Positions 1-64,000 of a stretch of DNA of 64,000 nucleotides are shown here, piece by piece. Position 1 is the stretch's first letter. Each line of letters starts with the position of its first letter. The notes beneath the pieces are model-generated. The model did no database searches and was not told where the DNA came from. It saw only the letters and a program-made list of their open reading frames with translations. Position numbers and translations under genes: made by a program. Source of the stretch: an uncultured Gammaproteobacteria bacterium. Its GTDB lineage: Bacteria > Patescibacteriota > Patescibacteriia > Magasanikbacterales > GWA2-37-8. The stretch spans positions 13,999-77,998 of the forward strand of contig CAZEDL010000007.1 of the NCBI GenBank assembly GCA_964510885.1, read 5' to 3'.

Positions 1-232
1 GGTAATATTTTGATCGTTCGGTACCAAGGCCCGGCTCTAGTTCAGTAAGAGCCGGGGTGACCGGCTTCAAGAGTCCGACGGCTTCTAAATTCGCAATTTC
101 GCGGCGAACCGCATTCAATTGCACCTCTACAATTCGAGCCAACTCGCGTAGATAAAACGGCTTGTTCGGTTCACGAAAAAATATCTGTAATAATTTTAAA
201 CGAGTCTTTGAGCCAAAAAAGTGTTCGAGCAT
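1..232 (-). CDS. Winged-helix/HTH transcriptional regulator, N-terminal part; the gene continues past the window start
   Basis: Reverse-strand translation from ATG at 232..230 gives MLEHFFGSKTRLKLLQIFFREPNKPFYLRELARIVEVQLNAVRREIANLEAVGLL..., an ArsR/PadR-like HTH pattern. There is no stop before position 1. Confidence 0.55.
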   Translation of the reverse strand, partial: MLEHFFGSKTRLKLLQIFFREPNKPFYLRELARIVEVQLNAVRREIANLEAVGLLKPVTPALTELEPGLGTERSKYY

Positions 233-432
233 ACATTACTATACGGCAGGCCCACAACAAGCTGGATCCCGGCCTCCTTTTGTCTAAATGTAAGGATAAA
301 TGCGGTACTGCAAAGCGTAGACGTTTCTGAATATCTATAGTATACTATTCTAAAAAATCAAAGTCAAAATCAACTCTTGCGCTGGAATCACGCACTACCC
401 GTCTTGTATGCCAGCCTAATCCCCGCATCTCT

Positions 433-2733
433 ATGGAAGAAATCCTGCGTCTCAATGAATTTTTTGTGGAGGGAGGTCACCCAGATCTATCACATGTCTT
501 ACTACATATCACCGAACCAAGCACTCCCGAAGAAAAGGCCAAGGGATACTTTTTTGCAGTCTGCGAAATCAACCAGGGTAACAAAGACTTTCTACAGACC
601 ATCCAGAGCGTGATTACCGACATTGAAAATAATTATTACGAACTTAGCGACAAAGCGGGCTCAGACAGTTTAGAAACAATCCTTGAAGAGGTAAATCAAA
701 CCCTGCCGCCACGCCCGAATCTGCATTGCCTAATTGGCGTCATTCGCAACCAAGAAATAATTTTCAGCTTCACTGGCCGGCCACTAGCTCTGTTCTTCTA
801 TAAAAACCGCGACGGACAGTATCAAAAAATGGATCTGGTAAATAGCTCCGAACCAGGCGCCGATGCTGATAACCAATTATTCAGCCAGGTAGTACAAGGA
901 AAAATCAGTCCTGGTGACTATTTATGTATCGGCACACCCCAATTTGCCGACTACTTTAGCGCCGATCGGCTTCAGAAAATTATCACTACCCGCCCACCTC
1001 GCCAAAGCGCCGAACATTTGGAACGAGTACTCAAAGAACTCCGCAATCAATCTTCATTTGGCGGATTAATCATGCAACTATCACGGCAAGAAGCCACCAC
1101 ACCATTCACTCCGAGGCCCCGTCCGAAACGTGAAGATTCTGCCCATTCGCTAACCAGCTTCTTTAGTACCGAAAAAAATACCGCTGCCACCCTCACTGCT
1201 TCTTGGTGGCCGCAAATTCAAGAAAAAATTTCGACCCAGCTCAGAAAAATGAGCTCAGCACCAACCGGAACTACCACTCCCCGCCCCGAGCTGGCAGAAA
1301 AATCTCACCCCAAAGCCGAAATTAGCTCTTCGCATCTGCGCCCGTATGTTTCAACTGCCCACGGTCGAGACCAAACCCGCGGCCTAACCTTCAACACTGA
1401 TCTCGCCTGGCGCATTGCTGGTGTACTCTGGCAAATTATTCGCTGGATTGGCACCGTACTATTCGAACTAGTGCTTGTGCTCGGCTCGCTAGTTGCTAGT
1501 CTTGGAAAAAATTTGATTCTGCTTGGTTTTGTCATTATCAATTACCAAGGACGGCGCAAAAATATCATCGAAGACTGGGGCAAACAATATCAGAGTCTAC
1601 GCTCCAACCTCGCAGAATTACCGCTCATCACCAAAATTCTAACCCTCGGAGTTATCGTTATAATGCTCATCTTTGGCGGCAGCTTGTTCGTTCTAAGGGT
1701 GCATCAAAAAAAGGCAGCGGCGCTCGCCACCTATAACACTGATCTTAAAGCCGTATCTGATAAAATCGACAGTGCTAAAAGCACCCTCGTATATGGCGAC
1801 GAAATTCAAGCCTTACACATTACTAACGAAGCAGAAGCCCTGCTTAAAGCCTTACCCTGCACCGAAAAAGATACGAAAATTCGCTGCGACGCTTTTAATG
1901 CCGATCTAGAATCGATTCGAGTAAAAGTGCGAAAAATCACGCCGTTGTCCCCCGAACTTCTCACCACCTGGGCCCTGCCAGCCGGAGTCCGCCTCACCGG
2001 ACTACTTAAACTCAACAACCAATTCCTGGCCTACGCTCCGACGAACCCCGAGCTCTTCAGTCACGACATATCAACCGGTGAGACCAAAGCAATTAATCTT
2101 AATTACAACTTAAATGGAATTGCGATTGGGGCTATCCCTAAAGAAAACGATTACGGCCTCCTGCTCGCAACCAATGGAGATCTCTTGCGGTTCGAACCAG
2201 CTGACGGAACCGTAAAAAAACTAGACATTTCCTATCCTCATGACAACCCTACTATCTCCGGATTCACCATTTACAACCGTCGCCTCTATACTCTCGACAG
2301 TAACAACCGGCAAATTTACAAACATGACACCATGAAAACCGGATTCGGGCCAGGCAAAGACTGGTTGAAAGATCCGTCTGGAAGCTTACAGGGTGGATCT
2401 GATATCGCAATTGACGGAGACATCTGGACAATAAGCAACACCGGCGAGATTAATAAATTTGTCAGCGGCCTGCCGGAATCATTCGAAGTCCTCGGCCTCG
2501 ATCCAGCTCTCGGCGAGGGTACCCGACTTTACACCTATACTGACCTCAATTTCATCTACATTCTTGACGGCAAAAATAAACGTATTATTATCGCCGATAA
2601 AGCCGGTAAACTTAAAACACAGCTCGTAGCGAATGCCTTTGAAAATCCAAGTGATATGGTGATCGACGAAGCGGCGCGGGTCGGCTACGCCGTTGATGGC
2701 GCCAAATTATATAAATTCAGCTTACCTTTATAA
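433..2733 (+). CDS. Large hypothetical membrane-anchored protein (766 aa): N-terminal globular domain, Pro/Ser-rich linker, 2 TM helices, C-terminal beta-propeller/NHL-like repeats
   Basis: Long uninterrupted ORF. Hydrophobic segments WRIAGVLWQIIRWIGTVLFELVLVLGSLVA and ILTLGVIVIMLIFGGSLFVL. C-terminal repeats such as LYTLDSNNRQIYKHD and IYILDGKNKRIIIADKAGK. No SD seen. Confidence 0.6.
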   Translation: MEEILRLNEFFVEGGHPDLSHVLLHITEPSTPEEKAKGYFFAVCEINQGNKDFLQTIQSVITDIENNYYELSDKAGSDSLETILEEVNQTLPPRPNLHCLIGVIRNQEIIFSFTGRPLALFFYKNRDGQYQKMDLVNSSEPGADADNQLFSQVVQGKISPGDYLCIGTPQFADYFSADRLQKIITTRPPRQSAEHLERVLKELRNQSSFGGLIMQLSRQEATTPFTPRPRPKREDSAHSLTSFFSTEKNTAATLTASWWPQIQEKISTQLRKMSSAPTGTTTPRPELAEKSHPKAEISSSHLRPYVSTAHGRDQTRGLTFNTDLAWRIAGVLWQIIRWIGTVLFELVLVLGSLVASLGKNLILLGFVIINYQGRRKNIIEDWGKQYQSLRSNLAELPLITKILTLGVIVIMLIFGGSLFVLRVHQKKAAALATYNTDLKAVSDKIDSAKSTLVYGDEIQALHITNEAEALLKALPCTEKDTKIRCDAFNADLESIRVKVRKITPLSPELLTTWALPAGVRLTGLLKLNNQFLAYAPTNPELFSHDISTGETKAINLNYNLNGIAIGAIPKENDYGLLLATNGDLLRFEPADGTVKKLDISYPHDNPTISGFTIYNRRLYTLDSNNRQIYKHDTMKTGFGPGKDWLKDPSGSLQGGSDIAIDGDIWTISNTGEINKFVSGLPESFEVLGLDPALGEGTRLYTYTDLNFIYILDGKNKRIIIADKAGKLKTQLVANAFENPSDMVIDEAARVGYAVDGAKLYKFSLPL

Positions 2734-2748
2734 TCAGCAAATAAATAT

Positions 2749-2780
2749 AAAAACTCCCCGTCAGTAACGGGGAGTTTTTT
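2749..2780. terminator. Bidirectional intrinsic terminator between the large ORF and rplL
   Basis: aaaaaCTCCCCGtcagtaaCGGGGAGtttttt: GC stem flanked by an A-run and a T-run. Confidence 0.7.
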
Positions 2781-2792
2781 GATTTCGAAGCC

Positions 2793-3173
2793 TTATTTAA
2801 GAACTACCTTACCACCAGCTTCTTCGATCTTTTTCTTCATCGCTTCGGCGTCTTCTTTCTTAACGCCTTCTTTTACCATCTTCGGAGCACCGTCTACCAG
2901 GGCTTTGGCATCAGCCAAACCAAGGCCGGTGATTTCTTTTACCACTTTGATCACATTGATCTTGTTAGCACCAGCATCGGTGAGCTCAACGTTGAATTCA
3001 GTTTTTTCTTCAGCCGGAGCGCCAGCAGCACCGCCAGCTGGAGCAGCCATCATCATGGCTGGAGCAGCCGCCGAGACGCCGAATTTTTCTTCCATGGCTT
3101 TAACGAGTTCAGCTAATTCCAAGACGGACAGCTGTTCTACATCGGTAATGATTTTCTGTAATTTGTCGTTCAT
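2793..3173 (-). CDS. rplL: 50S ribosomal protein L7/L12
   Basis: [33 protein letters not shown]... Ala/Pro hinge ... [33 protein letters not shown]. Canonical L7/L12. Confidence 0.95.
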
Positions 3174-3194
3174 AAATATAATAATAAATGGTTA

Positions 3195-3722
3195 TTAAGC
3201 CGCCTTTTTCTCTTTATAGGCGTTAAGAACATTGTAGAGACTGCGGACAATACCGGCATTGGCCATAACGAATCCGGAAATCGGAGCGTTGAGGGTGCCA
3301 ACAAGTTGTCCAAGCAACTGCTGTTTGGTCGGCAGAGCCGCCAAACTTTTTACACTAGCAGTAGGAATGAATTTATTTTCCAAAATACCACCGAAAATCG
3401 TTACGATCTCGTGAGTTTTGGCAAAATCATTAACTACTTTAGCAGCAGCGACTTCGTCCTGCATACCAAGAAAAGTAGCCACGCCACCCTGAAAGGTGTC
3501 AGTAGCCACATCTTTGATACCAGCTGCTTCAAGCGCTTTTTTAACGAGCGTCTTTTTGGCAGCAATCACCTCGACACCAGCGGTGCGAGCATTTTTGCGC
3601 AGCTCTTCACTTTGGGCGACCGTTAAGCCTTGAAAGTTGGCAAAGACAACCGCTTTCGCTGCTGCCAAGCTTTTGTGGAGCGCCCCGACTTCACCCTGTT
3701 TTTGTACTTTTGATTTAGGCAT
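3195..3722 (-). CDS. rplJ: 50S ribosomal protein L10
   Basis: The ORF is trimmed to internal Met MPKSKVQKQGEVGALHKSLAAAKAVVFANFQGLTVAQSEELRKNARTAGVEV... It lies directly upstream of rplL. Confidence 0.9.
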   Translation of the reverse strand: MPKSKVQKQGEVGALHKSLAAAKAVVFANFQGLTVAQSEELRKNARTAGVEVIAAKKTLVKKALEAAGIKDVATDTFQGGVATFLGMQDEVAAAKVVNDFAKTHEIVTIFGGILENKFIPTASVKSLAALPTKQQLLGQLVGTLNAPISGFVMANAGIVRSLYNVLNAYKEKKAA

Positions 3723-3865
3723 ACAAAATAAAAAATCTGTGCTTCCACAGACTTGAACATATCGGTAAATCTCGACCAAAAAACGGCTAATGTTAGCGGT
3801 TTTAGATTACCTCGGCAGGATAATTAACCGGATGTTGCACCGGCCCTGCTGTCTATGGTGAAATG
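3723..3865 (-). promoter_or_regulatory. Structured ~140-nt 5' leader of rplJ-rplL (candidate L10 autoregulatory/attenuator region)
   Basis: It lies between the consensus promoter and the rplJ start. It contains an imperfect hairpin AAAACCGCTaacattAGCCGTTTTTT. L10 leaders are known autoregulatory targets. Confidence 0.4.
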
Positions 3866-3894
3866 AGTATAGACTAATTTTAAAAACCTGTCAA
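3866..3894 (-). promoter_or_regulatory. Sigma70-type promoter for rplJ-rplL
   Basis: On the minus strand, TTGACA-17nt-TATACT. Confidence 0.7.
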
Positions 3895-3912
3895 CCGAGG
3901 GCTTCGCGCATC

Positions 3913-4593
3913 TTAGCTGATAACCGTTCCCCGGCACACTTTACCCTGAATAACCTTCTTCACATCTTCAAGATTCGTTCCCTTAACAAATGACACTTTA
4001 AGTTTTAGTTTCTGAGCCAGCTTCGCCGCCACTGGATCAAACGGGACATTCGCCCCCGGCGTCCACTTATCCCCAATAATATCGCGTAATTCTGCCCAAG
4101 ATACCCGTTCTAATTTGGTAGCATTCGGATTAGTGCGCGGATCAGCCGTATACACATAATCAATATTTGATAAATTGATTACTTCTTTAGCCTTGAAAGT
4201 TTTAGCCAAAAATACCGCGTCCGTGTCCGTAGAGCATCCCGGCTCATACCCCGCTGCGACAATGATCGGCTTAGTCGTACTAATTTTTTTATGCGGATTC
4301 AAGACTACTTCTTTGTAGGCCTTATCACCAAACATAAGTCGAACTAACTGAGCATTGAGCCGAGTCGTATGAATACCGATCCAGTCCAGAATATCATGAC
4401 TCGGATTAATTACATCCTTCAGTACGCCCTGATACGACCGAGCCGTACCTCCCCCACCAATAATCAATAAAAATTTCTGGCCGCGCACTACTTCTTCTAG
4501 AATCAACCGACGAAACTGTTTTAAAAAGTCCGCTTGAAATCCGCTCTGAGGAATAACAATCGATCCGCCGACAGACATTATTTTATAGGCCAT
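3913..4593 (-). CDS. pyrH: Uridylate (UMP) kinase
   Basis: MAYKIMSVGGSIV...FLLIIGGGGTARSYQGV...VAAGYEPGCSTDTDAVFLA. Amino-acid kinase fold with the UMPK glycine motif. Confidence 0.85.
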   Translation of the reverse strand: MAYKIMSVGGSIVIPQSGFQADFLKQFRRLILEEVVRGQKFLLIIGGGGTARSYQGVLKDVINPSHDILDWIGIHTTRLNAQLVRLMFGDKAYKEVVLNPHKKISTTKPIIVAAGYEPGCSTDTDAVFLAKTFKAKEVINLSNIDYVYTADPRTNPNATKLERVSWAELRDIIGDKWTPGANVPFDPVAAKLAQKLKLKVSFVKGTNLEDVKKVIQGKVCRGTVIS

Positions 4594-4792
4594 ATACAGA
4601 ATAATAAGTATACCAATTAAGGTGTAGATTAATGCGATCCATCAAAGAATCGATCGTAGCACGCCGCCCGTCTTTGTTCAACTTAGTATTCGGACGCTGC
4701 TTAAAGGCTTCAGGCTGACCAGCAAGCCATCGGCTGGGCGTCCGATAGGCAACTTTTCCCCGTTGTGCCCGGCGATTGCCATAGCCTTTCAT
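4583..4792 (-). CDS. Small basic hypothetical protein (69 aa), doubtful
   Basis: The ORF overlaps the pyrH start by 11 nt. It has a Lys/Arg-rich N-terminus, no recognisable family and no SD. Confidence 0.2.
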   Translation of the reverse strand: MKGYGNRRAQRGKVAYRTPSRWLAGQPEAFKQRPNTKLNKDGRRATIDSLMDRINLHLNWYTYYSVYGL

Positions 4793-4800
4793 ATATTACC

Positions 4801-5139
4801 TTACTTCTTAAGTAGCCACCCAGTGAACCACCCGATCACCGACATAGCAAGCGACCCGAAGAGCGCCGGTACAAACCCCTCCACCGTAAATCCTTTTACA
4901 ATCGTCGATACAAGCCAAAATAATCCGGCGTTGATAATAAAACTAAATAACCCCAAAGTCAGCAAATTTACTGGCAAGGTGAGCAACACAATCACCGGTC
5001 GCAAAATCGCATTGATAAGCCCAAGCACAATCGCCGCCACAATCGCAGCATACAAACTATCTACCCCAAAGCCAGGCAGATAATAAGCGATCAAAAGCAG
5101 CGCCCCAGCGTTAATAAGTAACCGCAATAAAAATTTCAT
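4801..5139 (-). CDS. DUF360 / phage-holin-4-like small membrane protein (YvlD family)
   Basis: MKFLLRLLINAGALLLIAYYLPGFGV...GLINAILRPVIVLLTLPVNLLTLGLFSFIINAGLFWLVS. Three to four TM helices in the characteristic DUF360 pattern. Confidence 0.7.
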   Translation of the reverse strand: MKFLLRLLINAGALLLIAYYLPGFGVDSLYAAIVAAIVLGLINAILRPVIVLLTLPVNLLTLGLFSFIINAGLFWLVSTIVKGFTVEGFVPALFGSLAMSVIGWFTGWLLKK

Positions 5140-5151
5140 ATCGTAATCATG

Positions 5152-5757
5152 TTACACACCGATCAGCAGGCGGAACAACCCATCAATAATCGGCGAGAGT
5201 AAATTGAATAAAAATAAGATAAAAATAATCACCAGCCAGGTACCATACCGATCCAAGAAATGCTTGATACCCTCTGCCTGGGCTGGCAGGAGCGCATACA
5301 AAACTTTCGACCCATCAAGCGGCGGCAGCGGCACCAAATTAAACACCATCAGCATCAGATTAGCATACACCACTTGAGCCAAAAATGGAGCCGCGGTGGT
5401 CGAGGGGAAAAGTCGCACCACTACTGCGAACATCGCCGCCAGGGCAAAATTAGCGAGCGGCCCGGCGATCCCAACGAGAGCCGGCCCCCATTTTTGATCG
5501 CGCAAATTATAGGGGTTATATGGCACGGGTTTCGCATATGCAAATACAAACCGCCCACCAGTCGCCACAAATAAAAATAGCGGCATAGCAATCGTACCAA
5601 TTGGATCAATATGCGCACGCGGATCAAGCGTCAAACGACCTGCATAGCGGGCTGTGGAGTCGCCAAGATACTCTGCCATCGCACCATGAGCATATTCATG
5701 CAAAATACTCGACGGCACAATAATTAAAAAATAGAATAGTAAGGCCAGAATATCCAT
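5152..5757 (-). CDS. M50 family (site-2 protease-like) zinc metalloprotease
   Basis: HEYAHGAMAEYLGD (HExxH) within a polytopic membrane protein. The size and topology fit SpoIVFB/RseP-like enzymes. Confidence 0.7.
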   Translation of the reverse strand: MDILALLFYFLIIVPSSILHEYAHGAMAEYLGDSTARYAGRLTLDPRAHIDPIGTIAMPLFLFVATGGRFVFAYAKPVPYNPYNLRDQKWGPALVGIAGPLANFALAAMFAVVVRLFPSTTAAPFLAQVVYANLMLMVFNLVPLPPLDGSKVLYALLPAQAEGIKHFLDRYGTWLVIIFILFLFNLLSPIIDGLFRLLIGV

Positions 5758-5968
5758 AACAGAAATACGTAAGCAAAATACGAATTAAAGTCGTATTTGG
5801 GAATAAATGAGGGTATACCTAGAGGTATATTGACAAAAACCTAGACCTAGCGTATCCTTATGAGCACTTACTATACCGTAACAAGCGGAAATGGGCAATG
5901 GAACTCTATTAGTCTCAGGCCCAACCACAAACTACTAATCCGCCAATTGGCGGACTAAATCACTCACT

Positions 5969-6139
5969 ATGAGCCGTACCTGCGCCCTCTGTGGCAAGCA
6001 AGCTGTCCGTGCCAATCACGTCAGCCATTCCAACCGCAAAGTGCCACGCCGCCAGAAGCCGAATTTACAGCTTCTGACCATTGCCGGACAGACTGTAAAA
6101 ACCTGCTCCAGCTGCCGCCGCACCTTAGCTAAAGCCTAA
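5969..6139 (+). CDS. rpmB: 50S ribosomal protein L28 (56 aa). It falls below the 60-aa ORF-track cutoff.
   Basis: Manual translation gives MSRTCALCGKQAVRANHVSHSNRKVPRRQKPNLQLLTIAGQTVKTCSSCRRTLAKA. This matches the L28 pattern M-R-C-x-x-GK-x-x-x-NxxSHSNxK...PNLQ. No obvious SD. Confidence 0.75.
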   Translation: MSRTCALCGKQAVRANHVSHSNRKVPRRQKPNLQLLTIAGQTVKTCSSCRRTLAKA

Positions 6140-6150
6140 TAAAATAAAAC

Positions 6151-6178
6151 AAAAAACTCCGATCATTCGGAGTTTTTT
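6151..6178. terminator. Intrinsic terminator after rpmB (bidirectional)
   Basis: aaaaaaCTCCGAtcatTCGGAGtttttt. Confidence 0.75.
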
Positions 6179-6350
6179 GTTTAGCGCGGTGAGCGGCTTA
6201 ACATGTTCCTTGACGCTAGGTGGTAGACCGCACCAGTGGCCCACGGGCCGCTGAAATATAGGTGAACCTAAGGAAAATGTTGTAGAACAATATTCGCCAC
6301 TCAGCACCAAACGAAGATACTATAGCAAAAATTTTTGAGGGTTGTCAAAA

Positions 6351-6929
6351 TTAGTCGGTTAAGCGCTTGTAATTGAAGATAACCTCACGACCGCCGAACC
6401 AATGATTAATTTCGTGTTTGGCTTCTTCCGGCGTTTCCGAGGCGTGGATCAGATTCATCACCGCACGTTTTTCAGTGTTGGCGACAGCCGGTGAATCAGC
6501 AGAATAATCGCCGCGGATCGTGCCCATATCAGCCAAGAACGGCAGGGTAGCACCACAAATTTTGCGCACCATATCTACCGCATGTACCCCTTCTACCACC
6601 ATACGCACGAGCGGTGCCGACACCATATAATCAACCAGCCATTTGCGCACCATTTTACCGATCTCAAGATCGTCAGCGGTGCCAAGTTCATCCACTGCTT
6701 TGAGGCCATATTTTTCGTAGGTCGACAACGTTTTTTGACCCACCCGGCGCATCCAAGCTTCATCTTTCGGGTAATGGTTATCAATCTGGTCGGTAGTTGG
6801 CTGGAACATTTCAAGAGCCACGATTTTAAGATCGCGACGTTCAAACCGGGCAATGATCTCGCCAATTAATCCTTTTTGCACGCCGTCAGGTTTAATCATG
6901 ACGTACGTTTGTTCTTTTTTGAAATTCAT
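6351..6929 (-). CDS. ndk: Nucleoside diphosphate kinase
   Basis: EQTYVMIKPDGVQKGLIGEIIARFERRDLKIVALEM... NDK N-terminal motif. It is a long form carrying an insertion. Confidence 0.85.
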   Translation of the reverse strand: MNFKKEQTYVMIKPDGVQKGLIGEIIARFERRDLKIVALEMFQPTTDQIDNHYPKDEAWMRRVGQKTLSTYEKYGLKAVDELGTADDLEIGKMVRKWLVDYMVSAPLVRMVVEGVHAVDMVRKICGATLPFLADMGTIRGDYSADSPAVANTEKRAVMNLIHASETPEEAKHEINHWFGGREVIFNYKRLTD

Positions 6930-6987
6930 ACGTGTGTGAGAAGTAAAATCCCTAAAACAAGGAAATAATCTATCTTAAAGTACCCCG

Positions 6988-7016
6988 AATATACCGAATA
7001 AATCGAAATTTGTCAA
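6988..7016 (-). promoter_or_regulatory. Sigma70-type promoter for ndk
   Basis: On the minus strand, TTGACA-17nt-TATATT immediately upstream of ndk. Confidence 0.6.
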
Positions 7017-7327
7017 TGGATCACTACAAACCGGAGCTGTGCCGTTTTTTGCCTAGCATCAGGAGTCACAAGTAGTGAGGCAAGCAATATTCCAACCTCG
7101 CCGATACTTCGTTCGAAACAATATCGTTTGATAGTCTTTTGTAACTTACGGATTTTCTGCCTCGTGACCGCAAGATCCGTAGCCAACTCACCTAAACGAC
7201 GGGTCTTTACTTCAATAAAGTAATAATCCTCGCCATGTTTGGCCACAATGTCGATCTCTCCGACCGGGCTATAGTAATTGCGCTCGATAACCATGAATCC
7301 GCGCTGAGTCAACCACCGACACGCCAC
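7013..7327 (-). CDS. yraN: YraN/UPF0102 family endonuclease
   Basis: WLTQRGFMVIERNYYSPVGEIDIVAKHGEDYYFIEVKTRR. Classic YraN core. Confidence 0.8.
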   Translation of the reverse strand: MACRWLTQRGFMVIERNYYSPVGEIDIVAKHGEDYYFIEVKTRRLGELATDLAVTRQKIRKLQKTIKRYCFERSIGEVGILLASLLVTPDARQKTAQLRFVVIH

Positions 7328-7401
7328 GGCTTCGCCCCATCGCCCCAGGCGTCGGGTATAGGTATCAGGTTTAATAGCAGGAGTTTGAAGAGGCGTACCG
7401 T

Positions 7402-7815
7402 TTAACGTTTAGGCTTCGGCAAGTAGCGCTCGCGGCGAGCCTTGAGGGCCTGCTCAGCTTTGATAGTCGGGAGCCGCTGCCGAGTATAGCGAATAATAGT
7501 AACTAACCAATATGCAAATACCCCGGCGGCAGGAAGAATCCAAAATCGCCACGCCAAAACCGGAATAATCTGTTGGCGGAGCCACAGCCAAATCACCCCA
7601 CATATACCCGCTGTCAGAGCGAGCGTTCCGTAGCGGCGCAGCAGTTCTTTTTTAGGAACCTCCGTTTCATAATACCGCCAGACAAACACCACCACTCCCG
7701 CCAAGACGAGCCCTAACACCACGGCCCATAAGGCGGTAGCCAGCCATCCCCGCGCAATATACGGTTGGCTGAACCAATAATCAAGTTTAAATAGATTTGT
7801 AATATTCATACTCAA
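7402..7815 (-). CDS. Hypothetical membrane protein (137 aa, ~4 TM)
   Basis: Hydrophobic helices and a basic C-terminus. No recognised family. Confidence 0.5.
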   Translation of the reverse strand: MSMNITNLFKLDYWFSQPYIARGWLATALWAVVLGLVLAGVVVFVWRYYETEVPKKELLRRYGTLALTAGICGVIWLWLRQQIIPVLAWRFWILPAAGVFAYWLVTIIRYTRQRLPTIKAEQALKARRERYLPKPKR

Positions 7816-7828
7816 AAATTAACAGTAA

Positions 7829-8374
7829 TTAACCTTTACGGAGAATAGCATAATAATGATAATCCCCTGCCGGTTCCTGGCCAGTAACCGTGAGTGCTCC
7901 TGGTACAAGGCCAGACAATGTCTCCGGGAGCACCAACCGATCAGGCGTCGGACCAACCGCTCCAAGATTCCGAGTCCACTCTACCACGACTACAAATCCA
8001 CCAGGCTTAATCAAACGCGCCGCCTCAGCCAGTGTTTCTTTCTGACCAGTGATGCGCGACAGAACATTTACAAAAAATACCCCGTCGAGCGTCCCTTCCG
8101 GAATCGCCGTTTTGCCCGAGAGTTCAATATCCGACCAAATCGTATGAATATTATCATACCCCTCGGCTCGGATACGGCCGCGGATATATTCTAACACCTC
8201 TTTCAAAATGTCAACTGCATATACGATCCCATTCTCTCCTACCAGTCGTGACAATGAAAAGATAAAATGTCCTGTCCGTCCACACCCAAAATCAGCCACA
8301 TGCATCCCGGGGCTAATTCCGGCTTTAATAAAAATTGCCTGCGGATCGACTAAGGCTACACCAGCATGACTCAT
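7829..8374 (-). CDS. Class I SAM-dependent methyltransferase
   Basis: VADFGCGRTGHFIFSLSRLVGENGIVYAVDI (motif I GxGxG) and a later acidic motif. Confidence 0.7.
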   Translation of the reverse strand: MSHAGVALVDPQAIFIKAGISPGMHVADFGCGRTGHFIFSLSRLVGENGIVYAVDILKEVLEYIRGRIRAEGYDNIHTIWSDIELSGKTAIPEGTLDGVFFVNVLSRITGQKETLAEAARLIKPGGFVVVVEWTRNLGAVGPTPDRLVLPETLSGLVPGALTVTGQEPAGDYHYYAILRKG

Positions 8375-8380
8375 AGCTAG

Positions 8381-8626
8381 CTACGAAGGAATCAAAAATC
8401 GGCCTACTGTGCCCTCCAAAAATCCGCCGAATAAATTAGTAATCACTAAAAATCCGATAAAAATAAAAGCCAAACCGATCAATTTATACATCAGGCGGCT
8501 GCCGCCGCTCGTGCCAAGATGCTCCTCAGCCCAGCTGATTGAACCAAAATTTTCAAAAAACCATTCGCTTTTTATAACGAGCAATACTCCTATCAGAGCC
8601 ACCACGAGCCCAATAATATAATGCAT
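8381..8626 (-). CDS. Small hypothetical membrane protein (81 aa, 2 TM)
   Basis: MHYIIGLVVALIGVLLVIKSEW...LIGLAFIFIGFLVITNLFGG. The ORF is non-overlapping. Confidence 0.45.
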   Translation of the reverse strand: MHYIIGLVVALIGVLLVIKSEWFFENFGSISWAEEHLGTSGGSRLMYKLIGLAFIFIGFLVITNLFGGFLEGTVGRFLIPS

Positions 8627-8694
8627 ACGAAGAAGCTTTAGGTTTAAAACAAAGACAGTATACCATTGTCTTGTTTTCTTGCCTAAAATCTGTG

Positions 8695-8777
8695 TGCCGG
8701 AGAGAGGACTCGAACCTCCATGGTCTTGCGACCGCTACCACCTCAAAGTAGTGCGTCTACCAATTTCGCCACCCCGG
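8695..8777 (-). tRNA. tRNA-Leu (anticodon GAG), class II with a long variable arm
   Basis: Reverse complement: GCCGGGGTGGCGAAATTGGTAGACGCACTACTTTGAGGTGGTAGCGGTCGCAAGACCATGGAGGTTCGAGTCCTCTCTCCGGCA. The cloverleaf folds with anticodon loop TTGAGGT, a GGTC/GACC variable stem and a TTCGAGT T-loop. Confidence 0.85.
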
Positions 8778-8791
8778 CTAATACTATACCT

Positions 8792-9556
8792 TTAAAACTT
8801 TCGATTCCGCCCCACAATCATTTGAGCCCGATAATTGGCCAGCTTGATCGTGAGCTTTACTTCTTTACTCAGCTTGCCGTCGGCTTCTACCGTAAACGGC
8901 TCCCGAGCCGTAATGGTCATATGCTCGAACGGAAAGATACTTGGCTCCTCATAGGTATACCCCCACCACCGCTTTTTTGTCAATGGTCGAAGGAAGGCTT
9001 CGAGCTTCCGATCCTGGGGATGAACCACCTGCTCAGCCTGCGGGGCTGTCGCTCTTGTCCAATAAAATGGCTTCAAATTACACACCACCACCTCCAGACG
9101 ATCTTTTGCGCTTACCACAAATCTCTCGTCATAACATACTTCCACCGGCGCCGGATGCACTCGGAGCTGACCGATAAAGTATCGCCCATTCATCCAACCG
9201 ACATCGAGTTCTTGTAGACGGCGTTTCGACAGCACATCGCAAGCATCAGCCCCAGTTGGGATACCAAGAATTTCAGCAATCGAGTTATTACCACCTACCG
9301 GCAAAAATCCAAAGGTACAGGGCAAATTGGCGCTGCGCGACAACACCGCACCGAACGTATCATCATTACCGGTGATCACGATCGTTTTAGCGCCACGCTT
9401 GATCTCTTCTTCAATAATCCCTTTTGCATCTGTATAATTATTGAGGCGAATAATTTTACCAGCGATCCCATGATCAGTTAACCGAACTTCGATCGCCTTC
9501 AGAATCGGCAAATATTTCTTATTACGTAAAAATTGGTCGTACAGGTAGACATACAT
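8792..9556 (-). CDS. Diacylglycerol/lipid kinase catalytic-domain protein (YegS/BmrU family)
   Basis: GAKTIVITGNDDTFGAVLSRSA...FLPVGGNNSIAEILGIPTGADACD. DAGK_cat-like motifs. Confidence 0.65.
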   Translation of the reverse strand: MYVYLYDQFLRNKKYLPILKAIEVRLTDHGIAGKIIRLNNYTDAKGIIEEEIKRGAKTIVITGNDDTFGAVLSRSANLPCTFGFLPVGGNNSIAEILGIPTGADACDVLSKRRLQELDVGWMNGRYFIGQLRVHPAPVEVCYDERFVVSAKDRLEVVVCNLKPFYWTRATAPQAEQVVHPQDRKLEAFLRPLTKKRWWGYTYEEPSIFPFEHMTITAREPFTVEADGKLSKEVKLTIKLANYRAQMIVGRNRKF

Positions 9557-9589
9557 ACCGCTAGGTCACTTACATTCTGCCGTTCGGAT

Positions 9590-10069
9590 TTAGACGAGTG
9601 GAGCGTCTTCCATCTTTTTCATCCCGCCGCTGCGCGGAGCCCGCGACCTACCCTCTGTTCCTTCGAGTCCCGGCATCGATACTTTTCCATATAGCAAAGC
9701 GCCAGCTTCAATCACCAGTACTCGCGCCTCGATATCACCGAGAATTTTAGCCGTCGCAGTGAGTTCAAGCGACTCCTTAACTTTTATATTTCCTTTGATC
9801 TCGCCGGCAATCTTAGCGCTACCGGCACGGACATTAGCCACAATTTTGGCTCCTGGTTCAACGAGTAAAAACCGGCTGGTAGTGACACTGCCCGACACCG
9901 AACCCTTCACCACAATATTGCCTTCCGAAGCAAAATCTCCCTCTACATTCACGGATGGTCCAACCACCGTTTCTACCTCATCAGGACGTTCCATCGACAT
10001 CATCATGTCATCATCAAGAAGCGGCATCGGCTCTGACAATGGTTTGGGGGGATTTTTTTGAAAAATCAT
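9590..10069 (-). CDS. Bactofilin-like polymer-forming cytoskeletal protein
   Basis: Beta-helical repeat region GPSVNVEGDFASEGNIVVKGSVSGSVTTSRFLLVEPGAKIVANVRAGSAKIAGEIKGNIKV (DUF583 pattern). Confidence 0.7.
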   Translation of the reverse strand: MIFQKNPPKPLSEPMPLLDDDMMMSMERPDEVETVVGPSVNVEGDFASEGNIVVKGSVSGSVTTSRFLLVEPGAKIVANVRAGSAKIAGEIKGNIKVKESLELTATAKILGDIEARVLVIEAGALLYGKVSMPGLEGTEGRSRAPRSGGMKKMEDAPLV

Positions 10070-10188
10070 ACTAGGTTAGAAGAAATAAAATTGATACAAA
10101 CAATCAATGGCAGACCAGAGTAGTATACTGCTCAAGACAAAAAATAACAAGCCGAAATAATTTTTTGCTTGGACACAAAAAGTATCTA

Positions 10189-11817
10189 TCACGCGGAAGG
10201 TGTCATTACTTCATTGCCAGGTTGTAAATCAAGCGGTAGCCACAGGCCAAATTCGCTACCTTTGCCAAGCCCTTTACTCTTAGCCCAAAATCTACCACTA
10301 TGTGCTTCAATGAACATGCGACATACGTATAACCCGAGGCCAGTACCATTTACATTAATCCCTTTCACATTCTCACCGCGATAAAATTTTTGGAAAAAAT
10401 TTACTTCGTCTTGACGGTTAAAACCAAGGCCATGATCTTGAACTCGGACGGTCACCCCAGCTGCATCATTCTCGACCACAACCGCAACAGCACCTGTGTC
10501 GGAATACTTAATTGCGTTATCGACAAAATTAAACACTACATGGCGAATCTTTTCTTCATCAAACACAAATGTCAAAGGCTGCAGCTTAGGCCGCTGAATT
10601 TTTAGCCCCTTCTGCTCGGCGCGATTTTCCAGTTCATCAATCACACTCTTTACCGTAGCGGATATATCAGCCTCTTTGAATACAAATTTAGTTCTCCCTT
10701 GTTCGATGCGGGTAATATCCAAAAATTCATCCACTAATTTCACGAGCCGCCCATTGCTTTCGTCGATATTATCTAGAACATCTTTCATTTTAGCGGTCAC
10801 TTTCCCATAGGCACCGTCATAAATTAATTCCACATACCCATTGATAATTGATAATGGCGTGCGCAGCTGATGCGATGCGATCGATAAAAACTCGGTCTTT
10901 TGGCGGTCGAGCATTTGCAGTCGGACATTTGCCTTCTCAAGTGCCGCCACCAATTTAGTGACTTCCAACCGTTCCTGAATCTCTTTCTTCACACTGGCTA
11001 CCAAAAAATACCCGAGCAAGGCAACTAGTATAGCGAACGACATTTTAAATAACAAAATCGACCATGATCCAGAAAACAAACCTTCGAGGAGCAGGATCAC
11101 GATCAAAATTGATACCACGCCTTCGGTGGCAATCACTTTGATATCAAACAGGCCATACTTAAGCACGGCCACCGCAGTCATGCTTAGGAATAAAAATGCA
11201 TATATCGGAGCAAACTTAACGAACGAATCGTTGTTAAAAAATAAAACCGGCACCATAATAGTCAGAATGGTTAAACCAAGCATCAGGGCACTGCCAACCA
11301 AGACACAGCCTAATTGTTGGCGCGCCACCCCATGCGAACCGCGTAATTTTTTAATGAGCTGATATATGGCACTCACTGTAAAAAAAGTTGTCAGGAGTGC
11401 AAACGGCATCATTCCCGGCCCTGGCTGAGCCTGCGCAAGGCCATTGTGCACTGCAATCCGAGTAAATGTAAAAGGCGACACCGTAATTCCCATCACCACA
11501 ATCGTTGCCATGATCGTCGCTATAAATTTATTACGGCTGAGCTGTATAGTCTTTTCCGGCAGTGTATGGGCAAGTAAAAACAAAAGCATACTCATAAGTG
11601 CTGCACTGCATACTGTCAGACGCGTCCACCACAGGTCAGCCACCGGTGTAACAGACAGATACGTAGCCACGAGCCAGGCAGACATCACTACTCCTAATGC
11701 AAAAAATAACCGATGAATAGCGGTTTTGCGGTCCTGATTCAAAACAAAACTAACTAATAGTACATTAAGGATGATGACCCCAAGCAGAATCAGCAAGCGT
11801 GTTGAAAACAGATCCAT
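10189..11817 (-). CDS. Sensor histidine kinase with an N-terminal multi-TM sensor domain
   Basis: H-box EFLSIASHQLRTPLSIINGYVELI. HATPase_c motifs NAIKYSDTGAVAVVV and GTGLGLYVCRMFIEAHSGRFWAKS. About 6-7 N-terminal TM helices. No adjacent response regulator. Confidence 0.85.
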   Translation of the reverse strand: MDLFSTRLLILLGVIILNVLLVSFVLNQDRKTAIHRLFFALGVVMSAWLVATYLSVTPVADLWWTRLTVCSAALMSMLLFLLAHTLPEKTIQLSRNKFIATIMATIVVMGITVSPFTFTRIAVHNGLAQAQPGPGMMPFALLTTFFTVSAIYQLIKKLRGSHGVARQQLGCVLVGSALMLGLTILTIMVPVLFFNNDSFVKFAPIYAFLFLSMTAVAVLKYGLFDIKVIATEGVVSILIVILLLEGLFSGSWSILLFKMSFAILVALLGYFLVASVKKEIQERLEVTKLVAALEKANVRLQMLDRQKTEFLSIASHQLRTPLSIINGYVELIYDGAYGKVTAKMKDVLDNIDESNGRLVKLVDEFLDITRIEQGRTKFVFKEADISATVKSVIDELENRAEQKGLKIQRPKLQPLTFVFDEEKIRHVVFNFVDNAIKYSDTGAVAVVVENDAAGVTVRVQDHGLGFNRQDEVNFFQKFYRGENVKGINVNGTGLGLYVCRMFIEAHSGRFWAKSKGLGKGSEFGLWLPLDLQPGNEVMTPSA

Positions 11818-11835
11818 ATAATGTACGCACCTCTT

Positions 11836-12723
11836 TTACCCCAAGAAGGCCAGTAATTTTTCGGTAAAGAGCTTGCTCTGTTCGAGCGGCGGGACATGAC
11901 CGGTCTCCGGGAAAATGACAACGGTAGCATGCGGGAGATGTCTAAACTGCGGCTGGCTTTTAGCCAGTGGAACAGAAGTATCTTTTTCTCCCCAGATGAT
12001 CAAGACAGGTTGAGACACTCCTGGCAGCTCGACAGACAGATCAAGCTGTTTCTTCAAGCGGAAAAAAGAGGTTAAAGCATTAATAAATAAAATTGGATGA
12101 GATAGTTGATTTCGGAAAATACTTTCGTAAAAATATTCAAAAAACGCATCAGTCATTATATTTTTATCAACGAGCGGCTCTGCTAAAAACTCCTTCATAT
12201 GCTCGCGCGTCGGTGATAAGGGTTTGGCCGCTAAAAATTCGGCAAACGGACGCAGCGATACTAGACGATGTGAAACCGGCAAAAAACGACTAAACCCAAG
12301 TGAATCAACCAGTACAATTTTATCTACCATCACCGCCTTGCGGAGGGCCAAGCGCAGCGCAATCCACCCACCGAAAGAATGACCGATCACACTTACTGAC
12401 TGCAGGCCAAGCTGCTTGATACACTGCTCTACCACCTGAGCAAAATCTGTCTCTAGATCAAGGGTAGCCGAACCGATTTTGGTTGAACCGCCACATTCAG
12501 GCAAATCAAGCGCGTAGACAGTGTACTCGCGAGCTAAGTCAGCAATAGTAGTATACCACATTCCCCAGCCAATGTTGGCTCCGTGGATAAGTACCAATGG
12601 TTTTCCAGTCCCGGCTCGCACATAATTAATCTGACGGGCACCTACCTGTACCTGTTCTAACACGACCGGAACACCGAGTGATGCGACTAAGACTTCTTCA
12701 TGAGTCATAAAGAAAAATAGCAA
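11836..12723 (-). CDS. Alpha/beta-fold hydrolase
   Basis: Nucleophile elbow VIGHSFGGWIAL (GxSxG) plus HGxxxG-like LVLIHGANIGW. It is the first gene downstream in the five-gene operon. Confidence 0.75.
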   Translation of the reverse strand: MLFFFMTHEEVLVASLGVPVVLEQVQVGARQINYVRAGTGKPLVLIHGANIGWGMWYTTIADLAREYTVYALDLPECGGSTKIGSATLDLETDFAQVVEQCIKQLGLQSVSVIGHSFGGWIALRLALRKAVMVDKIVLVDSLGFSRFLPVSHRLVSLRPFAEFLAAKPLSPTREHMKEFLAEPLVDKNIMTDAFFEYFYESIFRNQLSHPILFINALTSFFRLKKQLDLSVELPGVSQPVLIIWGEKDTSVPLAKSQPQFRHLPHATVVIFPETGHVPPLEQSKLFTEKLLAFLG

Positions 12724-13815
12724 TTATAAACGAGTATTCAGACTAAAAATATCATCGAATGATACCAGCCAGGAGCCCTGCACCGGATCATTTAGCGCGA
12801 TCCGGCGCGCCAAATAGGCGCAGAATCCCGAAGCAATCGTTACCGTGCTCACCAGTTGCGGCCGACCAACTAGTGTTTTGCCGATCTCGGCCACCGAATC
12901 AAGCGCGCGCTGTGGAATATGAGAAACACCAGCCAGAGCCACGGCATATTTATGTTTATCAGTGGTGCTTAGATCAGGCGACGTCAAAATATCATTCGGC
13001 ACCTGCCCAGCCCGGCCATTAAAAAAAGGAGTATTCGGATCACAATCATACCGCTCCACATCCAAAATGACCCGATCGCCAATATTGGTGACCATAATCA
13101 CCGGTATGCGGGCCTCACGCGCCATTTGGCGCAAATATATTTTCATGGCAAAGCTGTCGATAATTTCAAAAATCAACTGGGGCTTTGGATCACCTAGGAC
13201 AAATTCAGATAACACCTCGGGCTGCAGCCCAGCGGTCATGAAACTGAGCTCCGCATACGGGTCAATTTCATATATTTGCTCAGCCACAATACCTATTTTG
13301 CGCTGGCCGATCTGATCAATCCGCGCCCGAATACGATTTAAATTAGAGGTTTCAAGTGTATCGAATTCCGCCAGTTTGATCTGTTTCGCCATTCCGCTAT
13401 AAGCCAAAGCCGTAGCCACTCCACTCCCAACCGATAGCCCCACCGCACCAACGCGAAATGCCCGAATCGTCTCTTGTTCCTCCGCTGTAATCAAATTTCG
13501 ATTGCGATTAGTGCGTAGCGCCAAATACTCGGCCTCAGTCACCGTATGCACCAATCGTCCGCTCCAGGGATAATAAATCCAATTCCCGAGAAGTTTGCCG
13601 TCCGTGCCATTTAGACACTGCAGAATAAAGTCTGCGCGCTTATTGGCAAAAGCCGGGTCATTAATAAGTTCGGCATGAGTAATCTCAAATAACTCTGCCA
13701 GCTGCCCCTGATACATATCCTGTTCTTTCCAGATTGGGTATGACGCTCTTAAACGAATGAGGTCGCTATCCGTGTAAGAACCTTCTGTCAAAATAATCGG
13801 TCGGGCGTGTTCCAT
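12724..13815 (-). CDS. ThiF/MoeB/E1-like adenylyltransferase with a ~110-aa N-terminal extension
   Basis: Rossmann GxGxxG VGAVGLSVGSGVATALAYSG. ThiF signature DFDTLETSNLNRIR. No CxxC. Its stop abuts the hydrolase start. Confidence 0.75.
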   Translation of the reverse strand: MEHARPIILTEGSYTDSDLIRLRASYPIWKEQDMYQGQLAELFEITHAELINDPAFANKRADFILQCLNGTDGKLLGNWIYYPWSGRLVHTVTEAEYLALRTNRNRNLITAEEQETIRAFRVGAVGLSVGSGVATALAYSGMAKQIKLAEFDTLETSNLNRIRARIDQIGQRKIGIVAEQIYEIDPYAELSFMTAGLQPEVLSEFVLGDPKPQLIFEIIDSFAMKIYLRQMAREARIPVIMVTNIGDRVILDVERYDCDPNTPFFNGRAGQVPNDILTSPDLSTTDKHKYAVALAGVSHIPQRALDSVAEIGKTLVGRPQLVSTVTIASGFCAYLARRIALNDPVQGSWLVSFDDIFSLNTRL

Positions 13816-13823
13816 AAAAAAAG

Positions 13824-15344
13824 TTACGTTTTCTTAGTCCATTTTTGTTTACCACCGGGTTTAAAATGCTCTGGATGCTGATACTGCCATAGCACCAAAC
13901 GCGGCACCACTTTATGGCGAATCCCCGGATCAGCATAAAAATCACGCCACTCTGAGTTTTCTTCATGGAGTGTCTTAAGCACCGACTGATGGATCTGCTC
14001 TTCGAGAGGCGGGGCTGGCGTGATCCCAAATTTAAGTTCAACATTAATTTCTAAAAATTGATTTTGCTTGTCATCATAAGGCGCGCGCATTGTAAATTTA
14101 GTGGTCAAAGCCGATTCGAGGCTCGGATGTTCGAGCGCCCGGCGGATACTTTCCGGATAAATATTTACACTATAGATACTAACCGTCAGATCTTTGCGCT
14201 CATAGACATGCACGAATGGCAAATTCCACAAACTTGATTGTAATCCTGCCTGCATAAATTCAGCACCAAGATCCACGCCTTCAGCCTGGCATGCGGACTG
14301 CACTTGTCCCAAGGTATGAATCCCACCTCGATCTTTTAAATCGTAGCGAATGAGTGGCAACCCACTCGCACTCGAGCACCATAGCTCACCTGCTATATCT
14401 TCAAAATAATAAAATTCTGGAATAAATTGGGCCAACGTCGGAAATTGCGACGGCGCCCCAAATAACGACTGATACAACGGTTCATGACGCCGCGCCAACC
14501 GGCGCAACAGAATGGTGGCCGGAGTTTCATGGGCCATAGTGCCCATATCAGCCGTCCCATAATGATTAAATGACCCCGTCCACTCGTCAGTAATGCCACA
14601 CTGCCGATTAATATAATCTCGGAACGTCTCACTGAATCCTTCGGCTGCAAAGAAAAACCGAATTGGGTACTCACTCCAGCAGAGGCCCTCCCGAGCCCCC
14701 TCATCAATCAAATCCTTAACAAGCGGCGGATACCCACCAATGATTACCTGGTCATACTGTTTGCCGAGACGGCGAATCGCTTTCAGTGCTTCTTCTTTAT
14801 ATGCGCCGGGCGTAATAATACTCAGTTTATAGGGCCGTTTATCAGCTATATATTTGAGCGCCTGATACATATACATGCCCCCGATCCATACTCCGAGTGC
14901 GAAACAATTAATAAACAACGTGCGCCGCCGGTGGATCTGCCAATACTCACGGAATAGTAATTCCGCTGTCAAAGCAAACTGATCATCTTGAGCTTGGCTG
15001 CGCGGAAAATAGAATGGTTCCCCGGTGGAACCGGAAGTAGAGGCAATCATGTGCGGTCGGTCAGCCAAAACCCCATCCCAACATAATTCGGGCAACGGAT
15101 AGCGCTGCAGGTAATTTTCTTTGCTGGTCGGCGGCAACTTTGTAAAATCATTCCAGGTGCGAATGCTGGCCGGAGAAATCGACTGCTGACGTAAAAAATC
15201 CTTATAGGCCGGTACCCGGGCAGCCATCGCCTGAAATAGGCGCAGCATGCGGCGCTGCCCGCGCTCTAACCAATACGTTGCGGGAGCTGATTTTAATTGA
15301 TGCAAAAATATATCCGGCAAAGACGGATCAGACAGCAGAGGCAT
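13824..15344 (-). CDS. Adenylate-forming enzyme of the PaaK/CapK/F390-synthetase-like (ANL) family
   Basis: AMP-binding P-loop MIASTSGSTGEPFYFPRS. 506 aa. The substrate cannot be called. Confidence 0.7.
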   Translation of the reverse strand: MPLLSDPSLPDIFLHQLKSAPATYWLERGQRRMLRLFQAMAARVPAYKDFLRQQSISPASIRTWNDFTKLPPTSKENYLQRYPLPELCWDGVLADRPHMIASTSGSTGEPFYFPRSQAQDDQFALTAELLFREYWQIHRRRTLFINCFALGVWIGGMYMYQALKYIADKRPYKLSIITPGAYKEEALKAIRRLGKQYDQVIIGGYPPLVKDLIDEGAREGLCWSEYPIRFFFAAEGFSETFRDYINRQCGITDEWTGSFNHYGTADMGTMAHETPATILLRRLARRHEPLYQSLFGAPSQFPTLAQFIPEFYYFEDIAGELWCSSASGLPLIRYDLKDRGGIHTLGQVQSACQAEGVDLGAEFMQAGLQSSLWNLPFVHVYERKDLTVSIYSVNIYPESIRRALEHPSLESALTTKFTMRAPYDDKQNQFLEINVELKFGITPAPPLEEQIHQSVLKTLHEENSEWRDFYADPGIRHKVVPRLVLWQYQHPEHFKPGGKQKWTKKT

Positions 15345-15345
15345 A

Positions 15346-16419
15346 CTAGGCAGACACTGGTCTAAGATTCAGAACAGAACCAACCAACCCATGGGCAATA
15401 TCATCAGCCACCACGATCGTCGGACGCCGCGTAGTTTGACTCCCACTGAGAACCGCTTCCATACGCGGCGAGATTTCCCGAATTTTCTGAAGAATCCGCT
15501 CCGGACTATGAATCTGGTTTTGATACTGATCAACCACACTGATGAGCCCACCAGCATTCACAATATAATCAGGCGCATATATGATACCACGCTCACTCAG
15601 CGCTTCTCCTATCTCTGCGGCCGCCAATTGATTATTAGCGGAACCAACTACCGCCCGACAATTCAACCGACTGATAGTGTGCTGATTCAAGATGCCCCCA
15701 AGTGCACAGGGCGAAAAAATATCAACTGGCTCGCTATAGATATCATCCGCAGACACCACGCGAACATTCGGAAATTCTTGTTTGATCGCCGCTAGTTTGT
15801 CTTGGTCAACATCGCTGACAGTAATCAATTGGGCCTCGGTATACAGCAGCTTGATCAATTCACCGCCAGTTTTCCCTGCCCCCTGAATTGCAAATCTACG
15901 TCCAGTCAATTCAGATGATCCGAAGAGGTGACGAAGGCACACTCTAATCGCCTGCAAGACCCCATAGGCTGTAAAATAGGCCGCATTGACTCCGTCGCCG
16001 ATAATAAATTCACTCGCACTGCGCATCGAATGCACATCATCGGGCCCCACTCCGATATCTGATCCAGTTACAAACCGCCCGCCTAGACGATTTACCTGTG
16101 CGCCATATGCTTTGAAATAAGCCTCTCGATCAACGATCCCTCCTGGCGGTTCACACAGCACTGCTTTGGCTCCTCCATAGGGCAAACCAGCCATAATTGA
16201 TTTATAAGACATTAATTTTGATAACCTGAGAGCATCGCGGAGCGCATCTTGAAGATGTGCATATGACCAGACGCGCGTAGCGCCGAGTGACGGCACATGT
16301 TCGCGCTCATTATAAATAGCAATAAATCCTCTTAATCCGACCGCTGGATCATCTAGTTCCACCACCGCGGTATGTCCACTAAACTCTGGAAAACTTTGAA
16401 TATCAGCTTGATGCAACAT
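15346..16419 (-). CDS. Glu/Leu/Phe/Val-type amino-acid dehydrogenase (Leu/Phe-DH-like)
   Basis: Catalytic-Lys motif KSIMAGLPYGGAKAVL. NAD(P) Rossmann motif FAIQGAGKTGGELIKLL. Confidence 0.8.
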   Translation of the reverse strand: MLHQADIQSFPEFSGHTAVVELDDPAVGLRGFIAIYNEREHVPSLGATRVWSYAHLQDALRDALRLSKLMSYKSIMAGLPYGGAKAVLCEPPGGIVDREAYFKAYGAQVNRLGGRFVTGSDIGVGPDDVHSMRSASEFIIGDGVNAAYFTAYGVLQAIRVCLRHLFGSSELTGRRFAIQGAGKTGGELIKLLYTEAQLITVSDVDQDKLAAIKQEFPNVRVVSADDIYSEPVDIFSPCALGGILNQHTISRLNCRAVVGSANNQLAAAEIGEALSERGIIYAPDYIVNAGGLISVVDQYQNQIHSPERILQKIREISPRMEAVLSGSQTTRRPTIVVADDIAHGLVGSVLNLRPVSA

Positions 16420-16516
16420 ATTTAAATAACCCCCTTATTATACCCCAATCAGATGGCTTCTCCTATGTGGGGTAGCGGGACCCCCTTAGGAATCAAGGTA
16501 TTAAATAATAAAATAA

Positions 16517-17599
16517 CTAATCTTTGGCCGACACTATCGCCTGTGCTGGTTGCAAGCGTGGACTATGCCCGAGCCGCCGGGCAGTTTTCCCCAATCGGCA
16601 CAAAACATACGGTTGATAACCATCTGGAACAAACTTTTTTACCTGCGGAGCGGCCGGATCATCCGGATGCGCAGAGGCGCTAACCGCCGTCTGAAAACCA
16701 GCGCGCTCGGCGCGCAAGAGGGTCTGCATAAGCAGGCGGCCAAGCTCAAGCTGCTGCCTATGGCCCCGGCCGCGCGCACTAAAAATCAATAGTATCGGTG
16801 TCTCGTCGCTCAATAATTTTTCCTCTGCACCTCTAATTTTTCGCATCACATTAGTGCGCCGGATCACACGAGATGCCAACAACGATAATAACAAAGGAAA
16901 ACCCATCGTAAACCCAGGCATACCATCGGGTGCTGACGTTAAATTATGCCGTTTATACCGGGCAATCTCAGAGCGAAAATCAGCCCCGTCAAACAACCGG
17001 ACGCGCCAATCCATAATAATCCGAGCCAATTCTTGCCGTCTGGCGCTATCACTCACCACATCAATCCGTGCTTCGTCAGTAGACGATGGCAAAATCTGAG
17101 CCAAAGTATCGGGGCTGATTGCGGACGATTCGTAGGGGGCGCGATTAGTTTCACGCCGGGGAATAGAAAAAATCAAATGATCATGTGGCACAGGCAGCGT
17201 GGGAGCACGATCCGCAGGCATCGCCTCCGTCAGAGTAAGTTCCGCCACTGCTTTGGATGATTCTCCCGCTGGGAAATAGCGCACAGTAAATCGCATCCCA
17301 AAATAATCCCCCGCGACGATGATATTTTCTAGCGCGGCCCCGAGCGCTATATACAACAGTCGGCCATCGCCATCTGCCACCGGTAACTCAATCGCGGGAT
17401 TTCTATAGATAGTAATAATTCGATCGGATACAGCAAATTGCCACGGCTGGCTATTATGGCTTGAGGGAGCCAACACCGCATAGTTCAACAAAAAAAACAA
17501 CTGGTCTGCAGTTGTTCCGGACGCCGGAAAATCAGCCGGGCTGATTGTCCAGGCTTTATAATTTGGTTTCGACCTACCAGCAGTAAAAAACAAGTTCAT
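16517..17599 (-). CDS. Double-domain nitroreductase-family FMN oxidoreductase (Acg/SagB-like architecture)
   Basis: LAPSSHNSQPWQF, the nitroreductase FMN-binding signature. 360 aa, consistent with two nitroreductase-like halves. Confidence 0.6.
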   Translation of the reverse strand: MNLFFTAGRSKPNYKAWTISPADFPASGTTADQLFFLLNYAVLAPSSHNSQPWQFAVSDRIITIYRNPAIELPVADGDGRLLYIALGAALENIIVAGDYFGMRFTVRYFPAGESSKAVAELTLTEAMPADRAPTLPVPHDHLIFSIPRRETNRAPYESSAISPDTLAQILPSSTDEARIDVVSDSARRQELARIIMDWRVRLFDGADFRSEIARYKRHNLTSAPDGMPGFTMGFPLLLSLLASRVIRRTNVMRKIRGAEEKLLSDETPILLIFSARGRGHRQQLELGRLLMQTLLRAERAGFQTAVSASAHPDDPAAPQVKKFVPDGYQPYVLCRLGKTARRLGHSPRLQPAQAIVSAKD

Positions 17600-17705
17600 A
17601 CATTAGGTAGCAGCGCACCGCTATCTAATTGCCACTGTACTAAATTTTAAAAATTACTGCAATGAATTTGTCTAAATGGATTGACTTATTTTAAGAGCTA
17701 GCTCC

Positions 17706-19430
17706 TTACATTTCCTCCACCGGTTCAATGGTTAGTACAGTCAGAGCATTAATCAGCACCTGGCGCACCGCCATAGCCAGAGCCAACCGAGCCCTAGTCA
17801 CTTCGTGATCTTTAGAAATAATATCATGCTTGGCGTATAAATCGTTAAATGCTTGCGCCAGATCAAACGAATACTTAACTACCGCTGAAGGATTATATGC
17901 CGCCAGCGCTTTCTGCAATACTTCTTGGTACGAAGCGATCAAAATAAACAATTTTTTATCTTCGAGTGTTTCAAACTGTCGTACATCAACGGGCGTATTG
18001 GCAGTATTAAGTCCGGCAGATTTTTTAAGCAAACTATTAATACGCGCTACCACATATAACACATACGGCGCACTATACCCCTCGACACTCACTGCCTGAG
18101 TAACATCAAAACTAATATTCTTCCCCGCCTCGTGCTGCAACATGGTGAATTTAAGCACAGCCTGCGTAAGCTTATTAGCAAGAATAGTCACCCGGGCCGG
18201 AGTCCAATCAGGGTGCCGGGCGGTATTATCTTGGCGCAGCCGCTCAGCAATATCATCGCGCAGTTCTTCGTATAAAATCACATTACCAAGACGCGATGAC
18301 ATTTTTCCATCACTCCGGTTTACCAGCCCATACCCGATATGCGTCATTTTTTTATGAAACCCATACCGATCGAGCACAGCGAACAGTTGTTTGAAATAAA
18401 AATTTTGCTCAATGCCGGTAATATTAATACTTTCACTCGCATCTACTCGTTTGAATTTTTCTTCGGCCAGAGCCAAATCAGCTGTCATATACAGCCCAGC
18501 CCCAGTTCCTTTGCGCAGTAGCGCCACATCAAGGCCAGCATCCTTAAGGTCAATAATCACTGCCCCCTTATCCCCTACCTCAGCAATGCCTTTAGCCAAT
18601 AGCTCATCTACAATCTGCTGTCCGCGGGCTTTTACTTCACTCTCTAAAAACAACACGGTATGCCGGGCACTAAGTTCGCTGTGGAGTTCATCAAATCCCT
18701 CGAGGCTCCAGCCTCGAGTGGTTTCAAACAGCGGCCAAATCTCCGGATCATGGGCTTCTAATTTTTTCTGCAGTTCGTCAAGCTCCGCCTTCGTCTCTTC
18801 CTCATGCTCTTTTATATAAATACTCGCTTCGGCATAAATCTGCCCCAGCCACTTTTGCGTATTCTCGGGCGGCGCTTCATTACCATGAAATTTCTTGAGA
18901 CCCCACAGGCACTTCACCACATGCGCGCCAAAATCATTAATATAATTTACCGGCGTAATGTCATAGCCAGCGGCGCGATATAGCTGTACCAGGGTATTAC
19001 CAATGCAAACATTGCGCAAATGGCCAATATGAAATTCTTTGTGCGTATTTTGTGAGGGATATTCAATCACCACTTTGTGGCCAGCTCCAAGCGGCCAATG
19101 GCCATAATCGGCCCCCCGACTCAGCACCTCAGCCAACACCAATTCTGCAACCTTCGGCAGGCGCAGATAAAAATTAACATACGGCCCAGACATCGAAAAA
19201 TCTTGCACCAAATTGTCGCTCTCAATCTCCACTTTTTCTAGCATATTAAGCACGCGCTGCGCCGCTTCGGCCGGCTTAACCCCCCACGCTTTAGCGAGTG
19301 AAAAACACGGCAAACAAAAATCGCCCATATCAGCATTCGGCGGCACCGATAATCCTTTTACATCTTCAACGCCCGCTTTTTTAAGTAAGGCTTCAATGTG
19401 TTGTTTAAATGTATCGAGCATATAATACAC
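17706..19430 (-). CDS. argS: Arginyl-tRNA synthetase
   Basis: Class I HIGH motif KEFHIGHLRNVCIGN. ArgRS length and C-terminal DALR-like region. Confidence 0.9.
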   Translation of the reverse strand: MYYMLDTFKQHIEALLKKAGVEDVKGLSVPPNADMGDFCLPCFSLAKAWGVKPAEAAQRVLNMLEKVEIESDNLVQDFSMSGPYVNFYLRLPKVAELVLAEVLSRGADYGHWPLGAGHKVVIEYPSQNTHKEFHIGHLRNVCIGNTLVQLYRAAGYDITPVNYINDFGAHVVKCLWGLKKFHGNEAPPENTQKWLGQIYAEASIYIKEHEEETKAELDELQKKLEAHDPEIWPLFETTRGWSLEGFDELHSELSARHTVLFLESEVKARGQQIVDELLAKGIAEVGDKGAVIIDLKDAGLDVALLRKGTGAGLYMTADLALAEEKFKRVDASESINITGIEQNFYFKQLFAVLDRYGFHKKMTHIGYGLVNRSDGKMSSRLGNVILYEELRDDIAERLRQDNTARHPDWTPARVTILANKLTQAVLKFTMLQHEAGKNISFDVTQAVSVEGYSAPYVLYVVARINSLLKKSAGLNTANTPVDVRQFETLEDKKLFILIASYQEVLQKALAAYNPSAVVKYSFDLAQAFNDLYAKHDIISKDHEVTRARLALAMAVRQVLINALTVLTIEPVEEM

Positions 19431-19432
19431 GG

Positions 19433-19457
19433 TGTCATTCCCGCGCAGGCGGGAATC
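19433..19457. repeat. Family-1 palindromic repeat unit (TGTCATTCCCGCGCAGGCGGGAATC)
   Basis: ATTCCC-N8-GGGAAT hairpin with GTCA/TGAC flanks. It recurs at 25429-25582, 36348-36417, 37201-37224, 42792-42874 and 62210-62219. Confidence 0.8.
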
Positions 19458-19467
19458 CAGTCGCTTA

Positions 19468-20673
19468 CTAAATAATTTTCACAAAAAACCGATTCCCCTT
19501 CTGCACCACATCTCCAGGTTTCACTACCGCTTCAATCGTTTCGACTTTATCATCATTGATCTTAACACCACCTTGAGTAATCACCTGCCGCGCTTCAGAT
19601 TTACTTTTTACCATCTTGCTTTCCACCAACACCGTAACAATATCCATTTTCGACGGCGACAGATTAGGGATAGAATCCGGCACTTCTTTTTGCTGAATCA
19701 CCTCGACAAATCGGGCTTCTCCAGCCTTAGCAGCCGCCTCACCCAAAAATTGCTTGGTAATTTCATAGGCCAAACGCAGTTTAGCATCCCGGGGATTTTT
19801 CGCGCTCGCAATCTCCTCAACCGCGTCCATCGGCACGCGGGTGCAGAGTTCAAACCCAGGCCGGATCATCCCGTCGCTCCAGCGCATCACTTTGCCAAAC
19901 ATATCTTCCGGAGTATCCGACAAGGCAATCATATTCCCTTCGCTCTTACCCATTTTCTTACCACTGTCGTCAGCCAATAATTTTCCAGTCAGAACAAATT
20001 TTTCCTTATGTTTCATTTCTTTCATCAACGCGCGGCCGGCGAGCATGTTAAATGTCTGGTCGTTGCCGCCAATCTCACCGTCCACATCCATCGCCACACT
20101 GTCATAACCCTGCATCAATGGATATAAAAATTCATGCAAAAAAATAGGCTTTTCTTCTGTCACTCTTTTTTCAAACATATCCCGCTCCAGCATCTGCTGC
20201 ACCGTAAAATGACTGGATAATTCCACCACATCTGCAAACGTCATCTTAGCGAGCCATTCACTGTTGAATTTAATCTCTGCGGGATTGCTACCGCCAAAAT
20301 CAAGCACCGCTTCGGCTTGCTGTTTATACGCCGCACAATTCTTAAGCACTTCGTCACGCGTTAATTTTTTGCGCGCCGCACCTTTGTCAGTCGGATCACC
20401 AATCATGCCGGTAAAATCACCGATGAGCACAATCACCTTATGCCCCAAATCCTGAAACTCGCGCAACTTTAAGAGTGTGATGCCATGCCCAATATGGAGC
20501 GTATCAGCCGTAGGATCATAGCCAGTGTATAACACGAGCTGTTTACCTTCGTTCAATCGCGCCATTAAAAATTCCTTTTTAGGATAAATATTTTCTACGC
20601 CACGCGTTAAGAGAGTTTCAATTTTTTGTGAATCGTGTGATACGGACATATTGATATTAAGATAAACGAGCAA
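19468..20673 (-). CDS. tyrS: Tyrosyl-tRNA synthetase (with C-terminal S4 domain)
   Basis: TGYDPTADTLHIGHG (HIGH) and KKMGKSEGN (KMSKS). Start ambiguity: TTG at 20673 with a GAGG-like SD, or ATG at 20649. Confidence 0.9.
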   Translation of the reverse strand: MLVYLNINMSVSHDSQKIETLLTRGVENIYPKKEFLMARLNEGKQLVLYTGYDPTADTLHIGHGITLLKLREFQDLGHKVIVLIGDFTGMIGDPTDKGAARKKLTRDEVLKNCAAYKQQAEAVLDFGGSNPAEIKFNSEWLAKMTFADVVELSSHFTVQQMLERDMFEKRVTEEKPIFLHEFLYPLMQGYDSVAMDVDGEIGGNDQTFNMLAGRALMKEMKHKEKFVLTGKLLADDSGKKMGKSEGNMIALSDTPEDMFGKVMRWSDGMIRPGFELCTRVPMDAVEEIASAKNPRDAKLRLAYEITKQFLGEAAAKAGEARFVEVIQQKEVPDSIPNLSPSKMDIVTVLVESKMVKSKSEARQVITQGGVKINDDKVETIEAVVKPGDVVQKGNRFFVKII

Positions 20674-23413
20674 GGTCAGCCTCGAGTGTCGCTAATTTTT
20701 GCTCCGCCTCCGCTAATTTTTTCTTTTCGCTGTCCACCAACTTCGCCGGCGCATGCGAAGTAAAATCCTCATTCGCCAGTTTAGCCTGTTGGGCAGCAAC
20801 ATACGGTTTTACTTTGGCAATCTCCTTACTAAGGCGCTCTTTTTCTTTGGCCTTATCAACCCCCTCGCTCACATTAGCAAATACCATCACATCACCTACC
20901 GCAAACCCCACCGCTCCGTCTGGTTTTATGATGTCAGATTCAATGGTAAGTGTAGCGATGCCGGTGCGTAAATTCTGTATCAGCGATTTTTCTTGAGACA
21001 AGAGAGCAATTTTTCCTTTGGCGCTGATAGATACACTTATTTTTCGCGCCGGTTCCACTTTATATTCAGCGCGCAAAGCGCGTACTGACACCACAATATC
21101 ACGAATCAAATTAAAATCATCCAAAACCGCGGCATCTTGTTTCAGCTGCTCCAGAGCCGGCCATTTTTGAACTATTAACAACTGATCAGTGCCATACACT
21201 TCACTCCAAATCGCTTCGGTCACAAACGGCATGAACGGATGCCACAACTTCAAAATACTGTTGAGGGCATAATTCAGAATATCTGATTTATCACCTTCGA
21301 TTTTGGCGATCTCTAAATACCAATCCGCGAGCTGATCCCAAGTAAACGTACGCAAGAGCTCTCCCGCTGCCGAAAACTGATACTGATCAAGCGAAGTGCT
21401 CACGAGTTTCACCGTATCACTGAGCTGGCTCAAAAACCAACGGTCACTCAAGGTTTTAGCCGTCGGCTCGGCTATATCCGCCTTAGGATTATCAATCGTC
21501 AGCAGCATAAACCGGCAGATATTCCACAGCTTATTGGTAAAATTCCGGAACCCGGCAATCTTCTCTTCCGACAACTTAAGATCATTCCCCGGCCCGTTAC
21601 CAATGAGCAGCGACAACCGCGTGGCATCCGCCCCAAACTTCGCAATCATGTCGAGCGGATCGATAATGTTATCAAGCGTCTTACTCATCTTCCGCCCCTG
21701 TTCATCACGCACTAGCCCGTGCAAATACACCGTCTTAAAAGGCACATCCCCAATCGCATACGTAGTCATGAGTATCATACGCGCCACCCAGAAGAAAATA
21801 ATATCATAACCAGTCTCAAGCACACTGGTCGGATGAAACCGCGCAAAATCGGGTGAATTTTTCAACCACTCTTCGAGAGAAGAATAATTTTCAAAGCTAT
21901 CTTTAGATAATAAAGTAGAAAAAGTCCACAAGCCAGACGAAAACCAGGTATCAAGTGTATCGGGATCTTGCTCCAGAGCATTCCCACACTGCGGGCAAAC
22001 AACAATTTCATCAACAGACACAAGCGGCTGCGCACATTTCGGATTTCCCTGTTTACAGTAGTAAACAGGAATCTGATGCCCAAACCAAATCTGGCGACTG
22101 ATGCACCAATCGCGTAAATTATCTATCCAATGAAAATACGTTTTCTCAAATCGATCCGGAATAATCTTAATCTGCTCATTACGCACCACCGTCTGCATCA
22201 ACTCTTTCAGACTTACCATCTGCCCGTCTGTAACCCCCTTAATTCTTAGGTCTTTATTCTTAAATTCAAACGGTTTATTCACATCCACAAACCACTGCAC
22301 CTTCGGCAGCGGCTCCACCACATCTTTGAACCGATCAGACGTCCCCACATTCTGAGCAATATCTTCTTCTTTGATTAATAGATCCTGATCTTTCAGATAC
22401 GCCACAAATTTCTGCTGCGCTTCTTTAATCGTGAGCCTGGCATAGGCTGCTCCGCCACTGCGCATCATCTTGCCGTCTTCACCAATCACCTGAATCAGGC
22501 CGATCGGATCCGCCGCCAATCTACAGCGCTCATACATGTCAAAGTCAACCATGCTGTGTGCTGGCGTCACCCCAAGCGCACCGGTGCCAAAACTATCATC
22601 CACCCCGGCGTCCCCAATCACTTTTATAGTCAGCGTGTGGCCGGCCTGTCCCACATTGTTCACCGTAAACACCTGACCAATATACTGCTTCCACTTTCCT
22701 TCCGGATGCACAGCTACCGCGGTATCGCCGAGCTTGGTTTCGGGGCGGGTGGTAGCAATCGGAATCGGAAACTCATGGCTATATTTAAACGTATACAATT
22801 TCGCGGGCCGCTCCACATGCACCAATTCATCATCACTACAGGTTGATTGCCCTTTCACCGACCAATTCACCACCCGATAGCCTCGGTAAATGAGCCCGTC
22901 ATCATACATTTTTTTAAACACGAGTCGCACCGCCCGGCTGCGCACGGCATCAAGCGTATATGCTTCGCGGCTCCAATCAAGCGATGCGCCCATGCGTTTG
23001 CATTGATTCACGATCGTATCATGACTGTCTTTGGCAAATTGATTGACGCGTTCTAAAAATGCATCACGCCCTAATTCTTCCTTGGGCTTCGTGAAACCCT
23101 CATTTTTTATCAGTAGTGCTTCCACTTTTGATTCGGTAGCTATGGCCGCATGATCCGTCCCCGGCACCCAAAGCGCAGCTTCACCCTTCATCCGATGATA
23201 ACGAGCCAGCACATCTTCGATCGCCAGCATGGCTGCATGACCCATATGAAGCGTACCCGTTACATTTGGGGGCGGCAGCACCATGGAAAAATAAGAGGTT
23301 ACATTATCTTGCGCCGAATTATTTTGCGGTCCGAAAAAACCGCTCTGCTCGGAACGTTCATATACCTTGTTTTCATATTGTTTTGGGTCGTAGGCCTTTG
23401 GGAGCTCTTTCAT
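20657..23413 (-). CDS. valS: Valyl-tRNA synthetase
   Basis: PPPNVTGTLHMGHA (HIGH), GRKMSKTLDN (KMSKS), C-terminal coiled coil. 918 aa. Confidence 0.95.
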   Translation of the reverse strand: MKELPKAYDPKQYENKVYERSEQSGFFGPQNNSAQDNVTSYFSMVLPPPNVTGTLHMGHAAMLAIEDVLARYHRMKGEAALWVPGTDHAAIATESKVEALLIKNEGFTKPKEELGRDAFLERVNQFAKDSHDTIVNQCKRMGASLDWSREAYTLDAVRSRAVRLVFKKMYDDGLIYRGYRVVNWSVKGQSTCSDDELVHVERPAKLYTFKYSHEFPIPIATTRPETKLGDTAVAVHPEGKWKQYIGQVFTVNNVGQAGHTLTIKVIGDAGVDDSFGTGALGVTPAHSMVDFDMYERCRLAADPIGLIQVIGEDGKMMRSGGAAYARLTIKEAQQKFVAYLKDQDLLIKEEDIAQNVGTSDRFKDVVEPLPKVQWFVDVNKPFEFKNKDLRIKGVTDGQMVSLKELMQTVVRNEQIKIIPDRFEKTYFHWIDNLRDWCISRQIWFGHQIPVYYCKQGNPKCAQPLVSVDEIVVCPQCGNALEQDPDTLDTWFSSGLWTFSTLLSKDSFENYSSLEEWLKNSPDFARFHPTSVLETGYDIIFFWVARMILMTTYAIGDVPFKTVYLHGLVRDEQGRKMSKTLDNIIDPLDMIAKFGADATRLSLLIGNGPGNDLKLSEEKIAGFRNFTNKLWNICRFMLLTIDNPKADIAEPTAKTLSDRWFLSQLSDTVKLVSTSLDQYQFSAAGELLRTFTWDQLADWYLEIAKIEGDKSDILNYALNSILKLWHPFMPFVTEAIWSEVYGTDQLLIVQKWPALEQLKQDAAVLDDFNLIRDIVVSVRALRAEYKVEPARKISVSISAKGKIALLSQEKSLIQNLRTGIATLTIESDIIKPDGAVGFAVGDVMVFANVSEGVDKAKEKERLSKEIAKVKPYVAAQQAKLANEDFTSHAPAKLVDSEKKKLAEAEQKLATLEADLARLS

Positions 23414-23414
23414 A

Positions 23415-23699
23415 TCAATTCTTTGGGGTAGACTTAGGCCGGACAGTCGCAGACTCCAGCTCAGCTAAATCTGATTCAAGATTGGGAAATATCAATGCCA
23501 ACGCAATACCAGGGTGATCTTTTTTAAACTCTTTTATTGATTTTTTTAACAGTTGTAAGTAACCAGCAAGCATATGCGGTTCACTGCCAATAGCCAGCCT
23601 CGCAGCTTCAAAACTCGCATTGATTTGAGCTATATCTTGCTGAACTTCAGAGGAAAAATCAATTACTTCGATCGATGAGCCACCGGTTGCTTCTAACAT
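23415..23699 (-). CDS. Hypothetical small protein (94 aa)
   Basis: Non-overlapping ORF ending 2 nt before the valS start. No family match, no SD. Confidence 0.3.
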   Translation of the reverse strand: MLEATGGSSIEVIDFSSEVQQDIAQINASFEAARLAIGSEPHMLAGYLQLLKKSIKEFKKDHPGIALALIFPNLESDLAELESATVRPKSTPKN

Positions 23700-23766
23700 A
23701 GGTTAAATACGATAAAATATTTCAATATAGTACTAAACCAAGCCAAAAAGAGCAAGCCAAAAATGA

Positions 23767-23795
23767 TTGACACAAATTAAAAAATATGCTATAGT
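23767..23795 (+). promoter_or_regulatory. Consensus sigma70-type promoter upstream of the high-GC gene
   Basis: TTGACA-17nt-TATAGT. Confidence 0.7.
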
Positions 23796-23807
23796 GCTTA
23801 GTTGCTA

Positions 23808-23836
23808 TTATGTCTAAATTAGAATTTAGACATAAA
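23808..23836. promoter_or_regulatory. Perfect 13-3-13 palindrome (candidate operator) just downstream of the -10 element
   Basis: TTATGTCTAAATT-AGA-AATTTAGACATAA. Confidence 0.55.
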
Positions 23837-24027
23837 ATAGTAATTAAATAATAGTTATATTTAAGGCAAATTAAGGTTTGTACCTTAACAATTCAGTTGG
23901 CTAAATACCAATAACTTAAAAATGTACGCGCAGACTAAAGAATTAAAATTCTAATTTTTTGATCTGCGCGTATCAACGCGTAAACAATTAACAAGGCCTG
24001 TCCAGGCTGTAGAAAAGGAGGCATATC

Positions 24028-25242
24028 GTGCCAAAACCGTACGACGAGAAACTGCAAAAGTTCAGAACCACACAGGAGGCGGATATCCGCCAAGGAAGGC
24101 TCATACGGCTCATTCCTCAGAAGGAGGAGCGCATCAAAACAACGCTCCAAGACCTCAGGAACCAGAGTGATCGCCGGGTCGCTATCCTGGCAGGTAAGCT
24201 CCTGGCAGAGCGAACCGCCCTCTCAACCCAAGACGCCCAGTTTGAGGCTGTGAAACTCGTGGGGGAGGAGATCTGGGCCGAAGGCGAAGAGGCCAAGGCC
24301 GAGGCGGAGAGGTGGCTCCAGGGCCAGCTCACCACCCCTCTTAACGTCCACGAAACAGCAGAGCTGACACGTCGAAGCAGAGAAGAGGAAGAGCGTCTGG
24401 AGGCCATTTACCAGGCCGAGATCTCGGCCGAACAGGCCCGCCTCGCCGAGGAGCCACCAAGCCGGACCACGGTGCCGGAGCGCACAATGGATCCGACCAT
24501 GTTCCACGGCAGGGCTCTCCCGGTCCTCGAGACGGACGATATGGAGGAGGCGGGCCCGGCTCCAACCGCGCTGGACACCCTTCCCCCGCAGGAAAGAGAG
24601 CTGGCCTCGGTCATTGTGGACCAGGCTGGGATCGAATCCCGGGTCCACCCCCTCAGCCCGCACCGTCCTCCAACGACGGCGCACCGGATGATCGGGGAAG
24701 CGCCCCACCCCGCCAACCAGACTCCCATCGAGCCACTGGCGGCCACACCCAGGCGTGCGGCCACCCAGAACGAGGTCGATACCCTGGTGCGACGAGGCCC
24801 CGCTCCCAAGGAGCGATGGCACCTGAACGATAAGCAAAAATCCGTGCTATGGGTTTTGATCTTGGTGGGAGTGCTGGTGGGTGGAGGAGGATGCCTTGCG
24901 TGGCTTGTCAACAAGCTATCCACCTCGGAGCGTCCCGCCGCCGCCCGGGTGCTGAACCAAACCGCTCCCGAAATCACGCCCGCCATGCAGCGGGCGATCG
25001 ACAAGGCGGTGGCCACTGAGGTCGCCGCCAAGACAGCGGAGTGGGAGAAGAGATTCACCCTGCGCAGCGAGGTCCGCGCGCTCATCATGAGCGAGGTGAG
25101 CACCCAGCTCCCCCCGGAGCAGCCAGCGCCCCCGCGCCCCCGGCCGCTGCGCCCCCGGCCGCTGCCCGACTTCGACAAGGGCCGCCAGCCTGACAGGCCC
25201 GGCCTCCGGTACCCGTTTACCACCACGAGGCCACGCCGCTAA
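24028..25242 (+). CDS. Hypothetical Pro-rich single-pass membrane protein encoded in a high-GC island (404 aa)
   Basis: GTG start with a perfect AAGGAGG SD 6 nt upstream. Charged N-terminal region, TM helix VLWVLILVGVLVGGGGCLAWLV, PRPRPLRPRPLP tail. ~65% GC with AGA/AGG Arg codons, unlike neighbouring genes. Confidence 0.6.
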   Translation: MPKPYDEKLQKFRTTQEADIRQGRLIRLIPQKEERIKTTLQDLRNQSDRRVAILAGKLLAERTALSTQDAQFEAVKLVGEEIWAEGEEAKAEAERWLQGQLTTPLNVHETAELTRRSREEEERLEAIYQAEISAEQARLAEEPPSRTTVPERTMDPTMFHGRALPVLETDDMEEAGPAPTALDTLPPQERELASVIVDQAGIESRVHPLSPHRPPTTAHRMIGEAPHPANQTPIEPLAATPRRAATQNEVDTLVRRGPAPKERWHLNDKQKSVLWVLILVGVLVGGGGCLAWLVNKLSTSERPAAARVLNQTAPEITPAMQRAIDKAVATEVAAKTAEWEKRFTLRSEVRALIMSEVSTQLPPEQPAPPRPRPLRPRPLPDFDKGRQPDRPGLRYPFTTTRPRR

Positions 25243-25313
25243 CCACGACCAACCCACCCCCCCACACCGCTCCGATCTAATCGGAGCCCAGCCTATCGGG
25301 GTGGAACGACTAA

Positions 25314-25399
25314 TCCAGGCCAGCCAGCGTCCACCCCTCCTGACCGATCGAGTCTCTCGATAGTTCAGGAGGACGCTCGCTGCCTGGATTTTTTGTTTT
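25314..25399 (+). terminator. GC-rich intrinsic terminator after the high-GC gene
   Basis: TCCAGGCCAGCCAGCG...CGCTCGCTGCCTGGA followed by TTTTTTGTTTT. Confidence 0.6.
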
Positions 25400-25428
25400 C
25401 TAAACATGATAATAAAAGGGGTTACTCC

Positions 25429-25582
25429 ATTCGCACGAGCTCATTCGGAATGACAAATAAAGAGTAAAGTGACCAGATTCGCGCCTGCGCGGGAATGACA
25501 ATTGGCCGGACAGAGATTCCTCACATTCGTTCGGAATGACAAGTGTTTGGACAGAGATCCTTCGCTCCGCTCAGGATGACAA
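25429..25582 (+). repeat. Tandem array of four family-1 hairpin units (ATTC-N14-19-GGAATGACAA), separated by 14-20-nt spacers ending in GACAGAG/GACCAG
   Basis: Units at 25429-25456, 25477-25501, 25516-25552 and 25557-25582. Unit 2 (ATTCGCGCCTGCGCGGGAATGACAATTGG) is near-identical to dispersed copies. The unit-4 loop TTCGCTCCGCTCAG recurs at 36348. Confidence 0.8.
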
Positions 25583-25910
25583 TTGAAAATAACAAAAAAC
25601 ACAAAAAAAATACTTCAATCACTACAACGCTCACCACCCCGCACCATTGCGCAGCTGAGGCCATCTGGCCCCGGTGAACAGAAGCGGCCGGCAGAGCAGG
25701 CGCTGCTGTTTGAGGCCCAACGGGCCGAGTTCAGGGCCCGAGCTTCGACGCGCCGTTGGCAGCGGCCGAGTGAAGCACCGGTTCGGTGGTTTTTTGGGCC
25801 TGTCCTCCGGATGAGGATACTTTTTTGCCATCAAAAAAGTAACATACCACTCACCAAAAGGTGGTTTACGGTCGGAGACAAAAAGTCACACACCGTCACA
25901 AAACACCAAA

Positions 25911-25939
25911 GTTGACACGATAATAATCACCTGTTATAA
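25911..25939 (+). promoter_or_regulatory. Consensus sigma70 promoter for the DHH-family gene
   Basis: TTGACA-17nt-TATAAT. Confidence 0.75.
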
Positions 25940-25996
25940 TCACGCGTTCTTGCTAAAATAAGCCTAAGAACCCTGCCTTCATAGGCATGAAATCCT

Positions 25997-27157
25997 ATGG
26001 CCCTGACTCCCTCCGAACAATTCAACCATCTGATCGGGCAGAGCCAGCAGATCCTGATTGTTTTCAGCCCCGGAACTGCCCTCGATGCGATCGCGAGCAG
26101 CCTCGCTCTCAAGCGCTGGCTGGAGAAAAAAAACAAGCGGGCCGATGTGGCCGCCGCTGGTTTTGTGTTGCCTAAAAATGCCCGCTTCCTGCCCGGCAGC
26201 AGCGACATCAAACCCCTACTTCAAGAATTACAAAAATTCATTATCAAAATTGATGTCTCGAATGCCCCGCTTGAAACCTTAAGCTACGATGTGAGCGGCA
26301 ATACCCTATCGATTTATCTCACTCCAAAGAGCGGCCTGCTCAGCAAAAACGAACTGCGCACGGCGCAATCAACCTTTAAATACGATTTAATAATTACCCT
26401 TAACACACCCGACCTGGCCGCACTCGGCACCGTTTTTTCTGCCAACCCCGATTTATTTTACCGCACCCCGCTCGTAAATATCGATTACCACGCCACCAAT
26501 GAACATTACGGCCAGGTAAATCTGGTAGACATCACCGCCACTTCGGTAGCCGAAACTCTGACGCATGTACTGAAACAAATCGATGAAGCGGCTTGCGATA
26601 CCGGCGTAGCCACCGCCCTCTTGACCGGCATGGTGGCCGCCACGCACAGTTTCAAAAATGCCAACGTCACGCCGCAAGCCCTGCAACTCGCCAGCAATCT
26701 GATCAAGCAAGGCGCGGAACGTGAAACCGTAATCCACCACCTCTATCATGCCCATTCGCTCACCACACTCAAGCTCTGGGGCCATGCCCTGACGCATTTA
26801 CAAAATGATGGCGAAACCGGCCTCGTCTGGGCCAGCCTGACCCGCGATGATTTCGTCCGCTCCGGAGCCAGTGAACAGGACCTATATGGCATCATTGAAG
26901 AACTAATCAACAATTCTCCCGAAGCCAAAGTAACGGCTTTATTTTACGAATCCACTCTCCCCAACTCTAACACTATTCATTGTCTCGTTAGCAGCGGCAA
27001 ACATGCTAATGCCAGCGAACTCCTTAAATCATTCAACCCAACCGGAGATAAAAAACAAGCCAGCATTGTGCTGACGGAAAAAACTTTGAAAGAAGCGGAA
27101 ACTATAGTGCTCTCTGTCATTAAAAACAACCTAAATAATAAATTGGGTTCCACTTAA
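25997..27157 (+). CDS. DHH/DHHA1-family phosphoesterase-like protein (NrnA-like) with degenerate catalytic motifs
   Basis: NIDYHATNEH resembles DHH motif III (usually IDHH). C-terminal SSGKHANA resembles the DHHA1 GGGH motif. Motif I is degenerate (FSPGTALDAIAS). Confidence 0.5.
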   Translation: MALTPSEQFNHLIGQSQQILIVFSPGTALDAIASSLALKRWLEKKNKRADVAAAGFVLPKNARFLPGSSDIKPLLQELQKFIIKIDVSNAPLETLSYDVSGNTLSIYLTPKSGLLSKNELRTAQSTFKYDLIITLNTPDLAALGTVFSANPDLFYRTPLVNIDYHATNEHYGQVNLVDITATSVAETLTHVLKQIDEAACDTGVATALLTGMVAATHSFKNANVTPQALQLASNLIKQGAERETVIHHLYHAHSLTTLKLWGHALTHLQNDGETGLVWASLTRDDFVRSGASEQDLYGIIEELINNSPEAKVTALFYESTLPNSNTIHCLVSSGKHANASELLKSFNPTGDKKQASIVLTEKTLKEAETIVLSVIKNNLNNKLGST

Positions 27158-27182
27158 TCAATTCACTCTAAAAAAAATAAAA

Positions 27183-27257
27183 GAATCTGGAATTTCGAAT
27201 TTGAATCTAGCACGAAACAGCCAGACACATACATTCTAAATTCCAGATTCCAAATTC
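27183..27257. repeat. Long palindromic element (family 3) downstream of iPGM copy 1
   Basis: The right arm ATTCTAAATTCCAGATTCCAAATTC is identical to the copy at 28913-28937. The left arm GAATCTGGAATTTCGAAT is complementary. An A/T run follows. Confidence 0.75.
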
Positions 27258-27267
27258 TTCACGCCAA

Positions 27268-28851
27268 CTACACCAAACTCCTCCCCGTCATCTCCGGCGG
27301 CTGAGGCAGACCCATAAGCGATAATACCGTCGGCGCCACATCGGCCAAAATTCCAACTGGTGATAACAAGCTAAGATCGCCTTCCAGGGCATCTCCCGAC
27401 GGCCCAGCCGTGCCCTGAAAATCTTTGCCGATAATCAAGAGCGGCACCGGGCTCGTGGAATGTTCTTTATCGATCTCGCCCGTCTGCAAATTAAGCACAC
27501 ATTCGGCATTGCCATGATCGGCTGTCATCACCACCACGCCGCCTTTGGCGAGCGTATGATCTACCACCTCTTTAAACGCCTGATCACACGCTTCAATCGC
27601 TTTGATACTTGCTTCGAGGTTCCCAGTGTGCCCCACCATATCCGGGTTGGCAAAATTCATTGCCACGAAATCAAACTGCCCACTATCGATCGCTTTGGCC
27701 GCTTCTTTAGCCACTGCACGCACCGACATTTCAGGCGCGTCGGCATAACTAGCCACCTTGGGCGAGGGCACGAGCACACGCTCTTCGCCAGGGAATGCCG
27801 TTTCTACCGTCCCGTTCAAGAAGAACGTCATGTGCGCATACTTTTCCGTCTCGGCAATATGAACTTGCTTTAAGCCGGCCTTACTCACTGTCTCGGCCAG
27901 CGAATTAGTCACAATAATCGGCGGATAGGCCACAATCACCGGCAATTCTTTTTCATATTCCGTCATGGTAACAAACCATAATTTATCATAATATGTGCGC
28001 TCAAATTTGTGGAATCCCGGCAACACAAACGCCTGCGTCAATTGCCTAGCCCGATCCGGACGAAAATTGAAGAATATAACGGCATCACCATTTTCAATCC
28101 TAGCCACCGGTTTCCCGCCGTCGGTAAGTACCGTCGGCACGAATTCTTCATCATAATTTTTTTGTTCATAGCTTGCTTCCACCGCCGCCACCGGATCAGT
28201 CGCCGTGCGTTCGGCCACCCCCTCAGTCATTGCCCGATAGGCTTTTTCTACCCTGTCCCAACGATTGTCGCGATCCATAGCATAATACCGGCCAGATAGA
28301 GTCGCGATCTTGCCTACCTTGAGACTTTTCAGTTTCGCCTGCAACTCTTTCACTATACCAAGGCCCGAATTAAATACCATGTCACGCCCATCAAGAATAG
28401 CGTGCACGAATACTTCTTTGGACAGTCCTTGAGCTTTACATAATTCCAAGAGAGCAGACAGGTGTTCATCGCTGGCATGTACATTACCCGACCCAACCAG
28501 CCCCACCAGATGCAATTTACTCTTATTCGCGCGCACTTTTTCAACTGCTTTCAAAAATGCCGGATTGGTAAAAAACTCTTGACTGCTAATCTCTTGGTTA
28601 ATGCGCGGACACGATTGATAATATACGCGGCCCGCCCCGATATTCAGATGCCCCACTTCAGAATTTCCCATTTCTTGCGGCATGATGCCAACTTCCATCC
28701 CCGAGGCATAGAGCGTCATCACCGGATAATTTTTCACGTACGATAAAAAATTCGGAATAGTAGCACGAGTGATAGCATTCCCCTCGCTGTCCGGGGCTAC
28801 ACCCCAGCCGTCAAAGACGGTCAGCACTACTGGTTTATAATTATAAGGCAT
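27268..28851 (-). CDS. gpmI: 2,3-bisphosphoglycerate-independent phosphoglycerate mutase (copy 1)
   Basis: MPYNYKPVVLTVFDGWGVA..., catalytic-Ser region GNSEVGHLNIGAGR, C-terminal phosphotransferase domain. 527 aa. Confidence 0.9.
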   Translation of the reverse strand: MPYNYKPVVLTVFDGWGVAPDSEGNAITRATIPNFLSYVKNYPVMTLYASGMEVGIMPQEMGNSEVGHLNIGAGRVYYQSCPRINQEISSQEFFTNPAFLKAVEKVRANKSKLHLVGLVGSGNVHASDEHLSALLELCKAQGLSKEVFVHAILDGRDMVFNSGLGIVKELQAKLKSLKVGKIATLSGRYYAMDRDNRWDRVEKAYRAMTEGVAERTATDPVAAVEASYEQKNYDEEFVPTVLTDGGKPVARIENGDAVIFFNFRPDRARQLTQAFVLPGFHKFERTYYDKLWFVTMTEYEKELPVIVAYPPIIVTNSLAETVSKAGLKQVHIAETEKYAHMTFFLNGTVETAFPGEERVLVPSPKVASYADAPEMSVRAVAKEAAKAIDSGQFDFVAMNFANPDMVGHTGNLEASIKAIEACDQAFKEVVDHTLAKGGVVVMTADHGNAECVLNLQTGEIDKEHSTSPVPLLIIGKDFQGTAGPSGDALEGDLSLLSPVGILADVAPTVLSLMGLPQPPEMTGRSLV

Positions 28852-28855
28852 AAAA

Positions 28856-28937
28856 AATCTGGAATCTGGAATTTAGAATCTAGAATATAGAGAACAGTAC
28901 TGAAAAAATACTATTCTAAATTCCAGATTCCAAATTC
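28856..28937. repeat. Long palindromic element (family 3) downstream of iPGM copy 2
   Basis: A >=19-bp stem GGAATCTGGAATTTAGAAT / ATTCTAAATTCCAGATTCC around a ~33-nt loop. The T-run on the minus strand fits a terminator for gene 2. Confidence 0.75.
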
Positions 28938-28946
28938 TAAATTCAA

Positions 28947-30521
28947 TCACCAGAGCACCCTCCCCGTCATCTCTCCCGGAATGGCTATCTCCATACTTTT
29001 TAAAACACTCGGCGCCACATCAGCCAAACTGCCAGCGCGCAAGTGTTGTCCGCCCTTTAAGCCAAGCGCCGTGAGCCGCTCCGGCGGAGCCACCACCACA
29101 AATGGCACGGGATTACGCGAATGCTCAGTATCTATTTCTCCGGTTTTAATATTTTTCATCTCTTCGGCATTGCCATGATCCGCAGTGATAAAAACGGTAG
29201 CACCTGTAGCAAGGGCAGCACTAACAACTCGTTCTAAGGCTACATCGAGCACCCTAATCGATTCTTCTGTCGCTCCTAATTGGCCAGTATGACCAAGCAT
29301 ATCCGCATTGGCAAAATTTGCCGCTAACAAATCATACTGCTTGCTCTCGAGCGCTTTAATCAAGGCTTCGGCAATAGCAGCTGCCTGCATGGCTGGCTTA
29401 TCGGTGAAACGCTCCACACTATCAGAGGGTATTTTTAACCAGGTTATATTGCCTGAATGATCGGCATAACCACCATTAAAAAAATAAGTTATATGGGCAA
29501 ATTTTTCCGATTCAGCCACATATAGTTGTCGCCGCTCACCAAGCTGATTCACGAAGCCGCCCACCACATCGCGACTCGGAAAAGCCGTCAAGACCCCCGG
29601 CAAATCAGGGCCAAAATCCGTCATCGCCACAAATCTAATATGTGCCGGCATCCGGACACGGTCGAAGCTGGCCGCATTAGCCTTTGTGAAATCTGGCTGA
29701 ACAAAAGCTTTAGTTAGCTGGCGCGCCCGGTCGCTGCGCAAATTAAAAAAGAATACTACATCATTATCCTCCACCGGGCCAACTGGCTTGCCTTGGTCAG
29801 TTACCATCACTGTTGGCGCAACAAACTCATCGCTCTCGCCGCGATTATACGCCTCGGCGATAGCCGCTTCAGCCGTAGTAGTCGTATGCCGAGCCGAACC
29901 ATTAACAATTGCATTATAGGCCTGCTCCGTGCGCTGCCAATTTTTATTTCGATCCATGCTATAGAGCCGCCCACAAATACTAGCGATTTGTTCGCTCCCA
30001 TGACAGCGATCGCGTAATTTTTTTAGATACTGCAGAGCATCATGCTCACCTGAATCGCGTCCATCGGTAAATAAATGTAAATATACTTTTGTTATCCCTT
30101 CTCGTGACAACAGATCAAGCAGTGCATACACATGCTCGGGCGAACTGTGGGCACTATTGTGGTTGCTAAGCAAGCCCATCACATGGGCCGCCGTATTATA
30201 TTTTTTAAGATGATGCACCGCTTCATGAAATGCTGTATTTTTAAAAAATGTACCGTCTTCAATCGCCTCCGAGACATATAACGCATCCTGCTTCACCACC
30301 CGGCCCGCCCCCAAATTTAAATGTCCGGCTTCGCTATTACCCTCTTGCCCCTCGAACAAACCAACCGCCGCACCACTGGCCGCAAGCTCGGTATGCGGAT
30401 ACGTCTTTAACCACTCAAAAAAATGCGGTGCCGTGCGGGCCGAAATAGCTGATACATCGTGGTCAGTGGCTGGGCAGCCCCAGCCGTCTAATATCAAGAG
30501 CAACGTGGGAGAAGGTGTCAT
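28947..30521 (-). CDS. gpmI: 2,3-bisphosphoglycerate-independent phosphoglycerate mutase (copy 2, diverged paralog)
   Basis: MTPSPTLLLILDGWGCPA... GNSEAGHLNLGAGR. 524 aa, the same domain order as copy 1 but a clearly diverged sequence. Confidence 0.9.
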   Translation of the reverse strand: MTPSPTLLLILDGWGCPATDHDVSAISARTAPHFFEWLKTYPHTELAASGAAVGLFEGQEGNSEAGHLNLGAGRVVKQDALYVSEAIEDGTFFKNTAFHEAVHHLKKYNTAAHVMGLLSNHNSAHSSPEHVYALLDLLSREGITKVYLHLFTDGRDSGEHDALQYLKKLRDRCHGSEQIASICGRLYSMDRNKNWQRTEQAYNAIVNGSARHTTTTAEAAIAEAYNRGESDEFVAPTVMVTDQGKPVGPVEDNDVVFFFNLRSDRARQLTKAFVQPDFTKANAASFDRVRMPAHIRFVAMTDFGPDLPGVLTAFPSRDVVGGFVNQLGERRQLYVAESEKFAHITYFFNGGYADHSGNITWLKIPSDSVERFTDKPAMQAAAIAEALIKALESKQYDLLAANFANADMLGHTGQLGATEESIRVLDVALERVVSAALATGATVFITADHGNAEEMKNIKTGEIDTEHSRNPVPFVVVAPPERLTALGLKGGQHLRAGSLADVAPSVLKSMEIAIPGEMTGRVLW

Positions 30522-30859
30522 ACCCGTAATAATTTTTTATTGCGACGATGCCGATATTTATCGCGTGTCGATTTTTTGGCCATATTTTTGGCAAAGGCTG
30601 TCGACAGGTCAACACCGGTTTGATTCGCCAAGCAGAGTAGTACAAATAGCACATCCGCCATTTCATCGGCAAGATCGTGCTTGTGGTCAGTTTTTTTAAA
30701 GCTCTGCTCACCATATCGGCGCACCACTATCCGGGCCAATTCACCGACTTCCTCCATCAATTGGCCAAGATTAGTCAGTTCCGAAAAATAACGGACGCCA
30801 ACTGTTTTGATCCACTCATCTACCTGTGCTTGCATGTCCGCCATGGTTGGCTTCGTCAT
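30518..30859 (-). CDS. MazG-like nucleotide pyrophosphohydrolase (single-domain)
   Basis: QLMEEVGELARIV...DLADEMADVLFVLLCLANQTGVDL. The EExxE/DxxD metal-binding helix pattern of MazG/NTP-PPase. Confidence 0.7.
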   Translation of the reverse strand: MTKPTMADMQAQVDEWIKTVGVRYFSELTNLGQLMEEVGELARIVVRRYGEQSFKKTDHKHDLADEMADVLFVLLCLANQTGVDLSTAFAKNMAKKSTRDKYRHRRNKKLLRV

Positions 30860-30874
30860 ATCAGGGGCTACAAA

Positions 30875-32300
<1,426 letters not shown>

Positions 32301-32344
32301 TGAGTTCAGAACTGCCTTACTATAACATACTTATACTGAGTCTA

Positions 32345-32372
32345 AAAGAGTCCCGATGTAATCGGGACTCTT
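32345..32372 (-). terminator. Intrinsic terminator downstream of the SIMPL-domain gene
   Basis: GAGTCCCGAT-tacat-ATCGGGACTC followed by TTTTAG on the minus strand. Confidence 0.6.
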
Positions 32373-32401
32373 ATCTATAATATGGCTAATGTAAGATATT
32401 T

Positions 32402-33340
32402 TTACCACCGACTCCAGCGGCTGGTTGGCGACATAATTTCATATGTTACACTCACATTCATCACCACATCTTTGCTGCCAGCGGGAGCACCAGACGAAGC
32501 GGATGCTTCAGGGGAAAGAGGAGTGTCAACTGCCTTCGAAACTGCCGCTCCATAAAAAATTGGATAGTCAGAACCCTCATATTCAGAGTACGTCACCACA
32601 CTCTTCAAACGCACCCCGAGCGTTTCAGCGAGCTTTACCGCCTTCATTTGAGCATCTTGAAGCGCCTTATCGCGAGCGACGGTTTTAAGATTATCAGTAT
32701 CGTCAATGGTAAATTGCAACTCCCCCACCTGATTAGCACCATACTTTCCAGCAAGCGACAATACGGCCGGAATCATATTCAAATCACGAATTTTTACCTG
32801 CAGACTGCTGTCGACATGATAGCCGCGAAGTTCCGGCGCTTTGTCGGGTACTGCGGTATATTCCGGACGAATGCTGTAACCCGTCTTAAGATCCTTGTCA
32901 TCAATGCCAAGTGCGCGCACTTCTTTCAAAATCGGATCCATCACCGATTTATTATTCTTCTGGGCAGTCGCGACATCTTTATCGGTGTTACCATACCCGA
33001 GGCTTGTCACTGCAATATCATTGTTACCAGTGACTTTGCCAGTGCCGTTCACCGTAATCGTGCGTTCAGATTTATCAGCCAGGCCAATCGTCTCGTAATT
33101 CTTTATATTACTGTGGATGAGCGTACCGATATAAAAAATGATATACACCAGGAGTACGCCGCCAAGCGTCATGAGAATTTTTTTACCAAAAGCTCCGTTG
33201 CAGCACCAGAGCGAATGGCATTTTTTCATAAATGGACTATCCATATCATCCGTGCCGGGACGCATGTCTCGGCGCGGGGTTGCAGTTGATTTTGTTGTCG
33301 TCGTTGGCATACGATTCACCTTTCTGAATCGCTCCCGCAC
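32402..33340 (-). CDS. SIMPL/DUF541-domain protein (periplasmic or membrane-anchored)
   Basis: N-terminal TM (ILMTLGGVLLVYIIFYIGTLI), then ITVNGTGKVTGNNDIAVTSLGYG...GYSIRPEY...QVGELQFTID, typical of DUF541. Confidence 0.65.
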   Translation of the reverse strand: MRERFRKVNRMPTTTTKSTATPRRDMRPGTDDMDSPFMKKCHSLWCCNGAFGKKILMTLGGVLLVYIIFYIGTLIHSNIKNYETIGLADKSERTITVNGTGKVTGNNDIAVTSLGYGNTDKDVATAQKNNKSVMDPILKEVRALGIDDKDLKTGYSIRPEYTAVPDKAPELRGYHVDSSLQVKIRDLNMIPAVLSLAGKYGANQVGELQFTIDDTDNLKTVARDKALQDAQMKAVKLAETLGVRLKSVVTYSEYEGSDYPIFYGAAVSKAVDTPLSPEASASSGAPAGSKDVVMNVSVTYEIMSPTSRWSRW

Positions 33341-33391
33341 GGGTGGCGACTCTATTTAAAATAAATTGATAAAATTAGTATAACACAAAAT

Positions 33392-34585
33392 TTATTTTTT
33401 TCGTAGCACTTCAATCCCTGGTAAATCTTGGCCGCTTAAAAATTCGAGCATAGCGCCGCCGCCGGTCGACACCAAATCAATATCTGCAATCAAATGTAAT
33501 TTTTTAAGTACTTCCACCGTCTCACCGCCGCCACACACGCCAAACGCCGACCCTTTAGAACGCGCCGCAATGATCCGCGCGATCGCTTCCGTGCCATACT
33601 GATACGGAGCCTGTTCAAAATAACCAAGCGCACCATTCCACAAGATAGTATTCGCCGTCTTTATATGCTGAGAGAATAATTCCACCGTGCGCGGCCCCAC
33701 ATCATAAATCGCCTCATCTTTAGACAATGCCAAGAGAGTCTCGCCGATCTCTACCACCCGCACCTGCGTGCCATCTTTAGAACCCACCACCACATCAATT
33801 GGCAGCACTACTTTTTTCTCAGCGGCGTATAATCGCGCTTCATCATAGAGCGAGGTATCAGCTAAGGACCCGCCAATCCCGTGGCCGCGAGCAGCCAGAC
33901 ACGTATTTGCCACTCCGCCGCCAAGTAATACCCGATCAGCGAGCGGTAATAATTTTTTAAGTACCGGAATTTTGGTTTCCATCTTCGCACCACCGAGCAC
34001 TAGCACCAATGGTTCTTTTGGCTCCGTCATCACCCGAGTCAACCCGGTAACTTCTACTTCCAAAAGGAGCCCCGCATACGCCGGCAAAAATTCCGCCACA
34101 CCCGACACCGATGCAGCCGGACGGTGGCTGACCCCAAACCCGTCGAGCACAAACAAATCAGCCAATTTTATAAAATCTCGTGCTAGGGTGCCAGTATTAC
34201 TGGCTTCATCTGGAAAAAATCTAATATTTTCAAGCAACATAACGGCACCGGGAGGCAGGCGGGAAATTTTTTGATTGGCAGCTGCCCAAAAATGCGGGCC
34301 GGGCTCATCGGCAAACCATTCCACGCTCTGACCCAGTTCCCGCGACAGATATGCTGCTATTGGCTCAAGTGATAGTTTTTTATCCACCCCTTCCGGCCGA
34401 CCAAGATGGCTCGTTATAATCACGATTGCACCCTTAGCAGATAAATAGGCAATGGTAGCAAGCCCCTGTGACAATTTAAAATCATCAGTGATCTGCCCGT
34501 TTAAAATCGGTACATTAAAATCCGATCGAAGCAGTACGCGGCGGCGATACAAATTTTTTACTTGAGTGATAGATGGCAACCGCAT
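33392..34585 (-). CDS. pgk: Phosphoglycerate kinase
   Basis: VLLRSDFNVPI... and the conserved hinge and ATP-binding regions. 397 aa. Confidence 0.95.
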   Translation of the reverse strand: MRLPSITQVKNLYRRRVLLRSDFNVPILNGQITDDFKLSQGLATIAYLSAKGAIVIITSHLGRPEGVDKKLSLEPIAAYLSRELGQSVEWFADEPGPHFWAAANQKISRLPPGAVMLLENIRFFPDEASNTGTLARDFIKLADLFVLDGFGVSHRPAASVSGVAEFLPAYAGLLLEVEVTGLTRVMTEPKEPLVLVLGGAKMETKIPVLKKLLPLADRVLLGGGVANTCLAARGHGIGGSLADTSLYDEARLYAAEKKVVLPIDVVVGSKDGTQVRVVEIGETLLALSKDEAIYDVGPRTVELFSQHIKTANTILWNGALGYFEQAPYQYGTEAIARIIAARSKGSAFGVCGGGETVEVLKKLHLIADIDLVSTGGGAMLEFLSGQDLPGIEVLRKK

Positions 34586-34646
34586 AATAAAAAATATGGC
34601 AGTAGTATACCATATTTTTAAAACTCATTCATCTCAGAAATTTGCC

Positions 34647-35684
34647 TCAATTACTCAACTGCTCGTAACCCGGTTGATCCGGCCACACATATTCGGAAAA
34701 AATCCAATCCGCCACATCGCGCGCTTCGGTAAACCGAGATTCATTGGTGGCGCTGCCAAACACAATCACTCGAATCGGGTGATGAGCCTCAGTTTCAAAC
34801 TGCATCGCCACATTATAAAGTGAGTTATTAATAAAACCGGTTTTTCCAACCACCTGATTTTTGTCATACTCGCTTGGAATCCATTTGGTTAATAGCCAAT
34901 TAGTGCTCCAGATGCGGCGCTTCTTCGCTTGGCCGATCGGCTTGGCATAGTATTCGCCAATTTCGAGTATAGAACGAATACGATCGTTCTTTAGTGCTAC
35001 TTCGAGCAAACGGCCAACATCAATCACATTGCCAACATTCTGCTCATCAAGCCCGGTTGGCTCCACCACTTTTACAGACGTGAGATGCAACTCCGCAGCC
35101 TTGGCATTCAATCGTTCCACAAATTCGGCCTGCGTCAGCCCACTCTCGCGAACCAGGGCATTGATGGCAGTATTCGACGATCCAACGAGCGCAATATGAA
35201 ACAAATCTTCAAGAGTATATTTTTCACCGACATTAATATGATGGCTACTGCCATCAGAATCAGCTTCTGTGACCACCGTAGTACTCGCCCACCGCATCGG
35301 CAAATCTACGAGCACCAAACTCGTCAACAACTTGCTAATACTGGCGAGCGAGCGAATTTCGGTGCTATTTTTTTCGTATAAAATGGTATCAGTTCGATCA
35401 TCAAGCGCGATCACACTCTCCGCCGTAAGCGTAGAAGGAAAGGTCGACGTTGGATTTTTTAACAGCGGCACGAGTGGCCGACTCGGCGGGAGTTGGTCCA
35501 AAATCACATCACCCCCAACTGGCTGACGCTCGCCGGCCCGCGGCAAAAATGAGATCTGACCACCGACTGCCTGTTTACTGGCATATACGGAACCAGCCAA
35601 CAGAAAAAGCACCCCGAGCACGATCGGCCCGAGCCATGATACGGCCGAACCGGCACGCTGTTTAACAGTCATTTGTTCATCCAT
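34647..35684 (-). CDS. D-alanyl-D-alanine carboxypeptidase (S11, PBP5-like)
   Basis: SxxK in SLASISKLLT, KTG in VGKTGFINNS, N-terminal signal/TM. Confidence 0.75.
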   Translation of the reverse strand: MDEQMTVKQRAGSAVSWLGPIVLGVLFLLAGSVYASKQAVGGQISFLPRAGERQPVGGDVILDQLPPSRPLVPLLKNPTSTFPSTLTAESVIALDDRTDTILYEKNSTEIRSLASISKLLTSLVLVDLPMRWASTTVVTEADSDGSSHHINVGEKYTLEDLFHIALVGSSNTAINALVRESGLTQAEFVERLNAKAAELHLTSVKVVEPTGLDEQNVGNVIDVGRLLEVALKNDRIRSILEIGEYYAKPIGQAKKRRIWSTNWLLTKWIPSEYDKNQVVGKTGFINNSLYNVAMQFETEAHHPIRVIVFGSATNESRFTEARDVADWIFSEYVWPDQPGYEQLSN

Positions 35685-35688
35685 ACCG

Positions 35689-36261
35689 TCAGGTTTGATT
35701 AGTCTCGGCAGCAGCGCTAGCAGCCTTTGGATTCAGCACCGGGGCTAAAAATTCATGAGTATGCAGCTGTTCATACTCCGGCAATTCAGCAACGCTCGCC
35801 ACCCCAATATGCCGCAAATAATTAATCGTTACCATATATTTAGGAAGCAGATTCAAATCGTCCCCCACTTCTTCCACCAGTCCTCGCAGCATCAAATTGC
35901 GCAAAATAACCGAACAATTTACGCCGCGCAGCTGCTCTATCTCCGGCCGGGTGAGCGGCCCGCAATATGAAATCACCGTCAACGTCTCTAATTGCGGCCG
36001 AGTCAATTCGCCAGTAATCTCACTGCGCAAAAACCGTTCCACCAATTCCTGGTGCTCGGGCTTCGTGATCAGTTGGTAGTCGCTGCCATTATGCATCAAC
36101 ATAAGGCCCGACTCTTGGGCGTCATATCGTGCCTTCAAAACCTGTAGCGCTGTCACCACTTCCATTTCATCGGCTGCCACCGCTTTGCTTAATTGTTTTA
36201 CCGATACTGGTGCAGCCACCACGAGCAGTACTGCTTCGAGCGCTGGAACTAAACTTGCCAT
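35689..36261 (-). CDS. scpB: Segregation and condensation protein B
   Basis: LEAVLLVVAAPVSVKQLSKAV...GLMLMHNGSDYQLITKPE...TLTVISYCGPLTRPEIEQLRGVN. ScpB tandem winged-helix pattern. Confidence 0.85.
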   Translation of the reverse strand: MASLVPALEAVLLVVAAPVSVKQLSKAVAADEMEVVTALQVLKARYDAQESGLMLMHNGSDYQLITKPEHQELVERFLRSEITGELTRPQLETLTVISYCGPLTRPEIEQLRGVNCSVILRNLMLRGLVEEVGDDLNLLPKYMVTINYLRHIGVASVAELPEYEQLHTHEFLAPVLNPKAASAAAETNQT

Positions 36262-36347
36262 ACGTTATAAATTTATAGAAATTAGCCAGTAAGTTTAACT
36301 GACTACTTCAAACCATTGTCTAAACTTTTCTAAAAATCTTCATTCTT

Positions 36348-36417
36348 TGTCATTCTGAGCGGAGCGAAGAATCTTTACTCGTTTAGTGAAGATCCTTCAC
36401 TGCGTTCAGGATGACAA
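36348..36417. repeat. Two family-1 hairpin units in inverted orientation (BIME-like pair) between scpB and scpA
   Basis: TGTCATTCTGAGCGGAGCGAAGAATC ... GATCCTTCACTGCGTTCAGGATGACAA. Confidence 0.8.
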
Positions 36418-36452
36418 CGGACAAAACTATCTATCAGTTTGAAGACTCATCA

Positions 36453-37148
36453 TTATACTCTTTCAAGTACCAGCTCGGCAAACGTATCAGGTTGGCTGAC
36501 CACAATCTCTTGCCGCTTACACAATTCAAGCAGGGCTAAAAAGTGGACAATGATTTCTGTTTTATGCGGCCGCTCACCAAGCAGATGGCTGAAATGAAAT
36601 TTCTCAAGCTCTTTCAACCGCTCCCGAATAGACGCCAACGTCTCTTTGATCGACACAGTGCGATCAATTGAAAGTTGCGGCAAGGTGGGCAGCGGCTTCC
36701 AGCGTTTCAAGAGCATAGTCATCGCCCGGTGCAGCGCTGAAGCCCCTGCCTTTTCGGGAAACGTGGGCTCAAGGGCCGGCACCTTAGTTGCTTCGAGCCG
36801 TCCATAGCACTGCGCCGCATCGCTCCACCGATCGCGAATCAATTCGCTGGCATCCACATAGCGCTTATACAATTTAAGCTGATCCACGAGCCCCGGCCCT
36901 CCGTCTTCTTCCGCGGGATACAAATACGGCAATAAGACGCGCGATTTCAAATACAATAACCGGCTCGCCAGCACCAAAAAATCTGCCATGCTTTCGGAGC
37001 GATCATCGAGTTTTTCGAGTTCTGCCAAATAGTGCTCCGTAATCTCAGTCAGTGAAATATCAGTGATCGGCAAATTTTCCTCAGTCACGAGTTTAAGGAG
37101 CAAATCAAGCGGCCCTTCAAATTGAGCAATTTTTACGGTGGTCGACAT
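36453..37148 (-). CDS. scpA: Segregation and condensation protein A
   Basis: KIAQFEGPLDLLLKLVTEENLPITDISLTEITEHYL. ScpA N-terminal kleisin motif. Confidence 0.85.
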   Translation of the reverse strand: MSTTVKIAQFEGPLDLLLKLVTEENLPITDISLTEITEHYLAELEKLDDRSESMADFLVLASRLLYLKSRVLLPYLYPAEEDGGPGLVDQLKLYKRYVDASELIRDRWSDAAQCYGRLEATKVPALEPTFPEKAGASALHRAMTMLLKRWKPLPTLPQLSIDRTVSIKETLASIRERLKELEKFHFSHLLGERPHKTEIIVHFLALLELCKRQEIVVSQPDTFAELVLERV

Positions 37149-37200
37149 ACCATTATAAAGTCATTCATCGGCGGAGGGAGGAGAGAAGCCTCTCTCAAAT

Positions 37201-37224
37201 TGTCATTCCCGCCTGCGCGGAAAT
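37201..37224. repeat. Family-1 hairpin unit between scpA and aspS
   Basis: TGTCATTCCCGCCTGCGCGGAAAT. Confidence 0.75.
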
Positions 37225-37241
37225 GATAGACAAAACCAAAA

Positions 37242-38639
37242 TCACTTAGCGATACTAACATGCACCTCTTTCAAACTTTTCTCCGGCAGAATGGTGGGCG
37301 CACCCATGAGTAGGTCACGCGCATCACCTGTCTTCGGGAATGCAATCACTTCGCGAATATTCGGTTCATTGCTAAACAACATCGCAATGCGATCAATCCC
37401 GGGAGCAAACCCGCCATGTGGCGGCGCCCCAAACGTGAACGCTTCGAGCATATGGCCAAATCGTTCCTGCTGTTCGGCTTCACTAATTTTTAAGAGATCA
37501 AAAATCTTTTTCTGCAAGGCGCGTTCGTGAATCCGAATACTGCCAGAACTAAGCTCATATCCATTTAACACCAAGTCGTAAGCATTAGCACGAATATTCA
37601 TCAGATCCTCGCCAGCCATAAATTTAGCCTTGTCTTCTTCTTTGATCGAACAGAACGGGTGATGCTTGGCCGCAATATTCCCCTCGTCATCTTTTTCAAA
37701 CATCGGGAAATCGAGAATCCAGGCAAACGCAAATTCATTGGGATCATTTTTATCCTGGCGTAGATCAGGTTTATCCGTGCCGTATGTGTCGATACATTCT
37801 TGGTAGGTAAGGCGTGGAAATGGCAGCGTCGTAATCTTTTTCTCCGGCGCCACCTGTTTCACGAGTTCAATAAACATCGCTTCAGTATAGCTAAGTACAT
37901 CCTCCTGCGTCACAAATGACATTTCAAAATCAAGCTGGGTAAATTCTGGCTGGCGATCGCCACGCTGATCTTCATCGCGAAAGCACCGCGCGATCTGGAA
38001 ATACCGCTCGAATCCAGCCACCATGCTCAGCTGCTTAAACTGTTGCGGCGATTGAGGCAAGACATAAAATTTCCCTGGGTGAAGGCGACTTGGCACAATA
38101 TATTCCCGCGAACCTTCCGGCGTCCCTTTCATCATGATCGGTGTTTCAATCTCCACAAAATCATGATCATGCATGTACTTCCGGAAAAAAGTAATGATCT
38201 GGTCGCGGCGACGAATATTTTTCTGCATGCGCTCACTGCGTAGATCAAGATAGCGATATTTAAGCCGGAGCTCTTCACTAATTGGCGTCGTATCTTTATC
38301 AATTTCAAAGGGCGGTGTTTCGGCAGTATTCAGCACAAACAATTCTTTGAGTAAAACTTCGATCGTGCCGGTTGGCATAGCAAGGTTCTTTTGCTTTTCA
38401 CCGCGTTCCTTCACGATGCCACGCACCTCTATCACCCATTCCGGGCGCACTTCTTTGAGCCGCTCTTGCGATGCCGCATCAAGCTCCGCCGGCACGCCAA
38501 CCAGCTGGGCAATGCCAGAGCGATCACGCAAATCCAAAAACACGATCTTGCCCATATTGCGGCGAGCATTGACCCAACCCTTAAGAGTCACCTCTTCACC
38601 AATTTTAGCCGCCGTTTCCACCGTTAAAATACGTTTCAT
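37242..38639 (-). CDS. aspS: Aspartyl-tRNA synthetase, short form lacking the GAD insertion domain
   Basis: Motif 2 FRDEDQRGDRQPEFTQLDFEMSF is near-identical to bacterial AspRS. Motif 3 GAPPHGGFAPGIDRIAM. YGTDKPDLR runs directly into WILDFPMFE with no ~130-aa GAD insertion. 465 aa. Confidence 0.85.
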   Translation of the reverse strand: MKRILTVETAAKIGEEVTLKGWVNARRNMGKIVFLDLRDRSGIAQLVGVPAELDAASQERLKEVRPEWVIEVRGIVKERGEKQKNLAMPTGTIEVLLKELFVLNTAETPPFEIDKDTTPISEELRLKYRYLDLRSERMQKNIRRRDQIITFFRKYMHDHDFVEIETPIMMKGTPEGSREYIVPSRLHPGKFYVLPQSPQQFKQLSMVAGFERYFQIARCFRDEDQRGDRQPEFTQLDFEMSFVTQEDVLSYTEAMFIELVKQVAPEKKITTLPFPRLTYQECIDTYGTDKPDLRQDKNDPNEFAFAWILDFPMFEKDDEGNIAAKHHPFCSIKEEDKAKFMAGEDLMNIRANAYDLVLNGYELSSGSIRIHERALQKKIFDLLKISEAEQQERFGHMLEAFTFGAPPHGGFAPGIDRIAMLFSNEPNIREVIAFPKTGDARDLLMGAPTILPEKSLKEVHVSIAK

Positions 38640-38720
38640 ATAATATACCTTGACAAAATTAGTCTACAAAGGAATAATAAAGAGCTCTTTAATGTCTCAA
38701 TAATGAGACGAGGAGGAACA

Positions 38721-38861
38721 CATGTACACCACGTACACCGAGACCCCCGGCCACCCTAATGAGGTCGGCCAAAAGAACTTCGTTAAATTTGCAGGAGGCA
38801 TGGCGGCCGTGCTTATTAGCGCCGCGCTCCTGCTCGCGCTAATACGCGCGCTTTTCAAATA
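38721..38861 (+). CDS. Candidate small membrane peptide (46 aa), below the ORF-track cutoff
   Basis: ATG with a strong GAGGAGG SD 5 nt upstream. MYTTYTETPGHPNEVGQKNFVKFAGGMAAVLISAALLLALIRALFK: one TM helix. Divergent from aspS, convergent with gap. Confidence 0.4.
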
Positions 38862-38922
38862 GTGCTCGGCATCACCCCCCCTCAAAGCACAGCCCTTGCC
38901 ACGCGCAAGGGCTGTAACATTT

Positions 38923-39930
38923 TTACTGATTTCCAAACTTCTCGGCCATCTCAATCAGCCGGTGCGCATACCCATATTCATTATCATACCACGCCACCAC
39001 TTTCACCAAATTTCCGCCCACCACATTCGTCAGTTTCAAATCAACCGTGGCCGAGTTGCTATTAGCAATAAAATCCGACGAAACCAATTCTTCTTCAGTA
39101 CATCCCAAAATACCTTTGAATTGAGCGCTGTTAGCAGCTGCTACGAGCGCCGCATTTACTTCTTCAATCGTCACATCTTTTTTAAGCACTGCCGTAATAT
39201 CAGATAGCGACACCGTTGGCACCGGCACCCGGAAGGCGACACCATCAAACTTCCCCTTGAGCGACGGAATCGCTTCGGTGGTAGCAATCGCTGCTCCGGT
39301 CGTCGTCGGCGTAATATTCTCGGCCGCCGCCCGCGCCCGGCGCAAATCTTTGTGAGGCCCATCTTGAATATTTTGATCAGCCGTATACCCATGCACCGTG
39401 GTCATCATCGCCTTTTCAATCCCAAATGATTCTTCAAGCACCGCCATCACCGGCGAAATACAATTGGTGGTGCACGACGCGTTATTAATAACCGTCGACG
39501 ATTCTGTCTTAAGATCATCCGAATTCACGCCAAGAACGTACGTCGGCACGCCGCCTTTGGCGGGCGCGCTCACCACCACTTTCTTAGCACCAGCTTTAAT
39601 GTGCATCTCCGCTCCTTCCTTAGTCGTAAAGCGGCCTGTGCACTCAAGAACGACATCTACCTCTAGCACACCCCACGGCAAGGCCGCCGGATCTTTTTCC
39701 GCATACACAGGAATCTTTACCCCATCCACAATTATATTTTTTTCATCATACGTCACGTCATGTTCATACGTGCCATACGAGGTATCATGCTTGAGTAAAT
39801 GTGCTAATGTCTTGGTATCCGTCAAATCATTAATCCCAACAAATGAAATATTCTTTTTTCCAAATCCAGCTCGGAAGGCCTGGCGGCCAATACGGCCAAA
39901 ACCATTAATCGCAAGATTAGTCATAAGCAC
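38923..39930 (-). CDS. gap: Glyceraldehyde-3-phosphate dehydrogenase (type I)
   Basis: NLAINGFGRIGR NAD-binding motif, catalytic ASCTTNC. Confidence 0.95.
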   Translation of the reverse strand: MLMTNLAINGFGRIGRQAFRAGFGKKNISFVGINDLTDTKTLAHLLKHDTSYGTYEHDVTYDEKNIIVDGVKIPVYAEKDPAALPWGVLEVDVVLECTGRFTTKEGAEMHIKAGAKKVVVSAPAKGGVPTYVLGVNSDDLKTESSTVINNASCTTNCISPVMAVLEESFGIEKAMMTTVHGYTADQNIQDGPHKDLRRARAAAENITPTTTGAAIATTEAIPSLKGKFDGVAFRVPVPTVSLSDITAVLKKDVTIEEVNAALVAAANSAQFKGILGCTEEELVSSDFIANSNSATVDLKLTNVVGGNLVKVVAWYDNEYGYAHRLIEMAEKFGNQ

Positions 39931-39960
39931 ACAATTAAGTGACTAGTAGGTAAGAGATAG

Positions 39961-41139
39961 TTACAGAACGCGGGCAAAAAAACACTTCAAATATTCTCCT
40001 TCGGTAAACGACACGAGCTCGGGATGATCGATGCCATGCGTATACGTTTCCAAAATCTGCACCGTTCGTCCAGCACGCGCCGCCGCTTCACTCAGCATAA
40101 ATCTGAAGTCCTGCAGGGTCACATGCGCCGAGCACGACGCCGTTACCAGAATACCGTTTTGAGGCAAAATTCGCAAGGCCATTTCGTTGATTTTTCGATA
40201 CCCATGCAAGCCTTCCTTTACCTTGTGCCGATCTTTCACAAAGGCTGGCGGATCAAGGATAATCACGTCAAATTCGCCCACCGTTCGATCAGCCAAGTAT
40301 TCCTTCACGTCGGCCGCGATAAACTCGGCTTTCGCAGCAGGCAACTTATTCAACTTCACATTCGCCTCGGCCATTTCAAGGGCCGGCACCGACGCATCTA
40401 CACTCACGACCGACTCGGCTCCCGCTGCCAAAGCATACACACTAAATCCACCTGTATACGAAAAACAATTCAACACTTTTTTCCCATTCACATATTTTGT
40501 CAGCGTCTGCCGCTTATCTCGTTGATCCAAAAAGAAACCGGTCTTTTGGCCTTGCTTTACATCAACCAAAAACTGCCACCCATTTTCCAGAATGGTAATC
40601 TGATCCGGAACTTCCCCATACAGTACCCCGGTGACTTCGATCGGCGCGCGCTCTTTACGCTCTCGCACATCCGAACGCTCGTAAATCCCTTTAGGTTTTA
40701 CGGCTGTCGCCAGTGCTTCAACAATTTCTTTTTTCCACTTCGCAATCCCCGCCGTGTGACACTGCACTACTAAGTAATCAGCATACTTATCTACTATTAA
40801 ACCAGGAAGCCAATCGTTCTCCGCGTGCACCAATCGATAAGCGTTCGTCGCTTTTGACACTACCAACTCTTGGCGCAAATCGTACGCAGCCTGAATTCGT
40901 TTTTTAAAAAAATCAACATTAACTTCTTCATTGTCAACAAAGCCCCACAACCGGACCGCCATCTGGGAGTATGAATTAAAGTACCCAGCCGCCAAAAAGC
41001 TACCATTTTCATCCACCAACCGCACCGGCTCCCCGCTCATCAAGCCTTCGGGAATAGCCTGCAACGCCCCCGAAAACACCCACGGATGTCGCCCCCGAAT
41101 CGGCCCCAGCCGCTGCGTTTTGACAGTTAATGCAACCAT
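39961..41139 (-). CDS. rlmI: PUA-domain class I SAM-dependent rRNA methyltransferase (RlmI/RlmK-like)
   Basis: N-terminal PUA-like region. FSYTGGFSVYA (SAM motif I) and ILDPPAF (motif IV DPP). Confidence 0.7.
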   Translation of the reverse strand: MVALTVKTQRLGPIRGRHPWVFSGALQAIPEGLMSGEPVRLVDENGSFLAAGYFNSYSQMAVRLWGFVDNEEVNVDFFKKRIQAAYDLRQELVVSKATNAYRLVHAENDWLPGLIVDKYADYLVVQCHTAGIAKWKKEIVEALATAVKPKGIYERSDVRERKERAPIEVTGVLYGEVPDQITILENGWQFLVDVKQGQKTGFFLDQRDKRQTLTKYVNGKKVLNCFSYTGGFSVYALAAGAESVVSVDASVPALEMAEANVKLNKLPAAKAEFIAADVKEYLADRTVGEFDVIILDPPAFVKDRHKVKEGLHGYRKINEMALRILPQNGILVTASCSAHVTLQDFRFMLSEAAARAGRTVQILETYTHGIDHPELVSFTEGEYLKCFFARVL

Positions 41140-41200
41140 AATAAATAAAGTAAAGGTAAGGCATAAATCTTAACATAGATAAAAATATTGGTCCAAATGG

Positions 41201-41229
41201 TTGACAAAAGAACCTTTTTTTGCTATAAC
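41201..41229 (+). promoter_or_regulatory. Consensus sigma70 promoter driving the high-GC lipoprotein gene
   Basis: TTGACA-17nt-TATAAC. Confidence 0.7.
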
Positions 41230-41353
41230 TTCGTCAAAATAACTTTACAAAATTAGACAATTACTCATCTCAACCAGCCAAGCCGTTAAACCAATACCGA
41301 CTCGGCTGGTGGAGCAATCTCGCTTCTACCAGACCGCTACCAAGGAGGTAGTC

Positions 41354-41893
41354 ATGATCCGACAGAACGCACGCACGATCGCCACCCTCAGCATCGCCCT
41401 CGGCCTCACAGGATGCGGGGCTGATGCACCCGGCGGGGGCGGCAACACCTGCACCGACTTCGACGTGAGCGTCGACTCGACGAGCCCGAGCGGCACGGTC
41501 ACGGCCGGACAGCAGGCGGACGTGATCCACTTCAACGTGAAGGGCTGCACGGGCTTCACCCTGATGAACCTCTTCACCTGGGCTTCCGGGAACAGCTCCC
41601 CCTACCTGGACGGAGTCCCCTACCAGGTGATCGGTCTCAGCGACGGCATGATCTACCAGAACTGGCAGACCGCGAACGGAGCGGCCCACCTGGGCGCCGC
41701 GGACGACACCAACTACGTGGCCCTCTCCACCGGGTCGGTCTACAAGCTGGTGCTGGGCCTGCCGGCGGGCCTGCCCTCTGGTACCACGATGCAGTGGCAC
41801 CCCGCCGGCTTCCACTACAAGGACACCGACGGCATGACCCACGACGGCAGCGCACCGCCCACCGCGGTCGGCAACACGCTGACGATCAAGTAG
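41354..41893 (+). CDS. Hypothetical lipoprotein encoded by a high-GC, high-GC3 island
   Basis: AGGAGG SD then ATG. MIRQNARTIATLSIALGLTGCGAD (signal plus LTGC lipobox). GC3 is near 90% (atc/aac/gac/ctg codons), unlike host genes. A GC-rich terminator follows. Confidence 0.65.
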   Translation: MIRQNARTIATLSIALGLTGCGADAPGGGGNTCTDFDVSVDSTSPSGTVTAGQQADVIHFNVKGCTGFTLMNLFTWASGNSSPYLDGVPYQVIGLSDGMIYQNWQTANGAAHLGAADDTNYVALSTGSVYKLVLGLPAGLPSGTTMQWHPAGFHYKDTDGMTHDGSAPPTAVGNTLTIK

Positions 41894-41997
41894 TCGCGGT
41901 CCAAAGCGCCGCGATGAGCAAGGGCTGACCAGCGCCGTTCGCTGGCCAGCCCGCCTTTCTCTAAAATCATAAACAACGACTTACGATTTGAGAGAAT

Positions 41998-42028
41998 AAA
42001 AAAATTCCGGCTTAACCGGAATTTTTTT
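41998..42028. terminator. Bidirectional intrinsic terminator between the lipoprotein gene and tsf
   Basis: aaaAATTCCGGcttaACCGGAATTttttttt. Confidence 0.75.
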
Positions 42029-42038
42029 ATTGCATTTT

Positions 42039-42680
42039 TTACAACTGCGCGTTCACCTCATCCGCAAAATTCACTGATTTCTTTTCAATCCCCTCACCCA
42101 GTTCATAGCGTACAAACCGGCGAATACTAATCTTCTCACCAATCTCGGCTGTCTTTTCTACCAAGAGCTGCTGAATTTTTTTACTATCATCTTTGATATA
42201 CAGCTGCTCGAGCAAACAAATTTCTTCGTAAAATTTGTCGATTTTACCTTTCAGAATATTTTCAATAATATTGGCTGGTTTGCCCTGGGACTTCAGCTGA
42301 TCAGCATATATCTCTTTTTCTTTTTCAACGAGTTCGGCTGGCACTGATTCGCGATCCAAATATTTCGGATTAGCGGCCGAGATATGCAAACAAATTTCTT
42401 TGACTAAATCTTTGAATGCATCCGTGCGGGCCACAAAATCAGTTTCGGAATTCACTTCGACCAAGACACCAATGCGCCCGCCGCCGTGAATATAACTCGC
42501 CACCATGCCTTCGCTGGCGACGCGATCTGCCTTTTTGGCAGCTTTTACAATCCCTTTTTTGCGCAAAATTTCACTGGCTTTGTCTACGTCGCCACCAGCT
42601 TCTTCAAGCGCGTTTTTGCAATCCATCATGCCGGCGCCAGTCGCGGCGCGCAGCTTAGCAATGTCGGCTGCTGTTGCCAT
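42039..42680 (-). CDS. tsf: Elongation factor Ts (short form)
   Basis: MATAADIAKLRAATGAGMMDCKNALEEAGGDVDKASEILRKKG. Canonical EF-Ts UBA-like N-terminus. Confidence 0.9.
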   Translation of the reverse strand: MATAADIAKLRAATGAGMMDCKNALEEAGGDVDKASEILRKKGIVKAAKKADRVASEGMVASYIHGGGRIGVLVEVNSETDFVARTDAFKDLVKEICLHISAANPKYLDRESVPAELVEKEKEIYADQLKSQGKPANIIENILKGKIDKFYEEICLLEQLYIKDDSKKIQQLLVEKTAEIGEKISIRRFVRYELGEGIEKKSVNFADEVNAQL

Positions 42681-42791
42681 ATAGTTGTAATTAGAAGTTG
42701 AGTAAATTAGGTAAAAATATAATCAGATACCCTGATTATAAAATACCTGAGTAAAAATCTCAATTGTCGTAGTATCAGGCGGGTCAATAGA

Positions 42792-42874
42792 CTGTCATCC
42801 CCGCGTAGGCGGGGATGACAGTCACAGACAACTGGAGAAACCATTCTAGATTCCCGCTTTCGCGGGAATGACAA
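42792..42874. repeat. Two family-1 hairpin units between tsf and rpsB
   Basis: CTGTCATCCCCGCGTAGGCGGGGATGACAG ... GATTCCCGCTTTCGCGGGAATGACAATTGG. The second ends identically to array unit 2. Confidence 0.8.
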
Positions 42875-42895
42875 TTGGATTAATTGGGGAAGCAA

Positions 42896-43744
42896 CTAGA
42901 CGCTTTCCGAAACTTTCAACGCGCGTTTTTCTTTTTTCGGCGCAGATTTTTCTGCCGATTTTTCTTTGACTGGAGCATCACTCATCAGTGGCATAGCCGC
43001 TTTAGCCGGCATCTCTTTCATTTGCTGAACTGGAGCTTCAGCTTTAATCTTGGCCGCAATCTCTTTACCTTCAATCACCGCATCAGCCATGAGATTGGCC
43101 ATCATTTGAATCGAATTTACCGCATCATCATTAGCTGGAATGATATAGGTGGCTTTAGTCGGGTCCACATTAGTATCACAGACAGCGACAACTGGCACAC
43201 CCACGCGGCGAGCTTCGGTCACTGCCGTTTTTTCAACACGCAGGTCGGCAATAAACAACGCATCTGGAATGCCATTGATACCGATAAGACCGCTCAGGTA
43301 CTTATCCATCTTGGTCAATTGTTTTTTGAACGTTGATTGTTCTTTTTTGGTATATTTTTCAATTTCACCCGTGGCTACCTGATCACGCAGCATCTTATAT
43401 TTCTTCAACCGGCGCTGGCATTCTTCAAAGTTGGTCAGGAGACCACCAATCCAGCGTTCTACCAAAAACGGCATACCGGCGCGTTCAGCCGCGGCTTTAA
43501 TAATACTGCGGGCCTGGCGCTTGGTGCCAACAAATAAAATCACTTTGCCCTGACTAGCCATGGTTTTCACAGCGGCCAAGGTTTTTTCTAATTCTTCGGT
43601 CGTTTTGTCTAAATCAATGACGTGGATACCATTTTTGGTTCCAAAAATATATGGCTGCATTTTAGGATGCCATTTGGATCCCTGGTGGCCGAAATGCACG
43701 CCGGCCTTAAGCATCTCAAGTAGAGACGGTAACTGTTGTGACAT
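42896..43744 (-). CDS. rpsB: 30S ribosomal protein S2 (with C-terminal extension)
   Basis: LLEMLKAGVHFGHQGSKWHPKMQPYIFGTKNGIHVIDLDKT... Confidence 0.9.
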   Translation of the reverse strand: MSQQLPSLLEMLKAGVHFGHQGSKWHPKMQPYIFGTKNGIHVIDLDKTTEELEKTLAAVKTMASQGKVILFVGTKRQARSIIKAAAERAGMPFLVERWIGGLLTNFEECQRRLKKYKMLRDQVATGEIEKYTKKEQSTFKKQLTKMDKYLSGLIGINGIPDALFIADLRVEKTAVTEARRVGVPVVAVCDTNVDPTKATYIIPANDDAVNSIQMMANLMADAVIEGKEIAAKIKAEAPVQQMKEMPAKAAMPLMSDAPVKEKSAEKSAPKKEKRALKVSESV

Positions 43745-43859
43745 AGGTTGTGTCCTTATTACTTCCTCTCAGCCTAACCCCGCGAGTGGTCGCAGGGAGG
43801 ATACAAACGGGCTGATGAGTGATAAATAATACTGCCTAAAGGGCAGTTATAACCCCCGG
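43745..43859 (-). promoter_or_regulatory. Structured 5' leader of rpsB-tsf (candidate S2 autoregulatory region)
   Basis: About 110 nt between the promoter and rpsB. Hairpins ACTGCCCTTTAGGCAGT and CCCTGCGACCACTCGCGGGG. SD GAGGAAG. Confidence 0.35.
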
Positions 43860-43888
43860 AGTATATAAGATTAGCCAAAATAAGTCAA
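43860..43888 (-). promoter_or_regulatory. Sigma70-type promoter for rpsB-tsf
   Basis: On the minus strand, TTGACT-17nt-TATACT. Confidence 0.65.
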
Positions 43889-43962
43889 GTAGAGGATTGA
43901 CTTATTCAATGGATATGATAAGGTGCGCTGTCCAGAATCTGGACACAGAGGAAAAAAATAAG

Positions 43963-44661
43963 ATGAAGATGGTTAAAATTTTTTTTCCGGGCTATGCCCA
44001 CGACGACACTGCTCACTTTCAACTTCAAGATCGGGCAATCCATTACCGATCAAAAAGTTGGTTGGGCTGGCAAACCCTTGGCAATAAAGCCGAGGTGAGC
44101 GCTCGACTCCTCCACGGAATATTGAATAACCTAGCAGACGATCAGGGTGTGGAAGTTGTAGCCCACTCGCTCGGCTGCCTAATAGCCGTGTGGGCGATCA
44201 CCCTCCTGCCTGCAGACAAGCGCAAACAGATCACCCAGCTCACCCTAGTAGCACCCACCGGCTTCTGTAATCGCCGACGGTTCCTGACCTTCTGGTTCCT
44301 GTTCATCCTGGTCGGCTGGCGCGGACATCTAGCCGCCCTCCTAGGGCTCTTGTTCCCAAAACACGGTGCCCTGGTGCCGCCTTCGGTAGCAACGCGCCTG
44401 TATGGGCACCGGCATGAAACCGGAGAAATAGTCCACGACTCGTCTGTTGCATTTCTCCAGCTGGTGCTCGGGCTCTACCCGAATGCCTTGGCCAGACTGT
44501 TGGCTCAGGGCTTCGACCGGGACAAAATTACCATGGTCGGTGGGACGCACGATGCCTGCGTGAATGCCCAGTGGGTCCACGACGAAGCCGCCACGGCTGA
44601 GACGAGTTACCACGAGCTGCCAGTCGCCCACTGCGGCCACCCCACCACCTTCCCCTACTGA
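43963..44661 (+). CDS. Alpha/beta-hydrolase-fold protein (esterase/lipase-like), moderately GC-rich
   Basis: The start is moved to MKMVKIFFPGYAHDD (GAGGA SD 11 nt upstream; the ORF track starts at 43897). Nucleophile elbow VVAHSLGCLIAV. C-terminal HDACV...CGH region. Confidence 0.55.
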   Translation: MKMVKIFFPGYAHDDTAHFQLQDRAIHYRSKSWLGWQTLGNKAEVSARLLHGILNNLADDQGVEVVAHSLGCLIAVWAITLLPADKRKQITQLTLVAPTGFCNRRRFLTFWFLFILVGWRGHLAALLGLLFPKHGALVPPSVATRLYGHRHETGEIVHDSSVAFLQLVLGLYPNALARLLAQGFDRDKITMVGGTHDACVNAQWVHDEAATAETSYHELPVAHCGHPTTFPY

Positions 44662-44764
44662 GGCCAACCCTCAATTCCTCACGAGACCCTGCTCTCGCTT
44701 CCCCCACTGCCCCAATACTATTGAGACAGTGCAAGGAGACCAATTTCGAGAGCAGATAAAAAAT

Positions 44765-44796
44765 AAAATCGATCCCTCACATAGGGGATCGATTTT
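44765..44796. terminator. Bidirectional intrinsic terminator after the hydrolase gene
   Basis: AAAATCGATCCC-tcacatag-GGGATCGATTTT with a T-run. Confidence 0.7.
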
Positions 44797-44888
44797 ATTA
44801 ATCAATAAACCGCAGTCCTATACAAAAACTTATTTTTGTATAGAATATATTTACCAGAAATTTTTCTGGCAACTCCAGGAGTTTGATA

Positions 44889-45134
44889 ATGTTACGTAAA
44901 ATTGTCAGTTCGTTTATAATGATCTGTCTGTGCATGGGAGGTTCGAATAACGACATCCCAAGCGCCGGCGGGCAGAACGCACAAGCCTGCATGTGCATCT
45001 GCAAACCCGGCTGTGACACAGGAGAATACTGTGTGCAGAAGGGCTGCAGCTGTAGCTGCAAAAAAATCCCTACTCCTCCTAACGAGCCGCTGCCGGCACC
45101 CGAAAGTAAACCGGTGTGCGAGACACAGAAGTAG
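44889..45134 (+). CDS. Secreted Cys-rich small protein (81 aa; 12 Cys in ~50 mature residues)
   Basis: AGGAG SD. MLRKIVSSFIMICLCMGGSNNDIPSAGGQNAQA (signal, AxA site), then CMCICKPGCDTGEYCVQKGCSCSCKKIPTPPNEPLPAPESKPVCETQK. The ORF track starts 6 nt earlier at TTG. Confidence 0.55.
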   Translation: MLRKIVSSFIMICLCMGGSNNDIPSAGGQNAQACMCICKPGCDTGEYCVQKGCSCSCKKIPTPPNEPLPAPESKPVCETQK

Positions 45135-45143
45135 GACTGCATC

Positions 45144-45188
45144 GGGCCCGGCAGCCAGCTGGTTGCCGGGCCCCCTTCTCTTTATTAT
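45144..45188 (+). terminator. GC-rich intrinsic terminator after the Cys-rich peptide gene
   Basis: GGGCCCGGCAGCCAGC-TGGTTGCCGGGCCC followed by CCTTCTCTTTATTAT. Confidence 0.6.
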
Positions 45189-45283
45189 AGAGGCCGATGC
45201 TTGCCCAGCTAACTCTTTTAGAGTAAACTAACCACGCCTGACCAGGCGTTTCTTTAATTGCAGAAGCCACCCATTTTTACCAT

Positions 45284-47359
45284 ATGACCGAAAAAAACTC
45301 CTCCGCAGATTCCACCTATAGCGCCAAAAACATTACCGTTCTCGAAGGCCTTGAGGCCGTCCGCCGCCGACCCGGCATGTATATCGGCTCCACCGGCAGT
45401 GTTGGCTTGCACCACCTGATTTGGGAAGTCGTCGATAACTCTATCGACGAAGCCATGGCCGGCTACGCCAGCAAAATTTACATCACCCTTCTCCCCGACC
45501 ACACCGTGGAAGTGCGCGACAATGGCCGCGGCATCCCGGTGGATATCCATCCGCAGAAAAAAATCAGCGCCCTCGAAATTGTCATGACCGTACTCCACGC
45601 CGGTGGCAAATTTGGCGACGGCGGCTATAAAATCTCGGGTGGTCTGCATGGCGTCGGCGCCTCGGTGGTAAACGCCCTGTCTAAACATATGAAAGCCGTG
45701 GTGCATCGCGACGGCGAAATTTGGGAACAAGAATATAAAATCGGCGTCCCAGTGAAAAAAGTACGGAGCATCGGCAAATGCAAAGACACAGGCACCACCA
45801 CCACCTTCCGCCCCGACGATACCATTTTTGAAACCGTAAACTTTGAATGGAAAACCATTATCGATCACCTGCGCCAGCACTGCTACCTCACCAAAGGCAT
45901 CCACATGATCATCAGCGATCAGCGCAGCGCCGAAGAAAAAAAAGCAGATTCGACCGCCCTTGATTTCCCCAACCCAACCTACCAATTCTATTTCGAAGGC
46001 GGCGTCGGTTCATACGTCAAATACCTGAATCACAACAAAGAAGCCAAACACGACAATGTTTTTTATATCGAAAAAGAAGCCGAAGGCGTGCATGTCGAAG
46101 TGGCACTCCAATACAACAACGATTTTTCCGAACTGCTCTACGCCTTCACCAATAATATCTACAACCCAGATGGCGGCACCCACGTAGCCGGCTTCCGCAC
46201 CGCCCTCACCCGCAGTCTCAACACCTATGGTCGCAATAAAGGTTTCCTCAAAGAAAAAGATGCCAACCTGAGCGGTGAAGATGCGCGCGAAGGATTGACC
46301 GCAGTTGTCTCAATCAAAATCCGCGAGCCGCAATTCGAAGGTCAGACCAAAGGCAAGCTCGGCAACACCGAAGCCAAAACTGCCGTGGAAACCGTGCTCG
46401 GCGATGCCCTCTTGGTCTACCTCGAAGAACACCCCAAAGACGCCGAAGCCATCATCGGCAAATGTTTGCTCGCTGCCCGCGCTCGCGCCGCTGCCAAAAT
46501 TGCCCGCGATACTATTTTGCGTAAAGGCGCCCTCGAAGGCTTCACCCTCCCTGGAAAACTCGCCGATTGCTCCAGCAAAAATGCCGAAGATTCAGAATTA
46601 TTCATTGTCGAAGGAGACTCGGCCGGTGGCTCTGCCAAACAAGGCCGCGATCGCCACACCCAGGCCATTCTCCCGCTACGCGGTAAAGTATTGAACGTCG
46701 AGCGCGCGCGCCTTGATAAAATTCTTGGCAACAACGAACTCAAATCGCTCATCATCGCCCTCGGCACCAACATCGGTGAACAATTTGATATCACCAAACT
46801 CCGCTATCACCGCATCGTCATCATGACCGATGCCGACGTTGACGGCGCCCATATCCGCACCCTGCTCCTCACTTTCTTCTACCGCTACTTCCCCGACCTC
46901 ATCAACCAAAGCCATGTCTATATTGCGCAGCCCCCACTCTACAGCCTCAAGTATGGCAAAGAAATGAAGTACGCCTACAACGACCAAGAAAAAGCCGAAG
47001 TCCTGTCTGACATCGAAAAAACCAAAGCTGAAAAAACCGCTGCCAAAGTTGAAAAATCTAAAGCCGCTGCCGCGGAGGCCGGTGAAGACATTGCTACCGA
47101 AGCTGGCGACGACACCGAATCACTCGTCATTGGTGGGGTCAAAGTAAATATTCAGCGCTATAAAGGTTTAGGAGAAATGAACCCCGAACAGCTCTGGGAA
47201 ACCACCATGGATCCCACCCGCCGCCTGATGAAACTAGTCACGGTCGAAGACGCCGCGGTTGCCAACGAAACCTTCGAAATCTTGATGGGCGACGAAGTCG
47301 AGCCCCGCAAAAAATTCATCCAGACGCATGCTAAGCAGGTGCAGAATTTAGATATTTAA
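45284..47359 (+). CDS. gyrB: DNA gyrase subunit B
   Basis: LEAVRRRPGMYIGSTG, LHHLIWEVVDNSIDEAMAGY (GHKL ATPase), TOPRIM EGDSAGGSAKQGRDR. 691 aa. Confidence 0.95.
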   Translation: MTEKNSSADSTYSAKNITVLEGLEAVRRRPGMYIGSTGSVGLHHLIWEVVDNSIDEAMAGYASKIYITLLPDHTVEVRDNGRGIPVDIHPQKKISALEIVMTVLHAGGKFGDGGYKISGGLHGVGASVVNALSKHMKAVVHRDGEIWEQEYKIGVPVKKVRSIGKCKDTGTTTTFRPDDTIFETVNFEWKTIIDHLRQHCYLTKGIHMIISDQRSAEEKKADSTALDFPNPTYQFYFEGGVGSYVKYLNHNKEAKHDNVFYIEKEAEGVHVEVALQYNNDFSELLYAFTNNIYNPDGGTHVAGFRTALTRSLNTYGRNKGFLKEKDANLSGEDAREGLTAVVSIKIREPQFEGQTKGKLGNTEAKTAVETVLGDALLVYLEEHPKDAEAIIGKCLLAARARAAAKIARDTILRKGALEGFTLPGKLADCSSKNAEDSELFIVEGDSAGGSAKQGRDRHTQAILPLRGKVLNVERARLDKILGNNELKSLIIALGTNIGEQFDITKLRYHRIVIMTDADVDGAHIRTLLLTFFYRYFPDLINQSHVYIAQPPLYSLKYGKEMKYAYNDQEKAEVLSDIEKTKAEKTAAKVEKSKAAAAEAGEDIATEAGDDTESLVIGGVKVNIQRYKGLGEMNPEQLWETTMDPTRRLMKLVTVEDAAVANETFEILMGDEVEPRKKFIQTHAKQVQNLDI

Positions 47360-47362
47360 GCT

Positions 47363-47788
47363 ATGAGTGAAAATCCAACCCAATATGAACTACAAAAAAA
47401 ACAAGCCCTCACTCAAATCGTCGCCGAAACAGGTCTTAGTGGCGACTACTTTAACGAGTTCGGACAAATTTTGCAGGCTTTTTTATCACTTGATCGCACT
47501 GAAGCACTAGATTGGATTGCCGAGCTGGCCAAGACTAGTCCCCTTAAAAAATATTCAGATCGTTTTTCAAACGAAGTGTATCCCGAATTTTCGATCACCG
47601 AAAAAAATGCCGCTGCTATCGCTCGCCTCGATGACATAATCGACGAAATTAACGCGTTACTAAGGCAACCCAAGCTTGATATTGATCGCTGCCTAACTCT
47701 CTGCGCTGAAGCCGAGCTGCTTGTTTTCGGAAAAAAAGATGGACCAGGCAGGACAACAGAGGTTGCTAACTATCTTAATCAAGCCTAG
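47363..47788 (+). CDS. Hypothetical protein (141 aa)
   Basis: It starts 4 nt after the gyrB stop. No recognised family. Confidence 0.45.
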   Translation: MSENPTQYELQKKQALTQIVAETGLSGDYFNEFGQILQAFLSLDRTEALDWIAELAKTSPLKKYSDRFSNEVYPEFSITEKNAAAIARLDDIIDEINALLRQPKLDIDRCLTLCAEAELLVFGKKDGPGRTTEVANYLNQA

Positions 47789-47868
47789 CCCTTGACTTTT
47801 TACGCCATCTATTATAAGATAACCCCATTACTACAGCCCACGGGCTGTTTTAAAAAACCTAAAATAAT

Positions 47869-48063
47869 ATGTCTTTTGTAGCATCTATCAAAAATTACCT
47901 AGTTGGCTCCTACGCCGAAATGAAAAAAGTCACCTGGCCGACCCGCCAGCAAACCATCAATTACAGCTTGCTCGTAATCGTTTTAAGCGTTGGATTAGCC
48001 GCTTTTTTTGCCGCCCTCGATTACGCGTTTAACTTAGGAATTACTACCTTGATTAATCGTTAA
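47869..48063 (+). CDS. secE: Preprotein translocase subunit SecE
   Basis: EMKKVTWPTRQQTINYSLLVIVLSVGLAAFFAALDYAF. SecE signature (KKVxWPxR plus one TM). Confidence 0.85.
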   Translation: MSFVASIKNYLVGSYAEMKKVTWPTRQQTINYSLLVIVLSVGLAAFFAALDYAFNLGITTLINR

Positions 48064-48083
48064 ATTTAGTAAAAAGCCTAGAA

Positions 48084-48152
48084 GACTCGGAAGGCCAGGA
48101 AGCTTTGGAATATGACCCCTAGCCTCCCCGGCTTCCGAAGCCTCCCAAGCCT
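48084..48152. repeat. Family-2 repeat (GGAAGC/CCAAGC-rich hairpin plus tail) between secE and nusG
   Basis: GACTCGGAAGGCCAGGAAGCTTTGG...CCCCGGCTTCCGAAGCCTCCCAAGCC. Confidence 0.7.
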
Positions 48153-48161
48153 TACAAAACT

Positions 48162-48707
48162 ATGGCCAAACAAACACTCAACCTCGGTCGGCGCTGGTAC
48201 GTGCTCCACACCTATAGTGGGTACGAAGAAAACGTGAAGAGCAACCTCTTGCAACGCGTGGAATCGTTCGACATGCAAGACAAAATCTTCAACGTTTTAG
48301 TGCCAAAAGAAAAGAAAATCAAAATCAAAAGTGGTAAGCGCGTCAGCATCGAAGAAAAAATCTTTCCGGGCTATGTTCTCGTCGAAATGGTGGTTACCGA
48401 TGATTCCTGGTATGTAGTTCGTAACACCCCGAATGTAACTGGCTTTATCGGCTCCGGCACTACTCCGACACCAATCGACCAAAAAGAAATCGACAGCCTG
48501 TTGAAACGCGTAAACACTACCGAAGCCCAACACAAGATTGATGTTGAAACCGGCGACGTGGTCCGCATTGTGGACGGCCCGTTCAAAAACTTCGAAGGCA
48601 AAGTCAGCGCAGTGGATCAGGAACGTGGCCGCATCAAAGTCATGGTATCCATGTTTGGCCGCGAAACCCCGGTGGAGCTCGATGCTCTTCAAGTTAAAAA
48701 AGCTTAA
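48162..48707 (+). CDS. nusG: Transcription termination/antitermination factor NusG
   Basis: RRWYVLHTYSGYEENVKSNL (NGN) ... GDVVRIVDGPFKNFEGKVSAVD (KOW). Confidence 0.9.
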   Translation: MAKQTLNLGRRWYVLHTYSGYEENVKSNLLQRVESFDMQDKIFNVLVPKEKKIKIKSGKRVSIEEKIFPGYVLVEMVVTDDSWYVVRNTPNVTGFIGSGTTPTPIDQKEIDSLLKRVNTTEAQHKIDVETGDVVRIVDGPFKNFEGKVSAVDQERGRIKVMVSMFGRETPVELDALQVKKA

Positions 48708-48718
48708 ATAAACGGCGG

Positions 48719-48788
48719 GGAAGGCTCGGAAGGCCGGGGATGCTTGGAAAAACAACCCAAGCATCCCCGGCTTCCCAAGCCTCCAAGC
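48719..48788. repeat. Family-2 repeat between nusG and rplK
   Basis: GGAAGGCTCGGAAGGCCGGGGATGCTTGG-aaaaacaa-CCCAAGCATCCCCGGCTTCCCAAGCCTCCAAGC. Clear hairpin. Confidence 0.75.
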
Positions 48789-48869
48789 TGAAGCAGTACT
48801 TGCTCTAACTAGAGGCTTCTCAATGTACTCCTCCCAGCTACCATCTAACACCTAACTCCTACAATTACT

Positions 48870-49295
48870 ATGGCTAAAAAAGTATTAGCGCTCATCAAAC
48901 TCCAAATCGTTGGTGGCGCCGCCAATCCAGCGCCTCCAGTTGGTCCGGCGCTTGGTCAGCACGGCGTGAACATCGCCGGTTTCTGTAAAGAATTCAACGA
49001 CAAAACCCAAGATAAAAAAGGTGAGGTCGTGCCAGTCATCATCTCGGTCTACTCTGATCGCAGCTTCAGCTTCATCATGAAGACCCCGCCAGTACCAGAA
49101 CTGATCAAAAAGGCCGCTGGTATCAAAAAGGGCTCTGGCAAACCACTTCAGGAAAAAGTCGGTAAAATCACCAAAGCCCAGGTAAAACAAATCGCTGAAA
49201 AGAAACTCCCAGATCTTAACTGCAGCACCGTCGAATCCGCCATGCGCATGGTCGAAGGCACTGCCAAACAAATGGGAGTAACCATCGAAGGCTAA
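48870..49295 (+). CDS. rplK: 50S ribosomal protein L11
   Basis: [43 protein letters not shown]... Confidence 0.95.
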
Positions 49296-49311
49296 AAACA
49301 AAAAGTAATTA

Positions 49312-49338
49312 AATCCGGCCTATATACTGGCCGGATTT
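49312..49338. terminator. Bidirectional intrinsic terminator after rplK
   Basis: ATCCGGCC-tatatact-GGCCGGAT then TTTTTATTTT. rplK is followed by no rplA. Confidence 0.7.
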
Positions 49339-49904
49339 TTATTTTCTCTTTGTGTGATCCTCGATAGGACTAAATCAAGCACCTCATCTGGAGCAAGACA
49401 GCTCGTGTCAATACGACTATACCCAGAAAAATTTTGAAAATAATTTTCTGTTTCTTGACGCAAAGTGTCCCAATAAGTGCATTGATCGGCCATCGCGCCA
49501 AGGCGCTCACGCAATCTTTTTAAAATTAACCCTGAATCACACACCAAATGAATGATCTGCACATCATCTGGCAGCGGCACTTTGCGTGCCAGTCTATCTA
49601 TAATGTCCAAAATACGGTCGCGTTCACTAGCACTAATTTTACCCGATAAATACTGTGCCGCAGTAAAGGGAAACTGAAATTGCAAACAACGCTCCAGCAC
49701 CACATCAGTTCGACTCCGATTAAAATCACGCTGTGCGAAATACTCACAAAACCATTCATTAGCGCGCACCTTATCAACTTCTATATCGCGAGGAATTTGT
49801 TTCCACCCTTCTTCGAACACTACTGCATACCCTAATTTTGACAACCTGCCTAATACAGTGGTTTTACCGCTACAGCTATCACCAACCAATACTACAAGTG
49901 GCAT
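49320..49904 (-). CDS. P-loop nucleoside/nucleotide kinase-like protein (possibly the deoxynucleoside kinase family)
   Basis: Walker A VVLVGDSCSGKTTV. ERCLQF resembles the dNK ERS motif. LID-like RLRERLG. Confidence 0.45.
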   Translation of the reverse strand: MPLVVLVGDSCSGKTTVLGRLSKLGYAVVFEEGWKQIPRDIEVDKVRANEWFCEYFAQRDFNRSRTDVVLERCLQFQFPFTAAQYLSGKISASERDRILDIIDRLARKVPLPDDVQIIHLVCDSGLILKRLRERLGAMADQCTYWDTLRQETENYFQNFSGYSRIDTSCLAPDEVLDLVLSRITQRENKNPASI

Positions 49905-49921
49905 ACCAAAACCAGCTAAAA

Positions 49922-51055
49922 TTAAAAAATCAGCATGGCATCGCCAAAACTATAAAATCGATACTGATCTTCCACCGCTTTCTTATAGCATTCAAGCGTA
50001 AACTCCCGATCACCGATAAACGCACTGACCAGCATAATCAAGGTTGATTTCGGCAAATGAAAATTAGTAACGAGCGCATCAATGACGTTAAACTCAAACC
50101 CTGGCGTAATAAAAATATTTATTTCGCCCGTATACGGTCGCACCACTTCGCCATTTTCAATCGGGCAGCTAGCAGCAACCCCCTCAAGCGTGCGCACGGT
50201 AGTAGTGCCAACCGCTACCACTCGCCTACCCTCACGTTTGGCTGCATTTATAAGTTCAGCATTCTTAGCAGTTAGCTCCACCCATTCACTGTGCATCTTA
50301 TGTTCAGACACATCATCACTTTTCACCGGTAAAAATGTTCCGAGGCCAACATGAAGTGTCACCTCAGCAAACTGCACGCCTTTATCTTTTAACCGCTCGA
50401 TGAGCTCCGGTGTAAAATGAAACCCGGCGGTCGGCGCCGCCACCGACCCTTCATGCTTCGCATACACCGTTTGGTACCGCTCACTTACTTCTTCTTTATT
50501 CATTGCTCCGTGCTCCTTTTGAACATAGGGCGGCACCGGCACTTCGCCATACTTATTTGCTTTAGTACGCACCGTCGCATCATCTTCGTTAAATTGCACC
50601 AGAATCGTCCCATCTTTATCCTTGGCAATTACCTCGGCTACAAAATCTTCGGCAAACACTACTTTCATACCCAGGCGAAGTTTACGCCCAGGCTTCGCCA
50701 GTACTTTCCACACCCCAAAATTCTCCATCGGCCGAACCAAAAAAACTTCGACTCGCGGAGCATTTAAAATCACATCGCTAAAGGGTGAATCTGATCGGCC
50801 CGTGGTTTTGGGCAATCCATCACTTACTTCATCAAGGGTCACTACGCCCTGCAGCCGGGCTTTAAATACCTTTGAATTATTCCAGACCACCAAATCTCCA
50901 GCCTGAAGATAATCAACAATATCGTAAAAATGCCGATGATTAAGAGCCTTATGCACCCGATCCACCACCATTAGCCTCGAACTATCACGCGGCTCGAGTG
51001 GCACCTGTGCAATTCGGATGGACGGTAAAAAATAATCAAAATCAGATGTTTTCAT
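49922..51055 (-). CDS. queA: S-adenosylmethionine:tRNA ribosyltransferase-isomerase
   Basis: MKTSDFDYFLPSIRIAQVPLEPRDSSRLMVV. Canonical QueA N-terminus, ~370 aa. Confidence 0.85.
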   Translation of the reverse strand: MKTSDFDYFLPSIRIAQVPLEPRDSSRLMVVDRVHKALNHRHFYDIVDYLQAGDLVVWNNSKVFKARLQGVVTLDEVSDGLPKTTGRSDSPFSDVILNAPRVEVFLVRPMENFGVWKVLAKPGRKLRLGMKVVFAEDFVAEVIAKDKDGTILVQFNEDDATVRTKANKYGEVPVPPYVQKEHGAMNKEEVSERYQTVYAKHEGSVAAPTAGFHFTPELIERLKDKGVQFAEVTLHVGLGTFLPVKSDDVSEHKMHSEWVELTAKNAELINAAKREGRRVVAVGTTTVRTLEGVAASCPIENGEVVRPYTGEINIFITPGFEFNVIDALVTNFHLPKSTLIMLVSAFIGDREFTLECYKKAVEDQYRFYSFGDAMLIF

Positions 51056-51058
51056 AAA

Positions 51059-51092
51059 GGCTAGGGAGGCTTAGGAAGCTAGGCAAGCTTGG
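51059..51092. repeat. Family-2 repeat (inverted orientation), left flank of the four-helix-bundle gene
   Basis: GGCTAGGGAGGCTTAGGAAGCTAGGCAAGCTTGG. Its reverse complement resembles CTTCCGAAGCCTCCCAAGCC. Confidence 0.65.
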
Positions 51093-51444
51093 AATAATTT
51101 AAATTCTTAATCAGACCATTTAACAAATAAGCAACTTCATTAACCCTCTTAAGCATAAAAATAAACTGTTCCAAATTAATATATTCTAACGACTGAGCCA
51201 ATTCAAGATAACACTGACATTCATTGAGAGAGCCTTTTGAAATATAAAGAAACTTAAGAAAATCCTTATCAGTTGGTTTACCTCTGCCTTCAGCAATATT
51301 AGCTAACACGGAAACAGCTGCACGTCGAAATTGACTCGTTAGGCCGAACATTTCCTCTCTCGGAAAATGATTCGTCAATCGATAACTTAATTTAACAAAC
51401 TCAAAACCTTTTTTCCAAACTAGCAAATTATGGTAATCCTGCAT
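51079..51444 (-). CDS. Four-helix-bundle protein (TIGR02436-like, also known as the 23S-IVS-encoded protein family)
   Basis: NLLVWKKGFEFVKLSYRLTNHFPREEMFGLTSQFRRAAVSVLANIAEGRGK...SKGSLNECQCYLELA. Characteristic family pattern. Confidence 0.75.
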   Translation of the reverse strand: MQDYHNLLVWKKGFEFVKLSYRLTNHFPREEMFGLTSQFRRAAVSVLANIAEGRGKPTDKDFLKFLYISKGSLNECQCYLELAQSLEYINLEQFIFMLKRVNEVAYLLNGLIKNLNYSKLA

Positions 51445-51453
51445 ATAAAATTT

Positions 51454-51486
51454 GCAAGCCTCCCGAGCATCCCAAGCCTTCCCAGC
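51454..51486. repeat. Family-2 repeat, right flank of the four-helix-bundle gene
   Basis: GCAAGCCTCCCGAGCATCCCAAGCCTTCCCAGC. Confidence 0.65.
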
Positions 51487-51488
51487 AT

Positions 51489-52367
51489 TTACCTCAAATA
51501 CTTCGCCCGATTCAGATTATGCTCATCAAGCGTCTTGCCATAGTACATCTTGCCATCGGTGCCAGTTAAAAAATACCAATAATTGTTGGTTTCCGGGTGG
51601 AGCGCCGCTTTGATCGCTTCAATGCTCGGATTACAAATCGGCCCCGGTGGCAAGCCCGGATACTTATACGTATTCCAGGGCGAATCGATCGCTCGTTCCT
51701 GATCGGTGGTAAATACATCGCCAGTCCGATCAACGGCATAATGGACACTTGAATCCACCTGCAGCGCCCAGCCTTTTTTATACCGGCGCCACAAAATATC
51801 GGATACAATGGCCCGGTCTTCCGGATGCCTAGTTTCTTTTTCGATGATACTGGCCATAGTCATCACATCAGGCACAGTCACATCGGACATTACTTCTCCA
51901 AGCGGTGCCGTGGCACCGCTGCCATCGTCCGGAAACACACTGGTCATTTCCGTCTCCCGCTCGGCTAATAATTTTTTGATGACATCCACCAGGGTGGCAT
52001 CACGAAATACCCGGTATGTCTCTGGAGCCAGATACCCTTCATAAGAAATCGTGCCGGGTTTACGGCTTATTAACTCGAGCCCCTGAATGGCGTCAGGAAA
52101 CGGTGGCCCGGCGCGCAAGGCGCGCACTACAGCTGGCTTGCCAGTGATAGCAAACACTTCATCGGTAGTGCTGGCAAATCCTTTCACAACTAAATAATCT
52201 GCCACTTGGCGCAAAGTCCAGCCCGGAATAATTGTCAGGGTAACTTCTTCACGGGGCGGAATCACGGCAGGTGGCGGAGCAATTCGGTGAATACGGCGCC
52301 AAACCACAACACTAACTATAACCAAAAAAAATACGGCGACCAGAGAAAATTTACGATTAAAAGTCAT
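51489..52367 (-). CDS. mltG: Endolytic murein transglycosylase MltG (YceG family)
   Basis: N-terminal TM, YceG-like core, conserved C-terminal YYFLTGTDGKMYYGKTLDEHNLNRAKY. Confidence 0.75.
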   Translation of the reverse strand: MTFNRKFSLVAVFFLVIVSVVVWRRIHRIAPPPAVIPPREEVTLTIIPGWTLRQVADYLVVKGFASTTDEVFAITGKPAVVRALRAGPPFPDAIQGLELISRKPGTISYEGYLAPETYRVFRDATLVDVIKKLLAERETEMTSVFPDDGSGATAPLGEVMSDVTVPDVMTMASIIEKETRHPEDRAIVSDILWRRYKKGWALQVDSSVHYAVDRTGDVFTTDQERAIDSPWNTYKYPGLPPGPICNPSIEAIKAALHPETNNYWYFLTGTDGKMYYGKTLDEHNLNRAKYLR

Positions 52368-52401
52368 AGTATTTTTAAAATGCTAATAATTCGTAAACCA
52401 G

Positions 52402-53091
52402 TTAAACCCCATTCCAATGGGCTCTGGCCCACTCCAGCCGCTCCGGAAGCCCAATGTCGATCCACGGGCGATCAGACACATACACATCCAAATTCTTTAA
52501 GTGCGGGAACATCTCATACTCGATACTAAAAGCGGCTGGTTCGGGAAACTGCTCACTTATGGAAGCGTTAAATAAATACAATCCACCGTTTATAATACCC
52601 ATTTCGTGCTGCCCTTCTTTTTCTTTAAATTCCAGCAAATGGTATGCCTCATCATACACCAAGGTTCCATATGAAGCAGCATCGTCAACCTTAGAGCCTA
52701 AAATAATACCATCACAATGAGGACGCAATCGCCCACACATATCTTTGATATCAATGGTGGTTAAAATATCGCCGTTAAATATTAGCGTTGGCTCATCCGG
52801 CCGAGGCAAAAAAGTATACGCGTACTTAATCGCTCCACCAGTGCCGAGCCGTTCGGGCTCCACGGCGTAAATAATTCTAACTCCGTTTACCGTATCACCT
52901 AATTCTTTTTTCAAGACATTAGACAAATGGCCAGCGGCCAACACCACTTCGCCAACGCCAAGCTCTTTAATCTTCTCTAGTTGCCACTCAAACACTGTTT
53001 TCCCTTTTATCGGTAGCAAAACTTTCGGAATATCTTTGGTAATCTCACCGAGCCGAGTTGACAAGCCGCCGCATAAAATCACTGCATTCAT
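52402..53091 (-). CDS. Sugar-phosphate nucleotidyltransferase (NTP_transferase fold)
   Basis: MNAVILCGGLSTRLGEITKDIPKVLLPI (GxGxRL motif) ... GTGGAI. The sugar specificity cannot be called. Confidence 0.7.
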   Translation of the reverse strand: MNAVILCGGLSTRLGEITKDIPKVLLPIKGKTVFEWQLEKIKELGVGEVVLAAGHLSNVLKKELGDTVNGVRIIYAVEPERLGTGGAIKYAYTFLPRPDEPTLIFNGDILTTIDIKDMCGRLRPHCDGIILGSKVDDAASYGTLVYDEAYHLLEFKEKEGQHEMGIINGGLYLFNASISEQFPEPAAFSIEYEMFPHLKNLDVYVSDRPWIDIGLPERLEWARAHWNGV

Positions 53092-53621
53092 AGCACAAAA
53101 AATTTACCGACTTGAGTAACGAGCGCTGCCACCGCGCAGCCGCCGACAATATCAAGTGGGTAGTGTACCCCGGCAAACACCCGTCCAAAGGAAACAACCA
53201 CCGCCAAAATTAATAGCGCAGGCCAAAAAGGCATATAAAAAGCGTGACCAAGAAACACCAGCAGCCAGGCCGTCATAGCGTGATCCGACGGAAATGACTT
53301 CCAACTCATTAACGGTGTGAACAGGAGTCGGCTACGTGGATTTGATACATGCGGCCTCGGTTCACGCACCATAAGACCTATGAATACATTAAGTACCCAG
53401 GCTGCTACCCAGGCAACTACAGAGATTGCCGCTGCCAAAAACAAACGCATCGCATCTTCCACTATGTATGCATACATCCCTAACCCATACACTGCCACCA
53501 TTACTAAAATGGCATATTCTGCGCTAAATCGGCCGACAGTATCAAGAATCGGGCTTTTGCCGACCCATTTATTTACCCAAAAAAATATTTTTTGATTCCA
53601 ATTCATAGTAGATACAGGCAT
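53088..53621 (-). CDS. PAP2-family phosphatase (membrane)
   Basis: KxxxxxxRP (LMVREPRP), PSDH (FPSDHAM), SRxxxxxHxxxD (FGRVFAGVHYPLDI). The ORF is trimmed to Met MPVSTM so it does not run through the tRNA. Confidence 0.7.
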   Translation of the reverse strand: MPVSTMNWNQKIFFWVNKWVGKSPILDTVGRFSAEYAILVMVAVYGLGMYAYIVEDAMRLFLAAAISVVAWVAAWVLNVFIGLMVREPRPHVSNPRSRLLFTPLMSWKSFPSDHAMTAWLLVFLGHAFYMPFWPALLILAVVVSFGRVFAGVHYPLDIVGGCAVAALVTQVGKFFVL

Positions 53622-53740
53622 AAATATGGTAGCAGTTTTGCTACCCTCTGGCAAACCTAAAACCAACCTCCCCTCTTGAAAAAAACCCTTAGCATGGTAC
53701 ACTTCTCCCGACCATCCAGGGGGCTTGCGTATTGTCTTTA

Positions 53741-53816
53741 GGGCCTGTAGCTCAGGGGTTAGAGCGCCACCCTTATAAGGTGGATGTCGATGGTTCAATT
53801 CCATCCAGGCCCACCA
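53741..53816 (+). tRNA. tRNA-Ile with a UAU anticodon, CCA encoded
   Basis: GGGCCTGTAGCTCAGGGGTTAGAGCGCCACCCTTATAAGGTGGATGTCGATGGTTCAATTCCATCCAGGCCCACCA. The body is near-identical to bacterial tRNA-Ile(GAU). Anticodon stem CCACC/GGTGG, loop CTTATAA, positions 34-36 TAT. Confidence 0.8.
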
Positions 53817-53846
53817 ACCAAACTATATATACTAGCTTCTACTATT

Positions 53847-54158
53847 ATGGGGATACCTTCTCTTGGCGGTGGGCTTAGACTTCCAGGCGGCAACCTCGGC
53901 CTCAATCGCCCTGGAGGGCTTGGAGGCAATAAACCAATCAGCAGCATCAGCCAAAATCGAGCCGTCAACAATATTGCCGCACATCCAAAAATTGCCCATG
54001 TCTATCAAAGCGGCGATAAAACCAGTCTATATGGTGCAGGGCAAGCGGCCGGTCATGGCAGCGCGGTCAGCATAACGCAGATGGGGAAAAAGCCGGGCAT
54101 CAGTGCCACCATGCGCGCGGGCAGCGGCAGCAAGCCAATTATACCAATTATAAAATAA
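53847..54158 (+). CDS. Gly-rich low-complexity hypothetical protein (doubtful)
   Basis: MGIPSLGGGLRLPGGNLGLNRPGGLGGNKP... No SD. The longer ORF-track version overlaps the tRNA. Confidence 0.2.
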   Translation: MGIPSLGGGLRLPGGNLGLNRPGGLGGNKPISSISQNRAVNNIAAHPKIAHVYQSGDKTSLYGAGQAAGHGSAVSITQMGKKPGISATMRAGSGSKPIIPIIK

Positions 54159-54163
54159 GTTCC

Positions 54164-55135
54164 ATGACTACCCGAGCTCAAAATTTTACTGTTTCCGAAA
54201 CCGATATCCGCCCCCGGCTTGATATTTTTTTATCGGCCGAAGCAGACTTGAGCCGCTCCCAAATCCAAAAACTCATTAAATCAGGCCAAGTTTTGGTGAA
54301 CAATAAACCTGCCGGTAAGACCGGGCAACCTCTGCCACCGGGAGCAACGGTGACAATTACGCCAGCGCCAAATAAGACTACCACCCCTGACAGACTTAAG
54401 ACTAAAAAAACGATCGCCGCCGCACCAAATTTAAAAATTATTGCGGCGACCGACGACTATATCGTAATTGATAAACCAACCGGACTCCTGACCCACCCTA
54501 CCCTGGCCAATGAGCCAAACAGCGTTGCCAGTTTCCTCGTCAAAAAATATCCGGAATTAAAAAATGTCGGCGATGATCCGGTGCGCCCCGGCATTGTTCA
54601 CCGCCTTGATAAGGAAGCCTCGGGATTATTGGTGGTAGCCCGGACACCAGCCATGTTTGAACACCTAAAAAATCAATTTAAAAACCGCTCCATTGGTAAA
54701 GAATATACCGTACTAGCCCACGGCAAAGTCGCCAAGGATTGGGATGAGATTAAATTCCGTATTTCACGAGGTGATACTAATGAACGGATGGCCGCCCAGC
54801 CGACACTAGTGCGAGGCGAGGCCAGCACCCTCGGCAAAGAAGCTCTTACCGAATTTTTGGTCGACAAACGGTTTGTTAATTTTACCCTTTTAAAAGTCAC
54901 CATTCACACCGGCCGCATGCATCAGATCCGGGTTCACCTGCTCGCCTATAATCACCCGGTCGTAGGCGACCCCTTATACAAACAAAAAAAACGTAAATCC
55001 ATCTGGGATGCCAAATTAGGCCGCTTATTCTTGCACTGCAACCGCCTATCGTTCGTGGATTTGAATGGAGAGACCCAAGAATTCAACTCCGCTCTCCCCC
55101 CTGAACTAAGCGCATTTTTAACTACCCTAAGCTAA
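54164..55135 (+). CDS. rluD: RluA-family pseudouridine synthase with N-terminal S4 domain (RluD-like)
   Basis: S4 region RLDIFLSAEADLSRSQIQKLIKSGQVLVN. Catalytic HRLDKEASGLLVVART. Confidence 0.8.
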   Translation: MTTRAQNFTVSETDIRPRLDIFLSAEADLSRSQIQKLIKSGQVLVNNKPAGKTGQPLPPGATVTITPAPNKTTTPDRLKTKKTIAAAPNLKIIAATDDYIVIDKPTGLLTHPTLANEPNSVASFLVKKYPELKNVGDDPVRPGIVHRLDKEASGLLVVARTPAMFEHLKNQFKNRSIGKEYTVLAHGKVAKDWDEIKFRISRGDTNERMAAQPTLVRGEASTLGKEALTEFLVDKRFVNFTLLKVTIHTGRMHQIRVHLLAYNHPVVGDPLYKQKKRKSIWDAKLGRLFLHCNRLSFVDLNGETQEFNSALPPELSAFLTTLS

Positions 55136-55145
55136 CCCGATTGTT

Positions 55146-55754
55146 ATGGATTCTTCAGCTCAGCACCGCGGCCTACTCGTCATTATCTCTTCCCCATCAG
55201 GCGGCGGCAAAGATTCGGTTATCAACGCGCTATTAAAAATCTTCCCGAGCTCCACCCGCTTTATCACCACCACTTCACGCCCCCCTCGCCCAGGCAACCG
55301 CGAAGGCGTTGATTATTACTTTATCAGCCCAGAAGAATTTCAACGTCGCATCGAACAACAAAAATTTCTAGAATGGAATTTTTATGCTGGCAATTACTAC
55401 GGCACCGAAGCCAAACACCTGGCTGACCTACAAACCAAATTCGATTTGATTCTCACCCAGATCGAAGTCAACGGCAAACACCACCTTGATCAGGCCGGAG
55501 TCGAAAACCTGTCCATCTTCCTTCTGCCAGAAAGCCTCGAGACCCTCGGCAAACGCATCGCTGCTCGCGGCGGCGTTAGCCCCGAATCACTGGCCGAACG
55601 CCTCGCTATCGCCAAGCAAGAAATTGCCGCTTCTTCGGACTATGATTATTGCGTAGCTAACCGCGAAGGCGCGCTAGCCGAAACCGTGGCTAAAGTTAGC
55701 GAAATTATCAAGGAACATCTGGCTAATCGCATAGGTATTGACAAAACCGCTTAA
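55146..55754 (+). CDS. gmk: Guanylate kinase
   Basis: LLVIISSPSGGGKDSVINALLK (P-loop) ... YYFISPEEFQRRIEQQKFLEWNFYAGNYYGT. Confidence 0.85.
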   Translation: MDSSAQHRGLLVIISSPSGGGKDSVINALLKIFPSSTRFITTTSRPPRPGNREGVDYYFISPEEFQRRIEQQKFLEWNFYAGNYYGTEAKHLADLQTKFDLILTQIEVNGKHHLDQAGVENLSIFLLPESLETLGKRIAARGGVSPESLAERLAIAKQEIAASSDYDYCVANREGALAETVAKVSEIIKEHLANRIGIDKTA

Positions 55755-55864
55755 ACTGGCTAGAATAAGCCGACTTTAACGCTAACTGGTTACCCGAATA
55801 TAGACACGATTAGCCACTGTCTACAGCCGTTTAACCACTTAGCCCTAACCTCTATTTAACTCAT

Positions 55865-56224
55865 ATGAGCGAAATGACCGCTAATAGCACTGCAATGCCA
55901 ACCTACAAACCAGGCATGGTGGTGAAAGTGCACCAAAAAATTAAAGAAACCAACGCCAAAGGCGAAGAGAAAGAACGTATTCAGATCTACGAAGGCACCA
56001 TTATCGCCGTCCGCCACGGCAAAGAAGCCGGCGCCACCGTCACGGTGCGCAAAGTATCCGAAGGCATCGGCGTCGAAAAAATCTTCCCGATCCTTTCACC
56101 AATGGTTGCCAAAATGGAAATCGTCAAACAATTTGCTGTCCGCCGCGCCAAACTCAACTACCTCCGCGACAAAGATTTCAAACGCAAGATGAACGAAATC
56201 AAAGACGATAAAGCCAAAAAATAA
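55865..56224 (+). CDS. rplS: 50S ribosomal protein L19
   Basis: KERIQIYEGTIIAVRHGKEAGATVTVRKVSEGIGVEKIFPILSPMVAKMEIVKQFAVRRAKLNYLR. Confidence 0.9.
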   Translation: MSEMTANSTAMPTYKPGMVVKVHQKIKETNAKGEEKERIQIYEGTIIAVRHGKEAGATVTVRKVSEGIGVEKIFPILSPMVAKMEIVKQFAVRRAKLNYLRDKDFKRKMNEIKDDKAKK

Positions 56225-56235
56225 TCTATACTTAT

Positions 56236-56267
56236 TAAAAATCTCTCGAAAAAACGAGAGATTTTTT
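56236..56267. terminator. Bidirectional intrinsic terminator after rplS
   Basis: aaaaATCTCTCGaaaaaaCGAGAGATtttttt. Confidence 0.75.
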
Positions 56268-56291
56268 ATTAGGTACTTTTTTTAGACACTA

Positions 56292-56663
56292 TTATTCTGT
56301 TACTAACGAAGGCTGGCGTGCCTCAAAATTATACGAATTAATGATTTCTTGCCGCCCTTCAACATCGATATGAAATGTCTCACCAACTTTTTCTAAAACC
56401 CCACTTACCCGTGATTCATTTCTGGAGTGATAGGCATTATCAGGTCCTAACTGGATAAGATTGAGAGAAACTCTGTCGCCAATAAAAGCATCTAAATCAG
56501 AAAATTTTCTAATTTCAGTAGGTTTTTCTGCCATCTCTGGCACATCGTCTATCCTTAACTCTACAGTTCCGGCAACTTCTTTTACTCCACCAGACTGCTT
56601 TTTATCACCTTTATTAAACCAGGCCATTTCTTCTGAAGAGAATCCGGCGGCTTTTTTTTCCAT
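56292..56663 (-). CDS. Hypothetical protein (~123 aa)
   Basis: The ORF is trimmed to MEKKAAGFSSEEMAWF to avoid a 22-nt overlap with the uvrA stop. No family match. Confidence 0.4.
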   Translation of the reverse strand: MEKKAAGFSSEEMAWFNKGDKKQSGGVKEVAGTVELRIDDVPEMAEKPTEIRKFSDLDAFIGDRVSLNLIQLGPDNAYHSRNESRVSGVLEKVGETFHIDVEGRQEIINSYNFEARQPSLVTE

Positions 56664-56701
56664 AGATTTGTTATTAAAAATAAAGATATTTACATTGTAA
56701 A

Positions 56702-59485
56702 TTACAAAAACCGTCCTGTCCAACTCGTCTTAACCTTCTTAACCTCTTCCGGTGTTCCCACCGCCACAATCTCCCCTCCCCCATTCCCACCCTCCGGACC
56801 AAGATCAATCACCCAATCACTGGAACGAATCACATCCACATTATGTTCAATAATGACAACACTGTTCCCCTTATCAACCAACTGTCCAAGCACCTGGAGC
56901 AACCGCTTAATATCTTCGAAATGAAGCCCAGTGGTCGGTTCGTCCAAAATATACAGCGTCTTACTGGTCGCATGGCGCGATAATTCCAGTGACAATTTAA
57001 TACGCTGCGCCTCACCGCCAGACAAAGTCGTAGCCGGCTGCCCGAGTTCAATATACCCAAGGCCAACATCACGCAAGACATTCAATTTTTCCGCGATTGG
57101 CGACAGGTCGCGGAAGAAAGCATACGCTTCTTCCACCGTCATTTTCAACACGTCACTAATATTTTTATTGCGATAATGAATTTCGAGCGCCTCACGATTA
57201 TAGCGTTTACCCTGGCATTCGGCGCACTCCACATACACATCAGCCAAAAATTGCATCGGGATGCGGATATACCCATCCCCCGAACAGGCTTCACAGCGCC
57301 CACCACCTTTGACATTAAAGCTGAATTTGCCAGCATCATAGCCGCGCATCCGCGCTTCGGGCAGCGAAGCAAACAAGTCACGGATCAAATTAAAGATACC
57401 GGTATAGGTCGCCGGATTACTGCGCGGCGTGCGCCCGATTGGGCTCTGATCGATGCTAATTACTTTATCAATTTGGGACAATCCTTTGATCGCTTTGTGG
57501 GCGCCCGGCTCTTCTTTGGCGCGATAAAAATATTTAGCCAACGCCTTACTTAAAATATCAATAATCAATGTTGATTTACCTGATCCGGACACACCAGTAA
57601 TCGATACCAGTTTGTTAAGGGGAATATCGACATCGATATTTTTTAGGTTATGCGCACTCGCACCAACAATTGTCAGACATGGCTGAGCCGCGCCCTTTTT
57701 GACCGACTTCTTCTTGCGAGTAATCGTAGCCTTACCCCACAGATATTCAGCCGTTAGAGATTGTTTAGATTTCTTAAATTCAGCAATCGTACCTTGCGCC
57801 ACCACCTGCCCGCCATACACGCCGGCACCCGGCCCGATATCGATGATATAATCCGCTTCGTACATCATAGCTGCATCATGCTCCACCACAATCACCGAAT
57901 TCCCAAGCTCCATCAGATACCGAAGCGTAGCCACCAGCTTTTCATTATCTCGCGGGTGCAGGCCAACCGACGGTTCATCAAGAATATAAATCACGCCGGT
58001 CAGACCAGATGACAATTGGGTAGCCAAGCGGACACGCGTAATTTCACCACCCGACAAAGTGTTCATCGCCCGATCAAGATTCAAATACCCAAGGCCGACC
58101 CGCTCTAAATTCGTCAGCCGCGGCGTCATTTCTTTCACAATCGAAATAGCAATCGGCGACTTACAATCTTTCATCTTTGCTTTAATCGTGGCAATAATCT
58201 CGGTGATGCTCATGGCCGCAATATCCGAAATGGTTAAATCACCAATCCGAACGGCGAGCGATTCAGCGCGCAGGCGTTTGCCTTGGCATACCGAGCACAC
58301 CTTCTCGCGCATATACTGCTCAATCTCTTTGCGCACATATTCAGAACTAGTCTCCAGATGTTTCGCCATCAGGTCAGGAATCACGCCCGAGAACACCACC
58401 TTGCGCCCATCCACCTCATACGATTCTTCGCCTGATCCATACAAAATAACATTTAAAATTTTCGGCGACAGATCCATCACCGGGGTCTGCAATGAAAACT
58501 GATGGCGTTCGGCCACGGCCGCCAATATTTTTTGATACTGCTGATGATTGCCAGTGATGCGCGTCCACGGCTGAATGGCACCTTCCGCCAGCGTGAGGCG
58601 CATATTGGGTATCACGAGGGCGGCATCCACTTCCATAGTAATCCCGAGCCCTGTGCAGCGCTGGCAAGCCCCATAGGGGCTATTAAAGCTAAAACTACGC
58701 AAATCTAATACTGGCAGGCTGCGCCCGCAGCGACTACATAATCCAACCGTAGAAAACAAAGTGTCTTCGCCATCGCGCGACACCACCACGAGCCCATCAC
58801 TGAGATCAATCGCTGATTCAATCAGCCGATTCGGATCCTGCTTTTTTACCGAAGCAATCCGGCCAATTAATAAATCCACAGTATAGGTGGATTGCTTATC
58901 AAAATGATACCCGGGCAGATCATTGATCTTCACTAGCTCACCATCAATCCGGAGCCATTCAAAACCCGATTTTTCTACTTGTTCTATCAGCGCTCGCTCG
59001 TCGACTGCTCCCTGGCGGATAAGCGGTGAATACACGGCCAATTCGCCACCCCGCGCCAAGGCACGCACCGCTTCAGTGATCTCTCCGGCCGTTTTAGTCT
59101 CGACTAAAATATGGCAATCCGGACAATACTGCGTACCCACCCGCGCAAAGAGCAAGCGCAAGTAATCATAAATTTCCGTCACCGTTCCCACCGTGGAGCG
59201 CGGATTCTGGGTGAAAACTTTTTGATCAATCGCAATAGTCGGCGACAACCCCTCCATCGCATCCACGTCCGGCTTATCCCGCGTTTCCATAAATTGCCGC
59301 GCATAGCTCGACAATGATTCAGCATAGCGCCGCTGGCCTTCGGCATAGATCGTGTCGAACGCCAAACTTGATTTACCTGATCCGGACAAACCAGTGATCA
59401 CCACTAATTTATTCTTTGGGATAGTTAAACTGATATTTTTGAGGTTGTGCACCCGGGCTCCTTTGATAATGAGCTGTTCAGACAT
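56702..59485 (-). CDS. uvrA: Excinuclease ABC subunit A
   Basis: MSEQLIIKGARVHNLKNISLTIPKNKLVVITGLSGSGKSSLAFDTIYAEGQRRY, two ABC modules, Zn-finger Cys clusters. 927 aa. Confidence 0.95.
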   Translation of the reverse strand: MSEQLIIKGARVHNLKNISLTIPKNKLVVITGLSGSGKSSLAFDTIYAEGQRRYAESLSSYARQFMETRDKPDVDAMEGLSPTIAIDQKVFTQNPRSTVGTVTEIYDYLRLLFARVGTQYCPDCHILVETKTAGEITEAVRALARGGELAVYSPLIRQGAVDERALIEQVEKSGFEWLRIDGELVKINDLPGYHFDKQSTYTVDLLIGRIASVKKQDPNRLIESAIDLSDGLVVVSRDGEDTLFSTVGLCSRCGRSLPVLDLRSFSFNSPYGACQRCTGLGITMEVDAALVIPNMRLTLAEGAIQPWTRITGNHQQYQKILAAVAERHQFSLQTPVMDLSPKILNVILYGSGEESYEVDGRKVVFSGVIPDLMAKHLETSSEYVRKEIEQYMREKVCSVCQGKRLRAESLAVRIGDLTISDIAAMSITEIIATIKAKMKDCKSPIAISIVKEMTPRLTNLERVGLGYLNLDRAMNTLSGGEITRVRLATQLSSGLTGVIYILDEPSVGLHPRDNEKLVATLRYLMELGNSVIVVEHDAAMMYEADYIIDIGPGAGVYGGQVVAQGTIAEFKKSKQSLTAEYLWGKATITRKKKSVKKGAAQPCLTIVGASAHNLKNIDVDIPLNKLVSITGVSGSGKSTLIIDILSKALAKYFYRAKEEPGAHKAIKGLSQIDKVISIDQSPIGRTPRSNPATYTGIFNLIRDLFASLPEARMRGYDAGKFSFNVKGGGRCEACSGDGYIRIPMQFLADVYVECAECQGKRYNREALEIHYRNKNISDVLKMTVEEAYAFFRDLSPIAEKLNVLRDVGLGYIELGQPATTLSGGEAQRIKLSLELSRHATSKTLYILDEPTTGLHFEDIKRLLQVLGQLVDKGNSVVIIEHNVDVIRSSDWVIDLGPEGGNGGGEIVAVGTPEEVKKVKTSWTGRFL

Positions 59486-59487
59486 AT

Positions 59488-60924
59488 TTAATCGTGTGAA
59501 ATGCCAAACTTTTTAAAATATACATCCTGATCTTTCTGAGTACTGCTTCCAAAAAACTGACTAATGTCGCTAATTTTTGCCGCTTCAATTTGCATAAGCA
59601 CGCCATCGCGGACATCTTCCACTTTCAAAAAATAACTATTGGGAATATCTTTCCAATGCTGAGCAAAAAAGAAATCGTCCCCTAAATCTTCACCCAACCT
59701 ACCAATAAAATGTCGTTGTCCTCGGCCAATATGGAAGCTCTCATTCATAAAAAAAGACACAACCAAACCCCGAAACGTACCACCCTTAACCTCACAATCT
59801 TTAACGGCTTTATCGAGTATGTCATTATCAACACTTACAACAAAATTTTGTAGTTTTTCATCTACATTTGAAGGCTTCAACCCAAGCGAAGCAATTGACG
59901 AATTAGTCATCGACACTGAAAAACTAGTAGTTTGCGTACAAATCCCGTAGAGATCACCGATACTATTGACAGGCGGATCATTCCATTCACGCGTAAGAAA
60001 ATCTGGAAATAATTCTTTGGCCAAAGAATTATGAGTTACCGTTATAAAAATATTGCCTTCTTGACAGCTATATTCATTACTGCGCGCATCAAAAAGACAT
60101 GATGAATTTTTATTCCCCTTACGGTCGCAATAATCACCCCAACATGTTTGCTTGCCTAAATCTTTTACATAAAAACGCTTACCACAATAAAAGTTACGCT
60201 CATTTTTATCTTCCGGCCTCTCATTGAAAAATGTTGCACTGTATCTAATATCCGACGGAGGATTTTCAATCGGCAGCGACTGCGCTTCGGTACCTCGCGC
60301 AAAAGCGAAACTTTGAAGATTCTTTATCTTATCTGACATTTGCGAACAAAATTTCGGCATAATTGCCTGTGGCTTCAGCATCCACACGCTCGGCAACCGG
60401 AAATTCACCAAATTGGGATTAATCGTATTGAGTATCACATACGACATGTAGGCAATAAACAGCCCAATCAGCGCGCCCCCAATCCGCGTCTTCGCACCGC
60501 TAATCACTTCAGAACTGCCTCCCGAAACTGCCCATTGGATCCCAGACACAATCAGCACAATTACCGCCACCACCCCCGCAAGGCCAATCGCATACCGGTA
60601 CATCTGTAGAATAAACACACCAAGATCAGCAAATTTGCGCTGGCCGCCAAACGAAATAGAGGTTACGGTTTGCCCACCCGGCAGACATTTACCCCACTCT
60701 TCACCCGGACAATTTTTCAGGTCCGGCACCCAGCCATCTTTTAAATCTTCGTCAGAAGCGTTCGGATTAAACGCGCGCCGAGAATCAACACAGTCATTTT
60801 TCTTCCAACACAGCGGATTAAACTCCGGTATAGGTATAAGCGGTTCCTGTGCCAATGCCAACCCTGGCAGCAGTGTGGCGAGCACTATACCCACCAAAAA
60901 ACCTGTCAAAATAAATCTCCGCAT
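59488..60924 (-). CDS. Hypothetical secreted/membrane protein with Cys-rich extracytoplasmic regions and a central 2-TM hairpin
   Basis: Signal peptide MRRFILTGFLVGIVLATLLPGLALAQ. CWKKNDC...NCPGEEWGKC. TM pair VFILQMYRYAIGLAGVVAVIVLIVSGIQW / GALIGLFIAYMSYVILNTI. Later C-rich stretch CGKRFYVKDLGKQTCWGDYCDRKGNKNSSC. The start is moved to the second Met to avoid overlapping the upstream gene. Confidence 0.5.
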   Translation of the reverse strand: MRRFILTGFLVGIVLATLLPGLALAQEPLIPIPEFNPLCWKKNDCVDSRRAFNPNASDEDLKDGWVPDLKNCPGEEWGKCLPGGQTVTSISFGGQRKFADLGVFILQMYRYAIGLAGVVAVIVLIVSGIQWAVSGGSSEVISGAKTRIGGALIGLFIAYMSYVILNTINPNLVNFRLPSVWMLKPQAIMPKFCSQMSDKIKNLQSFAFARGTEAQSLPIENPPSDIRYSATFFNERPEDKNERNFYCGKRFYVKDLGKQTCWGDYCDRKGNKNSSCLFDARSNEYSCQEGNIFITVTHNSLAKELFPDFLTREWNDPPVNSIGDLYGICTQTTSFSVSMTNSSIASLGLKPSNVDEKLQNFVVSVDNDILDKAVKDCEVKGGTFRGLVVSFFMNESFHIGRGQRHFIGRLGEDLGDDFFFAQHWKDIPNSYFLKVEDVRDGVLMQIEAAKISDISQFFGSSTQKDQDVYFKKFGISHD

Positions 60925-60935
60925 AAAATGTAGAG

Positions 60936-61694
60936 CTAAAAACCTTGTAAAAATGTATCCCACACGGCAAATGGGATCACCCCTTCTACTTTTTCTCCGT
61001 TGATAAAAAAGGTCGGGGTCCCGCGCACGCCAAAGCGGGAACCATCCACATAATCACGATTCACTGCCGTACGTGCTGCCGGCGCTGCCAGACAGGCCGA
61101 CAACACAGCCCCATCAAGATCATTAGCCTCGACAATCTGGAGTTGGGTAGCCGCATCAAGCTGATCAGGCAAGATATCCTGCTTTGCAAACAACCAATCC
61201 TGCACCGGCCAATACTTGCCCTGAGCGCCAGCGCAATAAACCAATTCCGACAACTGCGAGGCTCCCGGATGGGTAGTCTCTACCGGAAAATGGCGCATAA
61301 TATATTTAATTTTAGTTGGGTATTTTTGCAAAATCTGTTTAATTATCGGGGCTGCCTCTCTGCAATTGGGGCATTTAAAGTCAGTAAACTCGACAATCGT
61401 AAGCGGCGCCCCGCCATTGCCCTGATACGGACTGCTTGTATTCTCCAAAATCGCCCGCTCTGTAGCAGATAGTACGGAAGTCCGCAGGCTGTCGGCTTGA
61501 TTCCCAGTACTAAAGCCGGCAAAAAGGCCCTGTGACAAGCCGGTAGACTGACCACTTCGGATGTCACGCCAAAATCGAGCTGTAATCAAGATGAACAAAA
61601 AAACGGCCGTCGCTACAAAGACTGCTAAAATTAGCAATAAAATCCCCCACCACCGCCAATACCATGAGCGAGGTACCGAGGTCATTTCCTCCAT
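60936..61694 (-). CDS. DsbA-like thiol-disulfide oxidoreductase with N-terminal TM anchor
   Basis: Thioredoxin-fold CxxC active site TDFKCPNCREAAPII. N-terminal TM WWGILLLILAVFVATAVFLFILI. Confidence 0.75.
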   Translation of the reverse strand: MEEMTSVPRSWYWRWWGILLLILAVFVATAVFLFILITARFWRDIRSGQSTGLSQGLFAGFSTGNQADSLRTSVLSATERAILENTSSPYQGNGGAPLTIVEFTDFKCPNCREAAPIIKQILQKYPTKIKYIMRHFPVETTHPGASQLSELVYCAGAQGKYWPVQDWLFAKQDILPDQLDAATQLQIVEANDLDGAVLSACLAAPAARTAVNRDYVDGSRFGVRGTPTFFINGEKVEGVIPFAVWDTFLQGF

Positions 61695-61753
61695 ATTTAA
61701 GCGGTTAAAGAATGACCATAGTATACCATTCTACCCCATTTGGGCAAGGGTTA

Positions 61754-61782
61754 TTGACAGCCTCGGCCCGCTCTGCTATACT
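61754..61782 (+). promoter_or_regulatory. Consensus sigma70 promoter for rpmE
   Basis: TTGACA-17nt-TATACT. Confidence 0.7.
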
Positions 61783-61843
61783 CGTCGTACCTAAATAAAG
61801 CCTCTATATTTTACTACTGGTGCCACCGGCATCATCGCTTATT

Positions 61844-62152
61844 ATGAAACCGAAGATCCATCCTGAATTTTATACTGATACCGCTGTCACCTGTGCCTGC
61901 GGCAATGCCTTTACCACCGGCAGCACCCTCAAAGAAATCCGCGTGGAATTATGCAGCCAGTGCCACCCGTTCTACACCGGTAAACAGAAATTTGTAGATA
62001 CCGCCCGCCGCGTCGAGAAATTCCAAGAAAAAGCCGAAAAAATTTCCGCAGCCGCTGCTATGCGCAAAGGTAAGAAGGTTAAGAAAGCCGCTTCAGTAGC
62101 CAAAAAGAAAGCTAAGGCTGAGACAAAAACAGACGTCGCTTCCGAAAAATAG
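61844..62152 (+). CDS. rpmE: 50S ribosomal protein L31 with a Lys-rich C-terminal extension
   Basis: [48 protein letters not shown]. The ORF track starts earlier; it is trimmed here to the canonical MKPKIHP. Confidence 0.9.
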
Positions 62153-62164
62153 GTACCATCATCT

Positions 62165-62196
62165 AAAAAACAGACTACTCTTTTGGTCTGTTTTTT
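62165..62196 (+). terminator. Intrinsic terminator after rpmE
   Basis: aaaaaaCAGACtactcttttgGTCTGtttttt. Confidence 0.7.
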
Positions 62197-62231
62197 GTTA
62201 CATTTTAGGTGTCATTCCGAGATAAGACAAA

Positions 62232-63321
<1,090 letters not shown>

Positions 63322-63335
<14 letters not shown>

Positions 63336-64000
63336 ATCAAAAACCGAGAGCATTCGAGGTGTGCGGAACAGCTCGTTTTCAACCTTCAAACATCAGCTCG
63401 ATTTTGATGTTCTCTTGTCAGCGGCGCTTAAACGCTCCAAAGAGTTTCTCTACGCTCACGACGAATACTGCCTATCGGCGGCCGAAACTCGGCGCTTCAA
63501 ATCCTACCTAAAAGACTACACTAACGGTTACTCCCTGGCCGCCATTATCGGACATAAAGAATTTTATGGCCGGAATTTTTATGTTAATAAGCAGGTGCTT
63601 ATCCCCCGCCCCGACACCGAAATACTGGTCTTGGCCGCTATCACAAAAATTAATTCCCTGGCCGACAAAAACCTGACCCTGATTGATGTCGGCACCGGCA
63701 GCGGCTGTATTCCAATTTCTATAAAAAAAGAGGTGAACAAAAAAAATATCCCTACCATTGCAATTGATATTTCCCCGGCCGCCCTTACTATAGCCAAAAC
63801 TAACGCCAAGCAGCGCGCTACGAAAATATCATTTGTACAGGGCAGCCTGCTCTCGCCGGTACTTAGTACCACAAACAAAAAATTAAAATCTTCAACCATT
63901 ATTATCACCGCCAATCTCCCATACCTAACAGAAAAACAGCTCCGCTCCGAGCCCTCAATCCGGCGCGAACCCCGCCTCGCCCTCGTTGCCAAAGACCATG
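63322..64000 (+). CDS. prmC: Release-factor glutamine N5-methyltransferase (PrmC/HemK), 5' part; the gene continues past the window end
   Basis: Manual translation from ATG 63322 (14-nt overlap with prfA): ...[33 protein letters not shown]...[15 protein letters not shown]. No stop before 64000. Absent from the ORF track because it is open-ended. Confidence 0.8.

Follow-up and report, generated by a model that had tools for sequence, protein, structure and literature searches.

A Patescibacteria operon that may make an oxazolone-type metabolite through a PaaK-like ligase and is tied to a seven-helix histidine kinase

Here we describe an operon, kept across hundreds of ultra-small Patescibacteria (CPR) genomes, that we give about an even chance (roughly 0.5) of turning an aromatic amino acid into a metabolite of the oxazolone (azlactone) type with no N-acyl-amino-acid synthase involved, and that is tied to a seven-helix kinase. 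Homology, fold, motifs, synteny, gene fusion and enzyme displacement are what the analysis shows, and from them we infer every substrate, the amide-forming role of the ligase, the role of the kinase and the oxazolone product of what would be known oxazolone chemistry in a ligase-fed variant. In the 64,000-nucleotide stretch analysed (the window), the cluster is laid out as follows.

17599..16517, minus strand: nitroreductase (NTR), 360 aa, first gene of the cluster
16420..16516, minus strand: NTR/aaDH spacer, 97 nt, with a TATAAT-like box and an AAGGGGG Shine-Dalgarno sequence ahead of the aaDH start
16419..15346, minus strand: amino-acid dehydrogenase (aaDH), 357 aa
15344..13824, minus strand: PaaK-like ligase (LIG), 506 aa
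13815..12724, minus strand: ThiF-like enzyme (ThiF), 363 aa
12723..11836, minus strand: hydrolase (ABH), 295 aa from a TTG start
10189..11817, minus strand: HisKA_7TM-HisKA-HATPase_c histidine kinase (HK), sixth cluster member

A sequence-only reading of this DNA had proposed five packed minus-strand genes with short gaps save a longer one between aaDH and the nitroreductase, and all the ORFs were found as claimed. The gaps from NTR through aaDH, LIG and ThiF to ABH measure 97, 1, 8 and 0 nt, the last becoming 15 nt if ABH starts at an ATG at 12708, 15 nt downstream (290 aa), the start chosen when the genes of an identical contig were called independently. The five-gene list was nevertheless incomplete, and the unit does not stop at 11836, because the gene at 10189..11817, separated from ABH by 18 nt, belongs to it and encodes the omitted histidine kinase. 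Both the TATAAT-like box and the AAGGGGG motif pointed out by that reading are present in the spacer, whose sequence, read directly, is GGGGTATAATAAGGGGGTTATTTAAATATG, and a putative internal promoter there is possible, but consensus scans of the 8.5-24 kb region were no richer than shuffled sequence in promoter-like (27 vs 24.8) or terminator-like matches (19 vs 16.7). Nearly all genes of the window lie on the minus strand, and therefore the co-directionality of the five genes is a weak argument. Two things do go beyond chance: the set is conserved in the 80 loci fetched, and natural fusions are many.

Relatives of LIG are encoded in at least 269 species genomes, and 80 loci were examined, 54 of them complete. 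The cluster occurs in Parcubacteria, Microgenomates, Saccharibacteria and Doudnabacteria, with the genes other than the kinase reshuffled, and ThiF adjoins LIG in 78 of the 80 loci. Gene order is conserved in dozens of genomes, contrary to the lack of conservation that would have spoken against a functional unit, and a set once thought unexpected in a reduced genome turns out to be widespread and typical among Patescibacteria. Fusions in related loci join aaDH to LIG (L006, P0149, P0266), aaDH to LIG and ThiF in one triple fusion (P0317), LIG and ThiF in either order, and ABH to ThiF (L010, L011); NTR is fused to ThiF (eight syntenic loci), to ABH (L027, L050, L081), to aaDH or to LIG. These fusions and the LIG-ThiF adjacency indicate that all the cluster enzymes serve one pathway. 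NTR is absent from 9 of the 54 complete loci, and ABH is accessory, being present in 15 and absent from 39; since both are patchy, the end product must vary.

The ThiF-like protein is best read as an E1-like ATP-dependent cyclodehydratase of the Rv1355c/TrzS type. It matches the Rv1355c family model NF005901 with 276 bits (E 7e-82), residues 4-346 aligning to profile positions 11-327, and among solved proteins the nearest in sequence is TcdA, the ct6A dehydratase, which forms an oxazolone. A GxGxxG region, D152, an NLNR motif and D220 are invariant, the last aligning with the ATP-site Asp of TcdA and MoeB; no CxxC zinc site was found in the sequence. The N-terminal extension of about 110 aa, earlier called unusual, is real, because PF00899 is limited to residues 103-242, but it measures about 100 aa and is not unusual, the Rv1355c profile covering it from position 11. 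In the AF2 model (pLDDT 90.2) this domain (about residues 1-100) appears winged-helix-like, and PaaA (5ff5) and MccB (3h9j) align with the protein over about 340 columns, N-domain included. A housekeeping ThiF/MoeB was considered and rejected: there is no ThiS or MoaD nearby, and the ThiF models give 63 bits (cutoff 159).

NTR is a single-chain, two-lobed FMN protein of the nitroreductase superfamily, belonging to the Acg type of the flavin-dependent oxidase (FDO) group, and its sole solved relative is MsAcg (2ymv). Its residues 37-353 match the Acg family model NF047509 with 185 bits, below the cutoff of 199, and a second match (E 8e-20, 71 bits) is to the C-terminal half of NF005901 (373-591). 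One ThiF-NTR fusion (L045) scores 534 bits full-length on the Rv1355c family model, above the curated NCBI cutoff of 476, and in three others (L016, L040, L070) ThiF is fused to an Acg-type NTR above the Acg family cutoff. Together with the kinship to TcdA and the invariant ATP-site Asp, these matches suggest that ThiF and NTR correspond to the N- and C-terminal halves of the Rv1355c/TrzS family and would form a split oxazolone synthetase, with NTR proposed as the Cα/Cβ desaturase. Counting against this reading, the window NTR is nearer to the Acg/Rv3131 group than to the TrzS C-terminal half. That group, the Acg/Rv3131/Rv3127 FMN-binding proteins of the mycobacterial DosR regulon, comprises stand-alone proteins without an established reaction, whereas the window NTR sits within a biosynthetic operon; to our knowledge, no Acg-type enzyme has a proven reaction. 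Moreover, known flavin oxidases of this type use O2 and many Patescibacteria live without it, which weighs against the proposed pathway.

Cyclisation and desaturation of N-acyl aromatic amino acids have been shown biochemically for TrzS, TyzB/TyzC and OxzB (PMC12856293; PMC10404671; bioRxiv 10.1101/2020.06.11.147165). In Mycobacterium tuberculosis and M. smegmatis, TrzAS makes N-acyl tryptazolones, TrzA being an N-acyltransferase and TrzS (Rv1355c) a ThiF-FDO fusion (PMC12856293). The window proteins resemble TrzS half by half, ATP-site Asp included, and the syntenic CPR fusions match its family full-length; TrzS is, however, one protein, whereas in the window ThiF and NTR are two genes with two others between them, and a TrzA-type acyltransferase is replaced by a PaaK-like ligase accompanied by a deaminating enzyme, a hydrolase and a histidine kinase. 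TyzACB of M. tuberculosis, which makes N-acyl tyrazolones with a ThiF-like cyclase (TyzB), a stand-alone FDO (TyzC) and a synthase (TyzA), likewise keeps cyclase and flavin oxidase as separate proteins of one cluster and uses an aromatic amino-acid derivative (PMC10404671). Its hallmark TyzA, an AHL-synthase-like acyltransferase using acyl-CoA, is absent from the window cluster, and the tyz genes in turn include neither a kinase nor a dehydrogenase nor a PaaK-like ligase. OxzAB, the oxazolone synthetase of Pseudoalteromonas rubra, also couples a ThiF-like domain to a nitroreductase domain (bioRxiv 10.1101/2020.06.11.147165; review PMC12596934), and the two systems probably share their chemistry, in which an N-acyl aromatic amino acid is cyclised at the expense of ATP and oxidised. 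OxzB homologues are reported from proteobacteria, typically preceded by oxzA, which the CPR cluster exchanges for an ATP-dependent ligase and extra genes. Contrary to the first impression, the gene combination is not wholly undescribed: the ThiF and nitroreductase pair is known, but the ligase, the deaminating enzymes and the kinase are new.

No synthase-like family was found among the conserved neighbours of the cluster; the N-acyl-amino-acid synthase hallmark is missing and LIG stands in its place, which is a new feature. LIG belongs to a small family (545 clusters at E<=1e-30). Profile searches, which matched the expected ThiF, ELFV_dehydrog, Abhydrolase and Acg nitroreductase families, returned no Pfam match for LIG and only weak ones to PaaK, F390 and FlxY, and its assignment comes from these and from its fold. 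Its AF2 model (pLDDT 87.7) best matches PaaK1 (2y27) in Foldseek (E 5e-25, TM 0.69/0.80, 17% identity), followed by BT_0428, HCL, ClxA and McbA, and an SGSTG P-loop, YG.xD, Y.L.D.G, R.D and a C-terminal K499 are invariant. With PaaK, ClxA and McbA it shares the PaaK fold and all adenylation motifs, but sequence identity does not exceed 17-18%, LIG has about 80 more residues and no paa genes lie beside it. A genuine phenylacetate-CoA ligase was rejected, as the NCBIfam PaaK models, with cutoffs of 646-700, give 32-33 bits and a paa cluster is lacking. By its modelled fold LIG is an ANL adenylate-forming enzyme of the PaaK type, and we propose that it activates an aryl acid. ClxA and McbA are PaaK-like/ANL enzymes that work without CoA, and LIG probably forms an amide bond between the aryl acid and an amino acid. 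It could also be an ordinary CoA ligase, in which case the amide former would be missing or the substrate of ThiF would be other than an N-acyl amino acid.

The first step of the pathway appears to be the deamination of an aromatic amino acid, as suggested by the aaDH pocket and by enzyme displacements. This ELFV dehydrogenase has both Pfam domains (PF02812 and PF00208) and the GGAK, K and D catalytic motifs, and scores 255 bits with the Trp dehydrogenase ScyB, 222 with LeuDH (6acf) and 205 with TrpDH (5b37). Gly occupies the LeuDH-Ala113 position in 47 of 47 orthologues and Leu the Val291 position in 32 of 40, a PheDH-like pocket pointing to a Leu/Phe/Trp-type NAD(P) enzyme whose proposed reaction is the deamination of an aromatic amino acid to the corresponding 2-oxo acid. 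Only aaDH is present in 37 loci and only a class-I aminotransferase in 18, with both in none and neither in 4; three loci without aaDH have an FlxA-like tyrosine ammonia-lyase (582 bits) directly upstream of LIG. A further new feature is this choice among three unrelated deaminating enzymes for the step ahead of LIG. The initiation of flexirubin offers a parallel, with a proven pair of tyrosine ammonia-lyase (FlxA) and PaaK-like 4-coumarate-CoA ligase (FlxY) that deaminates an aromatic amino acid and activates the aryl acid (PMC3992019). FlxY, however, supplies a polyketide-type aryl-polyene pathway via CoA, whereas LIG is paired with a ThiF cyclase, in some loci within one fused protein, and no PKS or ACP is present.

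In the proposed pathway, aaDH, or elsewhere the aminotransferase or lyase-like enzyme in its place, would strip the α-amino group from an aromatic amino acid to give an aryl carboxylic acid (arylpyruvate or coumarate-type), which LIG would adenylate and then, most likely, transfer directly onto an amino acid at its amino group. ThiF would then adenylate the carboxylate of the resulting N-acyl amino acid and cyclise it to a 5(4H)-oxazolone, the reaction known from TrzS, TyzB and OxzB, after which NTR would add the Cα/Cβ double bond. ABH is an alpha/beta-fold serine hydrolase (PF00561, Abhydrolase_1, E 1e-27; GHSFGG nucleophile elbow; C-terminal GH) for which no NCBIfam model reached its cutoff, and we propose that, where present, it opens or transfers the reactive azlactone. 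The co-transcribed kinase would sense the hydrophobic product or control the operon. This order of steps agrees with the commonest gene order and with the triple fusion, and the earlier idea of an amino-acid-derived small-molecule pathway with two adenylating chemistries holds well for an Rv1355c-type ThiF and a PaaK-fold LIG.

With a 2-oxoacyl or cinnamoyl group, ring closure might yield a different heterocycle. We regard it as unlikely that LIG and ThiF join the deaminated acid and the amino acid into another product. An N-(2-oxoacyl) amino acid could give an enol-lactone or a morpholinedione, a diketopiperazine-like ring could form and then be desaturated in the manner of AlbA, or the acid could end up as an ester or amide with some other nucleophile. 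ThiF-like enzymes do form succinimides, thiolactones, indolylamides and more by the same adenylate chemistry (PMC12596934), nitroreductase relatives desaturate diketopiperazines too (bioRxiv 10.1101/2020.06.11.147165), NTR is wholly absent from some loci, and the implied arylpyruvoyl or coumaroyl group is unlike the fatty acyl groups of known oxazolones; yet the full-length match of ThiF is to the TrzS family, a syntenic fusion exceeds the curated equivalog cutoff and TcdA likewise makes an oxazolone. A RiPP-like pathway, in which the winged-helix domain of ThiF binds a precursor peptide and the enzyme modifies its C-terminus, as in MccB and PaaA, while the others tailor it, would fit the alignment with those two proteins, but is improbable. 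No small ORF is conserved in the cluster or within 400 bp of it, the only recurrent ones being antisense shadows of neighbouring genes, and the microcin-C-like and TOMM-like suggestions gain no support. Besides, the same N-terminal region occurs in the TrzS family, a small-molecule enzyme (PMC12856293), and three interchangeable deaminating enzymes and aaDH-LIG-ThiF fusions suggest free amino-acid substrates. Least credible of all is a chance gathering of housekeeping genes for amino-acid catabolism (aaDH with an aryl-acid CoA ligase), a ThiF/MoeB that activates a sulphur carrier and a generic nitroreductase. Every family has housekeeping members, and ArgRS, TyrRS and ValRS genes lie directly upstream in a window rich in such genes, but the pairwise and triple fusions already contradict this reading, as does synteny in 80 loci; the housekeeping models all fall well short of their cutoffs and the cluster holds no ThiS/MoaD, paa or 2-oxoacid oxidoreductase gene.

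HK carries the Pfam domains PF16927, PF00512 and PF02518 and is a seven-helix membrane sensor kinase. In 49 of the 54 complete loci the cluster is immediately followed by a full-length homologue (query 7-530), a tie that is another new feature of the pathway, and a stand-alone receiver domain is found in 29 of them. No response regulator was found within the 64-kb window, and receivers neighbouring clusters elsewhere have no output domain. The operon may be a self-contained signal-and-sensor module, comparable by analogy, not homology, with agrBDCA and lantibiotic autoinduction, signal-plus-sensor operons that also unite biosynthetic genes with the gene of a histidine kinase spanning the membrane several times, next to which a receiver protein is often encoded. 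Unlike these, the CPR cluster has no peptide precursor and its receivers have no DNA-binding output domain. The linkage could also reflect regulation or merely inherited gene order, and we hold it quite conceivable, at somewhat less than even odds, that HK regulates the operon as part of a two-component system, or is a mere conserved neighbour, and that the metabolite is a non-signalling one (pigment, antioxidant, envelope lipid head-group, reactive acyl donor). Kinases commonly adjoin operons under their control, the window has no receiver gene, and more distant members of the HisKA_7TM group are encoded apart from the cluster. The tyz genes of M. tuberculosis are linked to oxidative-stress resistance, not signalling (PMC10404671). 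On the other hand, the kinase keeps its place as last operon gene across four lineages despite gene reshuffling, and its closest 7TM relatives with flanking sequence in metagenomes are all cluster-linked. Distant versions of the cluster come with additional paralogues that consist of the 7TM part only, and with a 7TM-PP2C protein that is unrelated, and in that of Marinamargulisbacteria a 7TM-PP2C phosphatase takes the place of the kinase.

The five minus-strand reading frames at 11836-17599, which encode a nitroreductase (NTR), an amino-acid dehydrogenase (aaDH), a PaaK-fold ligase (LIG), an E1-like enzyme (ThiF) and an alpha/beta hydrolase (ABH), lie exactly where the sequence-only reading had placed them, and the tight packing that it described is borne out by intergenic gaps of 97, 1, 8 and 0 nt. 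The TATAAT and AAGGGGG motifs that it pointed out in the 97-nt spacer, ahead of the aaDH ATG, are also present, but in consensus scans, promoter- and terminator-like matches in this region were not commoner than in shuffled sequence, and we therefore make no claim for an internal promoter. Since nearly all genes of the window are on the minus strand, co-directionality alone is of little weight, and the significance of the gene set comes from comparison with other genomes. A generic housekeeping reading of the set was rejected on curated-model scores and context. The earlier interpretation is right in part, namely as to a non-housekeeping small-molecule pathway starting from an amino acid, but it missed a known type of oxazolone synthetase pair and a histidine kinase (HK). 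The features of the window referred to here are:

3720-3876, minus strand: Rfam feature, one of a set made up of a ribosomal protein L10 leader and two tRNAs
8695-8778, minus strand: Rfam feature of the same set
8792..9556, minus strand: DAGK_cat lipid-kinase-like gene
9590..10069, minus strand: bactofilin gene
10189..11817: HK gene, sixth member of the cluster
11836-17599, minus strand: five-gene set
17706-23413, minus strand: ArgRS, TyrRS and ValRS genes, directly upstream of the cluster
24028-25242, plus strand: 404-aa ORF at a G+C spike
53741-53813, plus strand: third Rfam feature of the L10 leader and tRNA set

Conservation in other genomes, which the sequence-only reading had named as a test of the gene set, was found in loci with relatives of LIG collected by a pattern scan with one genome per species. 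The scan returned at least 269 genomes with a relative, and in the best 80 of these, which were fetched, LIG adjoins ThiF in 78 loci and the gene order recurs, most commonly as aaDH-LIG-ThiF-NTR-HK. Among the 54 complete loci, taken as those that extend 1.5 kb or more to either side, ThiF is present in 54, the kinase in 49, NTR in 45, aaDH in 35, a stand-alone receiver in 29, an aminotransferase in 16 and ABH in 15. NTR and ABH are dispensable in some lineages; the ABH of the window, 295 aa long, is a serine alpha/beta hydrolase of ordinary type and scores below all curated cutoffs. Natural fusions tie every enzyme to others: we found aaDH+LIG, aaDH+LIG+ThiF (1242 aa), LIG+ThiF, ThiF+LIG, ThiF+NTR, ThiF+ABH, NTR+ABH, aaDH+NTR and LIG+NTR. 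In the locus with the triple fusion (L138), the genes on either side are those found around the cluster in the window. By record title, the 80 loci are mostly from Patescibacteria, the rest being given as "uncultured Gammaproteobacteria" or only as "bacterium". Labels such as "uncultured Gammaproteobacteria", "Kapabacteria" or "Thermoplasmatales archaeon" (loci L003, L004, L019, L024, L083/L084, L082 and others) accompany Patescibacteria-type synteny and, given this shared synteny, look wrong. The "Thermoplasmatales" locus, L082, had the appearance of an archaeal ThiF-NTR-7TM cluster devoid of LIG, but masked runs of N hide its LIG and kinase core, and we therefore did not use it as evidence.

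ThiF and NTR correspond to the two halves of a described enzyme. Rv1355c is TrzS, a fusion of a ThiF with a flavin oxidase, and its chemistry is carried out by two separate proteins in the case of TyzB and TyzC (PMC10404671); the first example known was the OxzB of Pseudoalteromonas (bioRxiv 10.1101/2020.06.11.147165), and planctomycete N-acyl-dehydrotyrosine clusters have the ThiF and flavin-oxidase pair in common (PMC12479983). The ThiF of the window (363 aa) matches the N-terminal half of the "Rv1355c family protein" model NF005901 of NCBIfam (E 7e-82, residues 4-346 on profile positions 11-327), and NTR matches its C-terminal half (E 8e-20). As expected for half of a fusion, ThiF alone scores 276 bits against a full-length cutoff of 476; a syntenic ThiF+NTR fusion from a related locus (L045) reaches 534 bits over its full length, above this curated cutoff. 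Such fusions occur in eight related loci, and in the window NTR shares an operon with ThiF. The E1 fold begins only at residue 103 (Pfam), after a well-folded N-terminal domain (model pLDDT 90.2). The sequence-only reading had called this extension unusual; the match from profile position 11 onwards makes it a trait of the Rv1355c family. Among proteins of solved structure, the nearest to ThiF in sequence is TcdA, which likewise closes an oxazolone ring, and the top structural match of ThiF is AclA (PDB 9egb). The ATP-site aspartate of the E1 fold, Asp220 in the motif IIDSF, aligns with the Asp of the AIDS motif of TcdA, is invariant among 26 homologues and, going by the published description, would be the counterpart of Asp217 of TrzS. 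On these sequence grounds, ThiF is a predicted ATP-dependent cyclase homologous to TrzS, TyzB and OxzB. A canonical sulphur-carrier adenylyltransferase, which the sequence-only reading had named as a refuting case, was rejected: ThiF models reach at most 63 bits (cutoff 159) and MoeB 44 (cutoff 266), no small beta-grasp ORF of the ThiS/MoaD type is conserved at the cluster, and the CxxC zinc site is absent from a protein with only two cysteines.

NTR (360 aa) is a single chain with two lobes of the nitroreductase superfamily. It matches the Acg/Rv3131 family best (185 bits, cutoff 199), the Acg of M. smegmatis is the one relative with a solved structure, and NTR is nearer to the Acg (FDO-B) than to the TrzS/TyzC (FDO-A) group of PMC10404671, so that by sequence it classifies as Acg-type, not TrzS-type. 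Across the related loci, the same slot holds either Acg-type proteins (L016, L040 and L070, above the cutoff of NF047509) or proteins of the Rv1355c C-terminal type (L045, L074 and L141), and both kinds are found fused to ThiF. This suggests that the two oxidases are functionally equivalent, and provides a lead on the reaction of mycobacterial Acg proteins: the cluster is a testable context for Acg-type nitroreductases, known from dormant M. tuberculosis, which are here swapped with, and fused like, a TrzS-type oxidase.

The acid to be activated is suggested by the step before the ligase. The aaDH (357 aa) is of the Leu/Phe/Trp type (ScyB Trp dehydrogenase 255 bits, LeuDH 222, TrpDH 205), with intact Lys/Asp catalytic motifs. 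Every cluster-linked copy has Gly at the position of LeuDH Ala113 and most have Leu at that of Val291, positions which we take to be those separating Phe from Leu dehydrogenases. Clustering of unassigned neighbours revealed a divergent class-I aminotransferase at the start of the cluster in 20 loci, and it never accompanies aaDH (aaDH only in 37 loci, aminotransferase only in 18, neither in four, both in none). In three further loci without either, LIG is directly preceded by an aromatic ammonia-lyase, with the flexirubin tyrosine ammonia-lyase FlxA as best match (582 bits). The lyase reaction is taken to run in practice one way, toward the deaminated acid. The three enzymes are unrelated, but all of them strip the alpha-amino group from an amino acid and leave a carboxylic acid. 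Flexirubin initiation offers a proven case of a tyrosine ammonia-lyase acting ahead of a PaaK-like coumarate ligase (PMC3992019), and LIG weakly matches this ligase, FlxY. Taken together, the interchangeable deaminating enzymes, the pocket residues of aaDH, the flexirubin precedent and the FlxY match suggest that the first enzyme would produce an arylpyruvate, or coumarate where a lyase is present, and that LIG would then activate this aryl acid. In one lyase variant (L141), a SAM methyltransferase gene lies between ThiF and NTR (9763-10461), recalling the methyltransferases of the planctomycete clusters (PMC12479983).

LIG (506 aa, model pLDDT 87.7) has no Pfam domain. Its model superposes on PaaK1 (E 5e-25, TM 0.69/0.80, 17% identity), followed by BT_0428, 2-hydroxyisobutyryl-CoA ligase, ClxA and the amide-bond synthetase McbA. 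Invariant residues in 26 sequences are S104-G108, Y262/G263/D266, Y334/D338/G340, R383/D385 and K499, presumably the P-loop (A3), YGxxE/D (A5), ribose-binding Asp (A7), hinge (A8) and C-terminal catalytic Lys (A10). With all adenylation motifs present, LIG is assigned by sequence to the ANL adenylate-forming superfamily. A bona fide phenylacetate-CoA ligase within a paa cluster, another refuting case of the sequence-only reading, was rejected as well: only the fold is shared, the PaaK models score 31.7 bits (TIGR02155, cutoff 646) and 32.8 bits (NF041878, cutoff 700), and there are no paa genes near LIG. The family is small and well delimited: out of 1.84 billion representatives, only 545 clusters match at E<=1e-30.

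The ThiF and flavin-oxidase oxazolone chemistry is a recent discovery and has so far been found in proteobacteria, mycobacteria and planctomycetes, and to our knowledge every described oxazolone or N-acyl-dehydrotyrosine cluster includes an N-acyl-amino-acid synthase. The present cluster appears to work like the Oxz, Tyz and Trz systems but without this defining feature. In the window, the stretch from ArgRS to the kinase contains no synthase of the OxzA/TyzA/TrzA/NasY type, nor is the family among the conserved neighbours in the 80 loci, where the clustered unassigned genes are only receivers, aminotransferases and lineage-specific housekeeping genes; minimal clusters consist of aminotransferase, LIG, ThiF and kinase only. 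The simplest reading is that LIG would use its acyl-adenylate to acylate an amino acid directly on the amino group, and that ThiF would then cyclise the N-acyl amino acid. Besides the missing synthase, this reading draws on some ANL/PaaK-like enzymes that do likewise, McbA and ClxA being fold neighbours of LIG. It is possible that LIG is instead a CoA ligase and forms no amide. Peptide modification, which the sequence-only reading had also proposed, would have ThiF act on a precursor peptide in the manner of MccB or PaaA; the N-terminal domain does have a winged-helix-like topology, and ThiF can be aligned from end to end with MccB and PaaA, at an rmsd of about 10 A. However, this domain also belongs to TrzS, a small-molecule enzyme, a search of 81 loci for short ORFs (18-90 aa) found none conserved inside the cluster or up to 400 bp from it, and the interchangeable deaminating enzymes argue for free amino acids. 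The short ORFs that do recur are antisense shadows of aminotransferase, receiver and bactofilin genes. What would be new in the direct-transfer pathway is the ATP-dependent ligase in the place of the synthase, the predicted acyl groups, aromatic rather than fatty, and a new super-phylum as host. As every part is a soluble enzyme amenable to expression in E. coli, the proposal is directly testable.

The kinase gene lies 18 nt downstream of ABH and encodes intact HisKA_7TM, HisKA and HATPase_c domains (with the boxes SHQLRTPL, DNAIKYS, DHGLGF and GTGLGL). In nearly all loci long enough to tell, the cluster is followed by a homologue that matches over the full length, including the membrane domain; some of these homologues have an extra GAF domain. 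When metagenomes were scanned with only the 7TM domain, for which a 6-sequence alignment was used because a 22-sequence one was too diverse, the matches of at least 38% identity with flanking sequence adjoin the cluster (one with only ABH left upstream); most of those at 31% or less are not beside it. Stand-alone receivers flank about half of the clusters, and CheY/OmpR models and a profile built from these neighbours found no receiver or response regulator in the 64-kb window. That multi-pass membrane signalling proteins accompany the cluster again and again suggests that its product may be sensed. That the operon is a self-contained signalling module, in which an oxazolone or N-acyl-dehydroamino-acid signal made from an aromatic amino acid would be detected by the 7TM kinase and a stand-alone receiver, is a tentative proposal to which we give a chance of roughly one in five. 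The tiny genomes of Patescibacteria leave room for hardly any biosynthesis, and a pathway of five enzymes that many of their lineages retain must therefore matter for their lifestyle. The cluster supplies a candidate ligand for HisKA_7TM kinases; if the proposal is true, this would be the first ligand class for these sensors, and ultra-small episymbionts would possess a private quorum-sensing or host-sensing channel. Our literature search found no paper linking oxazolone, ThiF or nitroreductase with Patescibacteria, and a paper on Saccharibacteria genetics is silent on these genes.

Some variants of the signalling genes were also observed. The cluster-linked kinase occurs in two or three tandem copies in some genomes (L007, L011, L029, L045, L085-L090). 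Where the cluster is only distantly related, additional 7TM-only paralogues of about 470 aa, with HisKA_7TM and no recognisable kinase domain, are encoded just upstream of aaDH-ThiF-LIG-HK, singly or in tandem arrays of up to three genes (L142, 398-4664; L143, 3271-4680). Outside Patescibacteria, a Marinamargulisbacteria locus (L140, QFBS01000002.1) has LIG-ThiF-ABH divergent to a 7-helix SpoIIE/PP2C phosphatase, with an RsbW-like protein of 196 aa and an NTR beside it; the membrane domain of this phosphatase is an analogy only, its homology to the kinase 7TM being given a probability of 0.1% by hhalign.

As regards the surroundings, Rfam found no rRNA in the window. The ORF at 24028-25242 and those overlapping it coincide with a local spike in G+C content of 0.60 against about 0.47; the 404-aa product is of low complexity, rich in Pro, Ala, Glu and Arg, with one hydrophobic segment, a short 15-nt tandem repeat in the gene and no Pfam match. 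The order TyrRS-ArgRS-cluster is conserved in L083/L084 and L138. The order HK-bactofilin-DAGK recurs in the closest relatives (L083, L138, L139), even where the upstream aminoacyl-tRNA synthetase genes differ, and may reflect either lineage synteny or an additional functional link.

Follow-up and report, generated by a model that had tools for sequence, protein, structure and literature searches.

Hairpin repeats in housekeeping-gene spacers of a Magasanikbacteria-like Patescibacterium probably belong to the Ssn-linked NTS/SRM family

What are the short hairpin repeats scattered between the genes of the 64-kb stretch of DNA analyzed here (the window), and what placed them there? The host is a Magasanikbacteria-like Patescibacterium, i.e., a candidate-phyla-radiation (CPR) bacterium. 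A reading made from the sequence alone had described a dispersed, strictly extragenic family of REP/BIME-like hairpins, some in inverted pairs and some inside operons, and this description held: every locus that it named contains repeat units, 11 in all across six loci, and all six loci lie outside ORFs of at least 70 aa, in a window of which non-ORF DNA makes up 9.4% (p ~7e-7). The 11 units have an oriented, asymmetric layout in common (a TGTC tag, a hairpin initiated by A/T and a C(C/T)N tail) and fall into two structural classes, one a hairpin of 20 nt with a tetraloop, the other of 21-22 nt, carrying tandem G.A and a GNA loop. They are, with E-values from the class-1 covariance model described below:

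19433..19460, + strand: class 1 (NTS/CGTC-1 type), TGTC / ATTCCCGC GCAG GCGGGAAT / CCAG, inside the 46-nt tyrS-argS spacer; E = 4.2e-12, from a model built from other phyla; as ssDNA an 8-bp hairpin (-9.1 kcal/mol, z = -2.7)
25428..25455, - strand: degenerate unit, first of a four-unit array, tag and outer stem retained, forward strand TTGTC ATTCCGAATGAGCTCGTGCGAAT GG; hairpin not significant (z = -0.3)
25473..25500, - strand: class 1 with one stem mismatch, TGTC ATTCCCGC GCAG GCGCGAAT CTGG; E = 1.6e-6; fits the NTS with 2 mismatches
25515..25541, - strand: class-2-like, 22 nt, TGTC ATTCC GA AC GAAT GT GA GGAAT C; E = 0.036, from outer stem and flanks
25556..25581, - strand: class 2, TGTC ATCCT GA GC GGA GC GA AGGAT C, an exact match to the class-2 consensus
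36348..36373, + strand: class 2, left arm of a tags-outward dimer in the scpB/scpA spacer, an exact consensus match; its 21-nt core is also present, identical, in loci of other phyla
36391..36416, - strand: class 2, right arm of the scpB/scpA dimer, TGTC ATCCT GA AC GCA GT GA AGGAT C, an exact consensus match; inner pair A-T for G-C, a compensatory change
37201..37226, no single strand: degenerate class 1 between scpA and aspS, TGTC on +, loop orientation GCAG on -, one stem mismatch; E = 0.074 (- strand); fold -6.4 kcal/mol, z = -2.6
42793..42820, no single strand: double-headed class-1 variant, left-hand unit of the pair between rpsB and tsf, palindromic without mismatch over 28 nt, TGTCATCCCCGCGTAGGCGGGGATGACA; 15-bp hairpin (-20.2 kcal/mol, z = -9.8); the double-headed form also occurs in a Paceibacteria locus (L038)
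42846..42873, - strand: class 1, right member of the rpsB-tsf pair, TGTC ATTCCCGC GAAA GCGGGAAT CTAG; E = 4.3e-12; fold -9.0 kcal/mol, z = -3.8
62210..62221, + strand: truncated class-2 5′ half TGTCATTCCGAG, intergenic, 10 nt upstream of prfA; reported earlier as a half-copy

The similarity among these units survives a shuffled-sequence control, as matches to either class consensus with at most two substitutions number 9 in the window vs. 0 in 200 dinucleotide-preserving shuffles. Similarly, the 8-mer TGTCATYC occurs 12 times when both strands are counted, and all 12 occurrences are intergenic and at the reported loci. The palindrome ATTCCC-N8-GGGAAT, which had been proposed as the family pattern, is exact at two sites (0.02 expected) but barely enriched when up to two mismatches are allowed (8 vs. 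3.3 expected); it is the asymmetric flanks, i.e., the TGTC tag and the C-tail, and not the palindrome, that set these repeats apart. GTC stands 5′ of the palindrome in 11/11 units, while the 3′ C is kept in 19433, 25473, 42846 and all class-2 units and is replaced by G in 37201 and the double-headed 42793. Two loop sequences had been reported as shared between loci, and both are, at slightly different positions: TTCGCTCCGCTCAG is at 25561 (+ strand) and, as its reverse complement, at 36355 rather than 36352, and GGGAATGACAATTGG is at 25491 and at 42864 rather than 42863. The cores of 25556..25581 and 36348-36373 differ by one compensatory stem pair and are 93% complementary. The units are arranged as two tags-outward dimers (36348/36391 and 42793/42846, with internal spacers of 17 and 25 nt), two singletons, the truncated half-unit and one direct array, in operon spacers of 37-215 nt. 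All lie between co-directional genes, including the copy correctly placed between argS and tyrS.

To which family do the repeats belong? On sequence grounds, class 1, with the consensus TGTC-ATTCCCGC-GNRR-GCGGGAAT-CYA, is the NTS/dRS3 repeat of Neisseria, alias the CGTC-1 REP. The published 28-nt NTS, CGTCATTCCCGCGMAVGCGGGAATCYRG (Chenal et al., Nat Commun 2025, PMC11893778), is matched with one mismatch at two loci, 19433-19460 and 42846-42873, and both sites fit the SRM regex, which has 2 matches in the window vs. 0.19 in 100 shuffles. A class-1 covariance model was built from 120 copies in ~19 phylum-level groups other than that of the host, with no window copy included, and its top nine matches in the window are the reported loci (E-values of 4e-12 to 0.24). 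Among 173 copies, positions outside the search pattern were conserved as well, with a YG tag in 93%, a GNRR loop in 86% (its complement in 2%) and a CAN tail in 77%. The family occurs in hundreds of other genomes, and both classes are frequent on IMG/VR contigs.

The ATTCCC-N8-GGGAAT core equals the Neisseria dRS3 consensus letter for letter, an identity that the sequence-only reading had missed, and copies in Neisseria lactamica (L076) have the same GCAG loop and flanks. In Neisseria NIME arrays, however, dRS3 alternates with RS elements of ~50-150 bp, whereas the window array has spacers of 13-19 nt and combines units of both hairpin classes, all facing the same way. Features by which the text of Di Nocera et al. 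(BMC Genomics 2013, PMC3733652) defines CGTC-1 REPs are all present: the tag in its TGTC variant, a stem of 8 bp that opens with A,T, a loop of 4 nt and a 3-nt tail close to CCA. That survey describes CGTC-1 REPs as mostly inverted dimers, rarely clustered, and extragenic between unidirectional or convergent genes; the window repeats are like them in their inverted dimers and their location between unidirectional genes. Across the loci that we fetched, the +- orientation accounts for 126/201 short-range pairs, making inverted dimers the commonest arrangement. The four-unit array, with one orientation and mixed classes, is atypical; only 31/201 short-range pairs elsewhere have the same orientation. 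The family has been published as "CGTC-tagged REPs", surveyed in 5 phyla, none of them CPR, with the statement that a dedicated enzyme was not known (PMC3733652).

Class 2, a relative of class 1, has the 21-nt consensus TGTC-ATYCY-GA-RC-GNA-GY-GA-RGRAT-CT. Covariation is clear: at its three Y/R pairs, 156, 157 and 151 of 157 copies are Watson-Crick, vs. ~52-65% expected. Units of this class fall outside the published SRM regex, and their folding with nearest-neighbor DNA parameters is not significant (z ~0). It is our guess that class 2 is the family CGTC-2 of the REP survey (PMC3733652).

What enzyme might be associated with these repeats? In the NTS/SRM-Ssn system the same genome carries a cd10448-type GIY-YIG (ssn) gene, often flanked by repeats, whose product is a small single-domain nuclease that binds one strand of the repeat folded as ssDNA and cuts a few nt 5′ of the tag; binding and cleavage are strand-specific and confined to ssDNA, the RNA form of the hairpin is not bound by SsnA, and GTC directly 5′ of the palindrome is needed for cleavage and C directly 3′ for binding (PMC11893778). 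In 3.1 Mb of fetched loci we found five Ssn genes, all carrying Pfam GIY-YIG and each bracketed by class-1 repeats with tags outward, one + copy and one - copy, 302-345 nt apart. Class-2 repeats form at least 120 brackets in metagenomes, and 91/120 enclose an Ssn-like ORF of a second Ssn clade, which aligns with the first at 100% probability and 49% identity. Elsewhere each repeat class goes with its own Ssn clade. The window itself yielded no Ssn/GIY-YIG gene by HMM (best E-value 14), by tblastn (no match) or by Pfam and NCBIfam searches of its ~60 ORFs, and there was no CPR-labeled Ssn among the top matches of two profile searches.

We conclude, with a probability of roughly 0.7, that the window repeats are oriented hairpins of the Ssn-linked NTS/SRM family, which includes Neisseria dRS3 and the "CGTC-tagged REPs", inserted in the spacers of housekeeping genes. 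They resemble the system of Chenal et al. (PMC11893778) in their oriented tag, hairpin and C-tail, in extragenic placement and, in the other genomes that we examined, in the repeat-ssn-repeat layout. They differ in that the host is a Patescibacterium and the window has no ssn, in that half of the units are of the 21-nt class, and in that NTS/SRM form large clusters around surface-protein genes whereas the window units lie in operon spacers. Each unit consists of a 5′ YGTC tag, a stem beginning A-T, T-A (8 bp, or 5+2 bp with tandem G.A), a GNRR or GNA loop and a tail beginning with C. The repeat family was already known across phyla, and its presence in Patescibacteria had not been noted; that the 21-nt class 2 brackets the second Ssn clade is shown here.

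Were the repeats gained by the host lineage? The tyrS-argS gap is 1 nt in two relatives (L487 and L488) vs. 46 nt here, the latter comprising 7 nt, then the 28-nt unit, then 11 nt, and the repeat unit is therefore an insertion. Additionally, three relatives (63-66% ValS identity) lack copies throughout 80 kb of syntenic sequence, which points to gain in the host lineage and not to ancient residue. How might such insertions have come about? The autonomous form may be an IS-like repeat-ssn-repeat element with tags outward, the singletons, tags-outward dimers and arrays being its gene-less, MITE-like derivatives. In this Magasanikbacteria-like genome, units of both classes were inserted into very short spacers between housekeeping genes. 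That a GIY-YIG (Ssn) nuclease drives a transposon of which the window units are non-autonomous copies, and that two lineages of it invaded the Patescibacterium, is a tentative proposal with the odds against it; to our knowledge, transposition by Ssn has never been demonstrated. If it were true, this would be a transposase class so far undemonstrated, and the ~1-Mb genome together with the clean empty and filled tyrS/argS sites would make insertion target and footprint readable. A resident Ssn encoded elsewhere in the host genome would be expected to act on the window copies, with its effect on ssDNA (incoming transforming DNA, replication or repair intermediates) and not on transcripts. CPR episymbionts probably rely on natural transformation, and the Ssn-repeat system might possibly gate it.

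Alternatively, are the copies orphan relics, i.e., fossils of a past invasion in a genome with no Ssn left and no current activity? At least three units are degenerate or truncated (25428, 37201 and 62210) and therefore some or all copies may be relics; ssn is absent from the 64 kb, and ~19% of genomes with >200 SRM have no Ssn homolog (137/169 have one). However, three class-1 and three class-2 units are within 0-1 changes of a consensus common to distant phyla, and the lack of copies in the relatives' 80 kb is likewise at odds with fossils, making this account rather improbable, if worth keeping in mind.

An unlikely explanation is that the hairpins are mainly RNA elements, acting in operons as terminators, as had been suggested earlier, or as stabilizers of mRNA 3′ ends. 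The genes on either side of each copy run in the same direction, the copies are probably transcribed, their tagged strand has GNRA-like loops, and many REPs are plausible RNA elements according to Di Nocera et al. (PMC3733652). Nevertheless, no copy is followed by a T-tract (post-stem sequences are CCAGTCGC, CTAGAATG and CTTTACTC), none of the 20 terminator-like sites in 19000-38000 is a repeat locus, and the units do not keep one orientation to the mRNA, as 19433 and all four units of the array are antisense and 42846 and 36391 sense. Termination would also be harmful inside the operons concerned (tyrS-argS, rpsB-tsf and scpA-scpB), and SsnA's failure to bind the RNA form tells against this account too. 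The hairpins may still have a secondary effect on mRNA stability.

Could phage or IS recombinases instead use the hairpins as sites of attachment or insertion? In Neisseria, Nf/MDA phages integrate at dRS3 by means of a phage-encoded transposase, and each of the two classes is frequent on IMG/VR contigs, but next to the window copies there is no prophage, IS or recombinase, and such targeting would be a use of the repeats that leaves their origin and conservation unexplained; we consider it quite unlikely.

Most doubtful is the partnership anticipated by the sequence-only reading, in which a domesticated IS200-like Y1 (HUH) transposase (RAYT) would copy the repeats as REP doublets: the short extragenic palindromes, the prevalence of inverted dimers, the presumed single-strand hairpin substrate and the IS-like origin are as in REP/BIMEs of E. 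coli and REPINs of Pseudomonas, and a preprint keeps the pairing live for Neisseria by assigning ATTCCCGCGCAGGCGGGAATC, present 241 times in N. meningitidis, to a Group 2 RAYT as its REPIN population and by reporting that Neisseria repeats decay where that RAYT is frameshifted, but the window has no RAYT or other transposase, the REPs that flank the two RAYTs found in the 3.1 Mb of repeat-bearing loci (L282 and L302) are unrelated to these repeats while it is Ssn genes that are bracketed, the survey of Di Nocera et al. came upon no RAYT with CGTC units at its flanks (PMC3733652), the tag is YGTC rather than GTAG and the partner GIY-YIG rather than HUH-Y1, and the core is kept across >15 phyla, unlike the lineage-specific cores of RAYT-specific REPs.

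A minor observation concerns the two spurious ORFs with the recurring translation SFPRRRES that had been attributed to the repeats. The second, 42707..42895, is not an open frame, as it holds stops and reads ..VIPA*AGMT.. / ..SRFPLSRE.., while the first, 19432..19980, does start with VSFPRRRES.

Reading of the sequence shows eleven units, at six loci in the window, that share one oriented layout. Each runs from a TGTC tag (often TTGTC) through a hairpin with a stem that starts A-T, T-A, Y-R, C-G to a tail with an initial C, and the units are of two classes:

19433, plus strand: class-1 unit, intact, between tyrS and argS
25428: class-2 unit, degenerate, between the 404-aa hypothetical and DHH-family genes
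25473-25500, minus strand: class-1 unit with one mismatch, between the 404-aa hypothetical and DHH-family genes
25515-25541, minus strand: class-2 unit, between the 404-aa hypothetical and DHH-family genes
25556-25581, minus strand: class-2 unit, between the 404-aa hypothetical and DHH-family genes
36348, plus strand: class-2 unit, between scpB and scpA
36391-36416, minus strand: class-2 unit, between scpB and scpA
37201: class-1 unit, degenerate, between scpA and aspS
42793-42820: class-1 double-headed perfect palindrome, between tsf and rpsB
42846-42873, minus strand: class-1 unit, intact, between tsf and rpsB
62210: class-2 truncated 5' half, between rpmE and prfA

The dispersed family proposed in the sequence-only reading is real: a search for either class consensus with up to two substitutions gave 9 matches in the window and none in 200 dinucleotide-preserving shuffles, and the 8-mer TGTCATYC, present 12 times over both strands, is confined to the reported loci and always lies outside ORFs. 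The claim that the copies are strictly intergenic also held, because 6/6 loci fall within the 9.4% of the window without coverage by ORFs of at least 70 aa (p ~7e-7), and the copy said to separate argS and tyrS is indeed there, at 19433. The flanking gene pairs of all six loci are co-directional, and several are operon junctions. The motif ATTCCC-N8-GGGAAT is exact in only two copies; with up to two mismatches allowed it hardly exceeds chance (8 matches versus 3.3), so that the asymmetric flanks, not the palindrome, define the family. The original coordinates and the second of two "spurious ORFs" needed minor corrections. For annotation, it matters that the units yield familiar spurious peptides (SFPRRRES, VIPAKAGIQ and ..DSSLRSE), and they disrupt short-read assemblies. 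Rfam at its gathering threshold gave no match at the repeats. It is plausible that the degenerate units are relics, and the other units may be relics as well.

The array at 25428-25581 mixes class-1 and class-2 units in one orientation with spacers of 13-19 nt, and its units 3 and 4 have a common extended tail, GGACAGAGAT (plus strand); same-orientation neighbors of this kind are a minority in other loci. The palindrome TGTCATCCCCGCGNARGCGGGGATGACA is tagged on both strands at window 42793-42820 and also in a Paceibacteria MAG (locus L038, 5507-5532).

The literature gives ATTCCC-N8-GGGAAT as the consensus of Neisseria dRS3 (PMC1797815). Use of such elements as integration targets by a neisserial phage is documented (PMC1797815), but next to the window copies there is nothing comparable. 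Di Nocera et al. (2013) named the family "CGTC-tagged REPs", with a tag that is often TGTC, a stem of 8-9 bp starting A,T, a loop of 4-5 nt and a CCA-like tail; these are mostly inverted dimers, Neisseria dRS3 is their CGTC-1, and that survey identified no dedicated transposase (PMC3733652). More recently, Chenal et al. (2025) described the 28-nt NTS, CGTCATTCCCGCGMAVGCGGGAATCYRG, together with a degenerate motif, SRM, and showed that SsnA, a 94-aa single-domain GIY-YIG protein, binds and cuts NTS as ssDNA only and on the forward strand only, with the GTC 5' and the C 3' of the palindrome as key positions; ssn genes are often repeat-flanked, and in N. meningitidis the NTS/SsnA system reduces transformation by NTS-bearing DNA (PMC11893778). 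NTS is matched with one mismatch at 19433 and 42846-42873 and with two at 25473-25500, and two window copies match an SRM regular expression against 0.19 expected. In addition, the nine best matches of a covariance model trained on 120 foreign class-1 copies were the reported window loci, with E-values of 4.2e-12 (19433), 4.3e-12 (42846-42873), 1.6e-6 (25473-25500) and 0.03-0.24 for the remainder. The window repeats are thus not a new kind of element, since dRS3 has been known from the Neisseria genome papers, the CGTC-tagged REPs were catalogued in 2013 and the tie to Ssn was made in 2025; they represent a known family in a host lineage where it is new.

The family is widely spread. A search for TCATTCCCGCNNNNGCGGGAATC with one genome per species returned at least 120 stretches, and the matches listed represent about 19 phylum-level groups by label, including Pseudomonadota (every class), Bacteroidota, Chloroflexota, Planctomycetota, Nitrospirota, Acidobacteriota, Verrucomicrobia, Gemmatimonadota, Elusimicrobia, Vampirovibrionales, Bdellovibrionales, Zixibacteria and others; seven are Patescibacteria MAGs (three Saccharibacteria, and Paceibacteria, Parcubacteria, Uhrbacteria and Magasanikiibacteriota). 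At positions outside the search pattern, 173 class-1 copies have YG directly 5' of TCA in 93%, a GNRR loop in 86% (its complement in 2%) and a CAN tail in 77%. One contig of a Nanoarchaeota-labelled MAG (L097, 1511-2754) has a DNA-methylase-like ORF surrounded by units of both classes, which reflects either a binning error or an extension of the family to DPANN archaea.

The two classes differ in their hairpins. In class 1 it has 20 nt (ATTCCCGC, a tetraloop and GCGGGAAT), and ssDNA folding gave the expected structure at 19433 (-9.1 kcal/mol, z = -2.7), 42846-42873 (-9.0 kcal/mol, z = -3.8) and 42793-42820 (-20.2 kcal/mol, z = -9.8). The class-2 hairpin has 21-22 nt (ATYCY, GA, RC, GNA, GY, GA, RGRAT), and its folding had no significance under nearest-neighbor parameters. 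In 157 copies from viral contigs the three Y/R positions are Watson-Crick in 156/157, 157/157 and 151/157, versus 52-65% if the positions varied independently; the two G.A pairs show no variation because the search pattern prescribed them. With its 21 nt and its covariation, class 2 is a second hairpin class, one that escapes the published search motif.

Which protein partners these units? The sequence-only reading had pointed to a RAYT/IS200-like transposase, and a preprint assigns a Group 2 RAYT to the Neisseria copies, so that in Neisseria the Ssn and RAYT hypotheses coexist in the literature. We sought Ssn by jackhmmer in 3.1 Mb of loci from other genomes chosen by repeat pattern alone, which yielded five Ssn-type ORFs (in L045, L104, L126, L165 and L225), with bimodal scores (five at E <= 4e-50, the next at E = 0.8); the L045 protein matches Pfam GIY-YIG at 2.5e-13. 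All five of these class-1-locus genes are flanked by one plus and one minus copy with tags outward, 302-345 nt apart in the four listed cases, and L104 has an additional inner copy. By comparison, a search of the loci seeded with E. coli rayT yielded two RAYTs (L282 and L302), each with unrelated GGCGCAGGCTTCCAGCCTG-type REPs on its flanks rather than class-1 or class-2 units. For class 2, viral scans gave no brackets with 290-350-nt cargo, and a metagenome search for two tags-outward units, with a gap of 314-344 nt set in the pattern, gave at least 120 brackets; among the matches listed 91/120 held an Ssn-like ORF (E down to 2e-39). These belong to a distinct Ssn clade, which aligns to the other with 100% probability at 49% identity. 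That Ssn lies inside brackets of both classes leads to the conclusion that, elsewhere, each window class supplies the terminal repeats of a separate Ssn element. In the class-2 clade (L365-L484) the last 6-7 codons (..DSSLRSE or ..DPSLRSG) come from the right-hand terminal repeat.

In this many-phyla sample it is thus Ssn, not RAYT, that occupies the repeat brackets, and a RAYT/REPIN origin of the units is not supported. Neighboring copies separated by under 150 nt are predominantly tags-outward (126 versus 44, 18 and 13 for the other arrangements), as expected of cargo-less derivatives. When every ORF from 120 randomly chosen 8-kb loci with repeats was clustered, only housekeeping families recurred, a method of low power because random copies lie too distant from the single ssn gene. 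Two profile searches of a 5.8-billion-protein set had only labels such as Sphingomonadales, Chloroflexi and Acidobacteria among their best 120, which is uninformative on CPR bacteria. In the 64-kb window itself there is no Ssn, other GIY-YIG protein, RAYT, IS110 or other transposase (NCBIfam and Pfam on ~60 ORFs; tblastn), the best E-value of the Ssn HMM being 14, and comparison of the window proteins with all fetched loci by tblastn revealed no close host relative carrying ssn.

Comparison with three relatives (ValS identity 63-66%) shows that units were gained in the window lineage. Synteny is kept (gap-pgk-SIMPL-eno-iPGM-iPGM-DHH / valS-tyrS-argS), and their 80 kb contains no class-1 or class-2 unit with up to three substitutions allowed. 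From the tyrS stop to the argS ATG there is 1 nt in two of them, L487 and L488, versus 46 nt in the window, which consist of 7 nt, the 28-nt class-1 unit and 11 nt; the sequence that follows is ATGCTCGAT in the window (compare ATGCTCCGA in L488). One unit was therefore added to an otherwise closed junction. The divergent valS/DHH spacer (23414-25996) is 2.58 kb in the window versus 108 nt in L488, holds a 94-aa ORF, a 404-aa ORF and the four-unit repeat array, and looks like an inserted block; the 404-aa ORF (24028-25242) is Pro/Glu-rich and single-TM, with a local GC of 55% and no Pfam or NCBIfam match.

The best-supported mechanism is that an Ssn nuclease would recognize the folded, tagged strand, and that the family would spread as repeat-ssn-repeat units plus gene-less derivatives. 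We infer that the genome of the window may encode an Ssn, which would mobilize the repeats, and they may also have a role in transformation. The earlier suggestion that the hairpins act as transcription terminators is not supported, as no unit is followed by a T-tract or is among the terminator-like sites of 19-38 kb, some units face along the mRNA and others against it, and they sit within operons. Other candidates were rejected: a tRNA acceptor minihelix mimic (stem plus CCA tail, as an RNase P/CCA-enzyme substrate) by the mixed transcription orientation and the documented ssDNA partner, and CRISPR and integron attC by spacers that are too short and units that are heterogeneous, attC also by the absence of an R'/R'' core.

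The observation is genuine and well circumscribed. New here are the presence of both classes in a Patescibacteria genome, at operon junctions and with insertion established by empty-site comparison; the 21-nt covarying class, outside the published motif, which flanks genes of a distinct Ssn clade; and Ssn rather than RAYT in brackets across many phyla. If Ssn does mobilize the units, insertion footprints could conveniently be read in CPR genomes that are small and contain few copies.

An NCBI contig of 79,306 bp encodes a protein with 100% identity to ValS, relatives of ValS with 60-67% identity carry the labels Candidatus Magasanikbacteria or Patescibacteria, and the three short contigs found in Logan are each identical to the window. 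Most window genes are housekeeping genes on the minus strand, GC content is 46-51% with negative skew throughout, and Tsf (213 aa) and AspRS (465 aa) are short. An ordinary Rfam L10_leader at 3720-3876 (minus strand, 50.1 bits) upstream of rplJ-rplL confirms the local gene calls. A tRNA-Ile at 53741-53816 (plus strand) has a TAT anticodon; AUA is decoded in most bacteria by a lysidine-modified CAT tRNA, which hints at an unusual decoding strategy. A second repeat family with GGAAGC/GCTTCC-like words (48065-48145, 48704-48784 and 51455-51479), including a hairpin with 26-nt arms (48722-48782), adjoins nusG, rplK and a 23S_rRNA_IVP/bAvd-like gene (51079-51444). A third repeat, TTCTAAATTCCAGATTCCAAATTC (27230-27265, 28847-28882 and 28913-28936), encloses with 36-nt inverted arms the first gene of a tandem iPGM paralogue pair, which is kept in relatives, and also forms a hairpin between both genes.

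Follow-up and report, generated by a model that had tools for sequence, protein, structure and literature searches.

Horizontal gene transfer is reported to be common in Patescibacteria, as are genomic islands and genes for competence, and the lineage is said to have numerous islands along with competence and pilus genes (PMC12455944). The genomic islets found there have atypical composition and are absent from syntenic relatives (PMC12455944). In Neisseria, minimal mobile elements and NIME have conserved flanks that hold different cargo in each lineage (PMC11893778; PMC3082526), and the NIME/dRS3-NTS arrays bring NTS-type hairpins next to a membrane-protein gene. Integron gene cassettes consist of a promoterless single ORF with a 3′ imperfect inverted repeat, are served by an upstream promoter, and often carry orphan cargo. 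The locus analyzed here, in a 64-kb window (the whole stretch of 64,000 nt), resembles each of these systems in part and has the appearance of an ordinary gene islet gained by horizontal transfer. We consider it reasonably probable that the stretch is a lineage-specific insertion of foreign DNA carrying an orphan membrane-gene cassette in a CPR genome. Published Patescibacteria cases were called through donor-recipient pairs, whereas this islet has no detectable donor or homologue. It also differs from the Patescibacteria islands in being a single gene with no mobility genes and in being GC-rich, unlike the usual AT-rich orphan. The Neisseria comparison is made across strains, and the present one across distant lineages.

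The host is a member of the CPR (Patescibacteria, Magasanikbacteria-like), in which the segment 23990-25830 would have been inserted into the divergent intergenic region that separates the ValRS operon from a DHH/NrnA-like gene. Three relatives keep the gene order iPGM-iPGM-DHH<->ValRS-TyrRS-ArgRS, with ValRS and the DHH/NrnA-like gene adjacent and divergently oriented. The gap between these two genes is 2583 bp here and 139 bp (L004), 200 bp (L006), and 957 bp in the three relatives, which are distant (ValRS identity 46-60%). The 1.8-kb GC-rich stretch is therefore, as judged by synteny, an insertion between two housekeeping genes. The comparison with relatives suggested in an earlier sequence-only reading thus supports an insertion, with the segment missing from L004 and L006. 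ORF404, the single gene of the stretch, is absent from the relatives that keep the flanking synteny, since L004 and L006 have short gaps and L088 has other cargo. In L088, the relative nearest to this genome, the slot is occupied in the same orientation by another GC-rich orphan ORF, which encodes a membrane protein of 226 aa (GC 0.57 against a background of 0.40; found on 5 contigs). Given this ORF, the ValRS/DHH slot is by all appearances permissive for cargo. The slot is shared here by p94, a 94-aa AT-rich orphan ORF (23415..23699, minus strand, GC3 0.34) that abuts the ValRS start, goes undetected in the relatives (no tblastn match in any locus), and has no protein family match. The right host flank is marked by a perfect promoter-like site, TTGACA-17-TATAAT (25912..25940, plus strand), which would serve the native DHH/NrnA-like gene at 25997-27157. 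The genes flanking the insertion (ValRS, TyrRS, ArgRS, DHH, iPGM, enolase) are housekeeping genes, and no integrase or transposase is found. The nearest tRNAs lie at 8.7 and 53.7 kb, with none at the insertion, and no convincing direct repeats flank it. The lack of integrase, tRNA, transposase, and flanking direct repeat counts against a foreign islet.

ORF404 (24028..25242, plus strand) has 404 codons and a GTG start and encodes a predicted orphan bitopic membrane protein with no homologue. The Shine-Dalgarno sequence claimed for it, AAGGAGG, is indeed present (24015..24021, plus strand), 6 nt before the GTG. The frame has 409 stop-free codons, compared with 201±45 in dinucleotide shuffles, and its length is equalled in 1 of 1000. 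GC at the three codon positions is 0.70/0.49/0.77. The predicted intrinsic terminator (25312..25400, plus strand) begins 70 nt past the stop codon and consists of a ~79-nt imperfect GC-rich hairpin (stem 25312-25390) followed by TTTTTTGTTTT. Its folding energy is −56.2 kcal/mol (z=−6.2), in agreement with the GC-rich hairpin terminator of the sequence-only reading. By these signals, ORF404 is a real ORF with a Shine-Dalgarno sequence and its own terminator. The hairpin is flanked by GTGGAAC and GTTTTCT, not by the RYYYAAC ... GTTRRRY cores of attC, and has no R''/R' sites. Since attC cores are missing and a T-run follows, we read it as a plain terminator. An integron cassette was also rejected on the lack of an IntI integrase or attI and on the housekeeping flanks. 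The long opposite-strand ORFs noted before are present, with lengths of 272, 204, and 163 aa. A gene in an antisense or other frame was rejected, as the sole Pfam match, B12D, had E=0.0094 and 15.7 bits, below the 21.5-bit cut-off. The 15-nt direct repeat within ORF404 is a perfect tandem duplication of the unit CGCCCCCGGCCGCTG (25135..25164, plus strand; copies at 25135-25149 and 25150-25164), where chance would predict none, and sits inside the sequence encoding PRPRPLRPRPLP.

The gene was said to have a perfect host-style promoter. There is a sigma-70-type promoter-like site with a TG extension, TTGACA-17-TATAGT (23767..23795, plus strand, 11/12 match), so the consensus-like part of the claim holds, but the site is not adjacent and lies 232 nt upstream of the ORF404 start. 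The further proposal that the gene had been domesticated with a local promoter is not shown by a consensus match at this distance, which does not in itself indicate expression. Between site and cassette lies an AT-rich leader (23802..23989, plus strand, ~30% GC) with two long palindromes (23804-23843 and 23924-23973; fold z=−5.4) and a facing minus-strand promoter-like site (23976-23948). The cargo would be one promoterless cassette made up of a Shine-Dalgarno sequence, the ORF of 404 codons, and a strong intrinsic terminator belonging to it. Its transcription probably starts at the sigma-70-type promoter, which lies in native intergenic DNA that is AT-rich.

The predicted layout of the ORF404 protein comprises helices at residues 4-141, a disordered segment at 142-266, a TM helix at about 272-296, a helix at 318-359, and a Pro/Arg-rich tail at 360-404. 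The single-sequence structure model has pLDDT values of 73-93 over residues 1-141 and is confident in helices only. The single TM segment SVLWVLILVGVLVGGGGCLAWLV (24841..24915, plus strand, KD19 2.42) has a net charge of +4 on its N-side and 0 on its C-side, and an N-in/C-out orientation is therefore predicted. The product may thus have a cytoplasmic long-helix (coiled-coil-like) domain with a disordered linker, one TM helix, a short external helix, and the Pro/Arg-rich tail. The homology check proposed for the 404-aa product was run and yielded no homologue anywhere searched. None was found in 5.8 billion clusters by word-indexed search or among 1.84 billion cluster representatives by exhaustive phmmer. 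No profile matched in Pfam, PHROGs, NCBIfam, or PADLOC, and no match was found in viral contigs, plasmids, or phages at the DNA level or by tblastn. A Foldseek comparison of the single-sequence model with PDB structures returned no hit at E<1. By sequence, the PDB yielded just one weak local match, to the N-terminus of F-type TraB (E=0.013); it covers the TM helix and linker, and we judged it compositional. The same overall layout, with the N-domain in the cytoplasm, a single TM helix, and a Pro-rich segment outside, occurs in VirB10/TraB and many anti-sigma factors. A VirB10/TraB assignment was rejected because the protein has no C-terminal beta-barrel, no Pfam/NCBIfam match, and only 108 residues past the TM helix. 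It has no anti-sigma domain, and the resemblance to both groups is architectural only. ORF404 would most likely serve as an accessory protein of the envelope or surface that is specific to this lineage. CPR bacteria are generally believed to live on the surface of other cells, and envelope proteins restricted to one of their lineages are prime candidates for recognizing the host.

The GC-rich block (23990..25392, plus strand), which includes the Shine-Dalgarno sequence, the ORF, and the terminator stem, has 65% GC against a background of 48%. Windows of 300 nt range from 0.60 to 0.71 over 24050-25400, compared with ~0.30 in the upstream leader and a window median of ~0.48. The reported GC jump to ~65% is confirmed in size, but it does not fall exactly at the GTG; the onset is at ~23990, ~35 nt upstream, taking in the Shine-Dalgarno sequence, and the rise from 0.48 to above 0.60 is spread over the first 150 nt of ORF404. 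Profiling of GC3 and composition, as the sequence-only reading had advised, places the gene beyond the host range. GC3 is 0.765 (z=5.0 against 44 host ORFs), and the dinucleotide delta* of the block is 175, compared with 67±17 and a maximum of 115 in 300 sampled host segments. Codon usage is unlike that of the neighbors, as claimed, with GAG at 77% vs 31% in the host, AAG at 69% vs 28%, GAC at 62% vs 28%, and AGA+AGG at 25% vs 5%. The block is compositionally foreign in GC3 and dinucleotide signature, beyond GC alone. When the ORF404 protein was recoded with host codon preferences, GC was still 58%, and the expected GC3 was 0.56 compared with 0.77 observed. Of the GC above the 48% background, ~60% therefore stems from the Ala/Arg/Pro/Glu-rich amino-acid content and the rest from synonymous choice. 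That share counts against a foreign islet, and for an Ala/Arg/Pro-rich protein the GC excess by itself overstates foreignness. The GC richness of ORF404 also counts against a foreign islet; Daubin and Ochman in 2004 reportedly found orphan genes to be usually AT-rich, not GC-rich. Of the claim of horizontal acquisition from a high-GC donor, the insertion and the foreign GC3 and dinucleotides stand, but a high-GC donor is not shown, as no search returned a homologue. Because no donor or homologue was found, the origin is argued from composition and synteny alone.

A native gene, either born de novo or diverged beyond recognition through very rapid evolution, and owing its GC to amino-acid content and a local mutational or recombination bias, would account for the empty search of 1.84 billion representatives, the absence of mobility genes, and the expected GC of 0.58 from amino-acid composition. 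This explanation is also favored by three further GC-rich orphans (lipoprotein-like, multi-pass membrane, and membrane-anchored) in this genome and two related CPR genomes, likewise without homologues or family matches (for the L012 ORF, in profile libraries only). However, amino-acid content cannot account for the GC3 of 0.77, and the dinucleotide signature is outside all 300 sampled host segments. The GC-rich block extends over the untranslated Shine-Dalgarno region and terminator, and a 48% GC genome offers no evident source of GC-rich non-coding DNA. We regard a native origin as improbable. It is slightly less probable still that the DNA was acquired and ORF404 is only a long stop-free frame that GC-rich junk DNA tolerates, with no functional protein gene. 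GC-rich DNA does yield long ORFs on both strands, as the antisense frames illustrate, the observed length is reached by 1 of 1000 shuffles, and purifying selection lacks any homologue for comparison. These points are opposed by the consensus Shine-Dalgarno sequence at correct spacing, the coding-like codon-position asymmetry, the one clean TM helix, whose flanks follow the positive-inside rule, the long confidently predicted helices, and the dedicated terminator 70 nt past the stop.

An assembly chimera, in which a high-GC fragment was joined into a CPR contig, for example through shared NTS-type hairpins, is by far the least probable of the explanations. Such hairpins occur in many unrelated genomes (PMC11893778) and could have mediated a join. 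Two independent Logan run-level assemblies match the left junction at 100%, which argues against it, although both contigs stop inside the hairpin array before the right junction, and hence their agreement covers the left junction only. No other contigs with the DHH protein are on record. The flanks are immediate syntenic neighbors in relatives, so a chimera needs two false joins at one intergenic site. The analogous insertion in a relative, on 5 independent contigs, also speaks against it. From the left junction in two assemblies and the syntenic flanks, chimerism thus appears unlikely, and a foreign insertion remains our preferred explanation.

The array downstream of the cassette consists of four NTS/dRS3-type hairpins with the Ssn-related motif (25428..25582, all on the minus strand), a known repeat family. 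The unit at 25473-25500 differs from the Neisseria NTS consensus by 2 mismatches (consensus from PMC11893778). The consensus CGTCATTCCCGCGMAVGCGGGAATCYRG has three matches with ≤2 mismatches in the window, with 0 expected, and a loose hairpin pattern has 14 matches in the 64 kb vs 0.8 expected, of which ~12 look genuine and intergenic. By sequence likeness, the array is made of NTS/dRS3-type hairpins, a known family that is multi-copy and intergenic here. The four hairpins would represent a genome-wide intergenic repeat of the host organism. The hairpins show 1-2 mismatches to the Neisseria consensus, and in both organisms several copies are found between genes. A repeat characterized in Neisseria is also multi-copy in a CPR genome. 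The sequence TGTCATTCCCGCGCAGGCGGGAATC is a candidate site for ssDNA cleavage. Neisseria has the SsnA ssDNA nuclease, whereas a motif scan found no ssnA-like GIY-YIG gene within the 64-kb window. L088, with cargo in the same slot, has no such hairpins, unlike the Neisseria pattern. We rejected CRISPR as an identity for the array, given its period of about 41-45 nt, hairpin units that have no spacers, and single copies dispersed elsewhere.

The GC-rich non-coding tail (25600..25830, plus strand) ends in two terminator-like hairpin and T-run sites, a 5-bp hairpin with T-run at 25776-25796, as the sequence-only reading had noted, and a second site at 25801-25827. No called gene is on record in the tail, and a coding signal is absent from every frame, consistent with the earlier finding of no convincing ORF. 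The tail is probably a remnant of earlier cargo with two terminators; this ~200-nt segment would keep both, and they probably protect the DHH gene against read-through. The other suggestion, an independent small RNA gene (~25618-25796) with a weak promoter-like site at 25583-25611 (9/12) and its end at 25776-25796, fared poorly and seems doubtful to us. The upstream site, the two plus-strand terminator-like sites, and GC-rich sequence without coding signal in a less GC-rich host are compatible with it. However, Rfam gave no match at E≤10 for the tail, the best hits for tail and leader reach 19-20 bits vs thresholds of 38-90, folding of the tail is no better than in shuffles (z −1.1 to −1.7), and no similar sequence was found in the window or among 163 loci. 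The tail has 11 nt of perfect complementarity to the Pro-repeat region of ORF404, which is at chance level for GC-rich DNA (~0.3 expected, an estimate).

If the insertion is foreign, it was most likely acquired when a naturally competent lineage took up DNA and recombined it, either illegitimately or guided by the flanks, as would fit what is known of Patescibacteria. The case would document a gene entering a streamlined genome as a one-gene cassette between housekeeping genes, without mobile-element machinery, at a slot where L088 carries a different orphan membrane gene. Another GC-rich islet with a single gene, independent of the ORF404 islet but built alike, lies at 41270..41955 (plus strand), with a promoter-like site at 41201, a Shine-Dalgarno sequence, and GC hairpins. 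Its ORF179 (41354-41893, GC3 0.92) encodes a 179-aa lipoprotein-like orphan. ORF404 and ORF179 are candidates for surface-protein studies. A 224-aa GC-rich ORF in L012 looks alike and has no family match in profile libraries, the only search applied to it. Together with ORF404, ORF179, and the 226-aa ORF of L088, it raises the speculative and rather unlikely idea that the ValRS/DHH slot and other sites in Magasanikbacteria-like CPR recurrently capture GC-rich membrane or secreted genes without homologues in about 15 billion proteins. Such capture would be a systematic source of new surface genes, not sporadic transfer. DNA of hosts or partners, taken up by the competence machinery, could then be turned into envelope proteins, or genes could be born de novo from captured GC-rich DNA, and the NTS/Ssn-type hairpins might bound recombination tracts.

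The region 23990-25830 is a real, compositionally foreign and lineage-specific insertion with one orphan membrane-protein gene and its own terminator, and beside this gene lie a hairpin repeat of known type and a non-coding remnant. The host is a CPR/Patescibacteria bacterium, and the best matches of its ValRS (46-60% identity) come from Magasanikiibacteriota, Peribacteria/Peregrinibacteria and similar MAGs. The orphan gene, ORF404 (24028-25242, plus strand, 404 codons with a GTG start), is located between ValRS and a divergent DHH/NrnA-like gene (25997-27157). The divergent DHH and ValRS pair followed by TyrRS is kept in three relatives (L004, L006, and L088), and the wider order iPGM-iPGM-DHH<->ValRS-TyrRS-ArgRS is common to L004 and L088. 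The DHH and ValRS starts lie 139 bp apart in L004, 200 bp in L006, and 957 bp in L088, but 2583 bp apart in the window, indicating that the slot gained about 2.4 kb here. The synteny comparison suggested by the sequence-only reading thus supports an insertion, as ValRS and DHH adjoin closely in L004 and L006.

The gained DNA comprises an AT-rich small ORF (p94), the GC-rich cassette with ORF404, a hairpin array, and a GC-rich tail. The p94 ORF (23415-23699, minus strand, 94 aa, GC3 0.34) has its stop abutting the ValRS start codon. It matched no family, and we found no counterpart in any of the relatives; the slot therefore gained a low-GC orphan as well as the GC-rich one. The neighbouring genes are all housekeeping genes (ArgRS, TyrRS, ValRS, DHH, two iPGM paralogues, enolase, and PGK). 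We found no integrase, transposase or nearby tRNA at the ORF404 islet, and no convincing direct repeats flank the insertion. The two iPGM paralogues are in tandem (27268-30521, about 42% identical), and the pair is kept in L088 and L004.

The GC content across about 24050-25400 is 0.60-0.71 in a 300-nt profile, compared with 0.45-0.50 in the background and 0.30-0.32 in the upstream leader. At the 200-nt scale, a GC content of at least 0.60 is sustained in the 64-kb window only at 24104-25404 and 41255-42001. The rise had been placed exactly at the GTG codon, but the GC-rich block begins about 35 nt 5' of it, taking in the SD AAGGAGG (24015-24021), climbs gradually over the initial 150 nt of ORF404, and runs as far as the terminator stem (about 25392). 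The terminator itself was recovered as a hairpin with a T-run (25312-25390, −56 kcal/mol, z=−6.2), as were the long antisense ORFs (272, 204, and 163 aa) and the 15-nt direct repeat, a perfect tandem duplication at 25135-25164. The proposed promoter is a real promoter-like site (TTGACA-17-TATAGT with TG), though it lies at 23767-23795, 232 nt upstream of ORF404. The AT-rich leader (23802-23990) folds much more stably than its shuffled versions (z=−5.4) owing to two long palindromes (23804-23843 and 23924-23973), which sit between facing promoter-like sites at +23767 and −23976. These palindromes could be operator sites or reflect antisense overlap of the ORF404 and p94-ValRS 5' UTRs.

ORF404 is foreign by composition as well as by synteny. 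Its GC3 is 0.765, compared with 0.495±0.055 in 44 host ORFs (z=5.0), and its symmetrised dinucleotide signature is at delta*=175 from the host, where same-length host segments (n=300) give 67±17 with a maximum of 115. The shift in codon usage noticed from the sequence was reproduced for GAG (77% vs 31% in the host), AAG (69% vs 28%), GAC (62% vs 28%), and AGA+AGG (25% vs 5%). Re-encoding the protein with host codon preferences gives an expected 58% GC and a GC3 of 0.56; the Ala/Arg/Pro/Glu content therefore accounts for about 60% of the GC excess relative to the 48% background, and codon choice for about 40%.

ORF404 most probably encodes a real protein. The longest stop-free run is 409 codons versus 201±45 in dinucleotide-preserving shuffles of the 1403-nt block, and 409 codons were reached in 1 of 1000 such shuffles. 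The GC contents at the three codon positions (0.70/0.49/0.77) follow the pattern that coding frames in a genome with about 60-65% GC are expected to show. The protein has only one hydrophobic segment, at about residues 272-296 (Kyte-Doolittle 19-residue mean of 2.42), with a net charge of +4 over the 20 residues on its N-side and 0 over the 20 on its C-side, which predicts an N-in/C-out orientation. In the single-sequence AlphaFold2 model (mean pLDDT 59.6), helices are predicted at 4-102 and 107-141 (pLDDT 73-93) and, beyond the TM helix, at 318-359, whereas 142-266 and the Pro/Arg-rich tail are predicted to be disordered.

Neither a search of 5.8 billion clusters nor a phmmer scan run exhaustively over 1.84 billion representatives found a relative of ORF404. 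Pfam, PHROGs, NCBIfam, and PADLOC gave no match, nor did the viral contigs, plasmids and phages searched, and Foldseek of the model against the PDB was also negative. Other frames of the islet gave a single Pfam match, under that family's cut-off. The sole signal aligned the TM helix and linker with the N-terminus of F-type TraB/VirB10 (E=0.013); we took this weak match as architectural or compositional. The interpretation in the sequence-only reading is partly supported: composition and synteny favour a foreign origin, and the homology searches found no high-GC donor.

On the plus strand, each of the four units of the array (25428-25582) has GGAATGACAA or AGGATGACAA at its end, and on the minus strand the units read as TGTCATYC-hairpin-GRATC elements. 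The unit at 25473-25500 has two mismatches to the Neisseria Transformation Sequence (NTS) consensus CGTCATTCCCGCGMAVGCGGGAATCYRG (PMC11893778). Single copies at 19433 and 42846 have one mismatch, with none expected by chance, and a looser pattern matches 14 times in the window versus 0.8 expected, of which about 12 look genuine. The NTS/dRS3-type hairpins are intergenic (19433, 25428-25582, 36348, 36391, 37201, 42793, 42849, and 62210), and L004 and L086 contain related copies as well. The array repeats belong to the already known dRS3/NTS, or 'Ssn-related motif', family. A 21-nt stretch of a Clostridiales contig (L037) matches one unit of the array exactly. In Neisseria, the GIY-YIG nuclease SsnA binds this motif in ssDNA and cleaves it; the motif modulates transformation and clusters near membrane-protein genes (PMC11893778). 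No ssnA-like GIY-YIG ORF was found within the 64-kb window. L088 has no NTS-type hairpins although its slot also has cargo. We therefore set aside the array as the vehicle of the cassette and regard it as a resident repeat beside it.

To check for an assembly chimera, the window was compared with Logan run-level contigs. ORF404 is present on two of these (SRR16481186 and SRR16481187), whose sequence agrees with the window at 100% identity, starting within ValRS and continuing over p94, the AT-rich leader, the whole ORF404, and the terminator. Both stop within the array at different units (about 25584 and 25494), so that their agreement covers the left junction, and no other contig was found for the right junction. 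These breaks could reflect a branch of the assembly graph at a repeat that other genomes share, or population copy-number variation. As the two flanks directly adjoin each other in relatives, a chimera would have to have arisen through two false joins exactly at this intergenic position, which makes it very improbable.

The tail (25600-25800, about 65% GC) had been described as lacking a convincing ORF, and indeed no frame has coding-like position asymmetry. An independent sRNA, the other reading of the tail, is unlikely given that Rfam gave no match at E<=10 and folding showed no energy excess (z=−1.1 to −1.7). Similar sequence is absent from the window and the other loci compared. The hairpin and T-run noted at its end were confirmed at 25776-25796 and form one of two plus-strand terminator-like sites, the other at 25801-25827, just upstream of a perfect promoter-like site for DHH (25912-25940). 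Most economically, the tail can be read as a decayed remnant, either of DNA acquired earlier or of the same acquisition, with terminators that would still insulate the DHH gene.

A second islet (41270-41955) resembles that of ORF404 in build: a promoter-like site (TTGACA-17-TATAAC) lies at 41201, and its ORF has an SD and is followed by GC-rich hairpins after the stop. Its ORF (41354-41893, 179 aa, GC3 0.92, z=7.7) is lipoprotein-like with the lipobox LTGC and has no homologues found; the protein collection does not contain the protein itself, which suggests that the gene had never been called. The dinucleotide signatures of the two islets differ (delta* 175), which suggests different sources. 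In the closest relative, L088, the slot holds a different ORF in the same orientation as ORF404 (9116-9796, also L163 4001-4681; GC 0.57 vs 0.40 background), encoding a 226-aa multi-pass membrane protein that lacks any homologue and occurs on five independent contigs. A Peribacteria MAG (L012) has an island at 19725-20875 (GC 0.62 vs 0.39) with no Rfam match, whose 224-aa ORF combines an N-terminal TM helix with a Pro-rich region and directly follows a VirD4-like P-loop ATPase gene. Comparable GC-rich islands were otherwise rare among the 163 sequences scanned (162 loci and the window).

Orphan genes are typically AT-rich, which makes GC-rich orphans unusual. Based on the islets in the window, L088, and L012, GC-rich orphan envelope-protein genes may be a recurring feature of such genomes; a systematic source or capture site for them is a stronger reading that we consider doubtful. 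HGT islets are a known kind in Patescibacteria (PMC12455944), and the ORF404 islet belongs with them. A genome-wide look at how GC-rich orphan envelope genes and NTS-type hairpins recur in CPR would be worthwhile. Elsewhere in the window, a Ser_hydrolase-like ORF (43897-44661) is GC-rich in its 3' two-thirds (GC3 0.65, z=2.8) and may be a mosaic. After it comes a Cys-rich ORF of 83 aa (44883-45134) whose N-terminus is hydrophobic. The window also encodes a tRNA-Ile with the anticodon TAT (UAU) at 53741-53816, an uncommon bacterial means of reading AUA.
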